DNA from: Escherichia phage V18
Direction: 5' to 3' (one strand)
Sequence record: NC_041937.1
Length of the DNA stretch: 64,000 bases
In this document: positions 1 through 64,000 of the stretch, piece after piece
Layout: each line of letters begins with the position of its first letter
Numbering within the stretch: the stretch's first letter is position 1
Notes under the pieces: generated by a model
Databases searched by the model: none
Told to the model about the DNA's origin: nothing
Seen by the model: the letters and a program-made list of their open reading frames with translations, nothing else
Made by a program: the position numbers and the translations under genes

Positions 1-71
1 TTCCTGCACGGCGGTCGCGTGCTTCTTTACGAGTTTTGAAGTGTTCGTAGATGAAAATCATAACTGTCTCC

Positions 72-1007
72 TTATTTGGTGTTATTCTTTGTATCAATCA
101 GCTCACGGTATTCAATCATAGCAGGGGTGTCCCAATATTTCAAGCCTACATGCTTCAAAAGTGGATATTTCTTTTCCAATCTTGCAATATAGGCCTTCCC
201 GCATTTGACTCGGTTGGCGATTAAGATTTTGGCACGATGATTTAGCTCACTATGCTTCCACGCGGTGTTACCTTCCCACTTGTGGAAATGTGGCCGATAA
301 TTTCCAAAATCTTGCATGGGGATAATTTTCCCCAATTGTCTATACAGGCTGTCATATGAAGTTTCATTTGCTGCGCGAGTCAGTAAGAATTTCCAAGCAT
401 CCTCTTTCAACAAATGTTCCACACTCTTCTCTGTAACATACTGGCAATCAGGATCAGTCCAAAGCAGACGAGATTCTGATACCAGGTACAGATCTTCCCC
501 TTCAGGAATCTGAAGTGCCGCACGCACACGGTCATAATTTTGCTGGTAGATGTTACTCAGCTGTCCCAGCCAACAACTTCCACGTTGGATATCTCCCTCA
601 TAAGGAATGCAGTGCTTAATCTTCTTGAACTCTGCCTTAGTAATACGCTCACGACGGAAGTAACCATCCTTCTCAAGTTTTTTAACCCAATAGCCTGGCT
701 CATAATGAGTTTTTGTTTCACCTTTCTTCGCAGGTCGGCGAGGTAGCTCTGATAACAATTTGACCGTATCTGCAAAGAACGGATGGTGTGCCGCCTCTTT
801 AAACTCTTTCACCAGATCCGTGTTCCGGCAATAGAAAACGTTGCGTCCGGTGATCTCGCTTAAGTAGTTACACTTATTTCGGTTATATTTGCCGTCTCCG
901 TCGTTAAATACTAAATAGACTCCCCGTAAGAATTCTACCTTTCCGTAACAAGCGTAACCTATGCGGCCTTTATTTAAGCCGCCAGCGAAGATCTCACAGT
1001 CCCCCAA
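72..1007 (-). CDS. hypothetical protein; N-terminal acidic FNDGDG motif that may be Toprim-like; lies 5 nt downstream of the GHKL ATPase ORF in a different frame
   Basis: 311-aa ORF from track; motif MGDCEIFAGG...VFNDGDG loosely resembles Toprim E/DxDxG signatures; no HMM run. Confidence 0.45.
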   Translation of the reverse strand: MGDCEIFAGGLNKGRIGYACYGKVEFLRGVYLVFNDGDGKYNRNKCNYLSEITGRNVFYCRNTDLVKEFKEAAHHPFFADTVKLLSELPRRPAKKGETKTHYEPGYWVKKLEKDGYFRRERITKAEFKKIKHCIPYEGDIQRGSCWLGQLSNIYQQNYDRVRAALQIPEGEDLYLVSESRLLWTDPDCQYVTEKSVEHLLKEDAWKFLLTRAANETSYDSLYRQLGKIIPMQDFGNYRPHFHKWEGNTAWKHSELNHRAKILIANRVKCGKAYIARLEKKYPLLKHVGLKYWDTPAMIEYRELIDTKNNTK

Positions 1008-1012
1008 ATTTC

Positions 1013-2053
1013 CTAGACCTGTCTCTTCCCATCGTTCCCAATAAAATTCTTACCGAAGATGTGCCCGAACACTCCACTGTTCTTCATCATCTCGCGTGCT
1101 TCTGAGGATGTTTTTGCTGTTTCCAATTCCGCAACAACTTCTGCCCCACGAAGACGGATACCCTCTTTGACAAAAGCCTCCAGACGCTCTTGGAATCCAC
1201 CATCGTCGTGACCCTCTATGGTCCATTCGCGCCCAGGGTTAATATTGCAATCCCCGATAGGGATCTCTACACAGATTGCAGGGTAGTCTGTCAATGTTTC
1301 CAGAAACTTAGAGCGGTAAGGTTGGTGTCCCATCACCACACGGCTCTCATCAGAGCTGGTATAACCTTTCAGGATGGTCATTTTCCAACCATCTTTCTCG
1401 TAGTGATACTGCGCCTCAACCTTGTCACCTTCCAGCATCTTACTGGTCATAGGGTCGGTAACAGTAAACGGAAACTTTGCATAGCGTAGGCACGATGCAA
1501 TAGCAGTGCGATATTTCAGAACATGCTCTTTCTTAACATGGAACTGAACTTTTACCCCATTGTGCTCTTCAGTCTTCCGCTCGCGGATCTTGGTAACGTT
1601 TGGGATACCCTGATCCAAGAACAATAGATATGTGCTTTCAACACCATTGTGCACACTGATCACATCGAAAGTGTCCACCATGCTGAACGGAGCCTTTGAA
1701 CCAACACCTTTATTGCCAACCAGGGCGTTGCTGTTGCGTTTGGTTGACTCCCCGAGGTTCATGAAAGTGTTGCGGACCATCTCTTCTGACATGCCCAATC
1801 CAACGTCCTGCACAAAGAAGTACGGTTCAAGATCTGTAGGAGAGTGAATGATGATCGGCACATCACCCCGTCCAGACTCAACATGGGAGTCCACAGCATT
1901 AAAGATTGGTTCACGGCAGCTTGCCAGCACCTTATCTTCGTAAATCCCTTTAATGATTAGCCCAAAAGTCTCTTTGTTCAGAGAAATTGAGCCCCTGGTG
2001 ACCTCCATATTCCCGGTTAGTACCGCTTTAGTTTCATTACTGTTTACGATCAT
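1013..2053 (-). CDS. GHKL-superfamily ATPase (Bergerat-fold ATP-binding domain, GyrB/MutL/Hsp90-like)
   Basis: 346-aa ORF; N-box-like EPIFNAVDS, G1 box VQDVGLGMS, G2 box GNKGVGSKAPF in the expected order. Confidence 0.6.
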   Translation of the reverse strand: MIVNSNETKAVLTGNMEVTRGSISLNKETFGLIIKGIYEDKVLASCREPIFNAVDSHVESGRGDVPIIIHSPTDLEPYFFVQDVGLGMSEEMVRNTFMNLGESTKRNSNALVGNKGVGSKAPFSMVDTFDVISVHNGVESTYLLFLDQGIPNVTKIRERKTEEHNGVKVQFHVKKEHVLKYRTAIASCLRYAKFPFTVTDPMTSKMLEGDKVEAQYHYEKDGWKMTILKGYTSSDESRVVMGHQPYRSKFLETLTDYPAICVEIPIGDCNINPGREWTIEGHDDGGFQERLEAFVKEGIRLRGAEVVAELETAKTSSEAREMMKNSGVFGHIFGKNFIGNDGKRQV

Positions 2054-2550
2054 TTATTGCGCTCCTTGTAGTAGATATGGCTCCCGAATTGAGCTGTCCT
2101 CTGCATCTTTTTTGCCCATTTCGGTCGTACTTTGGTTGTATGGTAGTGTGTTGCTCCACCTGTTATATCCATAGCCATGTATGCAACATGGTTGTTATTA
2201 TAGACCTTTAGAAGCATCTTTGCAAGACTTTTAGCGTGATCCCATGAATCTTTTTCTGTCACCTTAAAAGTTTTGCTGTGGTTTGTCCACGAAAACTGGT
2301 TAGGTTGGTAGACAATCTTTCTTATAGTGTCTGGGTATTTGGGGTGAGATTTCCTGTTTAATGTGGCAAACCCAGATGCCAGCATACCCATCGTGCCATC
2401 CCCTCTGGCCTCCCTGTAGATATTGCATGCCAGAATGTTTTCCTTAGTATCCGATGGCTTGCAAGTATGATATACTTTTTGTTTTGGTGCTGCAACAACA
2501 GGCAGCGATAAAAATGCGCTCAAAATAATAGCAAAGATCTTAATTTTCAC
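2050..2550 (-). CDS. secreted cell-wall hydrolase, SleB/Hydrolase_2-like (candidate endolysin)
   Basis: 166-aa ORF; N-terminal signal-peptide-like MKIKIFAIILSAFLSLPVVAAP; motifs NIYREARGDG and YQPNQFSW typical of SleB-type hydrolases. Confidence 0.55.
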   Translation of the reverse strand: MKIKIFAIILSAFLSLPVVAAPKQKVYHTCKPSDTKENILACNIYREARGDGTMGMLASGFATLNRKSHPKYPDTIRKIVYQPNQFSWTNHSKTFKVTEKDSWDHAKSLAKMLLKVYNNNHVAYMAMDITGGATHYHTTKVRPKWAKKMQRTAQFGSHIYYKERNK

Positions 2551-2560
2551 AATAACTCCA

Positions 2561-2587
2561 AATAGAAAATCCCCGCCGAAGCGGGGG
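2561..2587 (-). terminator. rho-independent terminator (hairpin CCCCGCCGAAGCGGGGG then U-run on minus strand)
   Basis: GC-rich hairpin preceded on plus strand by an A-run, directly downstream of minus-strand gene 2599..2979. Confidence 0.5.
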
Positions 2588-2598
2588 TGTCTTAGAAA

Positions 2599-2979
2599 TT
2601 AATCGTAGTGTGCCAAAATCTCTCCATCGTTGCAAGTTCCCTCTACAAAGTTATGAAGATTCATGCACTCATCTTGATAGAAGAATTTACCGCTTTTCAG
2701 CCGTAGGCCAAACAACTCCGCATCTCCACGATGGCAAGCCTCTACAAGTTCATAGATTTCATACGGCAACTCTCCGTCGTCATGGAAGAACCCAGCCTTA
2801 TCGTTGACATAGATGAAGAAATAATCACTGCTGTCGCAAGCGTCTAATATTTCAAACCAGATTTCATCTACATCTTTTTCTCGGATATCGATCACGCAAG
2901 TGGAGCTGCATTCGTACTCCTTCTCTGGCTCCTCGGTCAATACCACCCGGTAGTTTCCCCGCTTACCTACTTTAGCCAT
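2599..2979 (-). CDS. hypothetical acidic protein
   Basis: 126-aa ORF with plausible RBS spacing and terminator downstream. Confidence 0.4.
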   Translation of the reverse strand: MAKVGKRGNYRVVLTEEPEKEYECSSTCVIDIREKDVDEIWFEILDACDSSDYFFIYVNDKAGFFHDDGELPYEIYELVEACHRGDAELFGLRLKSGKFFYQDECMNLHNFVEGTCNDGEILAHYD

Positions 2980-2988
2980 ACAACCCCC

Positions 2989-4173
2989 TTAAGCTTTAGC
3001 TAAAATGGCGCTAAACTCTTCACCAAACTCTTTTACAATCTTCATCAGGTTTGGGTACGCTTTGATCAGTTGAGCAACGATCTTGTCACGCCCTTTACCG
3101 ATAAGCAAGGCATTTCCTAAGGCATTAGGTTTCATCATCGCCATAAAGACTGAGAATACAAAATCTCGGTTCTCGTCCTTGAAATTTTCCCAAAGGAAAT
3201 CGAGGAAGTTTGCCACACAGCTAACAAGATCTTCGTCAGAGATACTTGCATTTTCCATCATATTGCGAATAGCGATACACCCTTCAGATCCAAGAATCCA
3301 CAAAATGTCTGGCTGCTTAGGACCTACGTATTCTTTGCAACCCCCTGCCATAATCCGACCGATTTCCGGTAAGTTGCGTTTCTTGGTGTGGTAGGTCCAG
3401 ATCTCTACCGCTGCAGTGTGACCAATAGCCCCTTGCAGAAGAACACGGGCCATAGCGTCAGAAATAATACCGCTGTCAAAATCGTGCAAGATGTCAGATG
3501 CAGCAACCCAAGATCGCGGTGTGGCAAAAGATGGACAATTAATCTCAGCCATAGCCTCATAATTATCGATAGCTGATGGAACTCTTTTCAGATACCCAAT
3601 TACAGAGGAGTGCACCCCATTAAGGAATGCGTAGTCCTCAATAAACACCTCTGCATTGCTTGTAACTTCTACAATGATAAAGCGGTTAGCCAGAGGAGCT
3701 TCGAGCGCCGAGAGAACCGCACCATCTGTAGAACGGTTACCCGCAGCCACAAAAACAGAGCCTTTAGGGAATGCATAGGTGCCGCACTTGTGGTCGAGCA
3801 TAATCTGCATTGCAACCTTTTGCAGATAGTTATCTGCATGAGTAAGCTCATCCAGAAAGATAATCCCGCTCCAGTCCGGATCTGCAGGCCAAAATTCTGG
3901 AATTGCAAACACTGTACGTGTAGTTCCATCCGCTTCTACAGGGATAGGTAGCCCAGATAAGTCGGCAGGATCTTTATCCGACAGTCGCACGTCAACCAGG
4001 TTGTCATCTCGCTCACCGAACATATTATCGGCGATCTGCTTCATTACCTGGCTCTTCCCCACACCCATTGGTCCTAAAATCAGGACAGATCGGTTATGAC
4101 GCTGGGCAAACTGAATGATAGCTGGCAACTCACGGACAGTGATTTGACCACTTTCAAATACGTTTCTTGACAT
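2989..4173 (-). CDS. MoxR-like AAA+ ATPase (CobS/AAA_5-like)
   Basis: 394-aa ORF; Walker A LILGPMGVGKSQ, Walker B IIFLDELTHA, overall MoxR-like layout. Confidence 0.7.
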   Translation of the reverse strand: MSRNVFESGQITVRELPAIIQFAQRHNRSVLILGPMGVGKSQVMKQIADNMFGERDDNLVDVRLSDKDPADLSGLPIPVEADGTTRTVFAIPEFWPADPDWSGIIFLDELTHADNYLQKVAMQIMLDHKCGTYAFPKGSVFVAAGNRSTDGAVLSALEAPLANRFIIVEVTSNAEVFIEDYAFLNGVHSSVIGYLKRVPSAIDNYEAMAEINCPSFATPRSWVAASDILHDFDSGIISDAMARVLLQGAIGHTAAVEIWTYHTKKRNLPEIGRIMAGGCKEYVGPKQPDILWILGSEGCIAIRNMMENASISDEDLVSCVANFLDFLWENFKDENRDFVFSVFMAMMKPNALGNALLIGKGRDKIVAQLIKAYPNLMKIVKEFGEEFSAILAKA

Positions 4174-4355
4174 TAGTAAAAGTCCTCTACTTGTGTGTAA
4201 GTGTTTTCAAAGTTTTCCAAAACAGATGTCACATCGGATCTGTCAATATCGTACACAACTTCCCAGTTGTATGCAACCCTTTCTGCTGTCGCCTCTTCAG
4301 GACTTAGCCGCCTGCTGGGATGAAAGAATGCAATATCTGTGGGTAACTTTGTCAA
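4173..4355 (-). CDS. small hypothetical protein
   Basis: 60-aa ORF, start overlaps stop of upstream gene; codon usage similar to neighbours. Confidence 0.3.
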   Translation of the reverse strand: MTKLPTDIAFFHPSRRLSPEEATAERVAYNWEVVYDIDRSDVTSVLENFENTYTQVEDFY

Positions 4356-4440
4356 AATTTAACTCTTTTTCTGCACAAAGTTCGTGTTTCTGGTATAACA
4401 TGTTTATTACTCTTCTAAGCGGCATCCCTGCCCCCACCTG

Positions 4441-4821
4441 CTAGAATGCAGTTCGAATCCAGATAAGGTTCTTATCTGCCCAATCATAGAGGCAAGTCAT
4501 TGCGCTATTGAATTGCTCACACGGAGGATAATCTTCTTCCATCTGGCGCATAGCAGAGCCTTGCGGGTAAATATCCCGTGCTGCAAGCCACGCATCGTAG
4601 TCATCCACGGTATCGAAGTAGTATACAACATCCTCCAACTCAGGATCGAACTTTGAATTATCAGGATCCAGTTGTTCAGGGAACTTGGAGCGTAACTTGC
4701 CAGCCACAATGCTTGCCAACTCGCTAACATGCTTATTGTCCCACTCTACTAGTTTCCCGTCTTCAGCGATGCGTCCTAACCACTGATCATGAAGGTCAAC
4801 TGTTGTCTTCCACCGGGCCAT
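4441..4821 (-). CDS. hypothetical protein
   Basis: 126-aa ORF in co-directional gene string. Confidence 0.45.
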   Translation of the reverse strand: MARWKTTVDLHDQWLGRIAEDGKLVEWDNKHVSELASIVAGKLRSKFPEQLDPDNSKFDPELEDVVYYFDTVDDYDAWLAARDIYPQGSAMRQMEEDYPPCEQFNSAMTCLYDWADKNLIWIRTAF

Positions 4822-4823
4822 TA

Positions 4824-5081
4824 TCAGTCCACCTCTTCTTCTCGTTGCAGTTCAAGATACCCGTAGGTCTGGATATCTTCAAGGGTGTGGAAATCCCCAT
4901 CTGCCGCTAAGGCACGAACAACTTGGCACAAAACTTTATGAGGAACTTCATCCAGACCCAGATTCAGTGCAGGGAACACCTTATCTAAGTCAACAAAATA
5001 AACGAACTGTAGCTCACCAGCTTCAAAAGGTGTATCTTCAATAAACATCTTCTCGGCATTAGTCAAGATCTGCACTTTCAT
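4824..5081 (-). CDS. hypothetical protein
   Basis: 85-aa ORF tightly packed with neighbours. Confidence 0.4.
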   Translation of the reverse strand: MKVQILTNAEKMFIEDTPFEAGELQFVYFVDLDKVFPALNLGLDEVPHKVLCQVVRALAADGDFHTLEDIQTYGYLELQREEEVD

Positions 5082-5458
5082 TATTCTGCCTCCTCTTCTT
5101 TTTCTTCGGCGTTAGTTTCAGTGCTACCCCACTCTGGAGTTTCCACCTCGATAGTAAACTCACGCACTACACGGTAATTGCCCATGAGGCGCTCCACTTC
5201 GTCAAGGTTTATGGAGAGGCCATTGGCAACCAGGTCTGCAGCACCCTCTTCTACCAGGTAGTCCAGATTGGCTTCCAAAGCTTCAGGCTCAAACCCTGTC
5301 AATGCAATCAGATAACCTTTCCCTTCATCAGGGAGGACAATACAGCCCAACTGATTTTCTTTAAAAAGGCAGTGACCATCATTATTGATTGGGTGTTCAT
5401 TGCAGTAAATAGCTGCACGATAAGTAACTTTAGACATCGGTAAGGCCTCCTTAGGCAA
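5081..5458 (-). CDS. hypothetical acidic protein
   Basis: 125-aa ORF; ATGA-type overlap with next gene. Confidence 0.45.
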   Translation of the reverse strand: MPKEALPMSKVTYRAAIYCNEHPINNDGHCLFKENQLGCIVLPDEGKGYLIALTGFEPEALEANLDYLVEEGAADLVANGLSINLDEVERLMGNYRVVREFTIEVETPEWGSTETNAEEKEEEAE

Positions 5459-5729
5459 TTGTCATTTTACACTCTTGAAATTTTAACACAAGACGGTGAT
5501 TGTGTCTAGTGTCTAAAAAGATTTTTTCAACCATCAGGCACACGGTATAACCGTCCATCTTGTTAACAACAAAATCTCCAGGGTGAGGGAGGATGTCTCC
5601 CGGGTTGGGGAAACATAGTCCGCTCAAGAAGGCATCGTCGGTGGTAGACTTAATGGATTTCCACACGCTATCTGCCTGAACATTCTCACCCACATAGTAT
5701 ACGCTACCACATGTCTTCATCATAGTCAA
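5451..5729 (-). CDS. hypothetical protein
   Basis: 92-aa ORF (track start is TTG; an ATG two codons in is an alternative start). Confidence 0.4.
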   Translation of the reverse strand: MTMMKTCGSVYYVGENVQADSVWKSIKSTTDDAFLSGLCFPNPGDILPHPGDFVVNKMDGYTVCLMVEKIFLDTRHNHRLVLKFQECKMTIA

Positions 5730-5922
5730 ATCTCCGCGTAAATTAAACTGGAATCAGTATACTTCTTTAATGGGTAAATATCCTGTCCATAGATGCAGTC
5801 ATTAAACACCTCATCTACCCAAAGGCTACACTTATATCCCATCATTTCTAAAACACCCATCTCTTCTTCGGTAAACTTATCACCGCTCTTGCAAGATGTC
5901 AATACCTCATTCTGTACTCTTG

Positions 5923-6609
5923 CTACCTCGAAGCGGTATTGGCGATCAAATACTCCCCTAAAGGGTGTGCGGCATTAAAGATGCACAGTGGGCGGTTGAC
6001 GTAATAGTCTCCAGGTGTATAAAAATTATTGAGGTCTTTCACTAGAACATTCTTATCAGTCACTTCATTTATAACATCATGCATATCGCACATCTTTATA
6101 TGTTTGAGGATTCCATCCCCCATCACAAAATAAAAACTTGCTGAGGCACTTTCGGCATAGATCTTACTAGATCCGTTGTAGTTGTATTTTACTCGGATGC
6201 TAACGGGGGTTTTTCCTGTCGCGTTAGCCATCATCCAAAGAAATGGCAGCTCATACTTCTCCTCTGAGGAAACAAAAGGTGAAGTAGCCAGAGATCGAAA
6301 ACCTCCAGAGAAGTTGAAAGTTACAGAACCGCTCCGGCGGTATGATACCGCGTATTCTACTTTTATATCGACATACCCGTTGGAATAGGTGTGTCCTTCA
6401 TTATCTAAATATGTCCACTTATCAGACCCAGATACCAATCTACGTTCAATCACCTTCATCACTATAGGAATTAGTGGGTTGGTACAAACCGCTTTTGAAG
6501 TAGCTTTAGCATCTAGAGCCTCGTAAATTGCAGAAAGGATATCTCCAGCTGAGAGATTGGTTGTTATATCATGTTGCCACCTGGTGCTAAAACTGTTAAG
6601 ATTTGCCAT
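5923..6609 (-). CDS. hypothetical protein
   Basis: 228-aa ORF, first gene leftward of the divergent promoter region. Confidence 0.5.
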   Translation of the reverse strand: MANLNSFSTRWQHDITTNLSAGDILSAIYEALDAKATSKAVCTNPLIPIVMKVIERRLVSGSDKWTYLDNEGHTYSNGYVDIKVEYAVSYRRSGSVTFNFSGGFRSLATSPFVSSEEKYELPFLWMMANATGKTPVSIRVKYNYNGSSKIYAESASASFYFVMGDGILKHIKMCDMHDVINEVTDKNVLVKDLNNFYTPGDYYVNRPLCIFNAAHPLGEYLIANTASR

Positions 6610-6649
6610 GAGTAAGTGCTCCTATGTTAGTTTTCTTTCGAATGGGTGC

Positions 6650-6720
6650 ACTATATCTGGAATTTAGAGTAAAGTCAACACGTTTTTGATGTTGACATCT
6701 GTTGAGACAATTGATAAGAT
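6650..6720. promoter_or_regulatory. divergent back-to-back sigma70-like promoters sharing a palindromic -35 core
   Basis: Palindrome GTCAACA-n9-TGTTGAC (6674..6696). Plus strand: TTGACA 6692..6697, 17-bp spacer, TAAGAT 6715..6720. Minus strand: TTGACT (rc of 6674..6679), 17-bp spacer, TATAGT (rc of 6650..6655). Confidence 0.4.
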
Positions 6721-6751
6721 TTCTTCACTTACAGAGCACGAGAGACAACTC

Positions 6752-6844
6752 ATGAATCTTGAAAAATATTATACACCAGAAGAGTTAGAGCGCCTGCTCA
6801 AAAATATAGACGCAAACAGAATAATGCACGGAAACGAGATATAG
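6752..6844 (+). CDS. small ORF (30 aa) in leader of plus-strand block
   Basis: ATG..TAG ORF MNLEKYYTPEELERLLKNIDANRIMHGNEI downstream of predicted promoter; weak RBS; below ORF-track size cut-off. Confidence 0.25.
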   Translation: MNLEKYYTPEELERLLKNIDANRIMHGNEI

Positions 6845-6905
6845 AGTTCGACCTGTCGTGGGAAGAATACCTCCTATTTGGTAAAAAACTTTTAGGAGAA
6901 GGGGT

Positions 6906-7727
6906 ATGCGACTATACCTTATACCTTTCGACATGCACACAGATGAAAACGGGCTGGGAAATCCTTTCTACCCATCTCTGGAGCGGATAGATGATGAAGG
7001 TCCTTACGCAATTGATAATTGTTGTGTGGTAGGGTTGAGGTGCAACGCTCTGAAGGACTGTCTGGTAGATAAAAAGACCGCAATCCTGATTAAAGACAAA
7101 ACTGATCGAAAAATTGTCCAGCAGATGATGCTACATCTGAGCGAAGAGCGTATGGAGAAGTTGAAAGGTGATTATACTTTTGAAGATTTCATCTTGCAAT
7201 ACGGGACAGAAGAAGATAAACTAGCACTTTTTGACGAAGAGGAAGAAGATATGTCACCAATGCAGGACTTTAAAAATTTCATGGCTGATCGTGCAGCCAA
7301 CAAACACATTTCAGACATCGTAAACGAAACTGTGACAGAAGAAATTGAAGAACAGAACTCTGAAGAGGAAAAAGAGCCTCAGAAGGTCGAAGAGGAGATT
7401 GCAGAAGAGGTTCCTGCACTGCCTGATGATGTTGAGGTTGCTAAGGCTTACACTTTCTATTGTCAAACGTTCTACGATGCAGGTATGAAAGTTGATCTGT
7501 CGTTCAGCCAATTTAAGAGTACGTATATTCGCAAATGCTGTGCTTTAACTGGTGAACGTCTAGGAGCGGGACTTAAACCCCTGTTGGTGACCGACTGGAA
7601 TAAAGGTTTCACTAAAGGAAACTTTATGGTAGTATCTCCAATTATGGAGAAAGCTATGACAGATCTTATGAAAACCACCCGCATGACAATGACCGAGTTG
7701 GCAGGTATTTTCAAACACGTTAAATAA
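6906..7727 (+). CDS. hypothetical protein with central poly-acidic tract
   Basis: 273-aa ORF; strong RBS AGGAGAAGGGG upstream of ATG. Confidence 0.45.
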   Translation: MRLYLIPFDMHTDENGLGNPFYPSLERIDDEGPYAIDNCCVVGLRCNALKDCLVDKKTAILIKDKTDRKIVQQMMLHLSEERMEKLKGDYTFEDFILQYGTEEDKLALFDEEEEDMSPMQDFKNFMADRAANKHISDIVNETVTEEIEEQNSEEEKEPQKVEEEIAEEVPALPDDVEVAKAYTFYCQTFYDAGMKVDLSFSQFKSTYIRKCCALTGERLGAGLKPLLVTDWNKGFTKGNFMVVSPIMEKAMTDLMKTTRMTMTELAGIFKHVK

Positions 7728-7760
7728 TGACAGGGGCCATTGGCCCCTTCTGGAGTTTTA

Positions 7761-9221
7761 ATGGATAGCAGAAGTTCAGAAATCATTGCCTCACAGAAAG
7801 ATGATGCCCTGAGAATGTTGCAGGCTGCACGTATGTATCTCCTTGAAAAGCTGCCGTTTTATGGCACGCTACTGTCAGGGTTGCAGTTCGTAGAAAACCA
7901 CACATGGTGCTCTACCATGGCAACCGACCATAAACGCATCTATTACAGTCCTGAGTTCATTATGGGGTTGGCTGATGAACGCAAGGCTATTCTTAAGACC
8001 TCTCTAACTGGCGAGCAGTTTGAAATGGCTGAAGTTTTCTATTCACCCAAATCTGTGAAAGAGGTGGCCTTCCTTCTGTCACATGAGGTGGGGCATATTA
8101 TCTGTGATCACCTGGTCCGTGGTAAAAGCTTTGAGCCGGAACTGTTCAATATTGCTTGTGATCACGTTATCAACACAGGTCTTGTGGTTGACTTTAGCAA
8201 GCCTCCTTGTGTTTTCTTCCCGAAGGGGAAAAGCACTACGTTTGTGAAAGGTAAGCCTTTTGGCTTCTTAGCCAGCTGCTACTGCGACATGAAGTTTCAT
8301 GGATGGATTGCTGAGAACGTCTATGCAGTTCTTGATAAGCAAAGAGATCAGAATAACGGTAAAAGTAAGAGCGGTAAAGGTGAGAACTCTCAAGAGGATA
8401 AGCGACAAACCGATGATCACATGAGTGGGAACGGTGGCACCAGTGATGATCTTGGAAAGGCTATGGGATATAATCAGCCACAACCTGTAATCAGCCAATC
8501 TGATAAAGATCAGGCCATGCAGGACTCTGGTGACATGCTGGAGGCAGCAATGCAAGCTTCCGGAGGTCGTTGCCCTGAGGCGGTGCGTGAGTTTGTCAAG
8601 AACAGAGGTAAGCCTGTAATCAACTATATAGACATCATTAAGCAACGCATGTTGTCTAAACGAAAGGCTGAACTGACCTACAGAAAACCTGGTCGCCGAT
8701 CTGGGTCTTTGACCAGCACAATGCGAAAAGTTGGGGCTATAAACAAGAACCAGCACGTTATTGTTCCCGGTCGTAATCCGGAAAACACTATAGATATTGT
8801 GGTGGCTTTAGACGTTTCTGGCTCGATCTCTCAAAGAACTTTAAAGAAAATGTTCAATGAAATCACCGGATTGTGCAATCTGTATAAAGAGTTTAAGGTT
8901 ACAATGTTCTGTTGGTCAACTGAGGTTGGAGAGGTTAAAGTATACACTCGCGGTAACATAGATGAGATGATCAACTATGAGGTCCACTCAACATGGGGCA
9001 CAACAGCTGCTTGCGTGTTCGAGTATCTGGATGCCAACATACCGAATGCAAAAGATGTCATCGTCCTGACCGACCTATACTTTGAGCATAACTTTGAACA
9101 AAAGGCTGTTGACAACAAGTGGAAAAAGTACGATACTTTATGGGTTCTCACCGAGGGGTATAATAAAAATTATATCCCGAGCTTTGGGAAAACTGTAGAA
9201 TTAATCGAGTACGCCAAGTAA
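7761..9221 (+). CDS. vWA-domain protein with N-terminal putative zinc-metallopeptidase domain (DUF2201-like)
   Basis: HEVGHIICDH (HExxH) and MIDAS-like VVALDVSGSIS; start moved to ATG 7761 with GGAG RBS (track start 7740 lies inside a hairpin). Confidence 0.65.
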   Translation: MDSRSSEIIASQKDDALRMLQAARMYLLEKLPFYGTLLSGLQFVENHTWCSTMATDHKRIYYSPEFIMGLADERKAILKTSLTGEQFEMAEVFYSPKSVKEVAFLLSHEVGHIICDHLVRGKSFEPELFNIACDHVINTGLVVDFSKPPCVFFPKGKSTTFVKGKPFGFLASCYCDMKFHGWIAENVYAVLDKQRDQNNGKSKSGKGENSQEDKRQTDDHMSGNGGTSDDLGKAMGYNQPQPVISQSDKDQAMQDSGDMLEAAMQASGGRCPEAVREFVKNRGKPVINYIDIIKQRMLSKRKAELTYRKPGRRSGSLTSTMRKVGAINKNQHVIVPGRNPENTIDIVVALDVSGSISQRTLKKMFNEITGLCNLYKEFKVTMFCWSTEVGEVKVYTRGNIDEMINYEVHSTWGTTAACVFEYLDANIPNAKDVIVLTDLYFEHNFEQKAVDNKWKKYDTLWVLTEGYNKNYIPSFGKTVELIEYAK

Positions 9222-9227
9222 GAGAGG

Positions 9228-9494
9228 ATGTTATTTATGGCAACAGAGGTAGTAATCAAAGCTGAACGCCCAGTTAAAAAAGCTATCAACACGTTCCCTG
9301 TGGGAACCATTGTGAGCATGATCACAGAGTCAGGCCGTGTATCTACGCTGCTGATTGTGAAATCTGCATGTTCTTCTTGTGTGTGGGCTTACGATCTGGA
9401 CGAGAAAGAACTAAAAGATTTTGTTGGGGAGCTGAAAGCAACCGAGCTCGATGCTCGTATCGAAGTATTTGGTGAAACTATGGAGGAAGAGTAA
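9228..9494 (+). CDS. small hypothetical protein (member of tandem trio)
   Basis: 88-aa ORF. Confidence 0.4.
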   Translation: MLFMATEVVIKAERPVKKAINTFPVGTIVSMITESGRVSTLLIVKSACSSCVWAYDLDEKELKDFVGELKATELDARIEVFGETMEEE

Positions 9495-9757
9495 TGACCA
9501 CGAAAATCACTATTGCAGAACCGAAAGCTAACACTCAACCCATCGAAAAATTTAAATGCGGTGAGGTGGTAACATTTACACCAGATAATGAAGATGCTAA
9601 GATTTTCGCCATGGTCACAGCTGAGTGGATGTGCGACAACACCACACAGGTTCTGCGTTTTGACACCTACCTTACAGATGAAATCAGGAACGATAAGATC
9701 GTGACTGGTGTAGATACTGAAATTATTTTCTACAAGAGCTTTTTAGAGGGTTTCTAA
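9494..9757 (+). CDS. small hypothetical protein (member of tandem trio)
   Basis: 87-aa ORF. Confidence 0.4.
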   Translation: MTTKITIAEPKANTQPIEKFKCGEVVTFTPDNEDAKIFAMVTAEWMCDNTTQVLRFDTYLTDEIRNDKIVTGVDTEIIFYKSFLEGF

Positions 9758-9758
9758 T

Positions 9759-9995
9759 ATGGCGAAAATTCGTAAATTATCCAACAAGCAGGTTGTGAAA
9801 GATTTTGAACCAGGAGAGATTCTGTATGTTCGTGATGCAGATGACGAAGGAGAAGATCTTGTCATGCTGCTAGGGCACGCTGCTGAGGACGGATGCATCC
9901 AGGCTGTTTTTCTTGAAACAGCTATGGTGCACTGGATAGAGCTGGACATGAAAGCACGAAAACCTAAAGCAGAAATCCTGATTTACGAAGATTAA
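9759..9995 (+). CDS. small hypothetical protein (member of tandem trio)
   Basis: 78-aa ORF. Confidence 0.4.
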   Translation: MAKIRKLSNKQVVKDFEPGEILYVRDADDEGEDLVMLLGHAAEDGCIQAVFLETAMVHWIELDMKARKPKAEILIYED

Positions 9996-10011
9996 CAAAA
10001 AGGAGAGAGCC

Positions 10012-10461
10012 GTGTTGAGCAAACGTGAATGCGACAGCATTAGCCTGAATTCTTATAAGAAACAATGGTTTGGGGTAGAAGTTTGCCGACTGCGGCTAGG
10101 CTCCTACCTGAACTTCGTTTATTACGAGAGCGACAGTCGTATCGTTTCTTATGAAGTGTTCTACACTAAGAACACATTCGAACTGCGCCGTAAAGTAGAG
10201 GGAGGGAGAACTACCACCCAGAATAATTGGGAAACTATTCTGCCTCCAGATGTTATAGGAAGTCCCCTGAATGTATCTGAAGATGAAAATCTTATGGTTC
10301 ATGCTATGATGGGACTTGACAGCTTAGAGCTGGCGATCTATGATATGTCCATCGAAGCAGTTAAGCTGGACTACATCGAAAACACTTTAGAGGAAGGTAT
10401 CAAGAAGTTTCTCAGTGAGAAATTAAAAGATCACTTTCATAAGGAGCTATACCTGTTATGA
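10012..10461 (+). CDS. hypothetical protein
   Basis: 149-aa ORF. Confidence 0.45.
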   Translation: MLSKRECDSISLNSYKKQWFGVEVCRLRLGSYLNFVYYESDSRIVSYEVFYTKNTFELRRKVEGGRTTTQNNWETILPPDVIGSPLNVSEDENLMVHAMMGLDSLELAIYDMSIEAVKLDYIENTLEEGIKKFLSEKLKDHFHKELYLL

Positions 10462-10703
10462 AGACCCGTAAAGAACGTAACAAAATTTTACCTGGGGCTC
10501 TCGAACACCTGATGAAGTGCAGATCTATTTGGCACTCTGCCAAGGAAGGGCAGAAGGTGGTTGTGGTTAGTGACAATACCAACCCGTTTGGAGATTATAC
10601 CACCATGATGGCCCCATATGTCCGTGATGGCGTTGTGGAGGTGGTCCCTTACAACGGTCTGCATGAACGTCACTTTGAAAGCACTTTGCTAGTGGAGCTA
10701 TAG
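10458..10703 (+). CDS. hypothetical protein
   Basis: 81-aa ORF, ATGA overlap with upstream gene. Confidence 0.4.
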   Translation: MKTRKERNKILPGALEHLMKCRSIWHSAKEGQKVVVVSDNTNPFGDYTTMMAPYVRDGVVEVVPYNGLHERHFESTLLVEL

Positions 10704-10705
10704 TC

Positions 10706-11272
10706 ATGGCGGTCAATGTGGCTTACAACACAGGAAAGCTTGACAGAGACATTGGGTGTCTTGTCCTTTCAGATACAGAAGAGTATTGGGGCTATGGGTT
10801 GCTGTCAGACCCACACCCGAGCAACCTTGTATCAACAGTGCTATACCGCTACGACCCTGTGCCAACGGTACACGACAAAGACATTCACGACCTTCGGATT
10901 AAGTGTTTGGAAGATCTGCTGAACAATGGTTGCAACGATCTGCGGGTAGCCAAAGAGAAGCTTACAAACATTCACAAAGAGGAAGTGATGAGCACCCTCA
11001 GTAAGAGATCAGTGCACAAAAAGATGATGCTGAACTTTGCAATGGGTATCTACATGGATGGGTATAAGGGAGGTGATCCGATTCTCAAGCTTCGCTGCCC
11101 GACATTGTGGGAAAGAGTGGTTGACAGCAAGGACGGTACTGCCCTGCTCGAACTCCACACTGCAGGTTGGATTTGGCGGTATGTAGACGGATACCCTCTG
11201 TGGGCATGTGGACCTGGGGAATTTGTTGACAGGCCTAGTGCGGTGGTGGACTTACTATTGCAGTTTGAATAA
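10706..11272 (+). CDS. hypothetical protein
   Basis: 188-aa ORF. Confidence 0.5.
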   Translation: MAVNVAYNTGKLDRDIGCLVLSDTEEYWGYGLLSDPHPSNLVSTVLYRYDPVPTVHDKDIHDLRIKCLEDLLNNGCNDLRVAKEKLTNIHKEEVMSTLSKRSVHKKMMLNFAMGIYMDGYKGGDPILKLRCPTLWERVVDSKDGTALLELHTAGWIWRYVDGYPLWACGPGEFVDRPSAVVDLLLQFE

Positions 11273-11329
11273 AAAGGTGAGTTATAAGGTATTCATACAC
11301 CTACCAACAATACAACAGGAGAGACTGAG

Positions 11330-11605
11330 ATGACGAAAGAAGAGGCCGACGTATTAGATTTTGCACTAGAGGCTACGCAGGAGGCTTTGGTGTTAGCTTG
11401 GAAAATGAACCAGCGTGCTGCAGAATGCAACCGCCGCATTAATGAGATTCTGGGCATGTCCATGTATGATTTCACTATGCATGCTGGAGAGATTCCTGAA
11501 TTAACTGCAGAGATGAATGATCTTGACAATAAAATCAATATCATTCTGAAGACAGCAGAAACAACTCACCAAACCACCCGTAAATTTATCAACGAGAAGG
11601 TGTGA
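11330..11605 (+). CDS. hypothetical protein
   Basis: 91-aa ORF. Confidence 0.45.
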   Translation: MTKEEADVLDFALEATQEALVLAWKMNQRAAECNRRINEILGMSMYDFTMHAGEIPELTAEMNDLDNKINIILKTAETTHQTTRKFINEKV

Positions 11606-11794
11606 ATATGGACTACAGCTACTGCGGGGAAGAAGTCCCTTTTAATTACAGCAATCTTACCACGAGCAATCCATATGAGACTCGCCACGCACGCACATCA
11701 TTGCCATTGACTTTGATGGAACGTTTAATGCGAGCCCTTTCATCTTCTCCCGCCTGACAGGGATCTAAAGAAGGAGGGGTGGACAGTCTACCTT

Positions 11795-12070
11795 GTGACT
11801 TTCCGATTCATTACTCAAGACAATGTAGACATTGAGTATTGGCGCAAGGAGCTCGATGTTGGTGTGTTTTATACTGGTGGTGTTCAGAAGGCAGCCTATC
11901 TGGCGCAGTTTGATATCTACCCAGATATCTGGATTGATGATTCTCCGGCATGTATTCCGGCTAAGAATCAGTTAGAGTTTGCAATGAAGGAGATCGAGTA
12001 TAAGTCTGAGGCTAAGCGGAACGGATGGCCCTTTATTATTGAAGATTACCCAGATCCTGAACCGGAGTAA
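11795..12070 (+). CDS. hypothetical protein (GTG start)
   Basis: 91-aa ORF; GGAGGGG about 15 nt upstream. Confidence 0.4.
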   Translation: MTFRFITQDNVDIEYWRKELDVGVFYTGGVQKAAYLAQFDIYPDIWIDDSPACIPAKNQLEFAMKEIEYKSEAKRNGWPFIIEDYPDPEPE

Positions 12071-12299
12071 GAGCCATGAGGCGAAGATATCATTACCTGA
12101 TGTGGAAGTTATATCAAAATGCTGCCAAAGCCTATCATACCATGTTTGGCAATGACGATCACTACATCATGTTACATCTCACCGCTATTGAGCATCACAA
12201 TGAGTGGATTCATGCAATCGTGGCAGGTGATAAAGACTTTAAGTAAAAATATGCCTTAAAACGCAAAAGGACATAGCTTTCTAGACGGAGACTGATTAA

Positions 12300-12680
12300 A
12301 TGTGCAAGTGTAAATCCTATAATTGGAAAGTGAAAGGTGCCAAGCATCCAAATGTTATCGTTGATGTGCCTAAAAAGCTCCGTGACGGCAAAAAACGTGT
12401 GTGCCTTGATAAGTGCATGGTTAAGCCTATTATGAGTCTATGGGCAGCAGGATTGAAAACTCTAAACTGCTGCTGTGGTCACAACAAAGATGTTCCAAGC
12501 ATCATTATCCCAGAAGATGCAGACCCTAAAGCTTATGCCAAAATACTGACCCGCTACCCAAGCACCTTTCTGATCGGAAAATGGTATCACGATGAACTTC
12601 AATGGTGGATAGCGTACGGTAGTGTAGGTGCTGCTTTTGGCTTCCCAGCTTTGTCAGAGCGCTACGTCAAAGCGTCATAA
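12300..12680 (+). CDS. hypothetical Cys-rich protein
   Basis: 126-aa ORF with CKCK, CLDKC and NCCCGH motifs; possible metal-binding. Confidence 0.45.
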   Translation: MCKCKSYNWKVKGAKHPNVIVDVPKKLRDGKKRVCLDKCMVKPIMSLWAAGLKTLNCCCGHNKDVPSIIIPEDADPKAYAKILTRYPSTFLIGKWYHDELQWWIAYGSVGAAFGFPALSERYVKAS

Positions 12681-12805
12681 TCTGTTTTAAGGCCTCAAAC
12701 GAGGCCTGTGCCTTCATAAATTGCCCTACCTTATGTGATTACCCTCCTGAACAAAATACCTCCCCAAAATCGTTTAAAATTAAGCTTGACCCCAACATCA
12801 GATCT

Positions 12806-13252
12806 ATGTATGATTATCTCACCAACCAAACAGGGGAGATCGTCATGGATAATCTTGCAAGTGTGAACGTCGAAATTGTTAAACTAAAGTTTTTGGGATT
12901 TCGAGACCCTAATTCTTTAACAGCCATACTAATGGATACCCACTTCACGCCAGGGAAAGAGTACACCGCCTTCCGTTATATTTGTGGAGATCACGAATCA
13001 GCTTATAGTGTGAATACAAACCTCGGCGAGGGATATTTCATCAGAGATATCACAGATCACTTATGGGGAATGTGGGAGTTGGTGGAAGAAGAGAATAAAT
13101 CCCTTCCTAAAGAGATTTGGGTGCACACCTTCCACACAGGTAAGTTTGGAGGTACGGAACATAAGTCTATCCACTATGATGAAGAAAGTGCCATCAAACA
13201 ACAAGCTGTGCTTGGTGGATCTGTAGAAAAATTTGTTAAATGCGAGGACTGA
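12806..13252 (+). CDS. hypothetical protein
   Basis: 148-aa ORF. Confidence 0.45.
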   Translation: MYDYLTNQTGEIVMDNLASVNVEIVKLKFLGFRDPNSLTAILMDTHFTPGKEYTAFRYICGDHESAYSVNTNLGEGYFIRDITDHLWGMWELVEEENKSLPKEIWVHTFHTGKFGGTEHKSIHYDEESAIKQQAVLGGSVEKFVKCED

Positions 13253-13255
13253 GAA

Positions 13256-13456
13256 ATGGCTGATTTTTGTAAAGATTGCTCTGAAGAGTTGTTTGGCTTT
13301 GACTGCAAAGATTTGGAAGGTCTGATCACTGAGGATCAGTGGAAGGAAGGCTATGCAGCACCTGTTATTTGTGAAGGTTGTGGCTATACTTATGTTGACC
13401 ATAAAGGTAAGCGCGTCAAGCCGTCTGAAGATGGGGCATGTTGGGAGTATTACTAA
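13256..13456 (+). CDS. small zinc-ribbon-like protein
   Basis: 66-aa ORF with two CxxC pairs (CKDC ... CEGC). Confidence 0.45.
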   Translation: MADFCKDCSEELFGFDCKDLEGLITEDQWKEGYAAPVICEGCGYTYVDHKGKRVKPSEDGACWEYY

Positions 13457-13469
13457 CTATAAAAAGAAA

Positions 13470-13493
13470 GGGGCCAAACGGCCCCTTTTTTTT
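13470..13493. terminator. bidirectional rho-independent terminator
   Basis: GGGGCC-AAAC-GGCCCC hairpin flanked by A-run upstream and T-run downstream, between convergent genes. Confidence 0.6.
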
Positions 13494-13502
13494 ACCCCCT
13501 TG

Positions 13503-14495
13503 TTAACGAGAAAAGGTTGCGTAGGCTTCTAGACGATACTGCTGGTCACCAGGGAACATAACACCTATAGAGGCTGTCCCTAGAATCCTGCCTTCCTTTC
13601 CAGACTCCATTCTGAACCCTACCCATCCTGAACTCCTTGCAGCCTCGATGTTGTCGCTATACCCGAAAGTGGCAAGATCGTCAACACCAGCCCCAAACAG
13701 CAACTGAAGCTGACTTCTAGGAAGCCCTATAATTTCAGGAATATACGCACCAAAGTACACCATCTGCCCTACCTTAGGACCGCTGCCGTACTCCATCGGT
13801 TTGCTTGTAGAGAAAGTCTTCATACCAGAAGTACCTGCCGGATTAGGGTATGCCCCGTTTGTTGCTGTACCTATCCACATTCTCCACTGTGGTGCCATCT
13901 GTTTGACAGTAAACGATGTTGAAGACGTTTTGCGGCCTGCATCATCTGTAACTACAAACCTTATAGTGACATTCCCAGGAGCTTTAAATGTTACCAGTCC
14001 TGTGGTAGCATCCACTGTTGCAATGTTGGTATTACTACTTTCCCAAGTCTTTCTGATTCCTGGCACATTGGAAGGGGTAATAGAAGGTTCCTGCATCTGC
14101 AGTTTACCACCTACAATCCCTATCCCGTTTCCTGGATTATACAACGCACCAACCTCGTCTACAATGTTACCTGCCTTGAGACTGTACTTTTTAGAGAAGT
14201 TGTAAGTGCCGTTATATGTGTGTGTCCCTGAGAAGGTTACATCTGCCTTGCCGTTGGAGATGCAAACCAAAGCATACTTCCTGTCAGGCAACTGTGCCCC
14301 AGTTTCTGGGTGAGTTTTACCAACCTGGAACACACTCGGGTCAGTGGAGTCATGGCTATCACTAATGGAGTTTGGGCCACCCATCAGCTGTGACAAACAA
14401 TTCCTTACCCATGTCCAGTTATTATCACTGGAGAAGTCCACAGTCAAATCGAATACAACCCACTCATTTGGCTTCCATACAGGAGTTGTAATCAA
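13503..14495 (-). CDS. structural protein with bacterial Ig-like (Big_2-type) domain
   Basis: 330-aa ORF; segment ATVDATTGLVTFKAPGNVTIRFVVTDDAGRKTSSTSFTV resembles Ig-like domains. Confidence 0.5.
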   Translation of the reverse strand: MITTPVWKPNEWVVFDLTVDFSSDNNWTWVRNCLSQLMGGPNSISDSHDSTDPSVFQVGKTHPETGAQLPDRKYALVCISNGKADVTFSGTHTYNGTYNFSKKYSLKAGNIVDEVGALYNPGNGIGIVGGKLQMQEPSITPSNVPGIRKTWESSNTNIATVDATTGLVTFKAPGNVTIRFVVTDDAGRKTSSTSFTVKQMAPQWRMWIGTATNGAYPNPAGTSGMKTFSTSKPMEYGSGPKVGQMVYFGAYIPEIIGLPRSQLQLLFGAGVDDLATFGYSDNIEAARSSGWVGFRMESGKEGRILGTASIGVMFPGDQQYRLEAYATFSR

Positions 14496-15175
14496 CTTAC
14501 CAACAGAAGGGTTGGAGACTGTTCAGTGATCAGGGCAGAGTATGCCAGAGTGCCTAACTGCATGGTCTGGCTTGCTGTCCTCACTACCTTAGAATCAACA
14601 TCTGTGAAGTTGTTGATGATTTGGAATGTACCATAAGTGTTTTTACAGGTAATTCTGGCGTTCAGTGTGTCAATCTTCCTCACATCTGCCATAGCAGTGT
14701 TAGACACAGAGAAGTCAGAAGCTCTAGCCGAGTTTGCTGCAACAGCTGGATCAACGTTGAGAGTTGCGTTGAACTGGCAGGCAGGAGTAACCAGTAGCTT
14801 GTTATCACCTATTTGCTTCCATGAAACACTTTGAACAGGGAGATTCCATTTAATACCTGAGAAAACTTTAGCAACCCTTGGTCCCAGAGCTCCAGTCCTG
14901 TTGTCTTTACAGCTCATGGACATGGTGATCGTTGACGGAGTGGCCTGACCAAACAATTGCTGTGCTTTTGCAGAGGACATGGTGTAGAAATTGTCCTTAA
15001 CAAACTCATCAGCCGCTAACGATCCGTCAGATCTCCACCATTGCACCTGGTAGCCTGTCTTATCCCAGCCACCAACCTGCTTCAAGTCCTCCCAAGAGAT
15101 TTCCAGATCCCCAGTGGTAGGTTGATTGCCGCAGTTCCCGGTGTTCCAGATGACCATATTGGGATATCGAACCAC
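14492..15175 (-). CDS. hypothetical tail-associated protein (start uncertain; 94-nt overlap with upstream ORF)
   Basis: 227-aa ORF from track. Confidence 0.4.
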   Translation of the reverse strand: MVRYPNMVIWNTGNCGNQPTTGDLEISWEDLKQVGGWDKTGYQVQWWRSDGSLAADEFVKDNFYTMSSAKAQQLFGQATPSTITMSMSCKDNRTGALGPRVAKVFSGIKWNLPVQSVSWKQIGDNKLLVTPACQFNATLNVDPAVAANSARASDFSVSNTAMADVRKIDTLNARITCKNTYGTFQIINNFTDVDSKVVRTASQTMQLGTLAYSALITEQSPTLLLVS

Positions 15176-16047
15176 GCTGGTTTAACAGACTGCACTGCGT
15201 TAGGTCCTATTGCAGCAGCAAGTTGTTGACCCATCAATACGCGAGTATCTTTCACATAACCCCACTCGATCATAGACCCAGAGTAACCCTCTTTCTTATA
15301 CGCGGATGACCCATTCAAGTGAATAAGTCTACTTGTGCCGAAGTTATACGCCCCACCACCATTATCATCTGCAAAATTGTATATGATTCTATCCCTAATA
15401 TCTTTCCATGCCCTACCGCCAATCTCGTAGTCATGGTCATAGCATCTTTGCAGCGTTGTCCAGCAGATGATTGCCATCCTTCTACCGTTACTGAAGCCGA
15501 AAGCCTGATCGTTAAGCTCTCTCCACAAGTAGCAGTTGGTGGTCCACATGGCTCTGTGAATGTTGTACCAGTTTATAGATTTGGCAGAGTTGTTCCACTG
15601 AGTTCCGGGTAATTCAGGCCATACTGCATTAACCAGCATGTCCTCTGTCCCTGCATCTATCAAGAAGCCTCTCACCTTCTTACCCATACCTACTCTGTCT
15701 TTGGCAATCCATGCGCCAAACAATCTCAGTTTTGGACCGTAAACATCCTCTTCGCGATGCTCAAGAGAAACATACTTTAGATATACCGTAGGGTCACCGT
15801 AGGTGTCGGATATTCTTTTATCCCCTGCATATGGTGAGTCTGCAAACTGGTAGTGCAGAGCAACTTCAAAAGGATGTGTGGATGTTCCGTTTTCTGCAAG
15901 AACTTGCTTCCCGATCAGATCGCATTTAATAATCATCACGACACGTTTGTACCCCCAGGTTAACGGAACAACAAACGGAATCAGGCAGTTCACCAGGTCC
16001 CCAGAATATTGCTCCGGAACAGTTGTAGAACCACTTGTTAGGATCAT
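15082..16047 (-). CDS. hypothetical tail-associated protein
   Basis: 321-aa ORF, ATGA overlap with upstream gene. Confidence 0.45.
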   Translation of the reverse strand: MILTSGSTTVPEQYSGDLVNCLIPFVVPLTWGYKRVVMIIKCDLIGKQVLAENGTSTHPFEVALHYQFADSPYAGDKRISDTYGDPTVYLKYVSLEHREEDVYGPKLRLFGAWIAKDRVGMGKKVRGFLIDAGTEDMLVNAVWPELPGTQWNNSAKSINWYNIHRAMWTTNCYLWRELNDQAFGFSNGRRMAIICWTTLQRCYDHDYEIGGRAWKDIRDRIIYNFADDNGGGAYNFGTSRLIHLNGSSAYKKEGYSGSMIEWGYVKDTRVLMGQQLAAAIGPNAVQSVKPAWFDIPIWSSGTPGTAAINLPLGIWKSLGRT

Positions 16048-18065
16048 AGTTGTTCTTGAAGGTCTGAACCTCGTTTGCCTGTTTCAACAAGAAAACATGC
16101 CTGTCGATCAGCATATCCAGGTTGGTTAAACCACTGATTGCAAGAATAGTCCCGCATATAGTCATAATCAGAGTATTTGTTGTTTGCATCCTCGTTCCAA
16201 CACAAGTTCAGGTTGGTGCCGCCCATGCACACAATATATTCTTCAACGTATTTATCACTTCGGGTGGGAATACCTATGAACCATCTGTTAACAGGTTCGT
16301 CCCAAGCTGTGCGCTCATCTTTAACGCAGATAGCAATCCAGTCATGTGTTCCTGTTTTCTTGCACACATCGCGCTTCATACCGTAGTAGAACTCTTTAGT
16401 ATTTGGCTCAGGTGCGCTTATCAGGTAGCTCCACGCCTGGTCTGCATAGGTTCCGTTGGTGCGAGGGTCATGATCAAAGGCATACATGAGGATCCTTTCC
16501 CCACCAAGATGTTCGCCAAGAGTAACTTTGACATTCACATCGCCGTAACCGTTGCGAACAACATCCATATTGTCAATAGAGATGCCTCTAGGGGTGTAGG
16601 CAATTTTCAGTGAGTTATCCTCACTAGTGCCACCAAGGGTGATCCCTATGTTATTTGTTGTCCCGTCGGCATATCTTACTGTAGCTTCCCAGCGTATTCC
16701 GAAATATCCTGCATCATGGCTAACAATTTTCAGTGTACGAGCACCAGAGTTAGGTTTTCCAGGATCAGGCCAAGGGTTTGGGTGTTCGTGAACAGTCAAC
16801 GATGTCCCGTTTTGTTCATTGACCTGCAACATTTTACCACCTCTGCCGTTTGGGTTGAACTCCCATAAGGCCTGTGTCTGCACCAAGTTATCATAGGTAT
16901 TTCGTCGCTGATTATAAATCTCTTGGGTAACATCATAAGTTACTGATCCAGCATCCATTCTGTGGAGTCTGACCATATACGATGTATCCCCTTCTACTGC
17001 AGGCTGAGCCGCATTCAGCCCAAAGTATACAGTATCATTAACATGGAACTGTTTGTTTCTACCGGCAGTATGCCATTTACCATCAGACGGGTACGCTGGG
17101 ACGATAGTGTTCCAGTTCAAAGTCCTTGTTGTGTGGGTTCTGCCTGTGCCATGTTTGTCATGATAGGTTCTGTTAACATTTCTGTTATATTGGGTAACAA
17201 CAACTTCGTTGGCCCCGCCGTGGTTCCAGTTGGTGGAGAATTGGTAATTTGCATCTGTAACAACCGTGCCTGCAGCATTTACCAGCTCAATCTTGTCAAT
17301 AATGAACGTAGCCCCTTCTGGCTGAGGCTTCAATTTCATCTTGACCGTGTCACCAATGTAAATATTGCTAACGCTGCTAACACCGTTAACGTCGAAAATA
17401 TCATCAACACCCCAACTATCTACCGGGACATTTTTATACCAATTCTCCGGAATCTCTGTGAACCCTTGGCTGTTAAGTCTGCCGCCAAAGAGGTTATTAG
17501 ATCCTGAAAAACTACCACGTGGTATTCCTGACCACCAAAGCTTTCCATTTACCACACAGAATGTGCCTAAGAAACCTTCCCTGTGGATCCCTTGAAAATA
17601 AACGCTTTCTGTCCAACTTACTGGCTCTGTCTGTTCAACAAACTTAGCTGTTGCCAGCGCTCTGTAATGAATAAAATTGGCCCTAGGGTTGTTGTTTGCA
17701 GATTGAGCACCAATATCATTACACAAGTTGCGAGAGAATCCACGATACTGCTTAGTGCCATTGTTGAAGAAAATGCCACTTGTGCCGTACCCACGAGCCA
17801 TTATTACCTCATGAACATTCCAGGCTGTTTCGCTCGGATAGTTTATAGGGCTACGATCCCCAGTGCGGCACTCTCCGAACTTGTTATAGCCAGTAATATT
17901 AAGCTGACCATCATCAAAAAGTATAGCTAAGCTATTTACATAGGATACTGTGTTGCTTGTACCATCACTGTTGTCTATTGGGTATGACAGAACAGCAAGT
18001 TCCTTAATTCCACCCCTCTTATCGAGGAAATGACGACCAAGTTTTAGCAAAGGGATTGGAAGCAT
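16044..18065 (-). CDS. large tail fibre/tailspike-like protein
   Basis: 673-aa ORF rich in G/N/T/S/Y; position in fibre cluster. Confidence 0.5.
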   Translation of the reverse strand: MLPIPLLKLGRHFLDKRGGIKELAVLSYPIDNSDGTSNTVSYVNSLAILFDDGQLNITGYNKFGECRTGDRSPINYPSETAWNVHEVIMARGYGTSGIFFNNGTKQYRGFSRNLCNDIGAQSANNNPRANFIHYRALATAKFVEQTEPVSWTESVYFQGIHREGFLGTFCVVNGKLWWSGIPRGSFSGSNNLFGGRLNSQGFTEIPENWYKNVPVDSWGVDDIFDVNGVSSVSNIYIGDTVKMKLKPQPEGATFIIDKIELVNAAGTVVTDANYQFSTNWNHGGANEVVVTQYNRNVNRTYHDKHGTGRTHTTRTLNWNTIVPAYPSDGKWHTAGRNKQFHVNDTVYFGLNAAQPAVEGDTSYMVRLHRMDAGSVTYDVTQEIYNQRRNTYDNLVQTQALWEFNPNGRGGKMLQVNEQNGTSLTVHEHPNPWPDPGKPNSGARTLKIVSHDAGYFGIRWEATVRYADGTTNNIGITLGGTSEDNSLKIAYTPRGISIDNMDVVRNGYGDVNVKVTLGEHLGGERILMYAFDHDPRTNGTYADQAWSYLISAPEPNTKEFYYGMKRDVCKKTGTHDWIAICVKDERTAWDEPVNRWFIGIPTRSDKYVEEYIVCMGGTNLNLCWNEDANNKYSDYDYMRDYSCNQWFNQPGYADRQACFLVETGKRGSDLQEQL

Positions 18066-18085
18066 TGTGTTCTCCAGATAAGAAA

Positions 18086-18108
18086 ACCGCCCCGTCAGGA
18101 GCGGTTAG
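18086..18108 (-). terminator. putative terminator hairpin
   Basis: AACCGC...GCGGTT stem downstream of 18114..19859. Confidence 0.4.
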
Positions 18109-18113
18109 ATATA

Positions 18114-19859
18114 TTAACGTTGTGCAATTACTACGTCTACGATATCACCAACACCACAATACGTTAATTGCAGCAAGGTAACACTGTTAGCCTTGTTGTT
18201 AATAACAGGTGTTGCCGACAGGATAGCATACTTATCGTGCAAAGTCACGTTGTGACCTACAGCATCCTGAATTACATAGATAACCGCAGTGAATGGATAA
18301 GGTTTATCTTCCGCTGATGTCCCAGGCCACTGTCCTATTGTAAAATCCCCTTTCGCGTGGACAACATACATACTGGCCTGCCCGTTAGGTGTCCATGTCC
18401 CACTGGACGCGTCAACCTCCTCTAAATCAAAATCTACCTTTCCTGCGTGGAAAGTAGGGGCAGTAATGGTTTTACCAGCCTCAATTTCTTGAGAGGTGGT
18501 TATCTTACCGCTGGAGTTAATGCCATTACAAACAAAGTTGACATTAGAGAAGTCTGGCAGCCACCCAGTCACTGTGCCGGATATTTCAAGGTTGTGAAGG
18601 TAGGTGGTGCCCGTCCCTGCTGCGTTTAAACTAACATCTCCATTTACCTGCAAGTTTCGGGTAACGTTGCAGTTTTCAGAGTTTGCAGTTGTTGCAGCTA
18701 AAGTGGTGGTTGTCAGCTCGGTAATTGTACCTTTATTAGCTGTAAGCCCTTCTCCTTCAAAAGTTGCACGCTCATTAACTCTTAAGGTATTCAGAGCTAT
18801 GTTTTGGATAGAGGCTGTACCTCGAATAACTACAGATCCACCAACCTCCAAATCGCCATTTATCAATGCGTCACCCGTGCTTTCAATATAGCTAGGGTAG
18901 ATCATGGTGCCATCGACAGAGTAGGTTATCCCTGTAACAGTACCTGTCACCTCAAGGTTCTTAACCCTGGTGGTCCCATCGACCTGCAATGTCGGTTCGG
19001 TTGCTGCCTTCATGGCATTACCACGAATGTACACGTAGTCAAAAAAGTTATTACCTAGACCATCAAAATGTACATCGTTATTATTAGCCACTGGTTTCCC
19101 AGAAGTTATAGTGTCAGCTATAATCCTGTGGGTAGACACTTCATGAGGTTGCAGCTCTGTGCTTCTCCAGTCTGCATGCTTAGGATCACTCCACGCAAAA
19201 GTAAGTGTAGAAGTATTTGCCGTGAGGATTAGGTTCCTGAAGCGTGCAGTAGAATCTGCTCCATTAACAGGCCCATGTAAGGTGAGTGTGCCCCCGACTA
19301 TGGTGTTAGCAAGTTCTGTAAGACCTTTTACCACCAAAGACCCTACAGTAACTTTCATCCCCTCCATGGCTTCAAATATGCTATCCACATAGTCAACAAC
19401 AAACTCTGTGTTTGCTATAGACTCAGACTTATCGTCCATTGGAGGCGTAGGTACTCGCGGGTCACCTTCGAACCTCGGACTGTTAAGTTTTGCGTAGTAT
19501 TTTGCCATTACTGCAGAATCGGTATATAATCTCCAGTTTGGAGATTGTGAAGGATCTGCTGGCATTCTAACCGGGTTAGATTTTGATGCTGCGGGAGCGT
19601 ACCACCACTGAGGGCCTGTGTCCCCCTTAAACTCGTACAGCTGGTTAAAAACTGTTGTGGATGCACCATACGCCCAAGGGATCGGTGGCGTTTTAAAATA
19701 AAGGGTGTCAAGCATGGCTTTTCGTACCGTAGGGATGGTGGTCCCATCCTCTACGACAACTTCATCCACAGCGTTACCGTTGACAATCAGGTGCAAACGT
19801 TCAGAATCAACAATTACTTGATCTACCGCCTGCTCAAAGCTTGTCATGTCTTGCGCCAT
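18114..19859 (-). CDS. tail fibre/tailspike protein
   Basis: 581-aa ORF with repetitive beta-rich segments (NLEVTGTVTG..., NLEISGTVTG...). Confidence 0.55.
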   Translation of the reverse strand: MAQDMTSFEQAVDQVIVDSERLHLIVNGNAVDEVVVEDGTTIPTVRKAMLDTLYFKTPPIPWAYGASTTVFNQLYEFKGDTGPQWWYAPAASKSNPVRMPADPSQSPNWRLYTDSAVMAKYYAKLNSPRFEGDPRVPTPPMDDKSESIANTEFVVDYVDSIFEAMEGMKVTVGSLVVKGLTELANTIVGGTLTLHGPVNGADSTARFRNLILTANTSTLTFAWSDPKHADWRSTELQPHEVSTHRIIADTITSGKPVANNNDVHFDGLGNNFFDYVYIRGNAMKAATEPTLQVDGTTRVKNLEVTGTVTGITYSVDGTMIYPSYIESTGDALINGDLEVGGSVVIRGTASIQNIALNTLRVNERATFEGEGLTANKGTITELTTTTLAATTANSENCNVTRNLQVNGDVSLNAAGTGTTYLHNLEISGTVTGWLPDFSNVNFVCNGINSSGKITTSQEIEAGKTITAPTFHAGKVDFDLEEVDASSGTWTPNGQASMYVVHAKGDFTIGQWPGTSAEDKPYPFTAVIYVIQDAVGHNVTLHDKYAILSATPVINNKANSVTLLQLTYCGVGDIVDVVIAQR

Positions 19860-19868
19860 GATTTCTCC

Positions 19869-20135
19869 TTAAGCTTTTTGCTCTTCGTTTTTAACGTGGT
19901 CAGGGTGCTGGCAACCCCACCGGAGCGAGATGAATTTGCTAATAAGCTGGGGGCAAGCTACTGAAGGTGCATATATCCACGCATACCATTCGGGAAGCGT
20001 ATCATTGTACCCCATATGAATAAACACCCCAGTCATCACCGCCATGCCTATGTTCGACCATAGCTTAGATTGGGACACTTTCGTAGGGTCATCAGATGCC
20101 GCAACCAGCCCCCATAAAAACTGAGTTAGTTTCAT
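19869..20135 (-). CDS. small membrane protein
   Basis: 88-aa ORF with hydrophobic segment LWSNIGMAVMTGVFIHM. Confidence 0.4.
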   Translation of the reverse strand: MKLTQFLWGLVAASDDPTKVSQSKLWSNIGMAVMTGVFIHMGYNDTLPEWYAWIYAPSVACPQLISKFISLRWGCQHPDHVKNEEQKA

Positions 20136-20146
20136 TTACCCTCTTT

Positions 20147-21190
20147 TTAAGCATAAGATATAGTGATCCATTGACCATTTACAAGTTTTTGGATAGCACC
20201 TGTCCAGTAATCACCTTGATAAGGGTGTTTATAAGCGTAGTTACCAGAGCACATCACATGTCCAGGGTAGACTCTTGACTCTCTGTAGGTGGTTTTGAAA
20301 CGGTTTGCTATCCTTACATCATCAACCCCTCTGCTGGGCATAGGGATAGTAAGGTTACCACTACCGTCTGCGCTGTTACCATTTACCCTGCGGACCACGT
20401 TTCTTCCACCAACTGTTGCATATTGGCCCCTGACGGTTTCATCGTTACAATCAACTCTTTCACCTATTTGAGCGCTTCCGCAGGATTGTTGTCCGTTAAC
20501 AGTAGCTCTTGGTATCGTGACCGCATTGGCATTTGCAGAGGAACTTTTTGCATCGTTGCATTCAAGATTTCCTTGGATAGCCAGTCTTGCACGGTTGGCA
20601 GTTATAGCATTGAGCTTCATAGCCGAAAACACAGGCTGCCCACCAGAAGGTTGAAATCTCCAACGGAACCCGTCTATTTGGTGAGAAGGATCATCAAGAT
20701 CTGTGCCGTCAGCACCACCGATGTTGTCCATAATCCAGAAATCCATTGTCGTCTTGTCTGGAGTTATGGTGGTATATATTGCCGCACTGTCTGTTGACGC
20801 AGATGCAAACTCGATTCTTTGAAGACCTAAAGTTTGAGTCTGAGTCATTATGTCTCCCGACTTGTCAATATATAGATCGTCCATTTCTTCAGGCGAGTAT
20901 ACATTGAGAACTTGACGTGCAGCAGCTTTGTCTGGAACGTCTGCTAGATTATTAGTGACCCTTAAGAATCTATTATCCCATCCTGGGACAACATCTTCTG
21001 TTAAATGCTTTAACCACGCAGAAAGCATGTGAAGTTCAAAGTTAACAACTTCACATGCCACTCTTTGTGTCATATCCCAACCTTTCAATCTCTCTTCTTT
21101 TTTTGGTTGAGACTTATTCAATTCTCCCGTATTTTCAAGCACAACATCCTGATTGGCCCAAATATCAAGAGGGATAACTGGTTTAGTCAT
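20147..21190 (-). CDS. short tail fibre/receptor-binding protein (paralog B)
   Basis: 347-aa ORF; N-terminus MTKPVIPLDIWANQD and C-terminus QKLVNGQWITISYA shared with 22205..23244. Confidence 0.55.
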   Translation of the reverse strand: MTKPVIPLDIWANQDVVLENTGELNKSQPKKEERLKGWDMTQRVACEVVNFELHMLSAWLKHLTEDVVPGWDNRFLRVTNNLADVPDKAAARQVLNVYSPEEMDDLYIDKSGDIMTQTQTLGLQRIEFASASTDSAAIYTTITPDKTTMDFWIMDNIGGADGTDLDDPSHQIDGFRWRFQPSGGQPVFSAMKLNAITANRARLAIQGNLECNDAKSSSANANAVTIPRATVNGQQSCGSAQIGERVDCNDETVRGQYATVGGRNVVRRVNGNSADGSGNLTIPMPSRGVDDVRIANRFKTTYRESRVYPGHVMCSGNYAYKHPYQGDYWTGAIQKLVNGQWITISYA

Positions 21191-21279
21191 CGCGTTCTCC
21201 TGAGAAAATTCCTTAGGACTATTTTAACACTTTAGAGAACAAAATGCAAGAACGGAGTCCTTTCCGTTCCGACCTTTGT

Positions 21280-21594
21280 TTACCTTTTACTATGCTCTAC
21301 GAGCATGTGCAAAATCTTTTGTACATCAGCTCGGATGCCGGAAACATCTGTCCTGACATCCTGCTTAAGGTCGTTAATATCGGCCTCTAGCTTGCTTAAC
21401 CGGGTCTCGATAACGGAATCAAGTCTATCTTTTGTAACCATACTGTTTTTCACTAAGATGAGGTCTTTCTCCAGTTCATCCAACCTCTTGGAAATGCCTT
21501 TCCATTTGGTGTGCCACTGGTTGAAAGCCCATACACAGATCGGGACAACGGTACCCATGCAGATACCGTACAATGCCGCCAAATCCAACTCCAC
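21280..21594 (-). CDS. small protein with N-terminal transmembrane segment and coiled coil
   Basis: 104-aa ORF; hydrophobic LAALYGICMGTVVPICVWAF followed by heptad-like region. Confidence 0.4.
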   Translation of the reverse strand: MELDLAALYGICMGTVVPICVWAFNQWHTKWKGISKRLDELEKDLILVKNSMVTKDRLDSVIETRLSKLEADINDLKQDVRTDVSGIRADVQKILHMLVEHSKR

Positions 21595-21605
21595 AACACC
21601 TCCTC

Positions 21606-22190
21606 TTAGAGGGTAGGTCGCTCCGGGAAGAAAATGTCAGGGGCTTTAGATGTATCTATTTCAAGAAGTTTTACCCTGTACATTTTCAAATCTCTGATGT
21701 TGCGTTTCTGGTCATCAGTAAGATCATATTCAAGGTCAATCATGTCTTGATAGGCACCAATTCTAGCAGTAGCCCAAGCAAGTTCTGTCTCTATGACACC
21801 CTCTGCCTGTTGAACAAAGAATTCATTGTCTGTGACAAATTCATCACCAACTAAACGCAAAGCGTCGTGGTGAAGCATAATGTTTTCTGGTACCTCTTCT
21901 TTTTTGGCGATAACCACACGAAGACCTGGAGCAGGCCATAAGGCATCAGGTTCTTCTGTAGATGTCTTAAGAATTCCCTTCTCGTCAACAAGTAGGAAGA
22001 TACACCCCGGATTTTCTTGTCGTAATGTTCGTGACTGCACATACCAATCGCCATCATCATTACGTAAAAAATACCCAGTGTATGCGGTGTAATCCTCAAC
22101 CTCTTGAGGGGTCAGCTCCTTGGTTTCCTTGTTGGCGTAGTATTCGCCAGATCCCGGTTGGTAAAGTTTAAACTCTTGAAGTATTTTCAT
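21606..22190 (-). CDS. tail fibre assembly protein (Tfa-like chaperone)
   Basis: 194-aa ORF; C-terminal YRVKLLEIDTSKAPDIFFPERP resembles the conserved Tfa C-terminus; sits between fibre genes. Confidence 0.6.
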   Translation of the reverse strand: MKILQEFKLYQPGSGEYYANKETKELTPQEVEDYTAYTGYFLRNDDGDWYVQSRTLRQENPGCIFLLVDEKGILKTSTEEPDALWPAPGLRVVIAKKEEVPENIMLHHDALRLVGDEFVTDNEFFVQQAEGVIETELAWATARIGAYQDMIDLEYDLTDDQKRNIRDLKMYRVKLLEIDTSKAPDIFFPERPTL

Positions 22191-22204
22191 GCTAGTCCTC
22201 CGAT

Positions 22205-23244
22205 CTATGCATAATTAACAGTGATCCATTGACCATTTACAAGTTTTTGTAAAGGTCCTGCCCAGTAAGTTGAACCACGCATCTCTTTTTTGTCACCGAA
22301 ATGCCAGCCTGTGACAACGTAGCCGTTGCGGATTGGAGATTCAGAAACGCCGTCCACAAGTCTTGCACCGATTCTGATGTCTTGCACACCCGTCTGCGGG
22401 ATAGTGATCGTTACATCACCGTTACCGTTAGCCGTCACTCCGTTCACAGAGCGAACCACATTTCTGTTACCTACAACACAGTGCTGGCTTCTTACAACCA
22501 TACTGTCACAACTTGCACCACCATTAACATATACTGACCCAGCCGTCAACTGACTAGCCACATTACAGTTGGTGAATGTTGCGGTATTGCTGATAGTAAG
22601 GTTATTGCACCTCATGTTATCGACAGCTTCAACATTGCCTACCACTTTCAACAGCGCACGGTTAGCAGTGATCGCGTTAAGGTACATCAAAGTGAACTCT
22701 GGATTAATATCCGGCTGAGTTGGCTGGAATCTCCAACGAAACGCATCTATTGTAGATGTACCACCATCATCAAACGACCCAATATTATCACTTAACCCAA
22801 AGTCGAGAGTTGTCTTATCTGGGCCAATAGTTGTCTCTATCCAAGCCTTATCTGTCTCGGCAGCTTTAAAGTTGATACGTTGCAAACCCAATGGGCCTGT
22901 CATTGTATCACCTGTAACTTTTACATACCTGGCGTCTGCCTCTTCCTTGGTAATAATCCCAAGGTTTCTACGGGCAACAGGAATGTTCAAAAGATCACTC
23001 AAGTTATTATCACGTACCAGATAACGGCCTTCTTGAGCGGGGATCTGCTCGTCAGCAATGTATTTTGCCCAAGTTCCGAGCATATTGAAAATATAGTTAA
23101 GTTCTTCACATGAGGGCTTTTGACCAAGATCCCAACCTTTTCTCCACAAATCATCAATCGGGCGTAGCTGTTCTGTCTGTGGGTGTTAGGCAGAACCTGA
23201 TCCTCCTCTGCCCAAATCTCTAATGGAAAACTAGGTTTTGACAT
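22205..23244 (-). CDS. short tail fibre/receptor-binding protein (paralog A), apparent frameshift near 23180..23190
   Basis: ORFs 22205..23149 and 22999..23244 in different frames; together they align with paralog B from N-terminal PLxIWA motif to C-terminal KLVNGQWIT; shift maps to a CCC run. Confidence 0.5.
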
Positions 23245-23256
23245 TTTATCTCCTGA

Positions 23257-25329
23257 TTATGAGAAGTCTGGCGGGACAACATCTTCTACATACCCTTTCA
23301 GAGCAACCTGCCCCATATGAAGCACGGTAGAATCTCTAGCGGTAACAGTGATGCTGTCAGACATTACTTGCGGGTATGCCCACACATACTGTTTTACCTC
23401 AGGGTATCTATACTCTATAGTTGCCATGTTTCCGCAAATACATCTCCATAAAAATTCTTGGTAATTCCTAGTTGGGTCGTAGCCATATACCGGAGCAAGC
23501 TCTTTACTAGGAACGAACCCTGCAAGGTATTGTATTTCAGACGGTTGCCAACCTAACTTAACGATAGGTATGTTTACAGACTCTTTTGCCTTTTCAATAC
23601 CTCCCTGCATCACCCAATCGTAGCACTCGGTGCAGAAGAAATCAAGAGCACCTGCTTCCTTTTTATATTGGTCAGCAAGGTTCAGCTTTTGTGTAAGCTC
23701 AGTTTCCATAATGGTTGGGAAAAACAACAAAGCTGTCATCTGAGCTGATGCAGCGTGTGCCTTTATTGCCTTTGAAATAGCCGCAATACGAGCGCCAAGC
23801 TTACCACGACAAAATGCTACATACTTGTCGTAAACACCGCCAGTTTTAGGATCGTCAATAGTCCCAATATCTAATGCATACTCACCTGTCTCATCATAAA
23901 ACGCCTGCTTTGTAGGATAATCATAAATACAAGGTCTACGAGTATCGGTATTGTACCACCACCACGGTTCACCAACCTGCATAATCACTGGCAGGTTGTT
24001 TCTCATAGCGGCTGATGCAAAATTCTTAAATACTGCAGTAAGGAAATTCATACCCTCTTCAATGGTTGGAGACAGGAGGTAGCTACAAGGTGTATACCCT
24101 GTTTTAGCGTAGTTATCGTTCCAGTCTCTTTGGGTCCATTCCAACGGGCAGGCATCGCTGAAAAGCTCAAAACTTACAGATTGCATAACGTCGAAGTTAT
24201 GTCGTTTGGCATTGTACATAAAATCATCATGCCATTTATAAGCTGCAGCGTTTAGCGCTCCTGTTCTGTTTATAGACCATTGAGTTCCTGACCATGTGTA
24301 GTCATAATAATGACTCATACCAACATAATGGTTTATGGTTCCGGTATAGCCCAGACGCTTGATATTGTTCAACACCCTTAAAGGAGATACGTTCCACATG
24401 TCGTCATATGCGGTGCAGATCCCAACGTCGTGCTCTCTCACCTGAATATTGTTAAGTTGCATCATTTTCCAGCCTGTGTCTGGCTGAAGCAGATCTAGGC
24501 GCAACTCACACTCTACATTTTCCGTTCTCGGGTCTGTGCTATTACTTACCCAGTCTTTAGGCATGAGCGGTATTAAAATCCTTCTCACCTGCCGAGGATC
24601 AACACCCATCATGCTGTTATTCTGGTCCATCCCGACGCAGTCCTCAAAATCAATATGAATTTCTGCAACATTCTTATCCTCTGAGATGCTGACAGCATAT
24701 TGAGCTAAAGGAACATAGATGATTGTGCCATCAACAAGGTCTACAGTCATAATCATCTTTTCAGGAGTGGAGAAGTTGCTGGCGTTGGTTATTGACATTC
24801 TGAACCAAAGCTTGGTGTTTCTCATCTCATAGTGATCATCGAACCCAATACCGAAATGGTCATACTTGTCAACTGTTTCCCAAATGCACCCAGCCATACC
24901 TCCATATGTTCTTGACACTAAACGGTTAATACAACAGTTGTTATCTGCAACAATACAGGTACTTTCAGTCTGCTGAGTAGTTGTAACCCAATACCTTGGG
25001 TGGAACATTCTCTCCTCGACAGTATCCCAAGATATCCTGTCAAGATTCTCATCTGAAACTATTGTACATTTCGCCCTTTGTGTCCCAATCATCACCCCTT
25101 GGGATTTTGATGAAAACTCCATAAAGAAGCTTCTTGGCAACCTATTGGGTAATTTGTCAACAATTTCCACCGGGATCTCAATACTGGTTGCCCCAATTGG
25201 GATAGTTACATCGCCCTCAACATGATTATAATCCCTACCAGGAACAGCAGTATCCTGAACTGTTCGGTAATGAAACTGTGCGGCCATTGTAGAGTAATCA
25301 CGGTAAGGTTTAAAAACAGCTGTTGCCAT
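23257..25329 (-). CDS. large tail-associated protein with Calx-beta-like N-terminal domain
   Basis: 690-aa ORF; DYNHVEGDVTIPIGATSIEIPVEIVD resembles Calx-beta motif. Confidence 0.5.
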   Translation of the reverse strand: MATAVFKPYRDYSTMAAQFHYRTVQDTAVPGRDYNHVEGDVTIPIGATSIEIPVEIVDKLPNRLPRSFFMEFSSKSQGVMIGTQRAKCTIVSDENLDRISWDTVEERMFHPRYWVTTTQQTESTCIVADNNCCINRLVSRTYGGMAGCIWETVDKYDHFGIGFDDHYEMRNTKLWFRMSITNASNFSTPEKMIMTVDLVDGTIIYVPLAQYAVSISEDKNVAEIHIDFEDCVGMDQNNSMMGVDPRQVRRILIPLMPKDWVSNSTDPRTENVECELRLDLLQPDTGWKMMQLNNIQVREHDVGICTAYDDMWNVSPLRVLNNIKRLGYTGTINHYVGMSHYYDYTWSGTQWSINRTGALNAAAYKWHDDFMYNAKRHNFDVMQSVSFELFSDACPLEWTQRDWNDNYAKTGYTPCSYLLSPTIEEGMNFLTAVFKNFASAAMRNNLPVIMQVGEPWWWYNTDTRRPCIYDYPTKQAFYDETGEYALDIGTIDDPKTGGVYDKYVAFCRGKLGARIAAISKAIKAHAASAQMTALLFFPTIMETELTQKLNLADQYKKEAGALDFFCTECYDWVMQGGIEKAKESVNIPIVKLGWQPSEIQYLAGFVPSKELAPVYGYDPTRNYQEFLWRCICGNMATIEYRYPEVKQYVWAYPQVMSDSITVTARDSTVLHMGQVALKGYVEDVVPPDFS

Positions 25330-25892
25330 TAACCCTCCTGTCTAGTTGCGTTTACTGTAATACTTTCACAATAAATGGTTGTGGTGTCCCAATCAGGTCT
25401 TACGTCAGGAACATACAGCAAAGTAGCCAGCCCACCAACTCCGAATTGGTTTTCTTCCCACACTGATCCGAAGCCAAGAGCTGTAGAGTCCCCTTCAAAA
25501 CCAAAAGCTTGCCCTTGCGATTCTGTAAGACGCAAATGACAAGGCAATGGTAGCATATCTAAGATCTGATCGATAGACTGCAATATGTCAAAGCAAGTTT
25601 TTCTAATATTTATGTCAAACCGGAAGTTGTCTCCTTTCCACGTATCGAAATTGTCTCTTCCGAACAATTGTCGCAAGGTGGAGATGACATCTTCACGAGT
25701 CCCGCCCCTTGATGCTGCGGCCTGCTGAATAATTAGTGTGGCACGAAAATCAGCATCTGAAAGTCCATTCCTAAGAATACCAAGTTGATTACCAACTTCG
25801 TCAAGGTATCTTCCGCTGGCATTGTTAAGCAATCTTCCTTCAGCCAAACCTACCAGCATCTTATCAACATCCTCCAACCTTTTAAGGTACAC
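25329..25892 (-). CDS. hypothetical baseplate/tail protein
   Basis: 187-aa ORF coupled to neighbours. Confidence 0.4.
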   Translation of the reverse strand: MYLKRLEDVDKMLVGLAEGRLLNNASGRYLDEVGNQLGILRNGLSDADFRATLIIQQAAASRGGTREDVISTLRQLFGRDNFDTWKGDNFRFDINIRKTCFDILQSIDQILDMLPLPCHLRLTESQGQAFGFEGDSTALGFGSVWEENQFGVGGLATLLYVPDVRPDWDTTTIYCESITVNATRQEG

Positions 25893-26025
25893 GGTTAAGA
25901 ATGTGACTAAATTAACCTTCTCAGCCAGAAAATCTCCAGGCAGGTAGTCAAGACCTCCCTGAACAAAATCTGGCAGAGTGTGGATGTGGTTAACATCGAC
26001 TTAATCTCTGCCATATCTCGCCGCC

Positions 26026-27516
26026 TTAAATAGTTTGTTGGAAAGTTATATTACTTTCGTCAAGGTCAAACACCTCGGTCATGTTCGCAACAATATCGTT
26101 TGTAGTGTAAGCTTCATCAGAAGCTCCTACTGGTTTAACTTGAATTACCAGTCTATTAAATCTGCCTATTGACACAGCAGCAGATGCAGCACCGACCAAT
26201 TGGATATTATACAACGTATCTGCAACATCCAGTCCGTTAACAACCTGTAAAAGAGCCTCTATAATAGCATCTTTTTCGGTTGTGGAAAGCGCAGCACCGG
26301 AGTAGGTAATTCTTACATCTAGGCGGTAGGTATTTGCCTTGGAGTAATAAATTCTTTCAGTTTGACCGTCAGATGTAGTGACATCGTAGAAAATATTACC
26401 ATAAGTCCTGTTCGTACAGGCTATAGTTTGGTAAAGTGCTTGGCAAATGTCCTCCGTTGCACCACCAAACACAACCACTTGGAACTTGTAAGGAGGTATA
26501 CCTTTAGCATCAGTTTTATCAGTGTTGTTGGAGAACACTCTCACTTTCTCAACACCTTTCACCTCGCTTACAGCGCTAAGGATTGCAGGACGGGTAGCCT
26601 TAGATGTTAACTGTTTTGTGCTGGAAGCTCTTAAGCGATACTCTGAGTCTTTCTCAACATCTCTGCCCTCATTGAATCTTTCTCGGTTGGTAAGCTTGAT
26701 AAATCCACTGGGTGTAGGAGACATTGTTGTTACGGTTTCTGCCTCTCTTGACAGCTCACCAGCCTCGTTAGCGATAACATCCAGGGTGATAGTTCTTTCC
26801 CCTACAATCGGGGATACTCTGAAATCTACTCTACTATTAAGTCCAACTTGATCAAGATTCGAATTGTACCCTATCCACAACGTTCCTGTCAACATATCGA
26901 TCTGAATCAAATCGTCGTTCAACAGGGTTGTATTATCGACAATAAACTGCTTAATCTCTCCGTAAAAGCTTGGCAGATCAGAAGAGTCCAGAGACTTATC
27001 TGTTAAAACCAGACTTTTTGTTTTGATACTTCCATCTGTCTGGTTGGTAATTTGAAAGTTGTATTTACCAATCCTTAGGTCTGGAGCATTTATTCTGTGA
27101 GCAATAAGATTCCCTGCTACTTGCACATCGTTGCTAAGCACAAAGTTGCCACTGTCCAGCGTATAAGTTTTGGAATCATAAATCATATTGTACGGCACAG
27201 TTGTGTTGATTGTCAACTGACAGGTGCCTGATGATTTAGAACGGCCTCTTCGGTAAATACCCTGTCTTCCAAGAAGCTCATCCAGGTAAATACCTTCTGC
27301 CCCATACAGCGTCTGTGATGCGTATACAGATGCTGCCATAAGAATAAGTTGATACTCTCGCTCGTTGAAGATAGTGGTCAGCTTATCTGCAACGGAGTTA
27401 CTCTGTACGTTGAAGTTTTCGCCAAAAGCACGGATCAGGCTTTGCTTAGTTTCAACGATTAGGTCATTTAGGGTTGGTATAACGAAACCAGCCTCTGTCA
27501 ATCCATACTTAGCCAC
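26026..27516 (-). CDS. baseplate J-like (gp6-like) protein, tentative
   Basis: 496-aa ORF; N-terminal pattern resembling Baseplate_J family; assignment from memory only. Confidence 0.45.
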   Translation of the reverse strand: MAKYGLTEAGFVIPTLNDLIVETKQSLIRAFGENFNVQSNSVADKLTTIFNEREYQLILMAASVYASQTLYGAEGIYLDELLGRQGIYRRGRSKSSGTCQLTINTTVPYNMIYDSKTYTLDSGNFVLSNDVQVAGNLIAHRINAPDLRIGKYNFQITNQTDGSIKTKSLVLTDKSLDSSDLPSFYGEIKQFIVDNTTLLNDDLIQIDMLTGTLWIGYNSNLDQVGLNSRVDFRVSPIVGERTITLDVIANEAGELSREAETVTTMSPTPSGFIKLTNRERFNEGRDVEKDSEYRLRASSTKQLTSKATRPAILSAVSEVKGVEKVRVFSNNTDKTDAKGIPPYKFQVVVFGGATEDICQALYQTIACTNRTYGNIFYDVTTSDGQTERIYYSKANTYRLDVRITYSGAALSTTEKDAIIEALLQVVNGLDVADTLYNIQLVGAASAAVSIGRFNRLVIQVKPVGASDEAYTTNDIVANMTEVFDLDESNITFQQTI

Positions 27517-27586
27517 GTCACTCCTCCGGTATGAAAATCTCTACAAGGTATTTTACCAAATTTTGTAACAATAGTCAATCTGAGCA

Positions 27587-27612
27587 TAAAAATAAACCCC
27601 GCCGAAGCGGGG
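27587..27612 (-). terminator. rho-independent terminator (CCCCGCCGAAGCGGGG motif)
   Basis: Hairpin plus U-run on minus strand downstream of 27622. Confidence 0.5.
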
Positions 27613-27621
27613 CTTTAAAGG

Positions 27622-30365
27622 TTAGTCGTGAGACTCGTTCCAAGGTCCCTGGAAGCTAGAGTTTGAACGACTTACTATCACAGTAGGACAGGATATTGTA
27701 ACACCTGTTACAGCTGAGGTGGACCAGCGTGTGTAAATTTCAACAATAATGTCTATGGTTTGTTCACCCAGCCCTGTTATCCCGACTGCACACATACCAT
27801 CGTTATCGTTACCATACTTCTTGCCGTTAAGCTTAAAGAAGAATGTTACGTTCTTGCCTTGGCCTTGAACGTTATCCACGTATCTCCATCTCCAACGGCA
27901 AACCTGCTGCCGAGAGTTGTATACTGGAGGACAGTCACCGTAGGTCTTGTGTGCAACTATTGCACCTTCGAACTGGTTAGCACGGATAACGGAAGCTTCT
28001 ACACGTCCACGGAATGTACCTCCTGTTGCATCTATGGTTCCTCTAAAGCTACCATTGTTGGCATAAACATCTCCACGGAAGGTACCACTGGTGGCGTTAA
28101 CTGCCCCTGTGAAGTTACCTGCACTAGCGTTGATGTTACCTTTCACCCACACATCCATAAACTGGGCGTGCCCGTTCTTGTTAATATACCAACCGTATTT
28201 ATGGTACCCGTTGCCATCGTAGTTGTTTGACGAAATCTCTTGTGCGATCTTGGCAGAGGAGATCGTGCCATTCTCTATAAAAGCGTCTTTCAAGAACGCT
28301 TGGTTGTTCTTGATTGCGAAAGCAAGGGTTGCTGTTCCATTGCCGGGGTTGTATACCGCAAAATTGTTTGCACTAACCATGAAGTAGGATTGAACTTGGC
28401 CCCCAGACCCTTCCATCCCCAACTGGATACCTGCAACATATTTAAGCAGCGTGCAGCGCATTCTACAAACTGAGAACTACCAAAAGCGTTTGTGGTTCGA
28501 ATATACCAATAATAAACCTTATCGTTCTGCAGACCTTCAGATGTCCAAGTTGAACCAACACCCATACGGGTGGCGTTTGAAGTAACGGTTGCATCGCTGG
28601 TGTCGGGCAACCTTGTCATACCAGATGTCCAAAAGTCATACTGGGTGCTTACACTTGCTAAATCCCTGCTGTGTGGAATCAAGGTGATAGCAAAGTATCC
28701 CTGCTTAACCTCTACAGAAACAGGAGCTTCAGGTGCCTGAATGTTAAACTCGCAGTACGCTTCTGGAGATACACCACCTTTATAAGATGTTGCAACCACG
28801 GTTGCTGTGTATGATCCTTTGGTCAAGCCTTCTACTCGGACAAACTGCTCAACTGTCTGTGCTGTCCAAACAATCTCTCCGTTCTTTCTTACCTGCACAA
28901 TATTTTGAGCGTAAGTTCCAACGTTGTCCCAAGCCAAAACACCGTGAGTTACTTCCCCGGCTTGGAGAACGGAATATCTGAAGTTTTGCGGTTGAGCTAC
29001 ACCAGATGGAGATATCGGAATATCTACATTGCCAGAATCCGGAAGTTGCCCTGTGGCATCATTCCACTCTTTAGCATCTTGACGAAGTTTTACCTTGACA
29101 CCACCCTTTTTGGTAAACTCCCATTCAAGAACCCTCATTTCTTGGCCCACTATACCAATACTTGGAAGGTTCATTGTAACGTAACGACCAGGTTTAAATT
29201 TAAAACCCCGCATATTGCAGGTGACTTCAATAATCCTGCCAGCTCTAGCGCGTCTTAAGAAGATTGCAGAAACACGCTGAGCTTGATAAGGGCTGGTAAC
29301 AAAGCGATAGTCTATATCGATTATCTTTCTTTCTCCATCCTTCTCTATCCACTCTGGGACAAACACTGATGGAAAATCTGTTTCAGAATACCCTTTAGTC
29401 GGACTGGTGAATCTGCCAGTTATTGTGTTGGATCTTTTGTCAAACGAGGCTTCCGGATAGATCTTGACCTCACCACAGACACAGTCCTCACTCAGTGTCA
29501 TTGTTGCTGGACCATAATATGCACCTACCAGCAGTCCATACTTACCAGCTACATAACTGAGATCTGCACCACAAGCTTTCAGCATTTCTGCCATAATACT
29601 TGCTGGAGCCTCATCCATGTCGAACTCACCATTGATGGTGTAACGGCGCTCACTAGTTCCGTCCGCGTTTCTTACCGCCTCATCGCATATGTTGGCAGCC
29701 TCCTTGAAGGACTCCCAGTTGATGGTTTCGTCAGGACATTTAAGGTACGTTCTTAAATAATCTAGAATCACCAAGGCCGCGTTATTGGTATACACCTCTT
29801 TACTGATACGAGGATCATAGCATTTTTTACCAACCTTGACGAGTGTAACGTTTGGCAACCCAAAAGGGAACTTGTTAGGGTCAAACCTGAAGCTGGCACG
29901 TAGCCAACTGATCCCTCTACCTATCATGTCTGGTGACCACGATGGGCAGTGTGTACCCATGAAAGGATCAGATGTTTTTCTGTCGTTATGTAGCTCCCAC
30001 GATACCAAATCTCCATACGAGGAAATAGGATTACCGTCGATAAGTATGTCCTCTATACCTTCCAGAGGGTGATTGGCAAGAACAATAGCACAATGGAGGG
30101 TTCTGTCGCTATCCTGCTCCAAAAACGCAAGCAATCCAGATGTGCGTGTCTTTCCATACACTACAGAGCAAGGTGCAGCAGAAGATCTGAGAAGCTTTTG
30201 TCTATCTTGCTGACTTCTGTAAGATTTGTTGCCCTCAAAAATCTTATCCAAAGTTCTGGTGGTCACAGTGTTCAGGCTGTCAGCCAGAGCTGCCTTGGAT
30301 GCGTTCCAGTCATAACTTGAAGATCTTGCAGAAGCAACGATGTTATCAATCATTGCAATTGGCAT
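27622..30365 (-). CDS. lambda J-like tail tip/host specificity protein, interrupted by a frameshift near 28440..28465
   Basis: 28290..30365 carries APEAPVSVEVKQGYFAITLIPH and YYWYIRTTNAFGSSQFVE, closely matching my recollection of lambda J; 27622..28461 in another frame continues with KYVAGIQLGME... and fibre repeats. Confidence 0.6.
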
Positions 30366-30802
30366 TAATACCTCCAGACATCAACAACGATAGAATCTTT
30401 CATGTCGAACATAAAGACCCCTTTATCACCTTTCGCCCAAATCTGGTTGTTCCAGAACACACCAGCGGTGAGCCCGTTCAGACCTTCGAAAATAACAATA
30501 TCGCCACGCTGAACCTGTTTAGGAGTACCCAGTCGAGTCATAAAGAGATCAAAAATAGTAGGCAGGTGTGTAGTTTTGAAACGAAGCATGCACCATCTTT
30601 TGCTTTCCAACTCTGTTTTATACGTTCCTTCGAAGTTGGAAAGAAAATCTGTTCCGTATTGGGCATCAACACACTTAGCTGCAAAGGTGCAACAATCGTG
30701 GAATCCCCATTCAAAAGGTATGGTGGCCTCTTCGTCAAACACTTTCCACAATCTTTCTTGCCAATCCACTAAACGAGGGTGTGTGCTCATTAAACCTCCC
30801 AA
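30365..30802 (-). CDS. NlpC/P60-like tail-associated peptidase, tentative
   Basis: 145-aa ORF; FHDCCTF motif around candidate catalytic Cys; immediately upstream of J-like gene. Confidence 0.45.
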   Translation of the reverse strand: MGGLMSTHPRLVDWQERLWKVFDEEATIPFEWGFHDCCTFAAKCVDAQYGTDFLSNFEGTYKTELESKRWCMLRFKTTHLPTIFDLFMTRLGTPKQVQRGDIVIFEGLNGLTAGVFWNNQIWAKGDKGVFMFDMKDSIVVDVWRY

Positions 30803-31356
30803 ATGATCGGGCGGCTCGCCACCTGATCCACATATTTAAAAAATCTGTCATTATCGTTTCTTGAGCTGTGGCTTTCCTCCGTGTACCGATAAGGAAAACC
30901 TCTTAACCAGCTGTTGAAGATGGAAGAGATGGATATGGACAAAGCACTATTCTCTCCTGTCTGAATAGCCATATCTGTTATAAGGCCGTCAAACAAGCCA
31001 TTAGTTGTGACAGGCAGACCATTCTCCATAGCGGTAATGTACAACGTGGCACGACAACCAGAATACTCCGTCTTCAGCAGATCACCCACATACTTAGGAT
31101 CAAACCCGTTTAATGTTGCTACCACAGACCCGAAGTTGGTGGCATCTTTCTCAGACACAGCAGTTAATGTTGCTGATCCACCTATCCCTATAAAATGTTG
31201 CCCCTCAATTACCACAACACCAGTGCCTGAGCACACCCTGACAGTTCCTGTCGGTAGCTCCAGCTTTGCAGCAATTAAGATCTCAACACCATCAAGCTCC
31301 AGCTTTTCAAGAAATAAATTATCTAATGGCGCTCTGATCATCTTAGAAATCCTCAA
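30790..31356 (-). CDS. minor tail protein
   Basis: 188-aa ORF in distal tail module. Confidence 0.4.
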   Translation of the reverse strand: MRISKMIRAPLDNLFLEKLELDGVEILIAAKLELPTGTVRVCSGTGVVVIEGQHFIGIGGSATLTAVSEKDATNFGSVVATLNGFDPKYVGDLLKTEYSGCRATLYITAMENGLPVTTNGLFDGLITDMAIQTGENSALSISISSIFNSWLRGFPYRYTEESHSSRNDNDRFFKYVDQVASRPIIWEV

Positions 31357-31368
31357 AGAAGTTGATAA

Positions 31369-31932
31369 CTATATTATCACCTTTTTGCATAGCATCGACT
31401 TTTTGCTTAATTTTATAAATATCTCTGATATGAAACCTACCTTCGGAGATTGAGTTATTATCTTCATGGTGTCCCCTGCGGCAATAGGTTTTCTAAGTCT
31501 TGGCGATATGCTTATAACAGCAGACCCAACACCATCACTACGCACTGGAGCTGTTACCACTTTCAATTCATCATTGACAGATATTTTATCTCCAGCTCTG
31601 GCTATGTCTCTGTTTGGCTCCCATCCGACCGTCTTCAAAAAATCGTCGTTACCAGTAGGCCCAAGGGCGATTGGCTCATTAGCTGTTACTGAGTGACCGT
31701 AAGTTTTAATAAGAAAGATGTTCCCATCTTTATACACCTGATCAACAAAGCTCTTAAGCTCTAGCAACTGTGACTCGCTGATATTGGAAACTGTCAAAGT
31801 GCCTTTCCAGTTAGGTGTGGCATAGGTTACTTTTTGCGTTTTACCTGTAAACGGACTTTTAAACGTAACAATATCTGCCAGCAGCTCCAATCTAATATCT
31901 GGAAGATATCTAGGCCTTTCCCATAAAAACAT
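31369..31932 (-). CDS. minor tail protein
   Basis: 187-aa ORF in distal tail module. Confidence 0.4.
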   Translation of the reverse strand: MFLWERPRYLPDIRLELLADIVTFKSPFTGKTQKVTYATPNWKGTLTVSNISESQLLELKSFVDQVYKDGNIFLIKTYGHSVTANEPIALGPTGNDDFLKTVGWEPNRDIARAGDKISVNDELKVVTAPVRSDGVGSAVISISPRLRKPIAAGDTMKIITQSPKVGFISEIFIKLSKKSMLCKKVII

Positions 31933-31994
31933 TGTGCCTCCAGGTTAAACAATCATGATAGTTATTTTACCAGATTTTAAGTTAATACGCAATA

Positions 31995-32024
31995 CAAACA
32001 AAAAGCCCCCGCCGAAGCGAGGGC
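31995..32024 (-). terminator. rho-independent terminator (variant of CCCCGCCGAAGCGGGG motif)
   Basis: Hairpin GCCCCCGCCGAAGCGAGGGC plus U-run on minus strand, just downstream of 32032. Confidence 0.45.
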
Positions 32025-32031
32025 AAAACAG

Positions 32032-33064
32032 TTACTTCAGTTTCTCTTGCAACCCAGTAACAACCTCTGTCAATTTTTTAACCTGCTCCTCAAGGGCGGT
32101 TATTTTATCATCCTGCTCCCTGCAAACCTGGACAAGCAAGCCTGTTACAGCTGCGTAATCCACGCTGTAGAATCTTTCCTCTGTTATCAAAGGAGTTCCA
32201 TCTTGATCAGGGTTTGGGATTTCCTTTCTTTGCACGAAAGAGCTAACTGCTTCCGGCAGCGCTTCAAGCACCTCTTGTGCTATAACACCTGCATAAGGCA
32301 TACCATTCTCTTTCAAGGTGTAGGTATAACCCTTCATCTTACGGATAGCTTCTAACGCATCAGGAATAACAACTATGTTATCTTTCAGGTCTCTGTCAGA
32401 ACTCTGATTGACAGATGTGCAATTCACAGCACCGTTTACAGAAAGATATCTTGATTTATCCGGCAAGGTACCGCAATGCCATACATAAGCTGATTGAGAC
32501 TCGTCAAGAACCTTAAACTCTAGCACGTTTGGACGAGTCCCTGCACTGCCGTTGCCCCAATAATGCTGCCATCTGGAAAGCGTAGTTTCCAGAAAATGCC
32601 ACAGACAACCCGCCAACAACCATTGAACCTTCAGGTCCGTTGACGTTGCCAGCCAGTATTTTGGATGGGTTGTTAGGCCCAAACTGGTTGTTCCAGTCTG
32701 CACCAGTATGACATACAAAACCACCCGGTGCTGAGAAAGTGCCATCTTTGTTGAAGTTGTAGAATCTATGAGCTGTGCCTACAACATCGCGAACGATAAC
32801 TTGACCAGCTTCCGGAGTAGATCTGAACTCTGCCTGGCCTTGCAGTCTTGCACCATTACCACATTTAGAGGTAAAGGTGTTGTTGATCAGATCCTCTGTT
32901 CCTTCTGATGCAGCTTGGAACCCTGCGTTAGAGAACAGTGCTTTTCTAGTGGTCTGACTACCAGGACAAATGTAGTCAATACCGTCTGCCCAAAGCTCGA
33001 CTTTAGGCATGTTCATTTTGCTCATCACTGCATAGCGTTCAGGAGTCCCCAGGTAGTGCCACAT
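32032..33064 (-). CDS. tail fibre distal segment with C-terminal intramolecular chaperone (peptidase S74-like) domain; internal frameshift
   Basis: ORF 32513..33064 and ORF 32032..32745 overlap in different frames; C-terminal SSDRDLKDNIVVIPDALEAIRKMKGY...VIAQEV matches the S74 autoproteolytic chaperone signature. Confidence 0.5.
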
Positions 33065-33163
33065 AGTTCCACCACCAGTGTAGAAACCTGATGTTCCTTT
33101 GAACTCAACCAGAGGTCTGGTGTTTGTTACATCATCACCTTTGATTGCAAGACTTGGAAAGAA

Positions 33164-34963
33164 TCACCTCTGTCTGTCCAGCCACCAGTTCTGTAGTGAC
33201 ACTGTAGTGTAGCACAGTTCATTGGGTCCCCCTACAGTCCTGGCACTGGTACCACCACAAGCTATCGGTAGTGGTTCCCATTTGGCTTTCCGGTTGTTAT
33301 AAACACCCCATTCCAAACTGCCGTTACCGGATTCGTCCATCCCGCCATCCCAGATGACCATCTTGGCGGCTTTCTTAGATCCCCAGAAACCTCTTTCTGC
33401 TCCTGAACTGCGGATCCATTCTCCAAGTCCCCAGTTTGCCAGCTGACCGTTCAGATCACCAACCTGCATATATTTAGGACAATCTAAGACCCCATCCTCA
33501 CGGAAGCCTAAATATCTATGAGTTTCAGATCCTTTTGCGCCTTTGTGCAGGTGGATTGTCAACCAAGCCTTATTGTCGTTTCTTACCTCAGAGTAGATCC
33601 TATACCCATGCTCAAGGACACCGTCAGCGCTGTATTTGTCCCCGTTAACAATACCTGATGCTGACTTAACATCAGCAGAACTTTGAGACAGGTAAAGGTG
33701 CCCAAAGGTAGGGGAGTTTCTAGACCCGAGACCGATGTGTGCTCTAAAGGTATCATCGTTACGAGGTCTGACCATCGGCTGCCATGCAGTCCACTGATTT
33801 GTGTTGGCCTGGTAGGTTCTCAAATACCAAACATCTACGTTAGAGAATGGATAGTATTCCTGACGACAACCTGTACCGCCGTTAGCATTGTTCTGCCAAA
33901 CAATCAAGTGACCAGCACCAGAACCTGCAGGGTAACCATTTGCCTCAGTTGCATAGGCAGTCATCGGCTGGTAGTACACACCATCCTGATTACCAGTTAA
34001 GTTATTGATATTGAAATTTGGCTCAAGGGCTGCACGTTGCTTATAGAAAGCCCCCAAGTTAATGCGTGAACCTGCGGCATCCCTGGCACCTGTGCCGCCT
34101 TGCTCTATAGCAAGAGGTTGCCACGAAGCTGTTTGTTGGTTCCACATACCCCAACGGCCTGTTGCATCAAGCTGCAAGTACCCTGCTGTGTTTAAATCAT
34201 CTCCAGCACGGATAACTGTTCTTGTTGGGTTGTTTGCCTCTAGGCGTTTAAATTCATCACGAAGTGCTATTCTTTTTGTTGTTGCTACACCGTTGGTTAC
34301 TGCAATGGTATACATGGCTCCGGTGGTAGCGCCACGGAAAATACCATCAACAGTTGTAGTATCACGACGAGATACCACACCATTCAGAAATTTTTCACCA
34401 GCTGCTACAGAAGGGTAGTTGGTAGTTCTTCCCTCTTCAATAACTGCAGGGCCAACAAAGTTATCAAGGTGAATAACATCGCCTACAGTGTGCACTGTAC
34501 CAAAATCTACACGCTGTGCAAGGGCTTTAGCATCGTTAGCTGTCTGAACAGTAACATCCATTACATCCTGGACAGACTGCCCTTCGGCTGTCATAATCAT
34601 AGATGCGCCAATGGTAGATTCCAGCTCCTCCCTTAAGGACGGATCTGTATATACCATCCATGCAGCGTCAGTAATCCCACCATCGGAGTACGGTGAAGAT
34701 AGTGCAGGGACAGTGTGTGGAAATTCGCCTTTCCAACGCAGGTAGAGGTCTTCCTCTTCGAAGTAGGCAAAATCCATTGGGCCGTTTAACTTACCACCTT
34801 CCTTAAAGGAGATTACATGAGAAACAGTCCCATCCACATGGACAACATCGCCAATTTTTACACGACGAGTCAGGTCTGGTTGTTGAACAACCAGGTAATC
34901 ATCCTCTGTCACTGCGGTAGTGGCAGGAAGAGATTCAATTCTGACAACTTTAATATCAGCCAT
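33164..34963 (-). CDS. tail fibre protein (N-terminal anchor plus shaft)
   Basis: 599-aa ORF; N-terminal DDYLVVQQPDLTRRVKIGDVV shared with 37598..38266; ends at a TGA that is in frame with the downstream fibre segment. Confidence 0.55.
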   Translation of the reverse strand: MADIKVVRIESLPATTAVTEDDYLVVQQPDLTRRVKIGDVVHVDGTVSHVISFKEGGKLNGPMDFAYFEEEDLYLRWKGEFPHTVPALSSPYSDGGITDAAWMVYTDPSLREELESTIGASMIMTAEGQSVQDVMDVTVQTANDAKALAQRVDFGTVHTVGDVIHLDNFVGPAVIEEGRTTNYPSVAAGEKFLNGVVSRRDTTTVDGIFRGATTGAMYTIAVTNGVATTKRIALRDEFKRLEANNPTRTVIRAGDDLNTAGYLQLDATGRWGMWNQQTASWQPLAIEQGGTGARDAAGSRINLGAFYKQRAALEPNFNINNLTGNQDGVYYQPMTAYATEANGYPAGSGAGHLIVWQNNANGGTGCRQEYYPFSNVDVWYLRTYQANTNQWTAWQPMVRPRNDDTFRAHIGLGSRNSPTFGHLYLSQSSADVKSASGIVNGDKYSADGVLEHGYRIYSEVRNDNKAWLTIHLHKGAKGSETHRYLGFREDGVLDCPKYMQVGDLNGQLANWGLGEWIRSSGAERGFWGSKKAAKMVIWDGGMDESGNGSLEWGVYNNRKAKWEPLPIACGGTSARTVGGPNELCYTTVSLQNWWLDRQR

Positions 34964-34998
34964 TCTTTCTCCTGAAAGGGGGCAAACAGCCCCCTATG

Positions 34999-37596
34999 TT
35001 AAAGGTACAATCCACGGTATTGAGCATAAAGGCCTAGACCGCGAAGGATTTCGCCAGAGTGATAGCCAACCGGGTCAGAAACTGCCCAGCAGCCGTTTAA
35101 AATATTATCCCCATTAATGAAGTGGTGCTTTTGCAGTAGCTTCACACAGGCTTCCACAACAATATCTATTTGAGGTATTGTCTCTGAATACCCGCAAAGA
35201 CCTAGCCAGCAGCAACCTGCAAGCCATTCACCTACCACCCACATCCTGTCTCCTCTGTCCTGATAAGAATATCCCCCAGAGGTGTTAAAGTCTGTAGGCA
35301 GATTTCCTGAATGAGATGACTGGAATCTGTTGAGGAACCATGCCCATTTCTGGCAGAACAGGAATAGTCTTTCATCAACAGGTTCTTTATGTTTCTTGAG
35401 CTCATATATTGTGCGGCACGCAGCAACAAAAGATCTTGACTGGAGCTTAGAGTTATCTACCATCTCCCACCAACCAGTCAACCCTTCATTACCTCTTTGC
35501 CATACATAACGTGAGGCAACTGGACCCTCTGTCTTAAATGTATTATTATACCAGACTTGAGCGTCATACAGAAAGCCTATTGTATTTGACAATCTATGGC
35601 GATCTATGTTTTCTGCACCCATGCAGTAGACTGCTGGGTATTGCATGCCAGGGTAGGGCCAATTTGGCTTTTCCTCTAAGAGATAGTTTTCCTTATCTAT
35701 CATCTTTCCGGCAGGGAACACACCCGGTGTGTGCCTGTATGCACCTTGCTTGTAGTTTCTGACATAGCAATCTCCAACCTTAGCGGTTGATTCTGTCTTG
35801 CTTGCCATCCATACACTAAACCAGATTAGATAAGCATCCCTATCTGCAATATAGAATTGCGGCAGCGTGTTGACGCAATATAGATCAAACAAGCCATTAC
35901 CTATCTGCCTGTCGCTTAGGCTGAAATCTACAGAGGTGAGCCCCTTAGGATTAGCAAAGAAAGGTTTAATCTCTTCTTCGGTGTGGTGAGGTTGTGTCGG
36001 ATCTAGTTTGAAATCTCCTAGAGTAAGAGTTTCTGTTATCCATTGTCCATTAGTGGCATATAGATCAGCATACCATAACCACCTGTCTTTGTCAAGAAAT
36101 TTGACCCTTACCATCTCATCATCTGATCGATAAGTTACTGAGTTTAAAGAAACCTCTCTTCCAAAATTGAAAGTTACTTTACCTCTTGCTATATTACAAC
36201 GGGTGAAGTTGTCAGAGTGGTTGTAAATGTCGGTATCATACTGCATACTGACACTAGCGCCACCGCTCACGGCAATGTTTTCCTCTTTAGGTAAGAGATA
36301 CGGATTACCGTCTTTACCAACCACCTCTACAAAATCAGTAACCTTGGCAACTGTTTCTGTTACCTCTGCCCCTCCAAAAGGGACACCTATTCTGTACTGT
36401 TTTTTGTTATTGTTACCATCATTAAGGATGAAATGTGGTTGGAACAGAACCCCTTCTCCTCCGAAATTCATAACAATTTCAGCATCTCTGCCTATTTTGT
36501 ATGTAGTCCCTTTTTGGATTATTTCGCAAGGCTGGCGTGCGTTCATTCTAAAATTGATATATCCGTCACTATCCCTACTCATGACAGGTACTGTTCCTGC
36601 AACTAGACAAGTGCCATCTGTGAACGGGGCCTTAATCAACGTGGTCTTTCTGAACAGCTTGTCGTAGGCATTTATATCACTAAAATTAAGCAACTTATTG
36701 TAAGACTGCTTAAACGCGGTGTAATACTTTTCCTCACCTGTCAAGGTATAGAGTTGATAGCAAGCGTCACACCACATCTCTTCCCCGTCTAACTCTGTGG
36801 CTTGATTGTCTGCAACCACATTTATAGGATTTACAATTACAGGGGATCCAGCAGGTATCACCGATCCACCCTGCTCTTGTGGCAATCTCACACAGTAGGT
36901 CACCTTGTGGCTGCCTGTAACACCCTTATCCTGCAGTTGGATTGTGCCGAACTCTGCAGACGTATGACCACTATCGGCTATGCTACCGTTGGCCCAATAG
37001 CGGTTACCATCCCATGCTATATACCACTCAACCCACCAACTTAACCCGGATGTTGTCCAATCTGGGTTAGCATCTGTGCCACCGTAAACATCAGAGTCTA
37101 CAGTGTTTCTTCCTAATACACCGTTATATGCTTGAAATGCCTTGTCCAGGTATTCCCCCCATGTCGGAGATCCAGCTGGGATTTTTCCTCTACCATTGGT
37201 AAAAGATACCACCACATCTTTAAACCCACCATGTGATGGAACCCCATCTGTGGATAGAGGGTAGTGGGACAATCTTTGCATTTTACTTTCTACTGCATAT
37301 GCACCCAAAAGATGACTATTGTAAGCTTCCCAAGCATCTTTTGCCCTATCCAAGTAGAAATCGCTTTTCGATGCCCTGTATGCTTCAATGTACCCCAGAA
37401 TCAACACAGCTTGGGACTCATGCATTGCCCAATCATTATTTATCTTATTACCTGCCCACCCTGCAGCTATAAGACCATCAGGGTTTACTAGCTTATTTTG
37501 TGTGGGAGTGTTGGTAATACCTGTGTTGTTATCGAGGCACTTCCTGTGCCCCTCAATCATCTGAAATACGTTATCAATGTTGTGTTGAATACGCAT
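34999..37596 (-). CDS. large tail-associated protein, possible polysaccharide-degrading domain
   Basis: 865-aa ORF; enzymatic assignment is a guess from composition. Confidence 0.45.
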   Translation of the reverse strand: MRIQHNIDNVFQMIEGHRKCLDNNTGITNTPTQNKLVNPDGLIAAGWAGNKINNDWAMHESQAVLILGYIEAYRASKSDFYLDRAKDAWEAYNSHLLGAYAVESKMQRLSHYPLSTDGVPSHGGFKDVVVSFTNGRGKIPAGSPTWGEYLDKAFQAYNGVLGRNTVDSDVYGGTDANPDWTTSGLSWWVEWYIAWDGNRYWANGSIADSGHTSAEFGTIQLQDKGVTGSHKVTYCVRLPQEQGGSVIPAGSPVIVNPINVVADNQATELDGEEMWCDACYQLYTLTGEEKYYTAFKQSYNKLLNFSDINAYDKLFRKTTLIKAPFTDGTCLVAGTVPVMSRDSDGYINFRMNARQPCEIIQKGTTYKIGRDAEIVMNFGGEGVLFQPHFILNDGNNNKKQYRIGVPFGGAEVTETVAKVTDFVEVVGKDGNPYLLPKEENIAVSGGASVSMQYDTDIYNHSDNFTRCNIARGKVTFNFGREVSLNSVTYRSDDEMVRVKFLDKDRWLWYADLYATNGQWITETLTLGDFKLDPTQPHHTEEEIKPFFANPKGLTSVDFSLSDRQIGNGLFDLYCVNTLPQFYIADRDAYLIWFSVWMASKTESTAKVGDCYVRNYKQGAYRHTPGVFPAGKMIDKENYLLEEKPNWPYPGMQYPAVYCMGAENIDRHRLSNTIGFLYDAQVWYNNTFKTEGPVASRYVWQRGNEGLTGWWEMVDNSKLQSRSFVAACRTIYELKKHKEPVDERLFLFCQKWAWFLNRFQSSHSGNLPTDFNTSGGYSYQDRGDRMWVVGEWLAGCCWLGLCGYSETIPQIDIVVEACVKLLQKHHFINGDNILNGCWAVSDPVGYHSGEILRGLGLYAQYRGLYL

Positions 37597-37597
37597 C

Positions 37598-38266
37598 TTA
37601 GATAGCTCCTGCGATAATCAGTGCCCCGTACCAAGTTAACCCGTTGTCGTAGGTTTCCAACTTGAAAATATCTGTTGCACCAGCTGTAAATGTTAGGATA
37701 GGATCTCTTCCGTAGGACCATTTAACATTATCAGGCCAATAGACTTTGTTGCCGCCAGAGGTCTGAGTAATGCATACGGTTATAGTTCTCGCCACCCCTT
37801 CAAGACCTTCTGCTTGATTTTCAAAAGAGATTGTGGTATTTGAAGTTAGTCGAACCTTAAAGGTATCCGCAACTTCAAGATCCATATCAAGCTGACCACC
37901 GATAGATCCGTAATCAACTATTCTGCCAGAAGAAGTTGCAGCAAGCTCACCAAAAACAGACCAGGCATTTGCAGACACACCCCCAGCACCCTCTACAGTG
38001 GAGTCTGGGAGGATTATTTTAGGATAATCCCCGTTCCACGTGTAGTAGCGCTTAGTCTCTGGGTCATAAGCAAAGTCCTTCTTGCTCTTAAGATAACCAC
38101 CCTCTGTGAAATAGACTATCTTAGTGATACTAAGATCGTTGACAACATCGTCAATCTTAGCCTTTCTTGTCCCATCAGTCTGGTTGACAACCAAGAAGTC
38201 ATCACTCAGGACTGTTTCTGCATCTTCAAGATCTGGAATTGGTATTGTAGGATAAGCTACAGCCAT
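37598..38266 (-). CDS. tail protein with fibre-type N-terminal anchor domain
   Basis: 222-aa ORF; N-terminus similar to 599-aa fibre; stop is 1 nt from next start. Confidence 0.45.
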   Translation of the reverse strand: MAVAYPTIPIPDLEDAETVLSDDFLVVNQTDGTRKAKIDDVVNDLSITKIVYFTEGGYLKSKKDFAYDPETKRYYTWNGDYPKIILPDSTVEGAGGVSANAWSVFGELAATSSGRIVDYGSIGGQLDMDLEVADTFKVRLTSNTTISFENQAEGLEGVARTITVCITQTSGGNKVYWPDNVKWSYGRDPILTFTAGATDIFKLETYDNGLTWYGALIIAGAI

Positions 38267-38275
38267 GATTTCTCC

Positions 38276-38992
38276 TTAGTTAACATCAATAGCACGACCA
38301 GACTGGTTGGCAATAGCCTCATCGTTGGAGGTAGCAATAACACCAGAGTATTCGCGCTCATCTGGAGCAAGCGTCCAGGTATTGCGGTTAATGGTTTGTT
38401 CTGCCTCAGTCATCAGCAGATCTTTATCCTGAGTCAACAGAGAGCCTACAGGGATCGGGTTTTCCATCTCAGGACCAGCATACTGGTTCCACCATGTGGC
38501 ATCTCCGGTTCTAGGCAATCTGAAGTTGATCAGATAGTACAGTTTATTAGCCCACTTAATCCAACCCTCATCATCACAAAGAGAGGTTGTCCCAGAATCA
38601 GGTTGTGGGTAGGTGAACTGATCAAGACCTACGAAAGCCAGTCTTACAATCTCGTTCTCTTTGGTAACAACCTCAAAGAACGCTTGGTATGTTCTCGATC
38701 TTCGATCCATGGTGGACTGGAAGTTTATGATGTTTAGCACATCCGGCTCTTGTCTTGCCACTTCCATGATCTTGTTATCAAGAACAGTCTTCATGACCTT
38801 CTTACTGAGAAAGTCCATATAAGGGAAGCCAAACAGCTCGTCGAAGTACCAGCTCCCCTTCCACGTATTAAACCTCATCCACAAGCGCTGGCGCAGACTT
38901 ACCTGGTTTGAATCTATCAACTCAAGACCTTTGTCTATCGCCAAATCGCCTGTCTGTGGGTCCATCAATATATCACTATAAAGCGTAGCCAT
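38276..38992 (-). CDS. baseplate wedge protein, T4 gp25/GPW-like
   Basis: 238-aa ORF; LYSDI...TWKGSWYFDELFG matches the gp25 signature LYSDI...TRKGSRPFDPEFG. Confidence 0.65.
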   Translation of the reverse strand: MATLYSDILMDPQTGDLAIDKGLELIDSNQVSLRQRLWMRFNTWKGSWYFDELFGFPYMDFLSKKVMKTVLDNKIMEVARQEPDVLNIINFQSTMDRRSRTYQAFFEVVTKENEIVRLAFVGLDQFTYPQPDSGTTSLCDDEGWIKWANKLYYLINFRLPRTGDATWWNQYAGPEMENPIPVGSLLTQDKDLLMTEAEQTINRNTWTLAPDEREYSGVIATSNDEAIANQSGRAIDVN

Positions 38993-39004
38993 GAAAGCCC
39001 TCTA

Positions 39005-39682
39005 TTAGTGTGGTCCACTTGTCTCGCCATCAGGGCAAGAGTGGGTATGACCTTTATATTCTGCATAGAATGAATCCAAATCCACACCAGCAGCAGTTAT
39101 AATTCTACCAGATGGGTCTATTGTGGCACCATTCATTCTGATATTTCCATCCACAGCAGCTCGCAAATTGGCAGCCCCATTAGTGAAAGAAAACTCCCCA
39201 CTGCTGTCGCACCGTAATGTCCCACCAGGTGTTTGAAGCTCAAAATCGCCAGAAGGTGTCAGTTTAAAATAAACCCTATCATTCCATAACTCTACGTTAT
39301 CAGGATCGATCTGTAAAGAGTTTGAGTCTGAATGAACAGAGGTGATTGCCCACCCTGGAAACAGGCCGTGAGTTTGTTGATCGTCGTTATTGTTTTCATT
39401 TCTCTCTGAAAACTGCAATCCTACAACATCTCCGGCCTTAATAGGAAGTGTTAACCTTGCCTTTCCGCTGTTTGCAGACATCACCTGAATTGGAACGTCA
39501 TAGATAAGAGGGTATCTCTCCACATCTCCGTCATCAAACGTGGTTTCAGCTATTGGCTGCACGGCTGCAGAAGGAATACTGTAGTCAACACTGACAACTC
39601 TGGCCCTGATGCTGGTGTGGTAGTCCCTCATTATTTTTTCTATAAAGGATCTTACAGCAGCGTCTTTCCTATTTATTGCCAT
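39005..39682 (-). CDS. baseplate central spike-like protein (gpV/gp45-like), tentative
   Basis: 225-aa ORF; OB-like N-terminal region and His-rich C-terminal tip GHTHSCPDGETSGPH. Confidence 0.4.
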   Translation of the reverse strand: MAINRKDAAVRSFIEKIMRDYHTSIRARVVSVDYSIPSAAVQPIAETTFDDGDVERYPLIYDVPIQVMSANSGKARLTLPIKAGDVVGLQFSERNENNNDDQQTHGLFPGWAITSVHSDSNSLQIDPDNVELWNDRVYFKLTPSGDFELQTPGGTLRCDSSGEFSFTNGAANLRAAVDGNIRMNGATIDPSGRIITAAGVDLDSFYAEYKGHTHSCPDGETSGPH

Positions 39683-39866
39683 TATACCTCCTCAGTTTTG
39701 TCAACAACTCCACCCACTGTTTCCCCAAGGCCAAGCTCTGTAGTGTAATCACCGCCTTCTATGGTGCCCTTATGATGCACCGTGATCACCTTATAGAAGC
39801 CTGTATATTGCTTGCTTTTAAGATAAATAGTGGACTCTGGGAGGATAGCTCCGTTAAGGCATGTGG

Positions 39867-40679
39867 TTACAGTAAGACCGACATCCTCTCTCGGGTTTTT
39901 CTTTTTCTTACGTGTGCCACCTTTCGCAGCAGCTTTAGCTTTTCGTTTTTTAGCAGGCTCGGGGTTTTTAGGGTGGGAGATCCGTGCATCCCAGACTCTG
40001 CACTTATTTCAAACACAGAGTCCTTGAACCTTTTTCCAACCTTGGTCCAATACAAAGCCCCATCCTGAACGCTAAATGTGGAGTTGGTCAGTCTTGCAAA
40101 CCTGCGGAGGTTCTCTGCAGTGTTTCCAGAGAAAGCCATAGAGTATTGCAAAGTCTGGTTTCCAAAACCAACAACCCTACCTTTTGGCAAGTTCATATCC
40201 TTCAGTAGGTCATTAAGCACAGAGTTCAGAGGTGTGCCTTTCTGATAAGATCTTGTGCTTTGGCACTTAATGATGTTCTCAGTACCATCCCCGAAGATGA
40301 ACTTAGTTTTTCTGGTCGGACCTTCCCATCTGTCTTCAACAAACTCTACAGTTCCGGAGAATATCAACTGGTTCTCATCATCATAGCCAGCTTCAAACAT
40401 AACTGCAAGGGCATCAGCCTGATGCATATCCAGATAGTTAACTGTATCGTCAGACAGGTTGTAAACTGTCACATAACCTTTGTTTGGCTCTTTGGTATTG
40501 TCCTTTTGTATGTCAAACTCTATATTGGCGGCACCAGTGTCTGAGCTAACTTCATAAACTCCGGAATCACTCTCCCCTTTCTTTTCAACAGATTTTGGGA
40601 TATTGGTTTTTGATTTACCGCCATGCTCTACCGGACGACCAAACAATAATCGCCATGTTCTACGTCTGTACTCTGCCAT
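39867..40679 (-). CDS. baseplate/tail structural protein
   Basis: 270-aa ORF. Confidence 0.4.
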   Translation of the reverse strand: MAEYRRRTWRLLFGRPVEHGGKSKTNIPKSVEKKGESDSGVYEVSSDTGAANIEFDIQKDNTKEPNKGYVTVYNLSDDTVNYLDMHQADALAVMFEAGYDDENQLIFSGTVEFVEDRWEGPTRKTKFIFGDGTENIIKCQSTRSYQKGTPLNSVLNDLLKDMNLPKGRVVGFGNQTLQYSMAFSGNTAENLRRFARLTNSTFSVQDGALYWTKVGKRFKDSVFEISAESGMHGSPTLKTPSLLKNEKLKLLRKVAHVRKRKTRERMSVLL

Positions 40680-41059
40680 TATTCTAACCCTTGCTGTTCC
40701 TTGTAAAGATCAACCGGGGTGCCGTATACAAGTTGTAGCTCAGATCTCGCCCCAAGGTTATATCTTCCAACCCTACCCCAATATTGATCGTCTTTAAACG
40801 ACAGCGCCATCAGTCTACCTTTCGGTAAATCATCTCTGTAATGCAGTCCGTCTAAAATATCTTGACAAGCTGTTACTTTTCTGGTTACTAAAGGGCTGTC
40901 ACCTACTGGACCAAGAGATAACCACCAGGACTCATCCCTCTCATTCCATTGCATACGCATTTCATACGTTTCATTGTCTAAAACAACACGCATGGTTTGA
41001 TCAGGAAAGCCGTCAATGTCCCACACAAAGGTGATTATGCACCAATCTTTAAGCTCCAT
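40679..41059 (-). CDS. structural protein
   Basis: 126-aa ORF. Confidence 0.4.
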   Translation of the reverse strand: MELKDWCIITFVWDIDGFPDQTMRVVLDNETYEMRMQWNERDESWWLSLGPVGDSPLVTRKVTACQDILDGLHYRDDLPKGRLMALSFKDDQYWGRVGRYNLGARSELQLVYGTPVDLYKEQQGLE

Positions 41060-41071
41060 TATACGCTCCCC

Positions 41072-41983
41072 TTATTTCCCGTTAACTTTGTCGTAGTTTC
41101 CCTGTTCAGATGGGACTATGGTAGAAGGTCTTCCATATTCCTGATAATACCAATCCGCAGCCGATTGGGTAACACCGTTTTCATCTGTCCACATCATAGA
41201 TTTATATGGCTGCCACTCCTCTGCAGCATTTGTGGATGCAGTGTCTGCAAATGCCCCTGTGTCCCTCTTGTTACCTACGTTACTACCATTCTTACAGTCG
41301 TTGACAGCACCTTTTTGTTGGGTCTTGCCTACTTTCTTAGGGTTGCTGTATACGGTTGCATTAACAACCTTGTTCAAGTAGAATGTGCGGAACTCTGTAA
41401 GTTCTACATCAAACACCATTGCAGCACCTTCACCAACAGACTTGCTGGCAGAAAGGCTGGTTATGATGTAGTTCTCAAGAAGTCTCTCCTCGGTAACCAA
41501 AGAAACCAACTGTCGCTTATTAATGATCTCAGTCAAAGCCTCCAGTGCGGCACCTGGTCGCATAGATGCTGCAGGGTTTTTAGAGTCAGTATTCCTATCG
41601 ATGTAGTTTTGCTCATAGATTATATGTGGGGATGTATTTACCCTACCAGTAAAAGAAAATACACCATCTTTAATCACAGCGTGGTCTGACAGGGTAGATT
41701 TATCTTCCACCGCAAACCCCGTCTTATCAACAGAGTGTTTGAAAGAGTAATTCTCAACCTGATCGAAGATAATGGCAAGATCGTTAGTGAAGTTTTTACC
41801 CTTCATCTCTATGTTGCGACCGCCATAGTTAAGACCGCTGACAAACATAGTGTACTTTACATCGCTTTCGGTTTGCTGCTCTGCCTTTTCAGCCTTTGGA
41901 GATTTAACCTCTCGAGGCTTGTACAGGTCTTTTTCATCAACTATGTTACTTTGCATAACCTCTCCAGGACACTCCGATACCAT
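41072..41983 (-). CDS. structural protein
   Basis: 303-aa ORF. Confidence 0.4.
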   Translation of the reverse strand: MVSECPGEVMQSNIVDEKDLYKPREVKSPKAEKAEQQTESDVKYTMFVSGLNYGGRNIEMKGKNFTNDLAIIFDQVENYSFKHSVDKTGFAVEDKSTLSDHAVIKDGVFSFTGRVNTSPHIIYEQNYIDRNTDSKNPAASMRPGAALEALTEIINKRQLVSLVTEERLLENYIITSLSASKSVGEGAAMVFDVELTEFRTFYLNKVVNATVYSNPKKVGKTQQKGAVNDCKNGSNVGNKRDTGAFADTASTNAAEEWQPYKSMMWTDENGVTQSAADWYYQEYGRPSTIVPSEQGNYDKVNGK

Positions 41984-42022
41984 TTAAATATTGTATCATA
42001 AAATAGCCGTTTTTACAACACT

Positions 42023-42049
42023 GATAAAATAAAGGGGGCCAGAGCCCCT
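42023..42049 (-). terminator. putative rho-independent terminator
   Basis: AGGGG-n7-CCCCT hairpin plus U-run on minus strand downstream of 42060. Confidence 0.45.
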
Positions 42050-42059
42050 GCACAGTTTA

Positions 42060-43559
42060 TTACCAAAGGTCGGTAGACATGAAGTTGATATCTTTGCTGT
42101 TCTCCCACTCAAGTTTTGCATCAAGTATTTTGCTAAACTCACCCTCATCTATGGAAAGCGTGATTTTCCCATCACTGATCTCTAAAGGTAGCATTTCCAT
42201 AGTTCTTAATTGAGAAGCAAAACCAGGGCCACCTGGCAACGGAAGAGTCCCGCCCGGCAAAGTGTCCAAAGGATTAACAAACCCGTTACCTCCCGATATG
42301 ATATCTTTGCGAATCATATCGCTGATAGTATCCAGTTGCTGATTTCTTTCACTCAGTGGGTTGAAACGGTCATTAAATAATTCCCCGGCGCTTAATATTG
42401 TACCGATAATGCCCAGCTTGCCGAGCAGACCAACTTTACCACCAGGTGTCTTGAGGCCACCTCCACCTTTTCCTGCCGCGCCACCACTACTAGATCCTTC
42501 TGCAGTAGCGGCACCCGCTGCTCCAGCTGCACCCCTTAGAGAGTTAAGGAATTTAAAGGTTTTTACAAGCATAGATGCCATGACAAAACCTTTTGTTAGG
42601 GCGTTGACTACCAGCATGATGGCAGCAGCAAACCCTGCCCATTTAGCATAGCTAAAGGTGTCATGAAGCTCTTCAGAATATTCCTTCGTCTTAGCTGTTA
42701 TGAATCCCCATTTAATCCCCCATTCAAGGAAAAACATGCGGATCTTGACTATAGTGTTGTTTAGTTCACCAACTACCCAGTTAAGGCCTCTCACAAACCC
42801 ACTAACAAAATCACCAGAGGCATCCCACACAAATTGCAGAGTCTCACCAGTGCGGATTAATGTATAATAGAACTCTGTTAGTTCGTCAGACCAACGGGTG
42901 AACAGTTTCTGACGAGTCAGTTCGATGAAGGTTTTCAGTCTGTTTTCTGCCAGCACGTTAGACTTCTGCATTCTTTCATAACCAGCTGCAGATGCCTCGT
43001 TCATGTACTTAGCCACATACTTCATGATCTTGGCTGTTTTAACCTCACCTTTCTTCATCATGTCCATGAACTGATCCATGGATAGTTCAGAAAGACCAAA
43101 AGCCTCTTTAGTGGCCTTGATAAAAGGTTCGTATGCACCAGGCAAGGCTTCAGCAAGTTGTTGCTTCAGTTCTTCGGACATTACTTGTCCCTTGCCAAGC
43201 ATCTGTTGGATTGCCATAATACCGCGCTGGTATTTTACCTCATCAGCACCATAAGCAGCAGCATACTGGGAGTATGCAGAAAACAGCTCATGCACTTCCT
43301 GATTTGTCATCTGGTTTTTGGCGTTTACCGACATCTGGGCGTAACCTTGAAGACCAGATTTGAGATCAAAACCAAGACGCATAGCCTCTTGCTGGACAAA
43401 CGCAACCTCACTGTTGGCTTTGTTTGGATCTCCAGTAACAGCAGTAAGAGCAGCACTTGCCCCCTCCATCATGTGACCGGATCTGTTAACCGCAGCAAAT
43501 CCAGAAAAAGCTGTATACGCAGCTGTTGCATTAATAACAGATCTACGTAAGTCTCTCAT
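42060..43559 (-). CDS. tape measure protein (C-terminal part or whole)
   Basis: 499-aa ORF; helical, Gly/Ala-rich internal tract, position between chaperones and baseplate. Confidence 0.5.
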   Translation of the reverse strand: MRDLRRSVINATAAYTAFSGFAAVNRSGHMMEGASAALTAVTGDPNKANSEVAFVQQEAMRLGFDLKSGLQGYAQMSVNAKNQMTNQEVHELFSAYSQYAAAYGADEVKYQRGIMAIQQMLGKGQVMSEELKQQLAEALPGAYEPFIKATKEAFGLSELSMDQFMDMMKKGEVKTAKIMKYVAKYMNEASAAGYERMQKSNVLAENRLKTFIELTRQKLFTRWSDELTEFYYTLIRTGETLQFVWDASGDFVSGFVRGLNWVVGELNNTIVKIRMFFLEWGIKWGFITAKTKEYSEELHDTFSYAKWAGFAAAIMLVVNALTKGFVMASMLVKTFKFLNSLRGAAGAAGAATAEGSSSGGAAGKGGGGLKTPGGKVGLLGKLGIIGTILSAGELFNDRFNPLSERNQQLDTISDMIRKDIISGGNGFVNPLDTLPGGTLPLPGGPGFASQLRTMEMLPLEISDGKITLSIDEGEFSKILDAKLEWENSKDINFMSTDLW

Positions 43560-44395
43560 GCATCGCCTAGTGTAAGCGTTTGGCTGGTGGCACTTTTAAA
43601 TCCAGACTGCAGTGCTGACAGGTGGGCGTTAAAGGTTGACTTTTTCATCTCCCCGCGAGCAAACCTGGACTCTAACTCTGAGTATCCTGGCAAGCTTCCA
43701 CGGAATCCGGCCCCATACTTGGCAGAAAGTCTTATCGCGGAGTTGTAGAGGTGGGTTCTTCTTGCCTCACGATCCGACATAAGCCTATTATCCATACCAG
43801 CTTTACCGTCCCTTCTTAGCTGTCTATGATAACGATTCATAGCAGCTGTCTGAGCTTTTACAAGATTAGGGTCGGAAGCCACACCACCCATATTAGGGTT
43901 ACCGGGGATATATTTGAAAGCTTTGGCATTAGCCAGAACTCTTGCCTTAGGTGCCTTATAACCGCCGTAAGACACTGGTGCAGATTTGGCAGCCTTTTTG
44001 GCCTCTTTAGCTTGCTGCTGGTAGAACTTACGCATCCTAGCCATTTCTGGATTTTTAGCGGTAAGATTACCTACAGCTTGTTTACGTCTCGCATTCTCCC
44101 TACGTTCTATTGCAGCCCTTACTGCAGCCTCTTTCTTGGCCTGTGCTACGCTCTCCCTGTGCAGCTTAGCATTTGCCTGAGATTGCTGTCTGGCAACCCG
44201 CTGCATTGTCTGCTGGGTTTTAACAGCTACCGCCTGCCATCTACTCATGGGGTTGGCTGAGTTAAAATCCTCACCTAGTTTCCTGAACTCCCTCCCAATA
44301 CTGCGAATTTTCTCTACAGCTTTTTTGTAGGAGGAGTTCTCTATCTCAAAGCCAATCTTGTTGACTGTTGTGGCAACTATTTTGTTTGTAGCCAT
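43556..44395 (-). CDS. basic coiled-coil protein, possibly N-terminal part of tape measure
   Basis: 279-aa K/R/A/Q-rich ORF; ATGA overlap with 42060..43559. Confidence 0.45.
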   Translation of the reverse strand: MATNKIVATTVNKIGFEIENSSYKKAVEKIRSIGREFRKLGEDFNSANPMSRWQAVAVKTQQTMQRVARQQSQANAKLHRESVAQAKKEAAVRAAIERRENARRKQAVGNLTAKNPEMARMRKFYQQQAKEAKKAAKSAPVSYGGYKAPKARVLANAKAFKYIPGNPNMGGVASDPNLVKAQTAAMNRYHRQLRRDGKAGMDNRLMSDREARRTHLYNSAIRLSAKYGAGFRGSLPGYSELESRFARGEMKKSTFNAHLSALQSGFKSATSQTLTLGDA

Positions 44396-44402
44396 GGTTT
44401 CC

Positions 44403-44445
44403 TCATAATAAAAAGGGCCAGATCCCAGAAAAGGAATCCGGCCCT
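44403..44445 (-). terminator. putative terminator hairpin
   Basis: Imperfect 9-bp stem plus U-run on minus strand downstream of 44450. Confidence 0.4.
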
Positions 44446-44449
44446 TAGA

Positions 44450-44698
44450 TTATCCTCTCCTGCGCTTAGCTTTCGCAGCAGCTGCGGCAGCCTTCTGCTC
44501 CCGCTCCATTTCCCTGTTTTGGACGGTATCTAGGAATTCTTCGATATCAAGATACTCACAGAGCTTCAGGAAATACGCCATATCTGCAAGATTTAGCGAT
44601 TCAAAATTTTCCCCTTTGAAATTCTTGAGCACCCTGCACCAAAGAAAGTCGAACCAGTTGAGTGAACTGTTCTTGGCTGCCCACTCACTGGCCCTCAC
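44450..44698 (-). CDS. tail assembly chaperone, tentative
   Basis: 82-aa ORF downstream of 157-aa ORF, in the position of a chaperone pair. Confidence 0.35.
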   Translation of the reverse strand: MRASEWAAKNSSLNWFDFLWCRVLKNFKGENFESLNLADMAYFLKLCEYLDIEEFLDTVQNREMEREQKAAAAAAKAKRRRG

Positions 44699-44709
44699 AA
44701 CAACCTTAC

Positions 44710-45183
44710 TTATTCCTGCTCTTCCGGAGTCTGATCCAGGTTGTTCACCTGCTGAATCATACCCATCTGCTGTAACATCTCCAGAAGGCTTCCTAAACCG
44801 TCTTGTGTGAAAAAACAGCCGTAGTTAACCTCCAGAACCTTACCTGCCAGCTTAATCATCTCCAGCAGATGCCCTGCAAACACAACATCTGGGTTAAGCT
44901 TATCCACACCATCTACGGTAATATCTTCGAACAAGATTTTAAATAACTCTTCAATAGAGCTATCATCAAGTTCTTGGAACAGGTAAGCCAGAGCAGTAGG
45001 AAGGACCTCTGCCATATTCTGACCACCAGAGATAATAGATCCACCGATAGCACCTAGCGGGACAGCCACAATCTTACCGATTTTAGGCATGTTTTTCATT
45101 GCTTTCATCGGTCCCCAGTGGGTGATCACAAAGTTGTGCCCTGCTAAATCAATCTCTGTTGTAGGTCTAAAGTTTATAGCCAT
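44710..45183 (-). CDS. tail assembly chaperone, tentative
   Basis: 157-aa acidic ORF between tube and tape measure genes. Confidence 0.4.
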   Translation of the reverse strand: MAINFRPTTEIDLAGHNFVITHWGPMKAMKNMPKIGKIVAVPLGAIGGSIISGGQNMAEVLPTALAYLFQELDDSSIEELFKILFEDITVDGVDKLNPDVVFAGHLLEMIKLAGKVLEVNYGCFFTQDGLGSLLEMLQQMGMIQQVNNLDQTPEEQE

Positions 45184-45299
45184 TTTATAGCATCCTTATT
45201 AGTCATGTTGTGCACCATATTTGTGTATTTTACCATGATTATGGTGCATTGTCAATTTAACCTTTCAAGCAATTCAAGAACGTGTGTCAAAACCATAAA

Positions 45300-45327
45300 A
45301 GCAAAAAGCCCCACCCGAAGGTGAGGC
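45300..45327 (-). terminator. rho-independent terminator after tube gene
   Basis: 8-bp stem (one mismatch), CGAA loop, U-run on minus strand. Confidence 0.5.
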
Positions 45328-45345
45328 TTATGCTAAAGTGTGCCC

Positions 45346-45819
45346 TTAGATAATACCTGCAAGACCTGCGAGGCCAGTAAGAGCACCAGTGATGTTATCA
45401 CGGTTGAGCCATGCATCCAGAATACCGATATCCCAGTCCAGCTGACCTACTTCGGTTCCGTAAGTCAGGTCAGGCTGTTTCTGGATCCAACCAATTGTGG
45501 AAATACCAGGGCCCTGGCTACCTTCCAGCAGAACCGGGAAGAATACCAGGCCAGTAATCGATGCCTGTTTCTGCCAGTCAGAAAGGTAAGCGTTCCATAC
45601 AGAAGTGTTCTGCAAAGACACGGTCATAACACCAGATTGGTTACGAGACAGAGCTGCAGACATTTCACCATCCACACCGACGTGAGGATAAATGTTGTCT
45701 TCGTTTCTTGAAACAACAATCTTGGTGTCAGCAGCGAAGCCAGTGACACGCTGCTGCATCAGATACAGTTTGACCTTTTTAGGGTCATACGCATAAGGAG
45801 TTAAAATTTGAGTTTCCAT
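45346..45819 (-). CDS. tail tube-like protein
   Basis: 157-aa ORF, codon usage of a highly expressed gene, directly downstream of sheath-like gene. Confidence 0.5.
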   Translation of the reverse strand: METQILTPYAYDPKKVKLYLMQQRVTGFAADTKIVVSRNEDNIYPHVGVDGEMSAALSRNQSGVMTVSLQNTSVWNAYLSDWQKQASITGLVFFPVLLEGSQGPGISTIGWIQKQPDLTYGTEVGQLDWDIGILDAWLNRDNITGALTGLAGLAGII

Positions 45820-45829
45820 CTAGGCTTCC

Positions 45830-47206
45830 TTATTCAGTCATTGCAACAGCATTGGTGGATTTAGAACCAACTTTGTCCAGAAGGACGTTGATCCGGATAC
45901 GAACGAAGTGCAGGGCGTTGTTATACACCAGTTCTACTTTCACACCTTCCAGAACACGAGCAGCCAACTGATTGGTTGGAATCTCTGCACGTTTAGGAAC
46001 TGTGATGATCGGGTCGTAGAACACATTGTTGTCTTCGTCAAAACCTGTCAGGATCGCACCATTCTTAATGCCAGTGTTGATTGGGTTGTTCATCAGGACA
46101 GACTTGATAACCGGAAGATCATCATCAGACATCTTCATGCTTAAACCCATGTTGGAGCGACGATGCATGTACCCAAACATAGATTCTTCAGATCTGAACT
46201 TGATCCAGTGTGCAAAACGAATAGCGTCTGCATACTGACCTGAAGCACACTTGCCTTCCCAGAAAGCACCAACACCGTTAATCATTCTGTAGAAGTTAAC
46301 GTGGTTTTCCCAAATCGCCATACGCTGAGTTAAAGTCATAGATGGTGCAATCACACCCGGCATCTGTTTTAAGTGCAAGCTGTCACCGTAAGACGGATCG
46401 TTGGATGCCATAGCGCCTACGATACCACCCTCTGGAAAATCTTTATCAGCACGAGGATCGTACATGCCAACACTGTCATATTGTGCAGCCATCAGTTTGG
46501 TGGCAATGTTATTATCTTTACCAGTCACATCTTCTGCAGTAGAGTAGACATGCAGCTTGTAGTTAGCCTGAGCCCACTTAGCACATGCTTCAATGTCGGT
46601 GTGGTCTTCATGGCACAGGAAGTACCAATTGTCACGCTCAGCATTGATCTTATCAACTACTGTAGAAGGTTTTTCAGCATTGGCGATATTTTTGATTGTA
46701 TAGTTACCAGTATGGTAACCAACAGTACAGTCACCCGTGATGGTGATAACACCTTCAGAAGCCTCTACAGTGATATCGTCCAAGTTATCATCTGCTTCGA
46801 TTTTAGTCTTCATTGACTCTGCAATCTGAGTTGCACCTGTTCCACCAGAGATAGGCACTATCAAAGAAGTATTGTAGCTACCTTTTGCAATAGTCATTAC
46901 GACATCGGTATCAGCTGCGGCAGCAATACCTTTAAAATCTACAGTGGTCTTTTCTTTGGCCTGTCTGCCGATCATAACGTATTGTGGAGGGAATACACCA
47001 CCAAAAGCTTTTGCTGCAAACTCATACGCTGCAGAGCCTTGTGCGAAACCATCTTCCACCATCTGATCCAGCTCTGCATATACGCGAGCTCGCTCAGTAA
47101 AGTTGTTGTGGATAGCGATGAACAGGGGAGTTTCGAAACCTACAGTGTCAATAGGCTGGGTTCCGAGGTTAACTGTAACATCTACCACTTTATCTAAATA
47201 TGGCAT
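45830..47206 (-). CDS. tail sheath-like protein
   Basis: 458-aa ORF, codon usage of a highly expressed gene; order large protein, 157-aa protein, chaperones, tape measure; gp25-like gene supports a contractile tail. Confidence 0.5.
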   Translation of the reverse strand: MPYLDKVVDVTVNLGTQPIDTVGFETPLFIAIHNNFTERARVYAELDQMVEDGFAQGSAAYEFAAKAFGGVFPPQYVMIGRQAKEKTTVDFKGIAAAADTDVVMTIAKGSYNTSLIVPISGGTGATQIAESMKTKIEADDNLDDITVEASEGVITITGDCTVGYHTGNYTIKNIANAEKPSTVVDKINAERDNWYFLCHEDHTDIEACAKWAQANYKLHVYSTAEDVTGKDNNIATKLMAAQYDSVGMYDPRADKDFPEGGIVGAMASNDPSYGDSLHLKQMPGVIAPSMTLTQRMAIWENHVNFYRMINGVGAFWEGKCASGQYADAIRFAHWIKFRSEESMFGYMHRRSNMGLSMKMSDDDLPVIKSVLMNNPINTGIKNGAILTGFDEDNNVFYDPIITVPKRAEIPTNQLAARVLEGVKVELVYNNALHFVRIRINVLLDKVGSKSTNAVAMTE

Positions 47207-47445
47207 TTGTTTCCTCTTAATATCTGTGCACGGATATCAAACACGCAGTGTAATCATTACACTACACAATTATAACGATTACTGACCACTGTCTGTAACC
47301 GCTTTACCAGAATTGGGTGAAGGGAAGTGTGTGGTTATTTCAGCCTTAATTCCCTGAAGATCCTCAAAAGCCCCAATGTCTGTTTCAACAAACCTTACGT
47401 TAAATGTCAGCATCACAGTGGCTCTATTTTCATACGTCTGCTTAT

Positions 47446-47829
47446 TCAACGGCACTCTTTGAGGTGAGATTGTTGAATTGTTAGAGTAGGCAAAGCACGA
47501 TCCAGAGGGAAATACTTATCATAAAACATTGGAAGGTTTATTGCTTGCAATACTCTGCTAAGTGCAGCATATGCCCTGCCACGATAAGCTGTTAGCAGAT
47601 AGGTAACAGTGTAACTGTGGGTGACACAAGCATTACCCTCCGCATCTTGAAACTCATTATCTTCCCAAGTGGTAGGATTGATCGCCAAGGTTTGTAAAAG
47701 TACAAACTCACCTTCCGGCTTCGGTATGGTAGAGCTTTCTGCCAGAACTACAGTTCTTCCTGTGGCAACCTTGACGAGCTTAGCAATGGTTGTTTCAAGA
47801 TCAGAAAAAACTTTTTCGAAAGCTTCCAT
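47446..47829 (-). CDS. neck/tail completion protein
   Basis: 127-aa ORF. Confidence 0.4.
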   Translation of the reverse strand: MEAFEKVFSDLETTIAKLVKVATGRTVVLAESSTIPKPEGEFVLLQTLAINPTTWEDNEFQDAEGNACVTHSYTVTYLLTAYRGRAYAALSRVLQAINLPMFYDKYFPLDRALPTLTIQQSHLKECR

Positions 47830-48254
47830 CAGTTTTCTCCTTCAGGCTCTTCTACCACAAAAAATCTATATCTCCCACCACCAGAGGTAACATATGCATC
47901 GCATTTTAAAACGGTAAACCATTTCAAGTCACCACGGATGTCAGGAAGTTGAATTTGATCAGCCATTGCATATGTTCCTTCATCCGGACTATACAACTTG
48001 GTTGAGGAGTAAACTGTAAAAGCCTCGTACTGTCTGTCACCTTCAGGATTTATTTGAGAGGAGTAATCTTTAGCTGCCCTTCCTGTCAACGGCTGCACAA
48101 CACACTCTAAGACATCAAACTCTTCATACTCAAGCTCTAACCCCTCGTTGGCAAAAGGACCACCAACTGTTTTGTTATACACTCTGTGGCGACCTTTGAA
48201 TGTTTTACGAGGTATTAGTCTGTTCTTTCCTATCAGCTTATAACCTGCTGCCAC
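47829..48254 (-). CDS. neck/tail completion protein
   Basis: 141-aa ORF. Confidence 0.4.
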   Translation of the reverse strand: MAAGYKLIGKNRLIPRKTFKGRHRVYNKTVGGPFANEGLELEYEEFDVLECVVQPLTGRAAKDYSSQINPEGDRQYEAFTVYSSTKLYSPDEGTYAMADQIQLPDIRGDLKWFTVLKCDAYVTSGGGRYRFFVVEEPEGEN

Positions 48255-48269
48255 TCAACCCCCTTATTT

Positions 48270-48740
48270 TTACTGTCCGATTTTAAAGGTTGCAGATTCA
48301 AGCAGCACATCGTAATGCCGCATAGCCTCGTTGAAGCCCTTTTCTTGTGCCCACTGCTCACTAACAGTAGGATTACTAAACTGCCCAGCCTCAATAACAA
48401 ACTGGATAGCTTTGGCCCCTGTGTCCCCCATCTGCTTAAGAATAGCCTCTGCACTTGATCCTCTAGCCATAGCTCTCAACAATTTTTCTGTCAAGGTCTG
48501 TAGTTGAGCACTGTGAAATGCAAAGGCTGTCTCCATGAAATTGCGAACAGGCAGCCCGTTCCAACCGAAGTTGTGAATGGCTGCCAATGTTGCCATATTT
48601 AAGCCTGACGGGTGAGGTTCGTCATAAAAGCCGTAGGTTATTGTTTTGCTTTCAAGTCTCACAAGATCTTTGTAGAAGCGATCTAAACGCTTTAGGTTGA
48701 ACCTTGTTTGACACTTAACCTTTAGCATTATATCCCTCAC
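48270..48740 (-). CDS. head-tail joining protein
   Basis: 156-aa ORF. Confidence 0.4.
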   Translation of the reverse strand: MRDIMLKVKCQTRFNLKRLDRFYKDLVRLESKTITYGFYDEPHPSGLNMATLAAIHNFGWNGLPVRNFMETAFAFHSAQLQTLTEKLLRAMARGSSAEAILKQMGDTGAKAIQFVIEAGQFSNPTVSEQWAQEKGFNEAMRHYDVLLESATFKIGQ

Positions 48741-48781
48741 TAATGTATTTTACCACAAAGATACATCAAAAGCAACAGTTT

Positions 48782-49402
48782 TTAAAAACTGCGTTTGCGT
48801 CTTGGGTGGCGAGGAGGTTGATTATTTAGACCACTGATAGGTGTAATCCCCTGGACATCAAACGGTCCGTTGCTGTTTTCATTAAATTTAACCCGAATTC
48901 CTTCGTCTACACGAACACCACCAATGATAATCATTCTGCTGTAAGCATCCAGTTCAGAATCTACATAGTCAGGGTGTGCCAGCAGCCAATCAAGGAAATC
49001 TTTCCATTGGGCGTAGGAAGATCCACCACGAATCTCTATGGTCTCATCACCTATTTTTTCCAGACGGGAAGTTATACTTGCATTACCGCTGGACACTTCC
49101 TGCATCATCAGCCACCGCACAAGCTGCACAAGCACATTGTACTTAAGCAGAGGTAGCTTATCAGGGTCTGCTGGATAATTTAGTTTCAGCTTCTCCATGT
49201 CAAGGAATGTTTTAATTACCTCGTCAGGGAGGGTTTCCTCATCAACATTGCCAAGCAACAACCTCATAATATTAATAAGGGGTTGGTCTGGATCAGGTTC
49301 CGGAGGTACAGGATCTTCTTTTGGTGGTTCTTCTGGGGTATCAACTACACCATCATGGTTAGGCGGGGACGGGATAATCTCTTCATCTTCATACCATGCC
49401 AT
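48782..49402 (-). CDS. hypothetical head/neck protein
   Basis: Start moved to ATG 49402 (MAWYEDEE) with GAGG RBS; track start 49459 overlaps a hairpin. Confidence 0.4.
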   Translation of the reverse strand: MAWYEDEEIIPSPPNHDGVVDTPEEPPKEDPVPPEPDPDQPLINIMRLLLGNVDEETLPDEVIKTFLDMEKLKLNYPADPDKLPLLKYNVLVQLVRWLMMQEVSSGNASITSRLEKIGDETIEIRGGSSYAQWKDFLDWLLAHPDYVDSELDAYSRMIIIGGVRVDEGIRVKFNENSNGPFDVQGITPISGLNNQPPRHPRRKRSF

Positions 49403-49461
49403 TTGAAAATACCTCGTAAAAATAAAGCCCCATTCCTGATTTGGAAGGGGCCTTAACAAAA

Positions 49462-49914
49462 TTATGCCAGTGCAGCCTCAAAATCTTTCATCATATTTTG
49501 GAAAGTTTTTGCCTTACTTAAGGTAACACCGTACTCTTTGGCGAAGGTTTGGAGTGCATCTTTTGAACCACTTTTGTCATCTTCGTTGTTAAGAGCTGCT
49601 GCCTGCTGTAGTATGGCATCAACATCACTGCGAGAAGATCTTGATTCTTGTGCCTGTTCAGGATCCTGCTCAGTGCCTTCCTCAGGTACAGTCGGGCCTT
49701 GAGATTCTTCACCACCACCAGGTTCAGTAGGACCTACAGGCGGCTCCGGCTCTGGTTCAGGCGGTGGAGCTACCGTAGAGGTCAGTCCAAGATTCACAAC
49801 CTGAGAACGTTTCTTAGGCCACTCAATGGTGAAAGTTTGGGTATCTTCTTCATAAACAATGCTGCATTGCTCATCGTTTATGGTCACTTTTTTAGGCATC
49901 CCTACAGGTCCCAT
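49462..49914 (-). CDS. Pro/Glu-rich head-associated protein
   Basis: 150-aa ORF. Confidence 0.4.
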   Translation of the reverse strand: MGPVGMPKKVTINDEQCSIVYEEDTQTFTIEWPKKRSQVVNLGLTSTVAPPPEPEPEPPVGPTEPGGGEESQGPTVPEEGTEQDPEQAQESRSSRSDVDAILQQAAALNNEDDKSGSKDALQTFAKEYGVTLSKAKTFQNMMKDFEAALA

Positions 49915-50306
49915 AGATGGCCCTCTGCCACGGAAACTTGGAAAGCAGCGTCTACCTCTTTAAACACTGACGGGGTGAGTGTAATATTGACATCCCCGCT
50001 TTGCAGTGTTAAAGTGCTTTCATCAAGGTTCTCTGTGAAGAACAGAAGAATAACACCCATACGGATAGTTGAAATACCAGTATCAATTGGCAGGCCTGTA
50101 TGTTTTGCAATCTTCTCGAAGAAGTCTACAATCGTTCTGCATGGATAGTGAACACTGCCAATAACGAACTCTGTTGGTGGCAGCAAGGCTGATAAACCGA
50201 CATTGATTTCTGGATTATATTGTGCTAAAAATTGATAAAAACTTAACTGATTGTTGAAAACTCTTAATAGAGGATCATACTCAACTGGGTAGACGGTTCG
50301 CTTCAC
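49902..50306 (-). CDS. head completion/connector protein
   Basis: 134-aa ORF. Confidence 0.4.
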   Translation of the reverse strand: MKRTVYPVEYDPLLRVFNNQLSFYQFLAQYNPEINVGLSALLPPTEFVIGSVHYPCRTIVDFFEKIAKHTGLPIDTGISTIRMGVILLFFTENLDESTLTLQSGDVNITLTPSVFKEVDAAFQVSVAEGHLWDL

Positions 50307-50326
50307 GGGACACTCCTGTTAAACCC

Positions 50327-50362
50327 TAATAAATAAAAAGGGGAGGGGGAGAACCCCCTCCC
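50327..50362 (-). terminator. strong rho-independent terminator after capsid gene
   Basis: GGGAGGGGG-AGAA-CCCCCTCCC hairpin plus long U-run on minus strand. Confidence 0.55.
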
Positions 50363-50387
50363 CATATGGGATGAATCACCTCAGTGA

Positions 50388-51212
50388 TTATTCACCACCT
50401 TTCAGAGTTGCTTTAACAACCAGCTCTGGACGGGTGTTAACTGCCAGCATGGAAGTTTCAGATTCAATCTTCTCTTCACGCAGGTATGCAGAGTGTTTAT
50501 ACCACATGTACAGTTCCTGTGCTGGAGTGTTTGCTTCGTTAACATCGTCTGCCGGAGCAAAGTGCAGCTGGAACATCTGATCAATACCCATCGGCAGAAT
50601 GCGAGCTTCTTTCTTAGGAATATTGCCAGAGATATCTTCGATAAAGGTGATACCTTTATGCTCAAACACACGGTATACGCTGTCTTGACCGCCAGCACCC
50701 AGACGGCGACGCAGAGGTTCCTGAGCAGAGCCGTAATAGGTGTATGCCAGTTCTACCAGAGGGTCATACTGACAGGTTGTGTCACCAGGTGCATAGGATT
50801 TACCCAGAATAGCCTGGAACAGCGCTTTCTCACGCAGTGCTTCATGAGAAACACGGATACGGCGAACAACGCGGGTTACTACGTCCTGAACAGTTTTCGG
50901 AGCATCAGGTGTGAAGTAACGACGGAAGTTCTGAACATCTGCTGCGGTGATGCCTTTGTCCAGAGGGAAGAACGGGATGTTCAGGTTTTTAACCTGAGCA
51001 CGTTCACTACCAACGTAGTTACGCTCACCACCACGACGGCGTGCCGGAATGTCGGTTACAACTTCATCAACACGCTCAATCTGAGCAATTGTTGAGGTGC
51101 CGAGACGGGTTTCGAACAGATCCATACCAGTAATCAGGCGGAATTGACGCGGAACAAGGTCCAGAGTAGCACCTAAATCAACAATGCCAAATTCATCTTT
51201 ACGAGTAATCAT
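50388..51212 (-). CDS. putative major capsid protein
   Basis: 274-aa ORF, codon usage of a highly expressed gene, strong terminator downstream, position after portal/scaffold; short for an HK97-fold capsid protein. Confidence 0.45.
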   Translation of the reverse strand: MITRKDEFGIVDLGATLDLVPRQFRLITGMDLFETRLGTSTIAQIERVDEVVTDIPARRRGGERNYVGSERAQVKNLNIPFFPLDKGITAADVQNFRRYFTPDAPKTVQDVVTRVVRRIRVSHEALREKALFQAILGKSYAPGDTTCQYDPLVELAYTYYGSAQEPLRRRLGAGGQDSVYRVFEHKGITFIEDISGNIPKKEARILPMGIDQMFQLHFAPADDVNEANTPAQELYMWYKHSAYLREEKIESETSMLAVNTRPELVVKATLKGGE

Positions 51213-51296
51213 TTATTTCTCCAAAGTAAAATTGTAGCCAGCATCGCTAGAATCAACTTTGCCGAGCACGATATCAGAATATTGAGCGGTAATCAT
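51213..51296 (-). CDS. 27-aa upstream ORF duplicating the capsid gene initiation region
   Basis: GAAATAAATGATTAC occurs twice (51205..51219 and 51289..51303); uORF MITAQYSDIVLGKVDSSDAGYNFTLEK ends TAA immediately before the capsid ATG. Confidence 0.3.
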   Translation of the reverse strand: MITAQYSDIVLGKVDSSDAGYNFTLEK

Positions 51297-51380
51297 TTAT
51301 TTCCCCCGTTAAACTCTTATGCTTCAGCAGATCCAGATACTCTTTAGTTTTGGTTGCGTCCCTTGATCAGGTTCCCTTCT

Positions 51381-51728
51381 TTATCGAAGAGATCCCAGCC
51401 TACCAATACAAGACTCTGCGTCAGCTTGCGCCCATTCCCAATCAGGATGCTCTTTAGCCCAAGCCTCCTCTTCAATCTCAAAACCAAGCATGTGTGCAAG
51501 TGCTTTAGCATCATCATACCACATATCGAAGAAACGACGCAAGTATTCTTCAAAACTAAGCTCCACAGTAACTTGGCGAAGTGCCTTAACAATATCGTCT
51601 GTTAACTGCTCAGGCTTAAGATCACTCTTCATCAAAAGAGATACAGGTCTGTTGTTAGCGCTATAGCCTTGCGCCTTATGGCACAGGGCAATCCCCTTCT
51701 CTTTAATAGTAATCGTTTTTTCAGACAT
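51381..51728 (-). CDS. head protein (decoration or scaffold-associated)
   Basis: 115-aa ORF between scaffold/protease-like and capsid genes. Confidence 0.4.
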   Translation of the reverse strand: MSEKTITIKEKGIALCHKAQGYSANNRPVSLLMKSDLKPEQLTDDIVKALRQVTVELSFEEYLRRFFDMWYDDAKALAHMLGFEIEEEAWAKEHPDWEWAQADAESCIGRLGSLR

Positions 51729-52159
51729 TATTCATTGCCCTCTTCTACAACACTGATCCCGAAGTTTACGTTGGTAATTTCACCAGTTTCTTCATCAACA
51801 TTACCTGTTGCCTGAATGCTTAGGCCACCAACAATGCCAGCCTTCTTAGCTTCCCATAATTCAGGATTATTGTATTTAACTTTAGCAACCCAAGAGCCAG
51901 CCTTGATGACCTGCTCAGTGCCAATTACTACAACATCAAACTCTTCTTGAATCCACGTCTTTTCAATAGTGAAAGCATCTGTAGAGGTCAAGTGAAAAAG
52001 GTTTTCAGAAACTAGGCCTGCGGCGTATGCTGCGTCCCAATTATCTTTAGCCTTTTTGATGGTGTCTTTACTCATCCACTCACCGTGAGCATCTTTAGTG
52101 TCAGGTTCGTAGATGATTTCGTAGGAAATCATTTCTTCCTGTGGCATCTTATTCCTCAT
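51728..52159 (-). CDS. head scaffolding or maturation protein
   Basis: Start moved to ATG 52159 (MRNKMPQ...) to avoid 88-nt overlap with portal. Confidence 0.4.
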   Translation of the reverse strand: MRNKMPQEEMISYEIIYEPDTKDAHGEWMSKDTIKKAKDNWDAAYAAGLVSENLFHLTSTDAFTIEKTWIQEEFDVVVIGTEQVIKAGSWVAKVKYNNPELWEAKKAGIVGGLSIQATGNVDEETGEITNVNFGISVVEEGNE

Positions 52160-52214
52160 GTGGATTATTTTATCACGCCAAAGGAGGTTTTGCAACCCCC
52201 TGTGTTGATAATTT

Positions 52215-53771
52215 TTAATTTTCCATGTTGGATATGGAATTATCTCTGGTTGATGACATCTTAGAAGTGCCGTTGCCAGTGGATCCTGCAGCCATTCCAT
52301 CACCAGCCCTACTAATGTCCTGGCCCAAGAGCTTCATCAGCTCTTCCTGATCCATGTCCTCGTCAAATCTTTCATCAAACCCGCCTACTTCAAGAATCTT
52401 ATTAATTACTGCAGGAGTTTTTGGCAAGTAACCTACAGCACCGATCCTCTGGACAAACTTGGAGAAGCTCTCCATATCCACTTCTTCAATCAGACCAGGT
52501 TTCAGTTTAGGCATATCATCATCTTCAAGGATGATACCATTCAATGCCAGAAGCTGTGGAATAAGATCTTTATTGAAGGCCTCAGTGATAATATCTATAT
52601 CACGCTGAACAAAATGACCATGGATAGACTGTTTTGACTCAGACAGAGAGAAGGATCCAACGTTATCGTTACCGAGGTTAATAAAGCCAGCACCGAAACG
52701 GTCAAGGATCGCCTTCTTACGGGCATCAATCAAATCTTTAGTGGAATACTGCTTACCCATACCGTCAACCCCCTTCAGGGTCATGGAGTAAAGCTCTTTA
52801 CCAGACTTATCTCTATCAGACGGAAGTATAAAGAAACTTTGCTCACCACTATGGGCGTTTGCTGCGTCAAGCATAAGGTCTGCAACCATTCTCCCTTCCA
52901 TTGAATTCGGGTCAATGCTGGCCTTGTTCAAAATATTGGAAGGAATTTTCAGCTCAAGCACACCACCAAGGTCTTTAGAACAGCCAACAACCTCAAGGTT
53001 TTCAATCAGAACTTTCTCACGGAAAGATCTGTAGCAACCTATCATCGGTGACACACCTGCAGGGTTAGATTCTGTTCCTGACAGGGTCATGAGCATAAGC
53101 TTTTTAGCAGGGATGAAAATTTCAGGCTCATTAAAGCCTTTTGAAGGCATTGCAGCAAGAGGTCCAGCCCAGCGTGCATTTTGAGTGTTTAGAAATGCAT
53201 TAGGTGATTGATAAATACCTGTCAGTGTTCTGCTATTCTTGTCAAAGACAAACGGCTCTGATCTGGACAAACTGGCCTGAGGTCGGAATGCAATTTTATC
53301 AATAAGAAGCATCCCGGCATATTTACCTTCTTTCTCTCTGCGGTATACTTTCTCAAACAGTGAAAAACCATACTCGTTAAAGGTAGCTGCGCTTCTTGCA
53401 ATATCTCGAAGAGTTTGTTGGTTTGCCAAATTACGCAAAGAATACTCTATAAGCTCGGCAGCTTTCTTAGAGTCTTCACTTTTAACATTATAAAGGATCT
53501 TAAAATCATTGAATGCTTTCGTGATGAAAACATATTTTGTATCTAAGGCAGTAGCAACTGTGGAATCACATTTCATAGTCTCCACTGTAGCAATCAGCTG
53601 AGGCCAACGCAATTCCTCAACCATCATAGATTGCGATTCTGCCATAATTTGGGAAAGTGCGCCAGAACCGATCTCACTCATACGAACATTATGAGTTGGT
53701 GCGCCTGCGTTCCCAGATTTATTCACAGTTTTGGCTGTGGCGTTGTGTTTCCTGCGGTTCTTTTTGGACAC
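52215..53771 (-). CDS. portal protein
   Basis: 518-aa ORF directly downstream of terminase large subunit. Confidence 0.6.
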   Translation of the reverse strand: MSKKNRRKHNATAKTVNKSGNAGAPTHNVRMSEIGSGALSQIMAESQSMMVEELRWPQLIATVETMKCDSTVATALDTKYVFITKAFNDFKILYNVKSEDSKKAAELIEYSLRNLANQQTLRDIARSAATFNEYGFSLFEKVYRREKEGKYAGMLLIDKIAFRPQASLSRSEPFVFDKNSRTLTGIYQSPNAFLNTQNARWAGPLAAMPSKGFNEPEIFIPAKKLMLMTLSGTESNPAGVSPMIGCYRSFREKVLIENLEVVGCSKDLGGVLELKIPSNILNKASIDPNSMEGRMVADLMLDAANAHSGEQSFFILPSDRDKSGKELYSMTLKGVDGMGKQYSTKDLIDARKKAILDRFGAGFINLGNDNVGSFSLSESKQSIHGHFVQRDIDIITEAFNKDLIPQLLALNGIILEDDDMPKLKPGLIEEVDMESFSKFVQRIGAVGYLPKTPAVINKILEVGGFDERFDEDMDQEELMKLLGQDISRAGDGMAAGSTGNGTSKMSSTRDNSISNMEN

Positions 53772-53873
53772 AAGCTTTACCCCTCAAAACAGTATAACAA
53801 AATAGCCCTCATGTTAGAGGGCTAGTATCTCCGATTACTCTATTCTACCACATCTAATTAAGATTGGCAACAC

Positions 53874-55429
53874 TTAGATAAAACGCTTGAACATAGAAGG
53901 TGATGAGATTGATGGAATCACACAAGGAAGTGCTACCTCCTCTTTCTCCAGGAAATTAATCGCAGAAGCTACACAGTCGGCCCAGTCGTCTTTTCTGTTA
54001 AATGTTGATCTTTCCCCGTTGAATTTTTCAAGTTCAGTCAGAAATGCTTCCAGAGTATCAGGATGGAAACTGGATTTTACAATCCTCACCATTCCTTGTT
54101 GGGCAAGATTGGCAAAAGGTGAGAACCTTGTCAGTTTAGATTTGTTGGAAGGCATTGGGTCTTCTTCAACCCTAAACCCTTCGGCAAGCAAGGATCTGGA
54201 GGAGGTTAAGAACTCACTCTTACCTGCCTGACCGGGGTCCACAGAGAATACGATTATACAATCATCACCATCAAACTGCGCCTGTTTCCTGATGATCACA
54301 TCTCGTTCACCAGCCTTTTTACAGAACTTGCCTTCCAGACCTGTGGAATACCTCCCGTCATCCACGTTCTCAGGACAATAATCCCCGGACAGGTAATAAA
54401 AGCCGTCGCTATCTTTACTTACCTTGACACTGGCGGTAAAGTCAGGAAATTTATTACCGGAAGTTCTCTCGGTTCCTGCTTTATCCCATGCCCTGCAAGA
54501 CACTGATCCAAGGGGTACTCTATCGGCATCACGAAGGAAAGATCTTTGAAAATAGTTTGCACCCTCAGGCTTTGCAAACCAGTTACCATGGAGAAGCTGA
54601 GCTTTTTCAAGCTCGGGCAGACCTTCAAGGAAAGCAAGGTATTCTGGGTTGTCTCTTAAGCAGACAGGATTATCGAAGATTGTTGCGCCTATAAACGAGA
54701 ATGACAACGGTCTCGGCTTGATCTCTACACCCAGTCCGTTAACCGTGGTGTATTTCTCTATCAACTCTTCTTTAGAGTCTCCCCAGATAAATTCACCGTC
54801 GCGTCGGATAAAATATCTTTTCTTACCGCATTTCTCCGGATCTGGATACCCTTCATCGTCCAACCACCACCTAACCAGTTTGGCAAGCATGTGTTCTGAA
54901 TCGGGGTTACAGCTGATAACCATTCTTGATGGATACTTTGACTGAGATCTCAGACGAGACATCAGATAGTCTATCTGCTCCCATTCGAACTGCGTGCCTC
55001 ATCGAAGCAAACCAAGCAAACCATGGTATACTCAAGCCCTTGATGGTTAAGCTTATCTTGTACATACTCCATGTGGCAGTATTTTACAACAGCTCCCTTT
55101 TTGCTTCTATCCCACTTGCCAGTGTTCGGATCAAACCGTGGAAAAATGAACTTATGATCCTTCTCTCTGAACTTTGGCTTAATGTTTTCAGGCAGATCAC
55201 TATAAATAGCTACTGCTTTAGGCCATAGTCCACCCTCACCTTCCAACTGTGGGGTTGTTCTTCGGAACATAACCACAGAGCTGTGGGGGTCATCAATAAT
55301 TTTAAGTGGCATCAATTGCAAGAGGAACGACTTGCCAGACCCTGCGGCACCGCCGATTACCAAAATATCTGCATCGTTTTCGAGGATCATCTTCTGCTTT
55401 TCAGAACACGGTCCGTAAATCTTAGACAT
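53874..55429 (-). CDS. terL: terminase large subunit, split by apparent frameshift at about 54975..54998
   Basis: N-terminal ORF 54971..55429 has Walker A GGAAGSGKS and Walker B LVCFDEA; C-terminal frame is open from 54998 (QFEWEQIDYLMSRL...) and continues in ORF 53874..54962. Confidence 0.7.
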
Positions 55430-55716
55430 TAACCTCTCTCCTTTGGAAACAGTGTTCTAATATAGTCTTGCAAAATGATCAATTTAGCTCTATCATTGCT
55501 ACAAGACAGATTATTATCCCTCATAATGCCAGAATTCACTGCATCTGGCGCACCTTTCTTCAAAGGCATAGCTTTAGCAGGTGGTTTCATGGCACCTTCC
55601 GGGGGTTTAACAATCAACCTTCCTACATCAGGAGGGTCAATCTTGTATTCTCTCTCAACGCTGGTTGCACACCCACATAATAACAAGCAAACAATAAACA
55701 GTGTAGCAACTCTCAT
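55429..55716 (-). CDS. o-spanin (Rz1-like outer-membrane lipoprotein)
   Basis: 95-aa ORF; signal sequence with lipobox-like LLLCGCA; Pro-rich mature region. Confidence 0.5.
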   Translation of the reverse strand: MRVATLFIVCLLLCGCATSVEREYKIDPPDVGRLIVKPPEGAMKPPAKAMPLKKGAPDAVNSGIMRDNNLSCSNDRAKLIILQDYIRTLFPKERG

Positions 55717-56111
55717 TGATCCTCCTGATTGATACTCTCATTATAAATATCTATAAGCTGATCAGGAAGTGTTGACTTCTTGCCTTCAGGTGACTGGAGG
55801 TAGATAATCTGCTTTTCTTTACCTGCCTTCTCAGCCATATTTAATTTATCCTGCAGATCAGAAAGGGATTTTTCAAGGTTTTTAACCTCCTCTGCGTGGC
55901 CCATTTTAATTTTGTCGGCCTGCTTTTGTTGCTGATCAAGGATCCGTTCCCACTTTAACTCTGTTGCTGACACACCCTCTTGGTAGGCTTCATTAAGCTT
56001 AGAGTTAAACCAATATACGGCCCCAAGATAAGCTGTACCTAGCGCAGCTGCAAAAACTAAACCTTTTATGATCCCTCTATACCTACTCAGCCATGTTAAA
56101 ACTGAAATCAT
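55713..56111 (-). CDS. i-spanin (Rz-like)
   Basis: 132-aa ORF; N-terminal transmembrane segment then coiled coil; ATGA overlap with o-spanin. Confidence 0.55.
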   Translation of the reverse strand: MISVLTWLSRYRGIIKGLVFAAALGTAYLGAVYWFNSKLNEAYQEGVSATELKWERILDQQQKQADKIKMGHAEEVKNLEKSLSDLQDKLNMAEKAGKEKQIIYLQSPEGKKSTLPDQLIDIYNESINQEDQ

Positions 56112-56119
56112 TTTAAGGC

Positions 56120-56155
56120 TCCAGAAACGAAAAAACCCCGCAGCTATACAGCTAA
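56120..56155 (-). terminator. rho-independent terminator
   Basis: Composite hairpin CCCCG...CGGGG then TTTTTT on minus strand, downstream of 56210..56485. Confidence 0.45.
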
Positions 56156-56209
56156 CGGGGCGGGTTAAAATTGAGTAACCTAAATAGATCGAAACTAACT
56201 AAAAGGAGA

Positions 56210-56485
56210 CTAATACTTATCGAGCACTCGGTGGATGATTCTAACAGTAACTGCATTTTCATTCATCAAGTATGCATCTACATCTCTGTAAATATAAAAC
56301 TTCTGCTCACTATCAACAACACAAGCTACTGCCCCTTCAGAGTTGTCTTCAAAAAAGACCACCACTGCATCGCAGCTGAGTTCATGATATGACTCTCGAA
56401 GATTTACAGCCAGAGGATTGAAATCGTCACGAAAATCTACAGTATGGGTTGGATTTACACGCTCTACAATTTTAAGTGTATACAT
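56210..56485 (-). CDS. hypothetical protein
   Basis: 91-aa ORF. Confidence 0.4.
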   Translation of the reverse strand: MYTLKIVERVNPTHTVDFRDDFNPLAVNLRESYHELSCDAVVVFFEDNSEGAVACVVDSEQKFYIYRDVDAYLMNENAVTVRIIHRVLDKY

Positions 56486-56531
56486 TTTAAAGGTTCCTTT
56501 TGTTTATATATGTTTAAAGTATAACTGAAAG

Positions 56532-56608
56532 TGGTCTCCACGGAGTGATTCGAACACTCGACCTCCTGATCCCAATGGTTTATCTCTACCAAGCTGAGCT
56601 ACGCGGAG
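56532..56608 (-). tRNA. tRNA-like gene, possible anticodon TGG (Pro), anticodon stem does not pair as read
   Basis: Good acceptor stem, TTCGAAT T-loop and encoded CCA; putative anticodon loop ATTGGGA but flanking stem unpaired. Confidence 0.45.
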
Positions 56609-56619
56609 TATTTATTATT

Positions 56620-56694
56620 TGGTGGCCCTGGGTGGAATTGAACCACCGTCTGGCGATTATGAGTCGCTTGCTTGAACCTTCCAGCTACAGGGCA
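56620..56694 (-). tRNA. tRNA-Met/Ile-like (anticodon CAT)
   Basis: T-arm GGTGG-TTCAATT-CCACC, anticodon loop CTCATAA, encoded CCA; position 1:72 mismatched. Confidence 0.55.
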
Positions 56695-56770
56695 TGGTGC
56701 TGATAGCAGGACTCGAACCTGCAACCTATTGATTACAAATCAATTGCACTACCAATTGTGCTACATCAGC
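56695..56770 (-). tRNA. tRNA-Thr (anticodon TGT)
   Basis: Clean cloverleaf: 7-bp acceptor, D-stem GCAC/GTGC, anticodon stem ATTGA/TCAAT with loop TTTGTAA, T-arm GCAGG-TTCGAGT-CCTGC, CCA encoded. Confidence 0.7.
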
Positions 56771-56775
56771 AAAAA

Positions 56776-56860
56776 GGTGCTAGGTGATGGAATCGAACCA
56801 CCTATGTATTCAACGACCAATAGATTTACAGTCTACACCGCTACCTCTACGGGATAACTC
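56776..56860 (-). tRNA. tRNA-like sequence, Tyr-like anticodon arm (GTA) with long variable region; no acceptor stem found
   Basis: Anticodon stem-loop GTAGA-CTGTAAA-TCTAT and T-arm with TTCGATT loop present; 5' and 3' ends do not pair. Confidence 0.3.
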
Positions 56861-56867
56861 CCCAATT

Positions 56868-56942
56868 TGGCACCCCGTACTGGACTCGAACCAGTGTCAA
56901 CGGCTTAGAAGGCCGCTGCTTTATCCACTAAGCTAACAGGGC
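56868..56942 (-). tRNA. tRNA-Arg (anticodon TCT)
   Basis: Acceptor GCCCTGT/ACGGGGT (with G-U pairs), anticodon stem GCGGC/GCCGT with loop CTTCTAA, T-arm ACTGG-TTCGAGT-CCAGT, CCA encoded. Confidence 0.65.
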
Positions 56943-57038
56943 ACTGGGTGGCTTTCTTTTACACCTTAGCCGCCAGAAAAGGTGGGAGACCATGTTTACA
57001 ATATTACACTGTTAAGCAAAGTTTGTCAAGAAAATATT

Positions 57039-57377
57039 TTAGCTATTGCTAACAGGTTGTATTTCTGTGGTAAATGGCATAAAAGGTGCTGGTTTTTCAG
57101 CCTCTTCTACTACCACCTCTTCCTCTTCACCAAACATCTCATCATATTCTTCCTGCATTCGGTCTGCCTTATCAAGAACATACTCTGCAATGCTTTGACG
57201 AATATTTTGTTTGGTTTTCGGGTCCAACATCAGCTCTCTTAAAACTTTGTGAGCTTCTGGAACCATCGCTATAAAAGATTCCTTCATATCAAGGATGTTC
57301 TTCTCTAGCTGAATGGCGTTGGACTCCTCTTTCAGAGGTCTGCCTCTACGGCGACGCTTTTTAGTTGTATCCGCCAT
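57039..57377 (-). CDS. AT-hook-like DNA-binding protein
   Basis: Start moved to ATG 57377 with GGAGGA RBS; N-terminus MADTTKKRRRRGRPLKE contains an RGRP AT-hook-like motif; acidic C-terminus. Confidence 0.4.
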   Translation of the reverse strand: MADTTKKRRRRGRPLKEESNAIQLEKNILDMKESFIAMVPEAHKVLRELMLDPKTKQNIRQSIAEYVLDKADRMQEEYDEMFGEEEEVVVEEAEKPAPFMPFTTEIQPVSNS

Positions 57378-57721
57378 GTTTCCTCCATTATCACGTGATA
57401 GGTGGATTTTATCACAGCAAATACTGATTGTCAAGTTCGCCGCAGGGGTGTATTCCCTGCGACTTGCCCAGCGTCCTGGACCAGCAAGACCCAACAAGTG
57501 GGTTACCAGAGCACATTACCGCGCTTTGGCTCGACCTTATTACAGGTTGGCTGGGGTCACATCGTCATGTGCTGGCTGCCCCTACCATTTTAAGTGTGGT
57601 GCACTATCAAGCCCTCTAAGGGGAACTCAGTCTTCTCCGAACCCTGTTTCAAAACATCCGGAGATAAAGCCATCAAATTCATCTTTAAATCGGATATTCA
57701 TCATGATACACGAAAACAACC

Positions 57722-57964
57722 TCATTGTAAAGCACAAATAAATAAAACATACTTAATTTGTTTGTTATCAGGCTCAGGGTAGAAGTAGAAGATCTTGCTA
57801 TCACCGATCTGAACACCACCATCCCAACAGCATAGCCCATAACCCGTATTCATACAAGCTAAGTCGTTGGCAAAATCTATTGCATCATCCAGTGCACGAA
57901 ATTCACCTTCATCTTCTAAATAATCCTCATTCATGGAACGAAAAACGAGCTTAACCTTAAACAT
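57722..57964 (-). CDS. hypothetical protein
   Basis: 80-aa ORF. Confidence 0.3.
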   Translation of the reverse strand: MFKVKLVFRSMNEDYLEDEGEFRALDDAIDFANDLACMNTGYGLCCWDGGVQIGDSKIFYFYPEPDNKQIKYVLFICALQ

Positions 57965-58240
57965 AGCATTACCTGTAGACCTCGTAAGTTAAAATTGTAT
58001 CACATCATATTGCAGATCTTATCAGGTAACATTATTTTTGTCAACAGATTCCGGCCTTATCCCCTCCTGTCTGCATATTCTTTAATCGCAACCTCATCTG
58101 CATTGGCGACTAAATCTTCAAAGTAACTCTCAAGCTCCTCGTCAATGTCAGGAAACCAACTCTTTTTCCTGTCAGTGTGAATCGCAGACTTGTTGAACTT
58201 ATTACAGTTCTTTGCTACCGGATTGTTCATTAATCACCCC

Positions 58241-58819
58241 TCAGCGTTCATAATAAATCTTATTTAACATTACCTCATCCTTTGCAGAGAGAATACCGAG
58301 ATATGCATCACCGAACCTACCTGCAACAACCTCTACATGATACATCACTTCGTTAATATCGTCAAGAGTGATAACTGGATGACCGTATCTCTCTGAGTAT
58401 TGTCTCAGAGTGCGATGTAGGGAATCATCATCGTAGGCAGACTTTTTAATATCACAAACACGACGAATAGCCTTGATGTCGAAAAACCCTGTGCGATACC
58501 AACCAAGAAAAAGGTTTCGTACAGTGTCAACACCTACATCAACACCGTCAAGAACCTTATCTACAAGATAACTGTCATCCTTTGGACCTGCTTCCTTAGT
58601 GCGAATGTAGTTGCCATCTTTTCCAGGTGACATCTCCTTCTCATCACCAACCTGAATACCATCATTTGGTGGTGTTAACCACTTATCCGGATGCTTACGA
58701 TCACGAGCGTTAGAATGATTACGCTGGAAACCTGGCTTCCACTTGAAAGTTTTCTCCATCTGTTCTTCATTCTGATAACGTTTTGCAATCTTTTCACGGT
58801 CATCTTTGCGTGGACTCAT
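58241..58819 (-). CDS. hypothetical protein
   Basis: 192-aa ORF. Confidence 0.45.
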   Translation of the reverse strand: MSPRKDDREKIAKRYQNEEQMEKTFKWKPGFQRNHSNARDRKHPDKWLTPPNDGIQVGDEKEMSPGKDGNYIRTKEAGPKDDSYLVDKVLDGVDVGVDTVRNLFLGWYRTGFFDIKAIRRVCDIKKSAYDDDSLHRTLRQYSERYGHPVITLDDINEVMYHVEVVAGRFGDAYLGILSAKDEVMLNKIYYER

Positions 58820-58924
58820 AGCTGCCTCCTCTTCAAGTTATAGAAAAACTCACTGTATCGCTTTGTAACGAGCTTTTCTATCAAACTGGTGCGATTGCCT
58901 TACCTGGTATAGTTTATATAGCTG

Positions 58925-59190
58925 TGGAGCGATTTAGGGGCCTTCTTGTCCGTTTCCACACATAAACTTCATCCAAGCTCGCGCGGGAGACTCTCAACCG
59001 ACTCCTTACGGCGCTGGCAAGCTTTCGTCGGTGGTCCACATCAGTGCTCGGCCTTTGGCCTGCGCTATCGCTTCGCTCCCACACATGTTAACAGACCTGC
59101 ATGTATGCACTTCTGTTATTGTGTGCACCCGGGAGGCCCGGCATCTCGCCCCTCGTAGCGAGTGCCAATGAAGGGCCGACACTACCCGTA
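58925..59190. other. GC-rich non-coding island, possible structured RNA or origin-associated element
   Basis: About 260 bp visibly richer in G+C than flanking DNA; several short hairpins (CCGGG-AGG-CCCGG, CTCGC-n8-GCGAG); only ORF is a low-complexity 70-aa frame without RBS. Confidence 0.3.
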
Positions 59191-59320
59191 GTAAGTAATA
59201 AATTTAAAACATAGTACTTAGGATCTAGTATATTCTACATAAGTTAAGTATATGTACTTAGTACCATAAGTACTAGATCTTTTATTTTTTATTATTTAGT
59301 TATTTTAGTTATATTCTTTA

Positions 59321-59383
59321 TGTGTCCGTATCACGGACAGTTAGTGTCCGTATGACGGACAGTAGTGTCCGTATCACGGACAG
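59321..59383. repeat. three tandem 21-bp repeats, each containing the palindrome GTCCGT-ATC/ATG-ACGGAC (iteron/operator array)
   Basis: Units at about 59323, 59344 and 59365, read directly from sequence; AT-rich region with inverted repeats GATCTAGTA/TACTAGATC (59222..59279) lies just upstream. Confidence 0.6.
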
Positions 59384-59457
59384 TTACTAACCTCTGTTCC
59401 ATAGCGAACATAAAACATACGAATCCTTATAGTACAGATATTTAAGTTTTTACTGGT

Positions 59458-59808
59458 CTAACCAGTTGTTGACATTCGAATAACTTCTTCTGGTGGCAAA
59501 ACTTTGGAAAATGTGCATCTTTTACCTCTCCCTTGTGTGGATATTTCAACCACTCCTGCACATTCTAAAGTTTTAACGCACGCTGCTGCTTTTGTTTTCT
59601 TTATCCCAATATCTGCTGCAATTTTCCTTGTGCTGGGCGTGAAGCGTGAATTTCCTCCAAGCTTATACCAGTTGTGCAGGTAGCAGTATACGATCTTGTC
59701 ATATAAGTCAAGAACAACAACCTCACCAGTTGTGTCATTCAAAACTTTTGACATAGACAGTATTTCAAGGGGGACTTTAAGATATAGCAGCTTATCCCCA
59801 TCTTTCAT
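59458..59808 (-). CDS. winged-helix/HTH DNA-binding protein
   Basis: 116-aa ORF; STRKIAADIGIKKTKAAACVKTLECAGVVEI resembles wHTH recognition region. Confidence 0.45.
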   Translation of the reverse strand: MKDGDKLLYLKVPLEILSMSKVLNDTTGEVVVLDLYDKIVYCYLHNWYKLGGNSRFTPSTRKIAADIGIKKTKAAACVKTLECAGVVEISTQGRGKRCTFSKVLPPEEVIRMSTTG

Positions 59809-59855
59809 ATCTCCTGATTCTCCTTGTGTGGCAATTTTCTTTAAAATAGCAGGGA

Positions 59856-60410
59856 TTACTCCCCGCTGTCAATAGCAAGACTCATTGCAATACGGTATGC
59901 CTCTTCTAATGGTAAGAGTCTCCCCCACACATCCCAACCGACATCAAACTGCCTGCCAAACAACTGCTGTGTGGTTCCGTGAGCATGACCGAACAGTTGG
60001 ACCGATCCGTGAGGCTTTCTGTTCCACTTTGCAAACTGGTAATGGCTCATACAGATCAAATTCTTGTTGTGGCGAAGCTCGTAATAATCTACAACCTCAT
60101 GACCGAACTCTTTCATAATTCTGACAGTCGTCCTTGTGTCATGGTTACCACGAACAAGAATAATATGTCCGTTCAACATATTTAGAACATCTGGGAGCAA
60201 TTTGTTAATATTCTTATCATTAGTGCACGCAATATCTCCTAAGTGAAACACAGTGTCTGCAGGTGACACAACAGAGTTCCACTTGGTGATGATCCCCGCA
60301 TTCATACTGTCAAGATTGTGATCATACTGAGATCTGTGTTTTTGACATGAGTCAAACTCCATGACCCGCTGGTGGAGAAAGTGTGTGTCGCTTGTTACAA
60401 AGTATTTCAT
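59856..60410 (-). CDS. calcineurin-like metallophosphoesterase (RNA-repair-type phosphatase candidate)
   Basis: Start moved to ATG 60410 with GAGGA RBS; motifs DTHF, GDI and GNHD in canonical order. Confidence 0.6.
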   Translation of the reverse strand: MKYFVTSDTHFLHQRVMEFDSCQKHRSQYDHNLDSMNAGIITKWNSVVSPADTVFHLGDIACTNDKNINKLLPDVLNMLNGHIILVRGNHDTRTTVRIMKEFGHEVVDYYELRHNKNLICMSHYQFAKWNRKPHGSVQLFGHAHGTTQQLFGRQFDVGWDVWGRLLPLEEAYRIAMSLAIDSGE

Positions 60411-60417
60411 ACATTCC

Positions 60418-60885
60418 TCATTTAAGTTTAATGCAGTTTTTAAGCTGGCGTTCCATACGATCCACAACCCTGTCTGGAACATCATGAATGCTTTTACTAC
60501 CATGGCGGTTTTCAACCACGATTACGGTATAACTATACCCATGACTGATCGCCATGTCAATATATTCTTGCACATATTTTTCTTTTGTAAATGTATTACT
60601 TACCACGATACGGTCGTATCCCATACGCATCATATCTTCTACGTTATCTTTGCACCATTTTGCTGCAAGTGTTACTTTACTTGCATCCCAGTTGTAATTT
60701 CCATCATCGTCGTACCAGAACATGTCGTTCTCAAAATGTGGATACAGACCTTCTAAAGATAGCGCACTTGCCAGTGTTGATTTGCCAGACCCTGGTAGAC
60801 CACGCACGATATATAGCATTTTAGACATAGTAATCCTCCGTTTTAATTTCAACGATAGTATACCTAACTGTTTTGTTAATTTCAA
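60418..60885 (-). CDS. P-loop kinase (polynucleotide kinase-like)
   Basis: 155-aa ORF; Walker A GLPGSGKST at N-terminus as in T4 Pnk-type kinases. Confidence 0.6.
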   Translation of the reverse strand: MKLTKQLGILSLKLKRRITMSKMLYIVRGLPGSGKSTLASALSLEGLYPHFENDMFWYDDDGNYNWDASKVTLAAKWCKDNVEDMMRMGYDRIVVSNTFTKEKYVQEYIDMAISHGYSYTVIVVENRHGSKSIHDVPDRVVDRMERQLKNCIKLK

Positions 60886-60946
60886 GTGTTGACACTAGGT
60901 TATTTGTGTGGCAGGATAGACTGACAAAATGACAAATGAGGAACGT

Positions 60947-61606
60947 ATGATGAAGTATTTTAATGCAGACGACCTAGTTGACAAAGGTCTTGTAACCAGC
61001 AGATATTACACAGATCTTGGGTTAAAGATCTATAAATATGCCAGAAAAGTATTTTACAACAATTTATGGCATTTGTCCCCTCGTTTACTGGAGTGCCGAG
61101 GCATTGTTGTCGGTAATGAAGGAAATGTTGTGGCATGGCCCTTCACAAAAGTGTTTAACTTGGGAGAAAACTCCACCAACCTGTCTGACAATAAGCTTGT
61201 GACGGCGGTAGAGAAAAAGAACGGATTCCTTGGTGTGGTATCATCTCATAAAGGTGAACTATTGTTCTCAACAACCGGATCTCTTGATTCTCCATATTGT
61301 AACCTCGCAAAGGAAACCATCCAGGAGCAATGTGGTAATTTAGATCTTATCAAGAAGGTTATGGGCAATGAAAACATGACATTCATGTTTGAAATTTGTC
61401 ACCCTTCAGATCCGCATATTGTTCAGGAAGATCATGGCGCATATTTGATAGGTTGCAGGTATAATGATTCTGGAATAATGCTACCAGAGGCAGCTTTAGA
61501 TGGGATTGCCAAATACCTTGGTGCAAAACGTCCTCACACTGTGCGTGAAATTCCGTTCAGCTATGCAAAAGAATTGGCTGCAGAAACAAGAGGTGAAGGT
61601 ATATGA
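60947..61606 (+). CDS. putative RNA ligase / nucleotidyltransferase
   Basis: Start moved to ATG 60947 with GAGGA RBS; candidate motif I EKKNGF; assignment tentative. Confidence 0.4.
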   Translation: MMKYFNADDLVDKGLVTSRYYTDLGLKIYKYARKVFYNNLWHLSPRLLECRGIVVGNEGNVVAWPFTKVFNLGENSTNLSDNKLVTAVEKKNGFLGVVSSHKGELLFSTTGSLDSPYCNLAKETIQEQCGNLDLIKKVMGNENMTFMFEICHPSDPHIVQEDHGAYLIGCRYNDSGIMLPEAALDGIAKYLGAKRPHTVREIPFSYAKELAAETRGEGI

Positions 61607-61863
61607 TTCGTAAGCCTTACTATCCTTATGATCTGCAGCTGAAGATTAAGTCTCCATACTATCTGGCACGGAAGGCCGTAATGAGGGGTAAAGCTTGGAA
61701 GATTTGGGATGATGATATCTTTAAACGTGTTGACGAAGAGTTTTACGGCATGGTAAACTTCATTCGTAGCAATTACACAGAAGATGTGTGGAACTGCCTC
61801 CTGGAGCAGGAACGCCGTGAGATACTTGACTGCTATTTCCACAACGAGGACTATATGCAATGA
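61603..61863 (+). CDS. small hypothetical protein
   Basis: 86-aa ORF, ATGA overlap with upstream gene. Confidence 0.4.
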   Translation: MIRKPYYPYDLQLKIKSPYYLARKAVMRGKAWKIWDDDIFKRVDEEFYGMVNFIRSNYTEDVWNCLLEQERREILDCYFHNEDYMQ

Positions 61864-62042
61864 AGAAGTGGAAAGTTCTTTTTAATCACTCCAGAGAAAC
61901 GTCAAATTATGGGCTCCCAGACGCTATTTGGCTAAAGAATTCCTCCGAGTTTATGGATTTTATTAACGATAATAGAAAGCTCTACAGACGCGTTTCTGAG
62001 TGGCATATGGACAACGACCTTGGAGAGGTGTTCGAAGGGTAA
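61860..62042 (+). CDS. small hypothetical protein
   Basis: 60-aa ORF. Confidence 0.35.
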   Translation: MKKWKVLFNHSRETSNYGLPDAIWLKNSSEFMDFINDNRKLYRRVSEWHMDNDLGEVFEG

Positions 62043-62211
62043 GACTGTTTTATTGCGCTTGGAAGAGCTATTTGTATTTGGTAAGCCTCCTGTAGTTGAC
62101 AACGTGAAGATTTTCGTGCATACTTCTAACCCATCAGCGGCTCGTAAATTCATGCTTGCGGCTGACTCGTTTAAAAAGTTTGGAATAGAGATTAAACAAA
62201 ACATCTACTGA
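62020..62211 (+). CDS. small hypothetical protein
   Basis: 63-aa ORF overlapping previous. Confidence 0.3.
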   Translation: MERCSKGKTVLLRLEELFVFGKPPVVDNVKIFVHTSNPSAARKFMLAADSFKKFGIEIKQNIY

Positions 62212-62219
62212 GGACACTT

Positions 62220-62921
62220 ATGCGACGACTGATTGTTATCTCCGGTGCTGGTTTGAGTGCTGAATCTGGTATTCCCACTTTCCGATCTGGTAGCACTGCA
62301 ATGTGGGAGAATTTCAGCATCGATGAGGTGTGCAACATCCACACCTTTGCCAAGAACTACTATAAGGTGCATGACTTTTACAATGCACGTCGTGTAGCTT
62401 TAGGCAGTGTTGAGCCTAACCTTGCACATCTTCGGATCGCTGAGTGGTATTCCCGCTGGTCTGGTCGTGTGATCAACCTTACCACCAATGTAGATGATTT
62501 GCTGGAGCGTGCTGGTGTAAAACATGAAGATATTTTACATGTCCACGGGTATTTGCCAGAAATAGTCTATGAGGACGATGAAGGAAGTGACGTCATTAAG
62601 GACATTGGATACTCTGAGGTAGACGCAGGAAAGTATACCTGGGTTAAGCCTAATGTGGTGTTCTTCGGAGAAGTAGCTCCGAAGTATACAGACATGTATG
62701 ACCTGTTGACTTCTCTTACGAGCAATGATATGGTTATCCTTGTAGGGTGCTCCAACACAGTTATCAATTTTAACTGGGAGCATCTAGAGGAGAATGGCAT
62801 TTCACGTAGTGATATTTACCAGTATGAGGATCGCGGCATCCCAGTTTGGTTTAACGGTGCGGTTGATGCCTTCTCTGATAAAACATTCATTGAGACTGTA
62901 GAAAACTTTATGGAACTTTAA
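62220..62921 (+). CDS. Sir2-family NAD-dependent protein deacylase/ADP-ribosyltransferase
   Basis: 233-aa ORF; GAGLSAESGIPTFRS N-terminal sirtuin signature, HG dyad, VFFGE motif. Confidence 0.7.
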   Translation: MRRLIVISGAGLSAESGIPTFRSGSTAMWENFSIDEVCNIHTFAKNYYKVHDFYNARRVALGSVEPNLAHLRIAEWYSRWSGRVINLTTNVDDLLERAGVKHEDILHVHGYLPEIVYEDDEGSDVIKDIGYSEVDAGKYTWVKPNVVFFGEVAPKYTDMYDLLTSLTSNDMVILVGCSNTVINFNWEHLEENGISRSDIYQYEDRGIPVWFNGAVDAFSDKTFIETVENFMEL

Positions 62922-62934
62922 AAGGAGAACTTTA

Positions 62935-63648
62935 ATGCTGAATACTAAATTAATTGACAACCTGGAAAAACTATCCCAACCTGAAAACTACCTTTGGTCT
63001 GCCAACTGGGTGGAAAACTGGAACCGTGTGGCAGCTAAAGTGAAAAAATCATACACACCATTCGAATTACAGCTTAGCTTCATTGAGGAAGAGTTCAATG
63101 AAGTTTTGGAAGAGCTGGAGAAAGGTGATGGTGGAGATCACCTGCTAAAAGAGGCCTGCGATCTTCACGTTGTCACAAGTTATGCCGCTTATCTTGTTAA
63201 TGACAATCACGAAAAGTGGTCAAGCCTGTTTGATAATCCACAGGGTCTTAAGTTCAAGATCGGTGAGTTCTATGATACCCTGATCGCTGCGAAAAACACA
63301 CCTAAGCAAAGAGCGTCAGCTTACCGCTTAGCGGAGTTGTCAACAGCTTTGCTGTTCCAGCTTCGCGGCGATGTGTGCGGGATGATGCGTAAGGTTCTCA
63401 AATCGAATGACAGTAAGTTTGCACGGGTCAACCATCTACGGTATTCACACGGTGCCAGTGCAGATATGCCTGCTGAACAACTCATCGAGTTGGAGATTAA
63501 AGATCTTGAGCGACGCTTTGATGGTAGATATGAAGGTTTTGTTGCTAAGGAAGAGTTCTACAACGGTAATAAAGTTATCATATTCCTTGACAGTAAAGGT
63601 AAGATCATGAAGCCTTCGAGCTTCAAGGATGTAACAGAGTATATTTAA
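62935..63648 (+). CDS. MazG-like nucleotide pyrophosphohydrolase domain protein
   Basis: 237-aa ORF; EEEFNEVLEELEKGDGGDHLLKEACDLHVV matches MazG-type acidic helix motif. Confidence 0.5.
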   Translation: MLNTKLIDNLEKLSQPENYLWSANWVENWNRVAAKVKKSYTPFELQLSFIEEEFNEVLEELEKGDGGDHLLKEACDLHVVTSYAAYLVNDNHEKWSSLFDNPQGLKFKIGEFYDTLIAAKNTPKQRASAYRLAELSTALLFQLRGDVCGMMRKVLKSNDSKFARVNHLRYSHGASADMPAEQLIELEIKDLERRFDGRYEGFVAKEEFYNGNKVIIFLDSKGKIMKPSSFKDVTEYI

Positions 63649-63650
63649 CA

Positions 63651-63680
63651 ACATAGCCGGGATTACCCGGCTTTACTTGT
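63651..63680 (+). terminator. putative rho-independent terminator
   Basis: AGCCGGG-ATTA-CCCGGCT hairpin followed by T-rich tract. Confidence 0.4.
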
Positions 63681-63711
63681 TGTGGAAAGTATGCAAGTGA
63701 GGAAGATAGTT

Positions 63712-64000
63712 ATGTACAAGCACTCTAGAGATCTTGAAAACGATGCTGTGTTTGGGGATCAGATGAAAGAGTTGGTTAAACTCATAGGCAGGATAGAGGA
63801 TAAGTTTGACACTAAGATCTACATCGACAGCAAAGTATTCAACCACAAAATATGGACAAATCTGTGTGTTGGACTACATGGAGATAAAGATGTGGTAAAT
63901 TTAGTTGTAATTAAGTTCATAGTGTGGCAGAATAAAACTATAAATTATTACGATCCACACCTTCTTGTTTACCCGATAAAAGACCTATTAGATAAGGAGG
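63712..64000 (+). CDS. hypothetical protein (partial, runs off window)
   Basis: ATG 63712 preceded by GAGGA RBS; frame open to window end. Confidence 0.4.
   Translation, partial: MYKHSRDLENDAVFGDQMKELVKLIGRIEDKFDTKIYIDSKVFNHKIWTNLCVGLHGDKDVVNLVVIKFIVWQNKTINYYDPHLLVYPIKDLLDKE

What the first reader, a model, noticed from the sequence alone, without database searches (positions are those of the whole stretch)
13503..55429. Several essential morphogenesis genes are disrupted across the structural module
Terminase, the J-like tip protein, the S74 fibre and short-fibre paralog A all need a frameshift or stop bypass to give full-length products, and other adjacent ORF pairs overlap suspiciously (14492..15175 with 15082..16047; 37598..38266 with 34999..37596 separated by TAA plus 1 nt). 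This many lesions in essential genes is unlikely in a viable phage. Systematic indel error in the assembly is one explanation; a defective or decaying element is another.
Basis: inference. Interest (0 to 1): 0.5.

Follow-up and report, generated by a model that had tools for sequence, protein, structure and literature searches.

The report
Indel-riddled draft of an rV5-like phage
The broken capsid, tail and packaging genes are real in this sequence, but they belong to a window-wide scatter of about 50 deletions that ignore gene importance and reading frame, so this is most likely a poor-quality sequence of an ordinary E. coli rV5-like phage and not a decaying or unusual element.

Summary
The window is a Vequintavirus (rV5-like) E. 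coli myophage, 97-99% identical to more than 100 sequenced relatives, with its structural module on the minus strand at 13503-56111. The reported breaks in terminase, the J-like fibre, the S74 fibre, short-fibre paralog A and the 14492-16047 pair are all real. The 37598..38266 / 34999..37596 pair is a normal conserved gene boundary.

Fourteen of 41 structural genes are damaged, including the major capsid, scaffold, decoration, tape-measure and baseplate-hub genes. About 10 non-structural genes (rIIA, RNA ligase, anti-sigma factor and others) and the tRNA block are also hit, at the same density (about 0.5 per kb).

There are two classes of lesion:
- 23 private 1-nt deletions, 20 of them G/C, 17 in G/C runs, with a rate that rises with run length.
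- 22 deletions of 9-1039 nt (4.7 kb in total) with no junction microhomology and no preference for multiples of 3.

No relative or public contig shares any junction tested. Substitutions show strong purifying selection (pN/pS about 0.08) and no nonsense mutation. Two genuine relatives have no frame-breaking indel.

Verdict: a sequencing or assembly artefact, not biology. Low interest.

The parts
13503..18065 (-). Ig-like/intimin-domain lateral tail fibre (1877 aa in relatives), broken into four ORFs. Lesions: -10 nt (14505), -1 nt (15120, GGG to GG), -153 (15802), -158 (15979), -32 (16097), +3 (16181), -24 (17168), -696 (17813).
22205..23244 (-). Short tail fibre paralog (EmilHeitz bas49_0035) with a 1-nt deletion (CC to C) at 23168, between codons 25 and 26.
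25329..26015 (-). Tail-terminator-like gene (bas49_0033) with a 1-nt deletion (CC to C) at 25997, after about codon 6.
27622..30365 (-). J-like FN3 lateral fibre (1279 aa in relatives) with a 57-nt in-frame deletion at about 27823 and a 1039-nt out-of-frame deletion at 28444/28445.
31346..31932 (-). Tail fibre protein (bas49_0028) with a 1-nt deletion (CCC to CC) at 31440.
32032..34963 (-). Lateral fibre with a C-terminal Peptidase_S74 chaperone (about 1270 aa in VB-EcoM-WM), with deletions of 467 nt (32565), 235 nt (33152) and 179 nt (33228), all out of frame.
34999..38266 (-). Two intact adjacent genes (a 222-aa sialidase-domain protein and an 865-aa glycosidase fibre). This is a normal boundary, not a lesion.
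39685..40679 (-). Baseplate hub with a 1-nt deletion (G5 to G4) at 39971. The nearby -5/-1 pair at 39910/39914 is shared with ECP2303 and is natural.
42060..44395 (-). Tape measure protein split into 279-aa and 499-aa ORFs by a 1-nt deletion (GG to G) at 43560.
47282..47829 (-). Structural gene hyp_0013 with a 1-nt deletion (CCC to CC) at 47502.
49462..50306 (-). Structural gene hyp_0009 with a 1-nt deletion (GGG to GG) at 49907.
50388..51212 (-). Major capsid protein, 274 aa instead of 335-337 aa, with a 186-nt in-frame deletion at about 50762-50767.
51226..51728 (-). Remnants of the head decoration and scaffold genes. Four deletions (354, 367, 83 and 116 nt) at 51226, 51319, 51360 and 51394 leave islands of 86, 42 and 34 nt.
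53874..55429 (-). Terminase large subunit with a 1-nt deletion (GGG to GG on the coding strand) at 54997 and a 9-nt tandem duplication (GGTTTGCTT) at 55005-55013, both in the Walker-B strand MVCFDEG.
75..2053 (-). rIIA, outside the module, with a private 1-nt deletion at 1041.
4176..6609 (-). hyp_0062 (41-nt deletion at 4331) and a putative fucosyltransferase (16-nt deletion at 5937), both frame-breaking and private to the window.
6752..7724 (+). Anti-sigma factor homologue with two private 1-nt deletions (A6 to A5 at about 6800; CCC to CC at about 6917).
11608..12067 (+). hyp_0046 with two private 1-nt deletions (11689 and 11758).
56532..56942 (-). tRNA block. A 401-nt deletion at about 56817 removes tRNA-Tyr, tRNA-Ser and an unusual tRNA. 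The 5' arm of the tRNA-Pro anticodon stem is replaced by an 8-nt mismatch block (56576-56583). The 1-nt spacer between the Met and Thr tRNAs is deleted (56693).
60947..62918 (+). RNA ligase (1-nt deletion, GGG to GG, at 61598), hyp_0214 (1-nt insertion at 62059) and the sirtuin-domain protein (60-nt in-frame deletion at about 62778).

Best explanation
The window is a low-accuracy sequence of an otherwise ordinary, functional Vequintavirus (rV5-like) E. coli myophage. The frame breaks are most likely technical damage to the sequence record and not mutations carried by a replicating phage.

Two error processes are superimposed.
1. Undercalling of one base in short G/C homopolymers, spread evenly over the whole window.
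2. Excision of arbitrary stretches of 9-1039 nt. These are clustered in the three long fibre genes, the capsid/decoration/scaffold region and the tRNA block, as if segments with poor coverage or poor assembly had been dropped and the ends joined.

Shown directly: the lesions exist, they are private to this sequence, they are blind to reading frame and to gene essentiality, and they are not accompanied by any sign of relaxed selection. Inferred: they arose during sequencing, consensus calling or assembly. The platform or pipeline cannot be identified from the sequence alone.
For: 1. Identity. The window is 97-99% identical and fully syntenic with more than 100 Vequintavirus genomes across all 64 kb.

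2. Privacy. Every relative spans the deleted regions at a conserved length: 2.0 kb of window against 3.1 kb in 104 records, 4.67 kb against about 5.74 kb, and 651 nt against about 1,053 nt. Junction 40-mers and 30-mers are absent from IMG/VR (MCP, J-like fibre and terminase junctions). The MCP junction is also absent from JGI metagenomes and GTDB genomes. All 120 best capsid homologues are 314-354 aa long, against 274 aa here.

3. Control. ECP2303 and EmilHeitz differ by 4-5% and have 21 indels over the module. All are intergenic, multiples of 3 or compensated pairs, so none breaks a frame.

4. Window-wide spread. There are about 20 frame-breaking lesions in the 42.6-kb module (0.47 per kb) and about 12 in the other 21.4 kb (0.56 per kb). 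Those outside include rIIA, the RNA ligase and the anti-sigma factor. They were confirmed against two references.

5. Homopolymer signature. Of the 1-nt deletions, 20 are G/C and 3 are A/T (P = 2.5e-5). Seventeen of the 20 G/C events lie in runs of 2 or more (OR 18, P = 1e-8). The per-run rate is 0.02% for single bases, 0.18% for runs of 2 and 1.1% for runs of 3. There is no event in 6,806 A/T runs of 2-5 nt.

6. Larger deletions. Junction microhomology averages 1.1 nt against 0.7 nt at random, and 9 of 22 are multiples of 3 against 7.3 expected.

7. No decay. Window-specific pN/pS is 0.077 (0.089 in broken genes, 0.061 in intact genes), against 0.044-0.046 for the references. There is no genuine nonsense substitution in 19,237 aligned codons. 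Fragments on both sides of each shift are 95-100% identical to intact relatives.

8. Not a prophage. There is no match in 5,426 complete E. coli genomes.
Against: No reads are available, so the technical origin is inferred and not observed.

The strict G/C bias, with A/T runs of 2-5 nt untouched, is not the textbook profile of any platform that I can document here. DNA-polymerase slippage in vivo is also reported to favour G/C runs (from my own knowledge, not checked here).

Clean deletions of 100-1000 nt without repeats are not typical of de Bruijn or long-read consensus errors. Their clustering (a 17.5-kb stretch, 33231-50762, has none) shows the process is not uniform.

Nine of the larger deletions are in frame, and some of those in fibre repeat regions could be natural alleles.

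The terminase lesion coincides with a group I intron insertion site. That is unexpected for a random error, with a post-hoc probability of roughly 2e-3.
Confidence: 0.85

Rival explanations
1. A physically real but defective Vequintavirus genome, for example a heavily mutagenised stock, a helper-dependent or defective-interfering molecule, or a single damaged molecule captured by low-coverage sequencing. In this reading the deletions exist in the DNA.
For: The lesions are almost all deletions, as in genuine genome decay. The G/C-run bias could reflect in-vivo slippage. The terminase lesion lies at a homing-endonuclease target site.
Against: More than 30 frame-breaking lesions in at least 24 genes would need many generations of complementation. 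Yet pN/pS is 0.08, there are no nonsense substitutions, and the downstream frames are pristine. Real deletions usually show junction microhomology or repeats, and these do not. Early genes, tRNAs and structural genes are hit equally. No second copy exists in any collection searched. Vequintaviruses are virulent phages with no known integrated state (established knowledge). There is no hit in E. coli genomes.
Confidence: 0.08
2. Biologically programmed frame changes: ribosomal frameshifting or recoding, or phase-variable 'contingency loci' in fibre and other genes.
For: Homopolymer-associated, reversible frameshifts have been reported in phages (T2/T4; Fletchervirus polyG tracts of 7-11 nt) (bioRxiv 10.1101/2025.10.21.683753). 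Some of the broken genes are receptor-binding fibres.
Against: Contingency loci are defined there as homopolymers of at least 6 bp. Among the coding 1-nt deletion sites, only one lies in a run of 6 or more (A6, anti-sigma factor). One is a G5 run (baseplate hub). The rest are runs of 1-3 nt. No relative has a shift at any of these sites, and all have single uninterrupted ORFs. No shared slippery motif is seen in the contexts. Recoding cannot repair deletions of 16-1039 nt.
Confidence: 0.01
3. Natural allelic variation: the missing segments are domain-number or cassette variants of hypervariable fibre genes, and the window's phage is viable.
For: The Ig-like, FN3 and S74 fibres are the most divergent genes among relatives (84-93% identity). 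Deletions of 153, 696, 57 and 24 nt are in frame. Some other indels are shared with ECP2303 and are clearly natural: 39910/39914, 42034, 7241/7351 and the paralog block at 9251-9482.
Against: This explains at most a handful of in-frame events. The same genes also carry out-of-frame deletions (10, 32, 158, 179, 235, 467 and 1039 nt). Conserved genes are hit as well, including capsid, scaffold, decoration and terminase. None of more than 100 relatives shares any of these lengths.
Confidence: 0.03
4. For the terminase only: the 1-nt deletion and 9-nt duplication are a repair scar left by the intron-encoded homing endonuclease of a co-infecting, intron-bearing relative.
For: In APECc02 the terminase is interrupted after ...GAT GAG GGT by an insert of about 890 nt that carries an endonuclease VII ORF. 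The insert matches Rfam group I intron RF00028 over the full model (E = 2.4e-10, 46.3 bits against a gathering score of 50). The window's G deletion is in the GGG run one base upstream of that insertion site. The only clearly private insertion of 9 nt or more in the window lies 14 nt upstream of it.
Against: The site is a GGG run, like seven other 3-nt G/C runs that lost a base elsewhere in the window. The coincidence was noticed after the fact. The product would be a dead terminase with a disrupted Walker B motif. The duplication is absent from IMG/VR.
Confidence: 0.04

Closest known systems
Vequintavirus genomes (Escherichia phages rV5, EmilHeitz MZ501062, ECP2303 PP261279, FV3 NC_019517, VB-EcoM-WM PQ014731)
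   Same: Gene order, gene content and 97-99% nucleotide identity over all 64 kb. Every ORF fragment in the window maps to a known full-length gene of these phages.
   Different: The window lacks about 4.7 kb in 22 private deletions and has 23 private 1-nt deletions. At least 24 genes that are intact in all relatives are broken here.
Homopolymer indel errors in draft assemblies from error-prone reads
   Same: Single-base deletions enriched in homopolymers, with a rate that rises with run length. They are spread over all gene classes and produce adjacent ORF fragments that together rebuild a full-length protein.
   Different: The bias is almost exclusively G/C, and most events are in very short runs (2-3 nt). 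The additional class of microhomology-free deletions of 9-1039 nt is not explained by base-calling error and needs a second process, such as dropped low-coverage segments or mis-joins.
Decaying or cryptic prophages and pseudogenised elements
   Same: Many disrupted genes and a strong deletion bias.
   Different: There are no host flanks, the phage family is virulent, and there is no match in E. coli genomes. Substitutions are under strong purifying selection, with no nonsense mutations.
Phage contingency loci / polyG phase variation (T2, T4, Fletchervirus)
   Same: Frameshifts at G/C homopolymers, some of them in receptor-binding proteins.
   Different: Those tracts are at least 6 nt (7-11 nt in Fletchervirus) and are conserved as tracts. 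Here the runs are 1-3 nt, the relatives show no variation at these sites, and essential non-fibre genes are hit equally.

Membership tests
Vequintavirus (rV5-like myophage) genome | High nucleotide identity and synteny with type members across structural, early and tRNA regions | tested here: met
   97-99% identity, collinear over window positions 4-64000 with EmilHeitz; more than 100 records match.
Vequintavirus (rV5-like myophage) genome | A complete, intact set of morphogenesis genes, as in every sequenced member | tested here: not met
   Fourteen of 41 module genes are broken or internally deleted. This is interpreted as damage to the sequence, not as exclusion from the genus.
Sequencing/assembly indel artefact | 1-nt indels concentrated in homopolymers, with a rate that rises with run length | tested here: met
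   20 G/C against 3 A/T; odds ratio 18 for runs of 2 or more; per-run rate 0.02%, 0.18% and 1.1% for run lengths 1, 2 and 3.
Sequencing/assembly indel artefact | Lesions blind to gene class, essentiality and reading frame | tested here: met
   0.47 per kb inside the module against 0.56 per kb outside; 9 of 22 larger deletions are multiples of 3 against 7.3 expected.
Sequencing/assembly indel artefact | Lesions not supported by accurate reads or by independent sequences | not testable with these tools
   No reads are available. Indirectly, no public record or contig shares any junction tested.
Decaying prophage or pseudogenised element | Residence in a host chromosome (host flanks, integration site) | tested here: not met
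   The whole window is phage DNA syntenic with virulent phages. There is no match in 5,426 complete E. coli genomes.
Decaying prophage or pseudogenised element | Relaxed selection: dN/dS approaching 1, nonsense substitutions, secondary stops | tested here: not met
   pN/pS is 0.077 overall and 0.089 in broken genes. There are no real nonsense substitutions in 19,237 codons.
Programmed ribosomal frameshift / recoding | A frameshift site conserved among relatives | tested here: not met
   All relatives have single uninterrupted ORFs at every site.
Phage contingency locus (hypermutable SSR) | A homopolymer tract of at least 6 bp at the shift site | tested here: not met
   Definition taken from bioRxiv 10.1101/2025.10.21.683753. 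Only one coding shift site (A6 in the anti-sigma factor) qualifies; the others are runs of 1-5 nt, mostly 2-3.
Group I intron in the terminase (as in APECc02) | Presence of the intron and its endonuclease ORF | tested here: not met
   The window is intron-less. Only the exon junction region is altered.

The most novel reading that the evidence does not exclude
The sequence faithfully represents a real DNA molecule: a grossly defective Vequintavirus genome that persists by complementation, like a defective-interfering or satellite-type derivative of a large virulent myophage. In that case its terminase lesion at the group I intron insertion site would be a genuine homing-endonuclease repair scar.
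Probability: 0.06. Interest if true: 0.45.

Novelty: not a real feature. Interest (0 to 1): 0.08.

Why it matters
The main value is quality control. Gene calls, protein lengths and domain architectures taken from this window are unreliable, for example a 274-aa 'capsid protein', split terminase and tape-measure genes, and truncated fibres. They should not be used for comparative or host-range inference until the genome is resequenced.

If the lesions were real, the window would document a large virulent phage genome surviving with more than 30 lethal lesions, which would imply an unknown helper-dependent lifestyle. The substitution pattern, and the blindness of the lesions to frame and gene class, argue strongly against that.

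Tried and rejected
1. Finding the source, or an independent copy, gave nothing.
- Megablast against 50,697 phage records found only relatives that span the deletions.
- There was no hit in E. coli complete genomes.
- Exact junction strings were absent from IMG/VR (three strings), JGI metagenomes and GTDB genomes.
- Exact-protein look-ups of two damaged and two intact window proteins were not on record.

2. Looking for a near-identical sister genome to polarise the lesions also failed. The best relative is only about 97.7% identical.

3. Repeat collapse as the cause of the large deletions is rejected. The junctions have 0-5 nt of microhomology, no more than expected at random.

4. Decay is rejected on pN/pS and the absence of nonsense substitutions. 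The two 'nonsense' calls and the four stops were artefacts: HSP overhangs or multi-hit codons, plus a 2-aa C-terminal shortening of hyp_0011.

5. Contingency loci and recoding are rejected on tract length and lack of conservation.

6. Inspecting the 1-nt deletion contexts by eye for Dam (GATC) or Dcm (CCWGG) motifs showed no consistent motif. The sequencing platform could not be inferred.

7. The first attempt to view the APECc02 terminase used the wrong end of the match.

Full report
**What the window is.** Megablast of the structural region finds more than 100 Escherichia Vequintavirus (rV5-like) genomes at 95-99% identity. The whole window (positions 4-64000) is collinear with phage EmilHeitz (MZ501062) and, over the parts compared, with ECP2303 (PP261279). 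The morphogenesis module lies on the minus strand, from the Ig-like fibre (13503) to the spanins (56111). It is flanked by early genes (rIIA/B, MoxR ATPase, anti-sigma factor) on the left and by the tRNA block and the RNA ligase/PNK region on the right. The closest public relative of any long segment is about 97.7% identical.

**Checking the observation.** I aligned each EmilHeitz protein to the window with tblastn and listed all nucleotide indels.
- Terminase is split at codon 142 by a 1-nt deletion (GGG to GG) at 54997, with a 9-nt tandem duplication at 55005.
- The J-like fibre (Pfam Ig_J, Ig_J_second, Phage_Tail_Tip) lacks 1039 nt at 28444/28445 and a further 57 nt.
- The S74 fibre (Tail_spike_N ... 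Peptidase_S74) lacks 467, 235 and 179 nt.
- Short-fibre paralog A has a 1-nt deletion at 23168.
- ORFs 14492..15175 and 15082..16047 are two of four fragments of one 1877-aa Ig-like fibre gene that carries eight lesions.
- The pair 37598..38266 / 34999..37596 is not a lesion. Both proteins are full length at 99% identity, and EmilHeitz has the same stop-plus-1-nt spacing.

Five of the six named items are therefore confirmed.

More structural genes are damaged.
- The major capsid gene has a 186-nt in-frame deletion (274 aa against 335-337 aa).
- Four deletions (354, 367, 83 and 116 nt) within 170 nt of window sequence remove most of the head decoration gene and two thirds of the scaffold gene.
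- The tape measure protein, the baseplate hub, a tail-terminator-like protein, tail fibre 0028, hyp_0009 and hyp_0013 each carry a 1-nt deletion.

In all, 14 of 41 module genes are damaged.

The damage is also not specific to the module. rIIA, the anti-sigma factor (twice), a fucosyltransferase, hyp_0062, hyp_0046 (twice), the RNA ligase, hyp_0214 and small ORFs are frameshifted. The sirtuin gene lacks 60 nt. The tRNA block lacks 401 nt, so three tRNAs are detected where EmilHeitz has seven, and tRNA-Pro has a scrambled anticodon stem. All of these lesions that lie within the stretch covered by ECP2303 are private with respect to both references. The density of frame-breaking lesions is about 0.47 per kb inside the module and 0.56 per kb outside it.

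**Is this more than natural variation?** As a control I compared ECP2303 with EmilHeitz over the same 47-kb module. They differ by 4-5%, which is more than the window differs from EmilHeitz. They show 21 small indels, every one of which is intergenic, a multiple of three or part of a compensated pair, so no reading frame is broken. In every one of more than 100 relatives the regions deleted in the window have conserved lengths. All 120 best homologues of the capsid protein in a 5.8-billion-protein collection are 314-354 aa long. Junction-spanning strings are absent from IMG/VR. The capsid junction is also absent from JGI metagenomes and GTDB genomes.

**Anatomy of the lesions.** There are two classes.

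The first class is 23 private 1-nt deletions spread evenly from position 1041 to 61598.
- Twenty are G or C (binomial P = 2.5e-5).
- Seventeen of those 20 lie in G/C runs of 2 or more (odds ratio 18, P = 1e-8).
- The per-run deletion rate climbs from 0.02% for single bases to 0.18% for runs of 2 and 1.1% for runs of 3.
- None of 6,806 A/T runs of 2-5 nt is affected.

The second class is 22 deletions of 9-1039 nt, totalling 4,704 nt.
- Their sizes are spread roughly log-uniformly.
- Junction microhomology averages 1.1 nt, against 0.7 nt for random placement.
- Nine of 22 are multiples of three, against 7.3 expected.
- They are clustered: eight lesions in the Ig-like fibre, three in the S74 fibre, two in the J-like fibre and five in capsid/decoration/scaffold. 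None occurs in 33231-50762.

The lack of repeats at the junctions argues against repeat collapse and against ordinary slippage or recombination. The lack of any frame preference argues against filtering by selection.

**Decay or damage?** A three-way comparison (window, EmilHeitz, ECP2303) over 12,730 codons gives 416 synonymous and 113 non-synonymous window-specific changes.
- pN/pS is 0.077 overall, 0.089 in the broken genes and 0.061 in the intact ones.
- The two reference branches give 0.044-0.046.
- There is no genuine nonsense substitution in 19,237 aligned codons.
- The ORF fragments on both sides of each shift remain open and 95-100% identical to intact relatives.

A genome that had lost terminase, capsid, scaffold, tape measure and hub function could persist only by complementation. 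It would then accumulate substitutions neutrally, and that is not seen. The window has no host flanks and no match in 5,426 complete E. coli genomes. Vequintaviruses are virulent (established knowledge). A decaying element is therefore not supported.

**Most likely mechanism.** I conclude, with about 85% confidence, that the lesions are technical. One component is homopolymer undercalls. The other is excision of poorly covered or poorly assembled stretches during consensus building or assembly. Both affect what is otherwise a normal Vequintavirus.

What is shown: the lesions are private, deletion-biased, homopolymer-linked, blind to frame and gene class, and unaccompanied by relaxed selection. 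What is inferred: where they arose. I could not identify the platform. The almost exclusive G/C bias and the clean deletions of 100-1000 nt are not a textbook signature of any single technology, and no reads are available.

**Rivals.**
- A real defective molecule (8%) is disfavoured for the reasons given above.
- Recoding or contingency loci (1%) fail. Such loci are defined by tracts of at least 6 bp, whereas the sites here are mostly runs of 1-3 nt. The sites are invariant in relatives, and recoding cannot repair multi-nucleotide deletions.
- Natural fibre allelism (3%) could account for a few in-frame deletions but not for the pattern as a whole.

**A coincidence worth recording.** In APECc02 and some other relatives the terminase is interrupted after ...GAT GAG GGT by an insert of about 890 nt that encodes an endonuclease VII-like protein. 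Rfam matches this insert to the full group I intron model (RF00028, E = 2.4e-10, 46.3 bits, just under the gathering score of 50). The window is intron-less. Its 1-nt deletion is in the GGG run one base upstream of that insertion site, and its only clearly private insertion of 9 nt or more lies 14 nt upstream of it. This could be a homing-endonuclease repair scar. It is also simply one more GGG run losing a base, and I noticed it after the fact, so I give it about 4%.

**Verdict.** The 'assembly indel error' reading is supported and the 'decaying element' reading is not. This is a data-quality finding about an ordinary member of a well-known phage genus, so interest is low. Gene models from this window should not be used until it is resequenced.

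Noticed in passing
window 54990-55015 (minus strand); L009 (NC_041869.1) 1685-4124: The window's terminase lesion (a 1-nt G deletion plus a 9-nt tandem duplication in the Walker-B strand MVCFDEG) lies at the exact site where APECc02-type relatives carry a group I intron (RF00028, E = 2.4e-10) with an endonuclease VII-like ORF. It may be a homing-site scar or a coincidence in a GGG run.
   Followed up: partly
window 56532-56942; L006 10749-11560: The window has three detectable tRNAs (Met-CAT, Thr, Arg) where EmilHeitz has seven. A 401-nt deletion removes Tyr, Ser and an odd tRNA. tRNA-Pro is present, but an 8-nt block (56576-56583) replaces the 5' arm of its anticodon stem, so ARAGORN no longer calls it.
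   Followed up: partly
L006 11218-11316 (EmilHeitz; also slur16 and slur12 annotations): ARAGORN calls a 99-nt tRNA with a four-base anticodon (atcc) in intact relatives. It is annotated tRNA-Lys in EmilHeitz and tRNA-??? in the slur phages. The gene lies inside the segment missing from the window. I did not investigate it.
   Followed up: no
window 9237-9754: This is a tandem family of 87-aa paralogs. The window and ECP2303 have two copies (one divergent) where EmilHeitz has three (bas49_0052-0054). This looks like natural cassette variation and not a lesion.
   Followed up: partly
(records MG0656xx): Eighteen unannotated GenBank records named 'Campylobacter phage' (host C. jejuni) are about 97% identical to this E. 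coli Vequintavirus. They are probably mislabelled or contaminant phages.
   Followed up: no
window 44450-45183 (minus strand): The two small genes between the tail tube and the tape measure (157 aa and 82 aa; the first is annotated tail assembly chaperone in relatives) are intact. This is the one place where a natural programmed frameshift might be expected. I did not test for it.
   Followed up: no
window 48267-48740: hyp_0011 ends 2 aa earlier than in EmilHeitz because of a window-specific stop near the C-terminus. It is the only substitution-type stop seen and is probably harmless.
   Followed up: partly

Follow-up and report, generated by a model that had tools for sequence, protein, structure and literature searches.

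One lateral tail-fibre gene underlies five overlapping open reading frames in Escherichia phage V18

The open reading frames (ORFs) on the minus strand at 13503..18065 of the sequence analysed here (the window; 64,000 nucleotides of Escherichia phage V18, NC_041937.1) are pieces of a single disrupted gene, the orthologue of the lateral tail-fibre ('Ig-like domain') gene rV5 gp27/FV3_00027. The window belongs to a Vequintavirus, an rV5/FV3-like coliphage, and the underlying gene is an already known Vequintavirus tail-fibre gene. We infer, with a probability of roughly 0.7, that this one orthologue has been fragmented into five ORFs by private deletions that occur window-wide and that are most probably sequencing, assembly or consensus errors. 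The identity of the gene is established by tblastn, MAFFT alignments, a PHROG profile and an ORF restored by padding.

The gene is 4563 nt long in the window and 5634 nt long in FV3, a net loss of 1071 nt that includes the codons for N-terminal residues ~91-316. In a profile search, the four large ORFs match successive parts of phrog_15684 (1878 positions) with E values of 1e-139 to 0, covering positions 317-896 (plus the N-terminus), 1109-1337, 1323-1541, and 1550-1878. Profile positions ~91-316, ~950-998, and ~1056-1106 are deleted in the window. As in FV3, Murica, and CarlMeissner, the gene is flanked by the small convergent ORF gp26 and by the fibre gene gp28 (581 aa). In 400-column bins, the gene is mostly 84-100% identical to its FV3 counterpart in nucleotide sequence, falling to ~75% in short stretches. 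The C-terminal ORF 13503..14495 contains a bacterial Ig-like domain (Pfam Big_2, E=7.7e-9) at ~13941-14084, and the FV3 protein is weakly similar to two intimin chains, 1e5u and 1f00. Sequence searches of Pfam and PDB with the central 1500 aa returned no domain other than Big_2/intimin. In a previous study, gp27 was named the last large lateral tail-fibre gene (Maffei et al. 2021, PMC8594841). An uninterrupted ORF of ~1877 aa is absent in the window, where the gene is distributed over five fragments in three frames. The locus does not represent an intact member of PHROG 15684: either the copy itself is disrupted or its sequence is in error.

The original prediction pointed to a 94-nt overlap between ORF 14492..15175 (227 aa, GTG start) and ORF 15082..16047 (321 aa, ATG start), and our analysis reproduces both ORFs and the overlap (15082..15175). 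It also described all three minus-strand frames as open for more than 80 codons around 15926..16189. A long open stretch of each frame does touch this interval (stop to stop, 18104 to 16046, 687 codons; 16207 to 15928, 94 codons; 16083 to 15084, 334 codons), but the three are open simultaneously only at ~16046..16083, for ~12 codons. By a rough estimate, a stop is expected about once per 20 codons at this base composition, which makes it very unlikely that chance alone would leave alternative frames open for 94-334 codons. These long stretches trace a single gene whose true coding frame has been shifted by deletions. The suspicion that the ORFs are pieces of fewer, larger genes proves correct, as FV3 gp27 (1877 aa) matches consecutive ORFs and its tblastn alignment switches between frames -3, -1, -2, -1, and -3. 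No homologue was found in which the ORFs correspond to complete genes of their own; a single ORF of 1877-1878 aa is present in each of FV3, Murica, CarlMeissner, and two IMG/VR contigs.

The breaks can be placed by combining tblastn hits for the five fragments, supplemented by profile matches for the last three, with MAFFT alignments for the junctions; all lie on the minus strand. Fragment 1 (16100..18065, FV3 residues 1-90 and 317-895) is in the original frame within the 673-aa ORF 16044..18065. Its start codon, ATG at 18065, is preceded by GGAG at 18072-18075, and the ORF terminates 18 codons past a frame-shifting 32-nt deletion (junction 16099..16100, 2 nt microhomology). Fragment 2 (15980..16099, FV3 residues ~898-949) lies within ORF 15926..16189, and this 87-aa ORF in the third frame is a genuine gene fragment. 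A deletion of 158 nt relative to FV3 (junction 15979..15980, 0 nt microhomology) shifts the frame again. Fragment 3 (15122..15979, FV3 residues ~999-1339) lies within ORF 15082..16047, whose ATG at 16047 arises by accident, out of frame, within the ancestral codons. A 1-nt deletion (15121..15122), which turns CCC into CC on the coding strand, separates it from fragment 4 (14506..15121, FV3 residues ~1340-1540) in ORF 14492..15175. A 10-nt deletion (junction 14505..14506, 0 nt microhomology) then returns the frame to the original for fragment 5 (13503..14505, FV3 residues ~1545-1877), which lies within ORF 13503..14495. One terminator-like hairpin (18085..18106, minus strand) precedes the start of the gene, lying where the previous fibre gene ends and matching in position an annotated terminator of Murica, and another stands directly after the stop of the gene (13467..13488, minus strand). 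Because such hairpins occur only at the two ends of the unit, the five fragments share one transcription unit.

All four frame changes coincide exactly with deletions, and the flanks are 99-100% identical to FV3. When the four frame-shifting sites are padded, one ORF of 1522 aa with zero stops is obtained. The frame-shifting deletions total 201 nt, a multiple of three, which puts the C-terminal fragment in the original frame; a return of this kind has a chance expectation of 1 in 3. The other indels preserve the frame. A 696-nt deletion (junction 17813..17814), placed by MAFFT, tblastn, and profile, loses FV3 residues ~91-316, among them some of the N-terminal sequence similar to the 'tail protein' family phrog_11922. 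MAFFT also places deletions of 24 nt (junction 17169..17170) and 153 nt (junction 15804..15805) and a 3-nt insertion of an AAC repeat unit (16182..16184), all on the minus strand. Read in the frame of the homologue, every segment shows mostly synonymous differences and no stops, and the gene has acquired 53 synonymous versus 3 non-synonymous changes on the window lineage.

In appearance, the ORFs could suggest programmed ribosomal frameshifting, transcriptional slippage, or a fibre encoded as separate subunits, as they overlap on the same strand by 4 and 94 nt and include an ATGA stop/start overlap at 16044-16047. However, every frame change is a deletion relative to near-identical intact homologues, and we give these readings practically no chance of being correct. 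Neither an XXXYYYZ heptamer nor a homopolymer of >=5 bases occurs in the three ORF overlap zones, and the frame junctions are not conserved, the eight indels being confined to the window in a comparison with five single-ORF relatives. Missing slippery sequences and non-conserved junctions thus rule out programmed frameshifting. On sequence reading, no Shine-Dalgarno motif precedes the internal 'starts', GGAG being present only before the ATG at 18065. Separate fibre subunits are ruled out by the five homologues inspected, each a single ORF, together with internal starts that lack a ribosome-binding site.

The indels are private to the window. None of the eight is present in the five other sequences of the alignment, two IMG/VR contigs included, and the region that takes up 4.8 kb in the window extends over ~5.87 kb in ~110 phage records. 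The 11 nt and the 32 or 190 nt that the window lacks are present among the matches listed of about 109-113 phage records. The junction sequences have no match in IMG/VR, JGI metagenomes, or GTDB genomes, an exact-protein look-up of two window proteins gave no match in the collections searched, and no copy with the deletions was found in the E. coli genomes or plasmids searched.

Similar damage extends across the window, which carries 65 private deletions versus 9 private insertions. Among indel events in coding sequences, 13 are divisible by three and 29 are not (29/42 frame-shifting), compared with 9 versus 3 in FV3 and 8 versus 3 in Murica (Fisher p=0.0015). Frames are broken in the genes for the large terminase, tape measure, baseplate hub, RIIA, and RNA ligase, ~1.1 kb is absent from the capsid/decoration/gp61 module, and 3 of 7 tRNAs remain. 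The breaks in the terminase, tape-measure, and baseplate-hub genes lie at 54996, 43559, and 39970, respectively, and those in the capsid module at 50763-51394. The ratio of non-synonymous to synonymous changes on the window lineage is 0.18 (FV3, 0.13; Murica, 0.16). Judging from these substitutions, the genome was under normal purifying selection; the indels show no selection on reading frame. The fibre gene is not singled out, because its indel density (~1.75 per kb) is close to the window average (~1.2 per kb). Single-base deletions fall in G/C runs of 2-4 in 15 of 20 cases, against a background of 18.5% (p=6e-8). Dense mismatch clusters, a further possible sign of error, show no excess (5 in the window, 9 in FV3, 5 in Murica) and are excluded from the argument.

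Error is the most probable cause of the fragmentation because the private deletions, unfiltered by selection, also break indispensable genes. A possible source would be coverage gaps closed without Ns, combined with under-called G/C runs. No one sequencing platform is known for deletions of 10-1000 nt as its classic error, and a technical origin would require an assembly or consensus mechanism, itself hypothetical. Repeat recombination and assembly-graph collapse are ruled out as the source of the deletions in this gene by the 0-2 nt microhomology at the junctions. The full gene (~1877 aa) encodes an N-terminal tail-attachment region and the C-terminal Ig-like Big_2 domain. The deletions of 32, 158, 1, and 10 nt displace the true frame and generate the overlapping ORFs and the spot with three open frames, and those of 696, 24, and 153 nt shorten the gene in frame. 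With the sequence as it stands, translation initiated at the real start would halt at 16044 and yield a 673-aa N-terminal stump. Simple read polishing, advised in the original prediction, may fail to repair these frame breaks, because not all four of the frame-shifting deletions are single-base slips.

Real inactivation of this particular fibre gene is biologically possible, because the gene is dispensable in a relative, Bas54, on K-12 and is split in the public records of ime and Alma. Some or all of the fibre-gene deletions would then be real, the fibre being unneeded on the propagation host, and the breaks in essential genes would be separate sequencing errors. In line with this, a transposon screen of the Vequintavirinae phage Bas54 on E. 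coli K-12 found that several tail-fibre genes tolerate disruptive insertions and that this gene is dispensable (10.1101/2025.11.20.689424), ime was isolated on K-12 MG1655, and gp27 is among three fibre genes with allelic variation (PMC8594841). However, eight independent indels lie in one gene with flanks 99-100% identical to FV3 and almost no non-synonymous change, at a density near the window average. The junctions, with their short microhomology, are atypical for slippage or illegitimate recombination, and no length variation at these sites was seen among the matches listed of ~110 relatives. We consider genuine loss of the fibre unlikely.

The excess of deletions over insertions, the unselected reading frame, and the destruction of essential genes and tRNAs would also be expected if the window were the accurate sequence of a dead, non-replicating Vequintavirus copy, a relic or defective genome that decayed through deletion-biased mutation. 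However, the point substitutions show no relaxed selection (0.18 versus 0.13-0.16 in viable relatives), and by a rough estimate at most ~30 neutral substitutions stand beside ~74 indels. In natural pseudogene decay, the balance is the opposite of few substitutions and many indels. Moreover, Vequintaviruses are virulent, no copy occurs in 5,426 complete E. coli genomes, no junction occurs in GTDB genomes or metagenomes, and the junctions are without microhomology. Such a relic is therefore improbable. It is more doubtful still that the sequence is accurate in the sense of a degenerate, non-viable Vequintavirus copy with dozens of blunt deletions and almost no point mutations. If it were, it would point to an unusual deletion-generating process or to a defective virulent-phage genome that persists, perhaps as a relic or as an element dependent on a helper.

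With a technical origin of the deletions as the preferred reading, the consequences are those of annotation. The five ORFs should be merged into one disrupted lateral tail-fibre gene and flagged as low-quality or as a pseudogene; neither a recoding event nor a set of four or five new 'hypothetical proteins' should be reported. The entire record should be treated as bearing many deletion-type errors. The damage also extends to other fibre genes and to the tRNA cluster. Were the deletions real, the genome on record would be non-viable, and an explanation for that would be required. The locus has no bearing on open biological questions, and its value is practical.

The closest known counterparts are rV5 gp27, FV3_00027, Murica gp026, and CarlMeissner bas48_0041, which share with the window gene the same position, a collinear profile match, and the same C-terminal Big_2 domain. 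These homologues are labelled 'Ig-like domain-containing protein' or 'lateral tail fiber protein with intimin domain'. They consist of one ORF, whereas the window copy carries four frame-shifting and three in-frame deletions. In Escherichia phages ime (MN850576) and vB_Eco_Alma (OV101294), the same gene appears as two overlapping CDSs owing to one small deletion each, of 2 nt and 1 nt, respectively. Each of these records has a single event in a gene of full length (5.6 kb), in contrast to the eight indels and the similar damage throughout the window. The programmed -1 frameshift of the lambda G/GT type, in tail assembly chaperones, resembles the window in its overlapping same-strand ORFs in the tail module, but it needs a slippery heptamer that is conserved among relatives, and the window has neither the heptamer nor the conservation. 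In the common laboratory strain of lambda, a frameshift splits the side tail-fibre gene (stf). As in the window, a dispensable tail-fibre gene is seen as adjacent ORFs after a frameshift, but lambda stf results from one real single-base change in a genome that is otherwise intact and viable.

The interval 13400–18200 matches 120 phage records, nearly all of them Vequintavirus (rV5-like coliphages), with FV3 as the best match (94.8%). Among the matches listed, the 4801-nt query covers ~5.87 kb in each record; therefore, the window is short by ~1.07 kb. In the relatives FV3, Murica, and CarlMeissner, the same interval is occupied by a single minus-strand gene of 5634–5637 nt (1877–1878 aa), annotated as 'Ig-like domain-containing protein' or 'lateral tail fiber protein with intimin domain' and flanked by a small convergent ORF on one side and the 581-aa fibre gene gp28 on the other. 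In two IMG/VR contigs, the gene is likewise a single ORF of 1877 or 1878 aa, and none of these relatives carries the pieces as separate genes. Maffei et al. 2021 (PMC8594841) place the rV5 counterpart, gp27, last among the large lateral tail-fibre genes of the locus and count it as one of three with allelic variation. The window copy shares homology, synteny, and the Big_2 domain with the rV5 gp27-like family, but it is not a single ORF. It represents an interrupted version of a gene from a known, well-populated family, the rV5 gp27-like lateral tail fibres (PHROG 15684), and the locus holds no new biology.

The fibre gene (13503–18065) has a mosaic structure: Murica and CarlMeissner match its first 250 nt at 100% identity and are once more the closest sequences over its last ~450 nt (99%), with FV3 99–100% identical in the middle (~16220–14300), a pattern that could reflect natural recombination or chimeric assembly of a mixed sample. 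The PLSDB entry CP057073.1, listed as an E. coli 'plasmid' (non-mobilizable, cattle faeces), matches the fibre gene at 89%; at 137,565 bp it is as long as a Vequintavirus genome, and it probably represents a phage that was assembled along with its host.

In the window, the gene is divided among minus-strand ORFs at 16044–18065 (673 aa), 15926–16189 (87 aa), 15082–16047 (321 aa), 14492–15175 (227 aa), and 13503–14495 (330 aa). The ORF table confirms the predicted coordinates and the 94-nt overlap of 14492–15175 with 15082–16047. The original prediction also held that all three minus-strand frames are open for more than 80 codons around 15926–16189. Each frame does have such a stretch touching this interval (stop to stop, 18104 to 16046 in frame 0, 16207 to 15928 in frame 1, and 16083 to 15084 in frame 2; frames 0 and 1 are also open from 14522 to 13505 and from 15181 to 14494, respectively), but the three are simultaneously open only at ~16046–16083. 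The suggestion that the ORFs are pieces of a larger gene is borne out by the undivided gene of the relatives, and the homology switches frame along the locus. In tblastn, FV3 gp27 (FV3_00027) matches the window with residues 1–90 at 18065–17796 and 317–895 at 17813–16098 (both frame -3), 898–949 at 16123–15968 (frame -1), 999–1339 at 15978–15109 (frame -2), 1320–1540 at 15160–14507 (frame -1), and 1527–1877 at 14558–13506 (frame -3).

By nucleotide alignment, window-only indels that keep the frame were placed at 17813/4 (-696 nt), 17169/70 (-24 nt), 16182–4 (+3 nt), and 15804/5 (-153 nt), and indels that shift it at 16099/100 (-32 nt), 15979/80 (-158 nt relative to FV3), 15121/2 (-1 nt, CCC to CC), and 14505/6 (-10 nt). 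Judging from the indel sites and the frame-shifted gp27 matches, the 87-aa ORF in the third frame is a true gene fragment. The 94-nt overlap corresponds to the distance between the 1-nt deletion and the first stop reached in the old frame. When the four frame-shifting sites are padded with 2, 2, 1, and 1 Ns, a single 1522-aa ORF is obtained, collinear with residues 1–90 and 317–1877 of FV3 gp27. Programmed recoding or separate fibre subunits as the source of the overlapping ORFs are effectively excluded: the padded ORF contains no stop; the four large ORFs align in succession along one profile, phrog_15684 (1878 positions), with the Big_2 domain only in the last; neither an XXXYYYZ heptamer nor a homopolymer of at least 5 bases occurs in the overlap zones; and, by reading of the sequence, no Shine-Dalgarno motif precedes the internal 'starts' at 16047, 15175, and 14495. 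GGAG is found only upstream of the ATG at 18065, and terminator-like hairpins only at 18106–18085 and 13488–13467. Read in the homologue's frame, the five segments differ from four relatives by mostly synonymous codon changes, with no stops, and the single-site changes of the window lineage in this gene are 53 synonymous and 3 non-synonymous.

In a six-sequence alignment, only the window carries the eight indels; the five other sequences diverge by up to ~20%, yet have no indel at these sites. The flanks of the breaks (16220 to 14300) are 99–100% identical to FV3. The stretch over the 10-nt and 1-nt deletions is 11 nt longer, and that over the 32-nt or 158-nt deletions 32 or 190 nt longer, in the records listed of ~109–113 matching. 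Microhomology at the fibre-gene junctions is 0–2 nt, which speaks against slippage, repeat recombination, or assembly-graph collapse.

Damage of this kind extends through the whole window: compared with FV3 and Murica, 65 deletions and 9 insertions are private to it, far above the numbers private to FV3 or Murica. After adjacent gaps were merged, 13 indel events inside CDSs are divisible by three and 29 are not, as against 9 and 3 in FV3 and 8 and 3 in Murica (window versus relatives, Fisher p=0.0015); the window split matches the one third that would be expected in the absence of selection. Relative to FV3 and Murica, single-base deletions split many genes, essential ones included: RIIA (1040), HNH11 (6799 and 6916), distal tail protein (31439), baseplate hub (39970), tape measure (43559), large terminase (54996, adjoining a 9-nt tandem duplication, AAGCAAACC x2, at 55005–55013), and RNA ligase (61597); further sites are 23167, 25996, 47501, and 49906. 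Fifteen of 20 single-base deletions sit in G/C runs of 2–4 (p=6e-8), a systematic, error-like signature. In the head module (50763–51394), the major capsid gene has a 186-nt in-frame deletion relative to FV3, and ~920 nt are gone, taking with them most of the head-decoration gene and roughly two thirds of FV3_00061 (gp61). The two remaining large variable fibre genes are broken as well, both truncated and frameshifted: central fibre J (28444; ~1040 nt lost at one point) and tail fibre 41 (FV3_00041 orthologue, 32458–33228; several deletions totalling ~870 nt, three frame changes). In the tRNA cluster (56530–56950), ARAGORN detects only Met, Thr, and Arg, and FV3 has 7 tRNA-like genes; two tRNA genes are lost to a 401-nt deletion at 56817, which also truncates tRNA-Tyr, and a 9-nt anticodon-stem block of tRNA-Pro is replaced at 56571–56588. 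The window begins 71 nt ahead of position 1 in the FV3 and Murica records (window 1–71), downstream of the rIIA stop; therefore, the record start point differs.

The cause of the breaks is probably technical (probability about 0.7). Substitutions in the window lineage (650 synonymous, 118 non-synonymous; ratio 0.18) are as synonymous-biased as in viable relatives (0.13 and 0.16), indicating that the window genome was under normal purifying selection. Given what is established about the functions of terminase, tape measure, hub, and capsid proteins, a phage with such lesions should not be viable. The window indels come without matching neutral point changes. A dead relic genome would explain the deletion bias, but neutral substitutions are lacking, no copy is present in 5,426 complete E. 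coli genomes, and the window junctions are absent from all public collections searched. All of these findings fit a simple technical model that we propose, in which covered segments or contigs would have been joined across coverage gaps without Ns and G/C runs would have been under-called.

In principle, real deletions in a dispensable, lost fibre are plausible. The Vequintavirinae phage Bas54 tolerates insertions in several of its fibre genes on K-12 (10.1101/2025.11.20.689424), and the public records ime and Alma each have one small frame-shifting deletion in the same gene. However, the indel density of the gene (~1.75 per kb) is near the window average (~1.2 per kb), and selection-free drift of one gene would hardly account for eight indels amid near-identity to FV3. 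The orthologue is annotated as two overlapping CDSs in both ime (MN850576), from a 2-nt deletion, and Alma (vB_Eco_Alma, OV101294), from a 1-nt deletion; these splits are either errors or a sign that phages on laboratory hosts do at times lose the fibre.

Follow-up and report, generated by a model that had tools for sequence, protein, structure and literature searches.

Short-tract gene conversion as the best explanation for an exact 3' repeat in the twin short tail fibre genes of an rV5-like phage

Earlier papers have already described the duplicated short tail fibre locus of rV5-like phages. In rV5 itself the two fibres were published as paralogues at 42.3% identity in 2013, and both of them (gp30 and gp33) were detected in virions along with gp32 (Kropinski et al. 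2013, PMC3606486). The reading of this locus as two paralogous short tail fibres plus a chaperone, homologous to Mu GpS/GpU, was published in 2021 with the BASEL Vequintavirus phages (Maffei et al. 2021, PMC8594841). For Mu Tfa, a variable N-terminal domain that binds the fibre and a conserved C-terminal domain that drives trimerisation are described in the part of PMC9608196 that cites North et al. (2019). In Pectobacterium phage phiTE, a Vequintavirinae relative, cryo-EM placed the N-terminal residues of the short tail fibre in a trimeric joint to the baseplate wedge subunits, with residues 3-92 docking on the wedge (PMC11972413). Seunavirus (PVP-SE1 gp46-gp44) and phi92-like phages carry an orthologous cassette beside the same baseplate genes. 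It holds one fibre only, followed in Seunavirus by Tfa and then a 104-aa gene, and a 4-TM membrane-protein gene occupies the place of the second fibre.

The window analysed here, a 64,000-nucleotide stretch of Escherichia phage V18 (NC_041937.1), is that of an rV5-like myovirus of the genus Vequintavirus. The locus in question is the orthologue of rV5 gp33, gp32, gp31 and gp30: fibre A, a Tfa chaperone, a 104-aa membrane protein and fibre B. Compared with the rV5 and BASEL loci, its gene content and gene order are the same and its nucleotide identity is 98%, and the window's fibre A alone has a private single-base deletion; it is no new kind of system. We consider it probable that three things are combined here: the known rV5 twin short-fibre module, a footprint of gene conversion at the 3' ends, and a frameshift in fibre A that is most likely a sequencing error.

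All features lie on the minus strand. Fibre A (22205..23244; orthologue of rV5 gp33) has 346 aa in relatives and is split into two reading frames in the window. The chaperone gene (21606..22190; gp32) starts 14 nt past the fibre A stop codon; fibre B lacks a dedicated one, leaving the locus with a sole Tfa. That a Tfa-like chaperone lies between the copies, as the first-pass annotation had it, is borne out by profile matches to PF02413 (Caudo_TAP, E = 9.8e-12, residues 121-192) and phrog_136 (E = 9.6e-37); a single-sequence search of PDB sequences with Tfa gave no meaningful match. Next comes the 104-aa protein of unassigned function (21280..21594; gp31), whose gene keeps its place immediately behind Tfa in Seunavirus as well as in all two-copy lineages. 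It had been noted as a small membrane or coiled-coil ORF, and this agrees with what we find: it belongs to the conserved phrog_5345 (E = 1.5e-48), its PVP-SE1 homologue is annotated as a membrane protein with one TM segment, and an N-terminal hydrophobic segment is followed by a coiled-coil-like region. Fibre B (20147..21190; gp30) is intact at 347 aa. An 88-aa gene follows it (19869..20135; orthologue of rV5 gp29, phrog_1322 E = 2.7e-32), and its product is annotated as a membrane protein in relatives. Neither the fibres nor the small ORFs had a match in Pfam or NCBIfam.

A consensus scan marks a terminator-like hairpin with a T-run (21249..21270) in the gap that separates fibre B from the 104-aa gene. 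A candidate late promoter, TGTTAAAATA (21220..21229), precedes the start codon of fibre B by about 30 nt and matches 9 of the 10 positions of the rV5 late-promoter-like motif TGGTAAAATA. This motif of rV5 late genes was described previously (PMC3606486); it has 19 matches against 6.2 expected, with exact copies just upstream of late genes, and we infer a promoter role for TGTTAAAATA from its sequence and position.

The arrangement is stable. A 3.6-kb region is common to 115 phage records at 90-99% identity, and the order NCTSP-like fibre, fibre A, Tfa, 104-aa gene, fibre B, 88-aa gene, 581-aa fibre is identical in the annotated relatives examined (JohannBauhin, FFH2, rV5, FV3 and others) and in Logan/ENA contigs. 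The 3.2-kb arrangement is unchanged in all 112 full-length relatives, none of which has a deleted or hybrid form. IMG/VR offered no more than four close loci, not enough for a population analysis.

The two fibres are clearly homologous to each other: BLASTP aligns 321 residues at 43% identity (E = 3e-85). Fibre B covers the whole of phrog_4465 (positions 1-342 of 342, E = 8.7e-166), and the 314-aa part of fibre A matches positions 33-342 of the same profile (E = 9.5e-151). Fibre B is 98-99% identical to annotated short tail fibre proteins of relatives, which also annotate an intact 1041-nt CDS at the fibre A position. The first-pass annotation had described shared ends around a different middle. 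The ends are indeed shared, but the similarity is not confined to them: identity is about 44% along the whole length, with patches of 9-11 identical residues per 15 throughout, and it is weakest at about aa 206-250 and 291-325.

Domain assignments follow from sequence comparison with solved relatives. Residues 1-83 of fibre B match the N-terminus of the phiTE short tail fibre (PDB 9CUY chain c, E = 2.1e-8), and the family profile extends this homology to phiTE residues 1-121 (E = 5.8e-25). The N-terminal 85-120 residues or so common to both fibres would thus be the domain docking the fibre trimer onto the baseplate wedge. The phiTE fibre has a similar C-terminal motif as well; it is a single, flagellotropic fibre of 554 aa with a coiled coil and Ig-like domains, whereas the window encodes two fibres of about 347 aa. 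At the other end, the C-terminal ~60 residues of both fibres align to residues 438-502 of Mu GpS (5YVQ_A, E = 1.7e-10 with the family profile), including P-x-Q-K-x-[VI]-N-G-x-W, and probably form a GpS-type fibre tip. As in Mu, where GpS is paired with GpU (TfaMu, PDB 5YVQ), a Caudo_TAP chaperone gene stands immediately downstream of a fibre gene, here fibre A. Outside the tip, the fibres cannot be aligned to GpS beyond weak repeats. Unlike Mu, the locus has no invertible G segment, inverted repeats or second chaperone, and its fibres, in direct orientation, are read as co-expressed rather than alternated. On similarity to the T4 gp12-type short tail fibre, Kropinski et al. reported HHpred probabilities of 98.4 and 97.7 to PDB 1PDI (PMC3606486); neither phmmer nor a small profile recovered a gp12 chain from PDB sequences. 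An AlphaFold2 monomer of fibre B, built on a 9-sequence alignment, was unusable (mean pLDDT 32.4, no residue above 50).

Towards their 3' ends, the two genes share an exact repeat. The 29-mer reported earlier does occur exactly twice, at 20162..20190 and 22220..22248, where shuffled sequences expect 0; the exact run is in fact 30 nt (20162..20191 in fibre B, 22220..22249 in fibre A), encodes QKLVNGQWIT in both copies and is embedded in a longer direct repeat, 63 nt at 84% identity, that runs up to the stop codons. These shared sequences lie 2058 nt apart in the same orientation. An assembly artefact can be dismissed: both copies are present in JohannBauhin, Phage 203, FFH2, rV5 and others. Within the genus the exact run between A and B varies from 14 to 30 nt, with 14-22 nt in FV3, NHEP1, JEP1 and JES2013, so that homogenisation has not been continuous. 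An AAT/AAC polymorphism common to both copies within the genus is also suggestive of exchange; we do not rely on it, as recurrent transition could yield the same pattern.

The best explanation of the repeat is that the two copies have overwritten one another at their ends. Among residues identical between A and B, 55 codons are the same against 54.0 expected, so synonymous sites are saturated, and against that background an exact run is unexpected: conditional on the protein sequences and the phage's codon usage, a run of at least 29 nt has P = 3.5e-4. Four further, divergent two-copy lineages have identical A/B tracts of their own at the 3' end (29, 30 and 110 nt long), which differ in position or have synonymous bases that co-vary; the earlier suggestion that the conserved ends recombine is well supported by them. 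In one, L020, a 29-nt tract sits at the same place as in the window; in L023, a 30-nt tract is shifted in position; in L022, the exact tract extends over 110 nt with sharp borders. Segment matrices cluster the 5' bodies according to paralogue, but the 3' tracts according to genome. Such lineage-specific tracts point to recurrent gene conversion, not to a switch between alternative modules. The 30-nt repeat would then be the footprint of short-tract conversion between the 3' ends of the paralogues, a process that appears to recur in this phage group. The window's own lineage shows 5 differences to the B orthologue of L022 and 6 to the A orthologue, which favours neither direction of conversion there. 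No report of short-tract 3' gene conversion between these paralogues was found in the searchable literature.

Two other origins of the repeat have to be weighed against gene conversion. Purifying selection on QKLVNGQWIT, together with codon bias and chance, might produce 30 nt of identity without any DNA exchange. The peptide motif is indeed family-wide, with variants in PVP-SE1, muut, the phiTE short tail fibre and Mu GpS, and the runs of 14-22 nt mentioned above mean that copies within the genus are not always identical over the tract. We nevertheless judge this very improbable: the long run stands out while the remainder of the gene is at random expectation, A and B of L022 encode the same peptide with differences at 8 synonymous sites, and the three synonymous bases by which L020 departs from the window are present in both of its copies. 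Across lineages, the two paralogues of a genome vary together in their synonymous states within the tract, a pattern that counts against selection on the peptide alone. Even harder to credit is that the repeats are recombination or regulatory sites, serving fibre switching or deletion, Mu/P1-style inversion, a diversity-generating retroelement, or a shared promoter or RNA element. They do lie equidistant upstream of the next gene in both copies, and the fibres are related to those of Mu, a phage that switches fibres by inversion. However, the repeats are direct, which makes inversion impossible, and no matching inverted repeat was found; we thus reject an invertible host-range segment of the Mu G or P1 C type. 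A reciprocal crossover between direct repeats would delete the chaperone gene, the 104-aa gene and the fibre B body, and none of the 112 full-length relatives is so rearranged. The nucleotide sequence of the repeat is not conserved in L019, L022 or the FV3 group; a sigma-70 promoter within it was rejected with no such site called on the coding strand; and a retroelement target is made unlikely by the repeats, since mismatches in the 63-nt repeat involve all bases rather than adenine specifically and the repeats are homologous positions of paralogues. Both fibres also occur together in virions. The same evidence speaks against the swapping of alternative receptor-binding modules proposed in the first-pass annotation: in rV5 particles the two fibre proteins were detected alongside each other and the chaperone (PMC3606486), the arrangement never varies among the full-length relatives, and natural exchange homogenises the 3' ends, not the central parts. 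Both fibres would be built into the same virion instead of serving as alternatives.

The frameshift in fibre A raises a separate question, that of a genuine mutation against an error. The gene measures 1040 nt here instead of 1041, and its frame breaks after codon 25, in the window only. A frameshift had been noted at a CCC run; it is present in the sequence, but its placement at that run (23181..23183) is off by about 15 nt. A slip there is rejected by alignment with three relatives, which puts the lost base ~14 nt downstream, in CAGG: on the coding strand, AACAGGCTACG has lost one G beside window position 23168 (deletion site 23167..23168). Each of the 114 matching phage records has 87 nt aligned where the window has 86, none at 100%, and the deletion is also listed in the comparison with rV5_ev147. 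Since the ORF is unbroken and one base longer in all 114 relatives, a programmed ribosomal frameshift is rejected. The isolate might still be a natural gp33-null phage relying on fibre B alone, given that the base was lost from a two-base run (GG to G) rather than a long homopolymer, and that related genera manage with one short tail fibre. We find this unlikely: no relative carries the deletion, and the window has at least 12 such single-base losses in all, disrupting 9 conserved genes, among them those for the tape measure (at 43560), tail completion and tail assembly; a viable lytic phage could not bear them all. Most likely, the fibre A frameshift is a private single-base deletion due to sequencing or assembly error, and frameshifts in this window should not be read as biology without checking reads.

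Comparison with the single-fibre genera suggests how the module was built. Both in position and in closeness of sequence, fibre A is the orthologue of the one fibre that Seunavirus has, with 51% identity to PVP-SE1 gp46 versus 43% for fibre B. Fibre A, Tfa and the 104-aa gene would therefore form the ancestral cassette, with fibre B added later and apparently provided with its own late promoter. In the few lineages available, fibre tails ending in NYA or SYA pair with a 194-aa Tfa, and those ending in QTL with a Tfa of 205-208 aa, 46-47% identical. We infer that conversion tracts are tolerated or favoured because one chaperone must fold both fibre tips. A stronger version is possible, though we hold it only tentatively: recurrent 3' conversion may be selected, keeping the co-assembled tips compatible with a single Tfa, so that the tips and the fibre-binding domain of the chaperone evolve as a unit while the rest diverges freely.

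The sole new detail at this locus is the repeated exchange of short 3' tracts between the paralogues, seen in several lineages. Such repeated exchange is a small, clean case of concerted evolution in phage receptor-binding genes, and it could guide the engineering of fibre/chaperone pairs.

The short-fibre locus and its surroundings (3.6 kb) match 115 phage records at 90-99% identity, the best at 98.8%, and with few exceptions these belong to Escherichia phages from the genus Vequintavirus (rV5-like myoviruses). Some 16-20 'Campylobacter phage' records (MG065635, MG065662, MG065672 and others; host C. jejuni) are ~98% identical to the E. coli Vequintavirus locus and look mislabelled or contaminated. 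Across the relatives whose annotation was compared, the minus-strand gene order is identical: a 690-aa fibre that combines Calx-beta and N4-gp65-like TIM-barrel domains (rV5 gp34), the 346-aa fibre A (22205..23244; gp33), the Tfa chaperone (21606..22190; gp32), a 104-aa protein (21280..21594; gp31), the 347-aa fibre B (20147..21190; gp30), an 88-aa membrane protein (gp29) and a 581-aa fibre (gp28). The chaperone proposed in the first-pass annotation is borne out by matches to PF02413 and phrog_136. The 104-aa ORF is a member of a conserved family; its homologue in PVP-SE1 carries the annotation of a membrane protein with one TM segment. The 690-aa gene (23257..25329), directly upstream of fibre A, is absent from that position in Seunavirus; its N4 gp65-like part comprises 'non-contractile tail sheath' N-terminal and TIM-barrel domains (PF23844, PF23845), and the annotation in relatives is a lateral tail fibre bearing glycosidase and deacetylase domains.

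Fibres A and B are clear paralogues: formal protein alignment gives E = 3e-85, with 43% identity over 321 residues. To describe them as sharing their ends and differing in the middle is an overstatement. Similarity spans the full length; in several patches 9-11 of 15 residues are identical, and the similarity is weakest at residues ~206-250 and ~291-325. The observation holds, but its core has already been published and most of it is known. Kropinski et al. (2013, PMC3606486) reported that the 347-aa gp30 of rV5 is 42.3% identical to gp33, that both resemble T4 gp12 by HHpred and that the virion proteome contains gp30, gp32 and gp33; they also suggested that two LPS chemotypes might be recognized. 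Maffei et al. (PMC8594841) described the rV5-like fibre and chaperone genes as homologues of the single phi92-like locus and ultimately of Mu GpS/GpU, and noted little allelic variation between genomes here. The evidence does not support reading the pair as alternative modules that can be swapped.

The fibre-family profile hits two proteins of known structure: the phiTE short tail fibre, over its N-terminal 121 residues (PDB 9CUY chain c, E = 5.8e-25), and Mu GpS, over its C-terminal residues 438-502 (PDB 5YVQ, E = 1.7e-10). As phiTE residues 3-92 form a trimeric joint attached to the baseplate wedge subunits (PMC11972413), the N-terminus common to both fibres is, by homology, the baseplate anchor. 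The C-terminal motif P-x-Q-K-x-V/I-N-G-x-W-x-T belongs to the Mu-type fibre tip.

By tblastn, two copies occur in Vequintavirus only; a single copy is present in other Vequintavirinae and in phi92-like phages. In Seunavirus a lone fibre gene is followed by Tfa, the 104-aa gene, a 4-TM gene and the 88-aa gene, so that Vequintavirus fibre B occupies the place of the 4-TM gene. The single Seunavirus fibre is closer to fibre A (51% identity) than to fibre B (43%). This makes fibre A plus Tfa the ancestral cassette and fibre B the later arrival. The Seunavirus gene at the position of fibre B encodes a 157-aa four-TM membrane protein (PF26221 Phage_phiTE_239; 5497..5970 in L004, 6958..7431 in L024). 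Two consensus matches, a terminator-like hairpin (21249..21270) and a late-promoter-like motif (21220..21229, 9/10 match to the rV5 motif), precede fibre B and suggest that a separate late transcription unit begins with it. The rV5 late-promoter-like motif TGGTAAAATA is enriched in the window (19 hits with at most one mismatch, 6.2 expected), among others at 27549..27558, 31963..31972, 45226..45235 and 48746..48755 (minus strand); exact copies lie a short way upstream of late structural genes.

The 29-mer noticed at the fibre 3' ends occurs exactly twice, at the positions first given for it, with no occurrence expected by chance. The exact run is in fact 30 nt (20162..20191 and 22220..22249) and lies within a direct repeat 63 nt long (84% identity) that runs up to both stop codons. 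It is no assembly artefact, since both genes carry the repeat in independent genomes. Elsewhere the synonymous sites of the two genes are saturated, as identical residues use 55 identical codons against 54.0 expected from codon usage. When codons were redrawn 20,000 times for the two fixed protein sequences, an exact run of at least 29 nt had P = 3.5e-4. Within the genus the run varies from 14 to 30 nt, and the tract is not always perfect.

Divergent relatives found by protein search share the two-copy architecture on their contigs. In L020, whose fibres A and B are 87% and 78% identical to those of the window, the two genes have a common 29-nt exact tract in the same place, with three synonymous bases changed (CTG, GTC and CAG replacing CTT, GTA and CAA). 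In L022 the two copies are identical over a sharply bordered tract of 110 nt (A 865-974, B 880-989) and differ at 8 synonymous positions in the QKLVNGQWIT codons; L023 has an exact 30-nt tract just upstream of the window's position. Segment-wise identity matrices group the genes by paralogue over the first ~300 codons and by genome in the 3' tract; in L019 and L022 the tract of the B copy is of A type. Mere conservation of the peptide, or a functional site at the nucleotide level, might also keep the 3' ends alike; codon statistics, lineage-specific tracts and by-genome grouping together exclude both and show recurrent short-tract gene conversion between the fibre A and B 3' ends. Exchange through the conserved 3' ends, as had been supposed, thus does occur. 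Neither a deleted form nor a hybrid fibre gene was found among 112 full-length relatives, as expected because reciprocal crossover of the direct repeats would lose the chaperone gene. L022 (2921..3961, 5001..6056) and L023 (2872..3912, 4949..6013) are uncultivated (ENA metagenome, Logan assemblies); their fibre B variants are only 46-50% identical to rV5 gp30, with C-terminal 45 residues of fibre A type.

Fibre A does contain a frameshift, but not at the CCC run to which it had been assigned: the gene has 1040 nt against 1041 in relatives, and alignment with them places the missing base, one G of AACAGGCTACG (coding strand), beside window position 23168, ~14 nt downstream of that run. An 86-nt query over the site matched 114 records, all 114 aligning over 87 nt and 0 at 100%; the deletion is private to the window sequence, and a conserved programmed frameshift is therefore rejected. 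Compared with rV5_ev147, the window lacks single bases at 12 or more sites within nine conserved coding sequences; among the sites that break conserved genes are 6805, 6918, 11689, 11758, 15120, 25997, 31440, 39914, 39971, 43560 and 47502. The deletion at 43560 leaves the tape measure gene as two ORFs (42060..43559 and 43556..44395); genes for tail completion, tail assembly and polynucleotide kinase, an anti-sigma-like gene and a large Ig-domain fibre gene are broken as well. Since a lytic phage could not bear all these deletions, the fibre A frameshift is most likely just one sequencing or assembly error among many. The window has the look of an error-prone assembly. Its three largest lateral tail fibre genes (13503..18065, 27622..30365, 32032..34963) are shorter than in rV5_ev147 (~3 kb less over 25 kb), split into several ORFs and down to 84-94% identical, probably through known allelic variation mixed with frameshift errors.

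In sum, the locus has two paralogous fibres with a common baseplate anchor and a common Mu-type tip, it has one chaperone gene, and the paralogues exchange 3' tracts; both fibres and the chaperone are part of the virion, as reported for rV5. In Tfa, according to the part of PMC9608196 that cites North et al. 2019, a variable N-terminal domain binds the fibre and a conserved C-terminal domain drives trimerisation. Over the few lineages compared, fibre tail (NYA/SYA versus QTL) and Tfa type (194 aa versus 205-208 aa, 46-47% identical) change together; this fits, suggestively, a shared-chaperone constraint on the tips. We propose that conversion may survive in the 3' region because one chaperone must handle both tips.

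Follow-up and report, generated by a model that had tools for sequence, protein, structure and literature searches.

The window, that is, the whole 64,000-nt stretch analysed here, carries a tail-baseplate-fibre locus of the kind standard for rV5-like myophages (genus Vequintavirus), and embedded among its baseplate genes is a complete siphophage tail tip consisting of a Dit ring protein, a hub piece resembling gpL of lambda and the N-terminal part of pb3 of T5, a DUF6950 protein with an NlpC/P60 fold, and a J-type protein that combines hub and fibre. The explanation that we favour, and hold to be probable as a whole, is that this four-gene cassette was captured ancestrally and acts as an anchor complex, and that the copy in the window has been broken by a likely sequence error. 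The locus itself is already known: the contractile-tailed rV5-like group has long been annotated with a four-gene tip set borrowed from non-contractile phages, and in RefSeq gp37 of rV5 bears the label 'central tail fiber J' and its gp40 the label 'distal tail protein'.

The rV5-like tail and baseplate locus

The window shares 96–97% DNA identity with more than 100 published Vequintavirus genomes; 126 phage records match at this level, 112 of which cover at least 80% of the query, and the gene maps of Bas59 and rV5 are collinear with it. The core genes follow the order usual for the clade, namely, tape measure, tube initiator, plug, hub, spike, sheath initiator, wedge proteins, short fibres and Tfa (all features located below lie on the minus strand). 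The tape measure gene (42060–44395; rV5 gp49 homologue) is represented by 2 ORFs (43556–44395 and 42060–43559). It is followed by genes for the tube initiator (41072–41983; rV5 gp48 homologue; Pfam Dit_like, 3.7e-22), annotated as 'tail tube initiator' in Bas59, the baseplate plug (40679–41059; rV5 gp47 homologue; Pfam Pam3_gp18, 2.9e-18) and the baseplate hub (39683–40679; homologue of rV5 gp46, which has 334 aa in rV5; PHROG 196 'baseplate hub', 2.6e-64).

The central spike (39005–39682; rV5 gp45; Pfam PF18352, 1.4e-9) is of the phi92 gp138 type, matching the PDB structures from phiTE (E = 2e-62) and of phi92 gp138 (3pqi, E = 1.2e-18). The sheath initiator, of the T4 gp25 type (38276–38992; rV5 gp44; PHROG 120), contains the motifs MATLYSDI... 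and WKGSWYFDELFGFPY and matches the solved sheath initiators of phiTE (9mjn, E = 5e-61), phi92 (gp139, E = 5.5e-15) and Pam3 (gp21). The initial annotation, made from the sequence without database searches, had named these 2 products a spike-like protein and a gp25-like wedge protein; both calls, along with those of a J-like and an NlpC/P60-like protein discussed below, survive profile, solved-structure and fold searches. Alignment reveals a 60-aa C-terminal tail on the sheath initiator, which is missing from relatives without the inserted fibre genes. Beyond the inserted block lie genes for the baseplate wedge of the Baseplate_J/T4 gp6 type (26026–27516; rV5 gp36; Pfam Baseplate_J), which matches phiTE wedge 2 (E = 2.5e-158) as well as phi92 gp145 in the PDB and has counterparts of at least 95% identity in 115 records, and for a second baseplate protein (25329–26013; rV5 gp35; PHROG 4056 'baseplate protein', 1.5e-81).

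A Tfa-like chaperone had also been placed between positions 25329 and 39682, where none is found. The sole Caudo_TAP match in the window with Pfam and PHROG profiles is a Tfa-type tail fibre assembly chaperone outside this block (21606–22190; rV5 gp32; Caudo_TAP, 9.8e-12; PHROG 136), flanked by paralogous short-fibre genes (22205–23149 and 20147–21190) and already annotated in rV5 (NC_011041) as 'tail fiber assembly protein'. The BASEL paper relates the Tfa/short-fibre locus to GpS/GpU of Mu. Since Tfa goes with Mu-type short fibres and is normal in a contractile-tailed phage, it provides no evidence of siphovirus ancestry. The block itself contains nothing chaperone-like apart from the C-terminal Peptidase_S74 domain of the gp41-like fibre, an intramolecular chaperone.

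A variable slot for fibre genes

The interval between the sheath initiator and wedge genes is a variable fibre-gene slot. It spans 10,759 nt (~10.8 kb) in the window, in line with the initial estimate of about 11 kb of fibre genes between baseplate genes, and 12.5–12.7 kb in intact Vequintavirus relatives. The same slot measures 89–91 nt in W70 and PcCB7V, whereas in Schickermooser and KB57 it is occupied by different fibre genes (5.7–7.5 kb); at the level of the 4 related genera sampled, Septuagintavirus and Certrevirus have nothing in the slot, and Mydovirus and Phapecoctavirus have other fibre genes there. No cassette homologues were found at the slot loci of these 4 phages.

In Vequintavirus, the slot contains 3 fibre genes (gp43 to gp41) and the terminator-bracketed four-gene cassette. 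The first gene of the inserted block encodes a small fibre or adaptor protein (37598–38266; rV5 gp43; Pfam Tail_spike_N, 2e-10; PHROG 7760), the second a large tail or fibre protein (34999–37596; rV5 gp42; PHROG 2871 'tail protein', E = 0), the homologue of which is labelled 'lateral tail fiber protein with glycosidase domains' in Bas59, and the third an L-shaped-fibre-like protein (32032–34963; rV5 gp41) with a Tail_spike_N start and the Peptidase_S74 end. According to the BASEL paper, the 2 large fibre genes at these positions vary strongly between alleles.

The four-gene tail-tip cassette

A terminator-like GC-rich hairpin with a TTCG loop and a T-run (32005–32024) separates gp41 from the cassette. 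The first cassette gene encodes the distal tail protein, Dit (31369–31932; rV5 gp40; PHROG 1302 'distal tail protein', 1.3e-43), and the second the hub attachment piece (30790–31341; rV5 gp39), the counterpart of gpL in lambda and of the N-terminal part of pb3 in T5. The gp39 family profile matches pb3 residues 17–179 (E = 5e-9), and Foldseek matches include T5 pb3, lambda gpL (8iyk_L), the GTA structure 6tba and the T1 and Chi tips. The product of the third gene (30365–30790; rV5 gp38; Pfam DUF6950) was rightly described as NlpC/P60-like: the best Foldseek matches of its AF2 model (pLDDT 93) are NlpC/P60 endopeptidases (E = 2e-5, TM 0.59–0.67), with the Asp-Cys pair conserved but no conserved His.

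The fourth gene (27622–30365; rV5 gp37; ORFs 28290–30365 and 27622–28461) encodes the J-like hub plus fibre protein, with Pfam domains Ig_J_second (1.2e-29) and Phage_Tail_Tip (8.5e-31), a match to PHROG 'central tail fiber J' (2.5e-131) and PDB matches to lambda gpJ and T5 pb3. The earlier identification of a lambda J-like tip protein thus holds as regards the J type, whereas the label 'lambda-type' is imprecise, since the lambda J model (lambda_TipJ) is matched only locally (84.5 bits versus a cut-off of 1950) and Queuovirinae/PY54-type proteins are closer; nor is J encoded by one intact gene in the window. Directly 3' of the J stop codon is a second terminator-like hairpin with a TTCG loop (27594–27615), and downstream of this hairpin, upstream of the wedge gene, there is a promoter-like site (27578–27550).

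Distribution and origin of the cassette

The cassette is collinear with the TMP-Dit-tail protein-DUF6950-J region of Seuratvirus SHIN8, with amino acid identities of 33%, 40%, 44% and 54% in gene order from Dit to J, and Vibrio phage K381 has the same layout. Among 80 IMG/VR loci encoding DUF6950, a gp39-like gene is present in 79 and a J-like gene in all 80, and a TMP-like ORF lies just upstream in 60 of the 63 with sufficient upstream sequence; no tblastn match to the sheath, tube, plug, spike, sheath-initiator or wedge proteins of the window was obtained in these 80 loci. In siphophages, the cassette normally comes directly after the tape measure gene. Identity of the J protein is at least 95% in 115 records and below 60% in 449, with none in between (60–95%), and in a spread sample of the records below 60% (30–83 kb) each genome listed looks siphophage-like or of the prophage type. 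Judged by sequence, the nearest relatives of the cassette outside the genus are Queuovirinae-type siphophages, and the closest donors would be of the Queuovirinae/PY54 type rather than lambda.

The combination of a myovirus baseplate with this cassette, initially considered unusual, is carried by all 115 Vequintavirus records found and is hence not unusual for this group. In a divergent lineage (81–92% amino acid identity), represented by several unrelated contigs, all 4 cassette ORFs are intact, with dN of 0.08–0.37 and saturated dS. Across the genus, the cassette is kept intact, its amino acid divergence being well below the saturated synonymous divergence. Collinearity with SHIN8 and a slot that is empty or otherwise filled in 4 related genera support modular acquisition of the cassette, which is old and genus-wide, so that the modular exchange proposed at the outset is upheld by synteny. 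The direction of transfer, from siphophage to myophage, we infer from this distribution and not from a rooted tree.

Proposed role in the virion

The cassette would have been captured by recombination in the ancestor of the genus and would be expressed late, together with the other tail genes. Trimers of J, with gp39 and probably a Dit ring, could then assemble on the baseplate into a tip-like anchor complex that would bind a host surface receptor through its variable C-terminal part. Such a complex would be one extra recognition device on a multi-fibre baseplate, with sheath contraction and membrane puncture presumably staying with the myovirus hub and spike, and DUF6950 would probably have an assembly role, like lambda gpK, rather than that of a canonical peptidase. 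A Dit ring normally stacks on the end of the tail tube, and we know of no docking site for it on a myovirus baseplate, which counts against this explanation.

Lambda gpK is required in assembly but absent from virions, which counts for a different reading that we regard as possible, if rather doubtful, namely that the virion uses the J-like protein alone, as a lateral fibre attached via its N-terminal domains, with Dit, gp39 and DUF6950 being discarded assembly helpers or dispensable. Consistently, mass spectrometry of rV5 virions detected gp37, with only 5 spectra, but not gp38, gp39 or gp40, which makes a Dit/gp39/J complex in the particle hypothetical, and the BASEL label for gp37 homologues is 'lateral tail fiber protein with fibronectin type III domain'. 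Against this, gp39 and gp40 are intact, with dN of 0.08–0.12 where synonymous sites are saturated; the gp39 fold is that of a hub piece which is a structural virion component in the lambda, T5, T1, Chi and GTA tips; and small low-copy proteins are easily missed at a depth at which gp37 itself yielded so few spectra.

Alternatively, the Dit ring and a J cone could share the axis of the central spike in a single tip complex, a central fibre that would have to open before or during contraction. Retention of the full set of tube-end capping proteins would suit such an arrangement, as would symmetry (six-fold Dit on a six-fold baseplate, three-fold J on a three-fold spike), and RBPseg notes that the Vequintavirinae fibre has at its N-terminus the type of beta-sandwich region that central tail fibres typically show. 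However, cryo-EM of 2 Vequintavirus baseplates (Bas49 and Bas54) resolved only 3 fibre types, to which the J-like protein was not fitted, a result that counts against the anchor complex as well, and no central fibre appears in them or in the literature examined. The spike tip is free in the solved phiTE and phi92 baseplates, although both phages lack the cassette, and a second tape measure or tube gene is absent. We thus consider an axial tip unlikely and retain the anchor complex as the preferred reading.

Sequence damage in this copy

Compared with rV5-like genomes, about 1.1 kb of gp37 and 0.9 kb of gp41 are missing from the window, which also shows many single-base deletions. An out-of-frame deletion of 1039 nt splits the J gene in 2 ORFs and corresponds to approximately amino acids 641–987 in intact relatives, a stretch located between Ig_J_second and Phage_Tail_Tip; gp41 is in 3 ORFs owing to out-of-frame deletions of 473, 229 and 179 nt; and a 1-nt deletion at 31440 puts the C-terminal part of Dit (gp40) out of frame. 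With these 3 genes out of frame, the cassette as written cannot work in the window. The J deletion occurs in none of the 115 related records matching its junction query and the gp41 deletions in none of the 119 matching theirs, as would be expected if J cassette and adjoining fibre genes were decaying pseudogenes, disused in this phage. This is improbable, given that similar damage affects the tape measure gene, split by a 1-nt deletion near 43558, the hub ORF, which ends early at 39867 because of deletions of 5, 1 and 1 nt at 39910–39971, and the major capsid gene, from which 181 nt are missing. In gp35, too, a 1-nt deletion at 25997 leaves an ORF with a late start (25892). Single-base indels number more than 25 across the 64 kb, most of them deletions adjoining an identical base, and the genes broken by single-base deletions include gp49, gp46, gp40, gp35 and gp33. 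Damage in indispensable genes and the indel pattern point to a sequence that is error-prone or mis-assembled, or else to a dead genome, rather than to selective fibre loss, and sequencing or assembly error is the most likely source of the frameshifts and deletions. Despite these signs of poor assembly, joining of a siphophage contig to a myophage contig is refuted by the identical gene order in 112 independently sequenced genomes, by rV5, which has the same order and whose sequence was completed with clone libraries and primer walking, and by the cassette order in the divergent lineage on several unrelated contigs.

Comparison with known systems

The genes and their order are identical in rV5 (gp35–gp49; NC_011041), Bas59 EduardKellenberger and BP9, at 96–97% DNA identity to the window. 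Queuovirinae siphophages, exemplified by SHIN8, have the 4 cassette genes in the same order and of similar sizes and include the closest J relatives outside the genus. However, their cassette caps a non-contractile tube and is encoded right after the tape measure, whereas that of the window lies ~10 kb from the tape measure gene in a contractile baseplate operon, has terminator-like hairpins on both sides and encodes a longer J stretch between Ig_J_second and Phage_Tail_Tip.

With respect to the lambda M-L-K-I-J genes, gp39 shares the gpL fold but is shorter, with only 2 Cys, and J shares the Ig/FN3 and Phage_Tail_Tip regions of gpJ at 29–31% identity; no match to gpI was found among the 4 cassette genes. 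Lambda gpK has a JAB/MPN half, of which gp38 (141 aa) has no counterpart, since it aligns only to gpK residues 59–145; the 2 proteins share the C40/NlpC-P60 fold and the Asp-Cys and QxGD motifs, but the gpK His aligns to Thr. In T5, where pb9 is Dit and pb3 the baseplate hub protein, the parts are fused: the gp39 family corresponds to pb3 residues 17–179 and J residues 244–472 to pb3 527–752, so that gp39 and J amount to pb3 split into 2 genes; no equivalents of pb4 and pb5 were identified. The tip genes g12–g15 of the Rhodobacter GTA, encoding Dit, hub, peptidase and megatron, follow the same four-part logic, and the equivalence of the hubs draws support from a fold match between gp39 and a GTA virion chain (6tba), although this system is very distant in sequence and has a non-contractile tail.

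On the contractile side, the Certrevirus PcCB7V has its wedge gene directly after the sheath initiator. The cryo-EM baseplates of phiTE (Certrevirus) and phi92 contain no chains related to gp38–40 or J but have a homologous sheath initiator, wedge and spike, and their fibre networks attach to the wedge and the sheath initiator.

A tail locus shared by rV5-like phages

Megablast searches with the region 25329-41983 of the Escherichia phage V18 sequence (NC_041937.1) matched 126 phage records, 112 of which span at least 80% of the region at 96-97% DNA identity. The matching records are nearly all Escherichia phages of the genus Vequintavirus, such as rV5, BP9 and the BASEL phages EduardKellenberger (Bas59), RudolfGeigy and MaxBurger. 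All tail genes of the window lie on the minus strand, and gene-by-gene maps pair them one-to-one with rV5 gp30-gp53 and Bas59 genes 14-37, identifying the region by both identity and collinearity as the Vequintavirus tail, baseplate and fiber locus. Its gene arrangement is the published and annotated architecture of rV5-like phages and is, as such, already known. The rV5 supplementary table gives PY54 homologues for gp38 and gp40, the rV5 sequence record carries PY54 similarity remarks for gp37-40, and in RefSeq gp37 appears as "central tail fiber J", with gp40 listed as "distal tail protein". No paper that we found on rV5 and on J-type tip or host specificity proteins discusses these genes as a unit. 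What is added here is a complete, genus-specific cassette of Dit, gpL-like, K-like and J proteins, located in a variable slot and bounded by terminator-like hairpins; on sequence comparison, its nearest relatives are of the Queuovirinae type, not lambda. The possibility that the mixture of siphophage and myophage genes is a chimeric assembly is ruled out by the gene order common to rV5-like genomes and a divergent lineage (L010). Under the name "Campylobacter phage", GenBank contains 18 unannotated records (MG0656xx, host C. jejuni) that share approximately 96% identity with rV5-like phages of E. coli in this locus, and their host label looks doubtful.

The injection core is of the myophage type

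The initial annotation had taken a T4 gp25-like protein and a spike-like protein as indications of a contractile tail, and both assignments held. The product of 38276-38992 contains the motifs on which the first was based and is homologous to solved sheath initiators of the T4 gp25 class, namely those of phiTE (PDB 9mjn, E = 5e-61), phi92 (gp139, 5.5e-15), Bas63 (gp022, 1.8e-7) and Pam3 (gp21, 0.003). We relied on these PDB homologues because Pfam gave no gp25 or sheath-initiator match at E <= 0.01; PF10934 is present in the L010 orthologue. The product of 39005-39682, directly upstream, is the central spike (PF18352; phiTE, E = 2e-62; phi92 gp138 crystal structure 3pqi, 1e-18). A Baseplate_J-type wedge protein is encoded at 26026-27516 (phiTE wedge 2, E = 2.5e-158; phi92 gp145), and profile searches identified the hub (39867-40679), plug (40679-41059) and tube initiator (41072-41983), all on the minus strand. 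With the tube initiator, plug, hub, spike, sheath initiator and wedge thus accounted for, the contractile-tail baseplate is real.

A siphophage tip cassette in the baseplate locus

Four consecutive minus-strand genes encode a gp40-like Dit (31369-31932), a gp39-like protein (30790-31341), a gp38-like DUF6950 protein (30365-30790) and, as the last gene of the inserted block, a J-like protein (27622-30365), which together are all the proteins that normally cap the end of a non-contractile tube. In the Seuratvirus siphophage SHIN8 (Queuovirinae), a collinear cassette with genes of matching size directly follows the tape measure gene, with amino acid identities of 33% (Dit, in the same position), 40%, 44% and 54% (J, from residue 48 on), and Vibrio phage K381 shares this layout. 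A scan of IMG/VR with the DUF6950 alignment as query recovered 80 loci, with a gp39-like gene in 79 and a J-like gene in all 80; a tape-measure-sized open reading frame (ORF) lies just upstream in 60 of the 63 loci with sufficient upstream sequence. None of the 80 loci matched the sheath, tube, plug, spike, sheath-initiator or wedge proteins of the window by tblastn, which sees only relatives of these proteins. Since the scan returned no rV5-like contigs, it shows only the usual, siphophage context of the cassette.

The distribution of individual proteins is equally informative. Across the phage collection, the N-terminal part of J occurs at >=95% identity in 115 records, all rV5-like, in none at 60-95%, and at <60% in 449; in a spread sample of the last group, all were genomes of 30-83 kb of Queuovirinae, Vibrio, lambdoid/Stx or similar type. 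For the wedge protein there are likewise 115 records at >=95%, but its matches extend into other myophage genera, at 60%, 50% and 32% identity. This is most simply read as one acquisition event, in which an ancestor of Vequintavirus took up a tip cassette from a siphophage; the direction of transfer is inferred from this distribution. On the minus strand the cassette is flanked by two strong terminator-like hairpins (32024-32005 and 27615-27594), which share a TTCG tetraloop and have similar GC-rich stems, and ahead of the wedge gene there is a promoter-like site. A third hairpin, of another form, lies 3' of the tape measure gene (42035-42048).

The presumed lambda-type J protein proved to be J-like in its domains, with nearest relatives of the Queuovirinae type and a score far below threshold for the lambda family. 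ORFs 28290-30365 and 27622-28461 (minus strand) carry Ig_J_second (1.2e-29) and Phage_Tail_Tip (8.5e-31) and match the PHROG "central tail fiber J" (2.5e-131). Residues 497-640 match lambda gpJ structures, residues 244-472 match residues 527-752 of T5 pb3, indicating N-terminal domains of siphophage baseplate-hub type, and two regions align with lambda gpJ by BLASTP at 29-31% identity. Ig_J scored 25 bits, under the Pfam cut-off of 29, and the NCBIfam lambda_TipJ model, with a cut-off of 1950 bits, gave scores of 84.5 and 39.4, so that the similarity to lambda J is local and not full-length.

The remaining cassette products are more divergent: single-sequence PDB searches with gp40, gp39 and gp38 found nothing, the gp39 match required a 91-sequence profile, and gp38 and gp39 required structure prediction. 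The gp40-like protein, at the head of the cassette, is a putative Dit by its match to PHROG 1302, "distal tail protein" (1.3e-43). A profile of the gp39 family aligned with pb3, the T5 baseplate hub protein, over residues 17-179 (E = 5e-9), and the AlphaFold2 (AF2) model of gp39 (pLDDT 85) retrieved with Foldseek T5 pb3 (4e-7), lambda gpL (8iyk_L, 3e-5) and tip proteins of GTA, T1, Chi and JBD30. The predicted structure thus has the tube-like hub fold common to lambda gpL and the pb3 N-terminus. As gp39 corresponds to the N-terminal part of pb3 and J residues 244-472 to a later part, gp39 and J together represent a split pb3. Lambda gpL has a domain with a four-cysteine Fe-S cluster; gp39 (183 aa) lacks a domain of this type, with 2 cysteines and no cysteine column kept in the 91-sequence alignment.

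The description of the DUF6950 protein as NlpC/P60-like is borne out at the level of the predicted fold. The AF2 model built from 100 homologues (pLDDT 93) is most similar in the PDB to the NlpC/P60 endopeptidases MepS, LytE and RipD (E = 2e-5, TM 0.59-0.67); the top 12 Foldseek matches are MepS or entries titled only "bacterial peptidase" (7v6s/t/u; E <= 3e-4), followed by LytE and RipD. Pfam reported DUF6950 alone for this protein, with no NLPC_P60 match. Asp36-Cys37 is invariant across the 100 homologues, among which there is no conserved histidine column, and the catalytic histidine of lambda gpK lines up with a threonine in an hhalign comparison of the DUF6950 alignment with the single gpK sequence, a weak match (probability 6%) used for motif correspondence only. 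With the Asp-Cys pair retained but no conserved histidine and this substitution, gp38 is probably not a canonical C40 peptidase.

The cassette occupies a variable fiber slot

The estimate that about 11 kb of fiber genes are inserted between baseplate genes was accurate: measured between the stop of the sheath-initiator gene and the start of the wedge gene, the slot spans 10,759 nt in V18, 12,737 nt in Bas59 and 12,492 nt in L010. It measures 7,525 nt in the Mydovirus KB57 and 5,673 nt in the Phapecoctavirus Schickermooser, filled with different fiber or depolymerase genes in the former and different fiber genes in the latter, and shrinks to 91 nt in the Septuagintavirus W70 and 89 nt in the Certrevirus PcCB7V, in which the sheath initiator and wedge genes are neighbors. 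No homologues of gp37-40 were found in these four loci. The genus-dependent length and content define a variable fiber-gene slot in a clade with an otherwise common baseplate. The length of the sheath initiator, of which residues ~172-238 form a C-terminal tail, tracks the content of the slot downstream: 174-177 aa with an empty slot (W70 and PcCB7V), 204-208 aa where it holds 5.7-7.5 kb of fiber genes (Schickermooser and KB57) and 238 aa with the 12.5-kb slot of Vequintavirus. This tail may be a docking arm for additional fibers.

Further fiber modules lie within and beside the block. The Tail_spike_N domain (TSP1/Gp66), which serves in branched tailspike assemblies of the CBA120 type, occurs in the gp43-like protein (37598-38266) and at the N-terminus of the gp41-like fiber (33164-34963), both on the minus strand, and by analogy hints at a branched fiber network beside the J cassette. 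The Tfa chaperone that had been placed inside the block is not there: Caudo_TAP is absent from all 15 minus-strand ORFs scanned in 25329-39682, and its sole match (21606-22190, minus strand, E = 9.8e-12) is flanked by two paralogous short-fiber genes. The BASEL paper relates this short-fiber/Tfa locus to Mu GpS/GpU. Its authors also described very strong allelic variation in two large fiber genes, which by alignment position appear to be gp37 and gp41, and left unclear which genes make which fiber. The gp34-like protein (23257-25329, minus strand) matches the N-terminal and TIM-barrel domains of the Pfam "non-contractile tail sheath protein" (4e-80) and has a Calx-beta domain. It looks like the deacetylase-domain fiber which the BASEL paper reports as homologous to the lateral tail fiber of phage N4 and linked to ECA/NGR glycan binding; if so, the baseplate also bears a podophage-derived receptor-binding module.

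The V18 record is a damaged copy

Compared with Bas59 and BP9, the reading frames of the tape measure, hub, gp41, gp40, J, gp35 and gp33 are broken in the window by indels and deletions without parallel in relatives. J lacks 1039 nt out of frame, corresponding to approximately residues 641-987 between Ig_J_second and Phage_Tail_Tip, and another 57 nt in frame; gp41 lacks 473, 229 and 179 nt, all out of frame. The junctions of these deletions, at 28444/28445 in J and at 32564, 33127-33153 and 33228/33229 in gp41, are clean, with no microhomology or repeats that would point to recombination or repeat collapse, and the J and gp41 deletions were found in 0 of 115 and 0 of 119 related records, respectively, that matched the two junction queries. 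Single-base deletions disrupt the tape measure (43558), hub (39910-39971), gp40 (31440), gp35 (25997) and gp33 (23168).

Similar lesions are found outside the tail genes. Relative to BP9, the region 50763-51395 is missing 181 nt within the major capsid gene, along with 349 nt immediately upstream of that gene, and in the gene next to the capsid gene a stretch of approximately 640 nt has 74 nt in its place. Small indels number more than 25 across the 64 kb, mostly single-base deletions in the window beside an identical base, at sites including 43558, 47501, 49907, 54997, 56224 and 56693. At 56620-56942 (minus strand) there are three tRNA genes (Met, Thr and Arg) versus five in BP9 (Arg, Tyr, Thr, Met and Pro), with an alignment break at 56817-56864 and a 1-nt deletion at 56693, and the tRNA cluster is hence also damaged.

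The window sequence as written cannot code for a viable phage and has the appearance of an error-prone or mis-assembled copy. Selective decay of the fiber genes in V18, which the large lesions in J and gp41 could suggest, is less likely than error-prone sequencing, mis-assembly or a dead genome, because indispensable genes are damaged as badly as the fibers. The practical lesson is that the sequence is unreliable, even in the capsid gene, and ORF-based readings therefore need checking against intact relatives.

Maintenance and possible role of the cassette

The cassette is conserved and its largest product is present in particles. All four cassette ORFs are intact in a divergent Vequintavirus-like lineage (L010/L011), with tail proteins only 81-92% identical, which is represented by a contig of an E. 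coli assembly and by Logan contigs. The sources are Logan DRR842911_970 and the 73.7-kb contig JZQG01000004.1 of GCA_002973135.1, labeled Escherichia coli; the architecture matches that of Vequintavirus, and the lineage is not among the >=95% identity records of the phage collection. Its DUF6950 protein and J (61% and 73% identical, respectively) diverge much faster than their neighbors. Between this lineage and Bas59, dN is 0.12 for gp40, 0.08 for gp39, 0.16 for gp37 and 0.37 for gp38; we quote dN only, since saturation of synonymous sites between the two available lineages, in the cassette as well as the core baseplate genes, precludes dN/dS for most genes. In the published proteome of rV5 virions, gp37 (4 peptides) and gp41 are present and gp38-40 were not detected; the "proteomics" paper on an O177 phage is in silico only. 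Cryo-EM of the Bas49 and Bas54 baseplates resolved three fiber types but left the J-like protein unplaced; according to the authors, its N-terminal region resembles that of central fibers.

It is quite probable that J is a virion-borne receptor-binding fiber. The chance that J, Dit and gp39 assemble into a tip-like complex is somewhat short of even. In such a complex, a J trimer, gp39 and probably a Dit ring would form a tip-like anchor on the baseplate, the variable distal part of J would bind the host receptor, and the DUF6950 protein would probably act in assembly. The J complex could then be one more recognition device beside the N4 gp65-type fiber (23257-25329), the gp41-43 fibers and the Mu-type short fibers. 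More tentative still, with the odds leaning against it, is a genuine siphophage-type tip, with Dit ring, gpL-like protein and J trimer, mounted on the contractile baseplate either coaxially under the spike or laterally.

As a finding, the arrangement adds little, being the published hallmark of a well-sampled genus. Phages of the rV5-like group are frequent in collections for therapy and biocontrol and infect a broad range of hosts, and knowledge of the individual fiber roles would be of use in host-range engineering. In siphophages, J directly follows the tape measure, Dit and hub genes, whereas here, in a phage with a contractile tail, Dit, gp39 and gp38 lie upstream but approximately 10 kb separates the cassette from the tape measure gene. 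The solved baseplates of phiTE and phi92 are without the cassette; a siphophage-type tip on the rV5-like baseplate, if true, would be a hybrid virion architecture without solved precedent and would account for part of these phages' wide host range.
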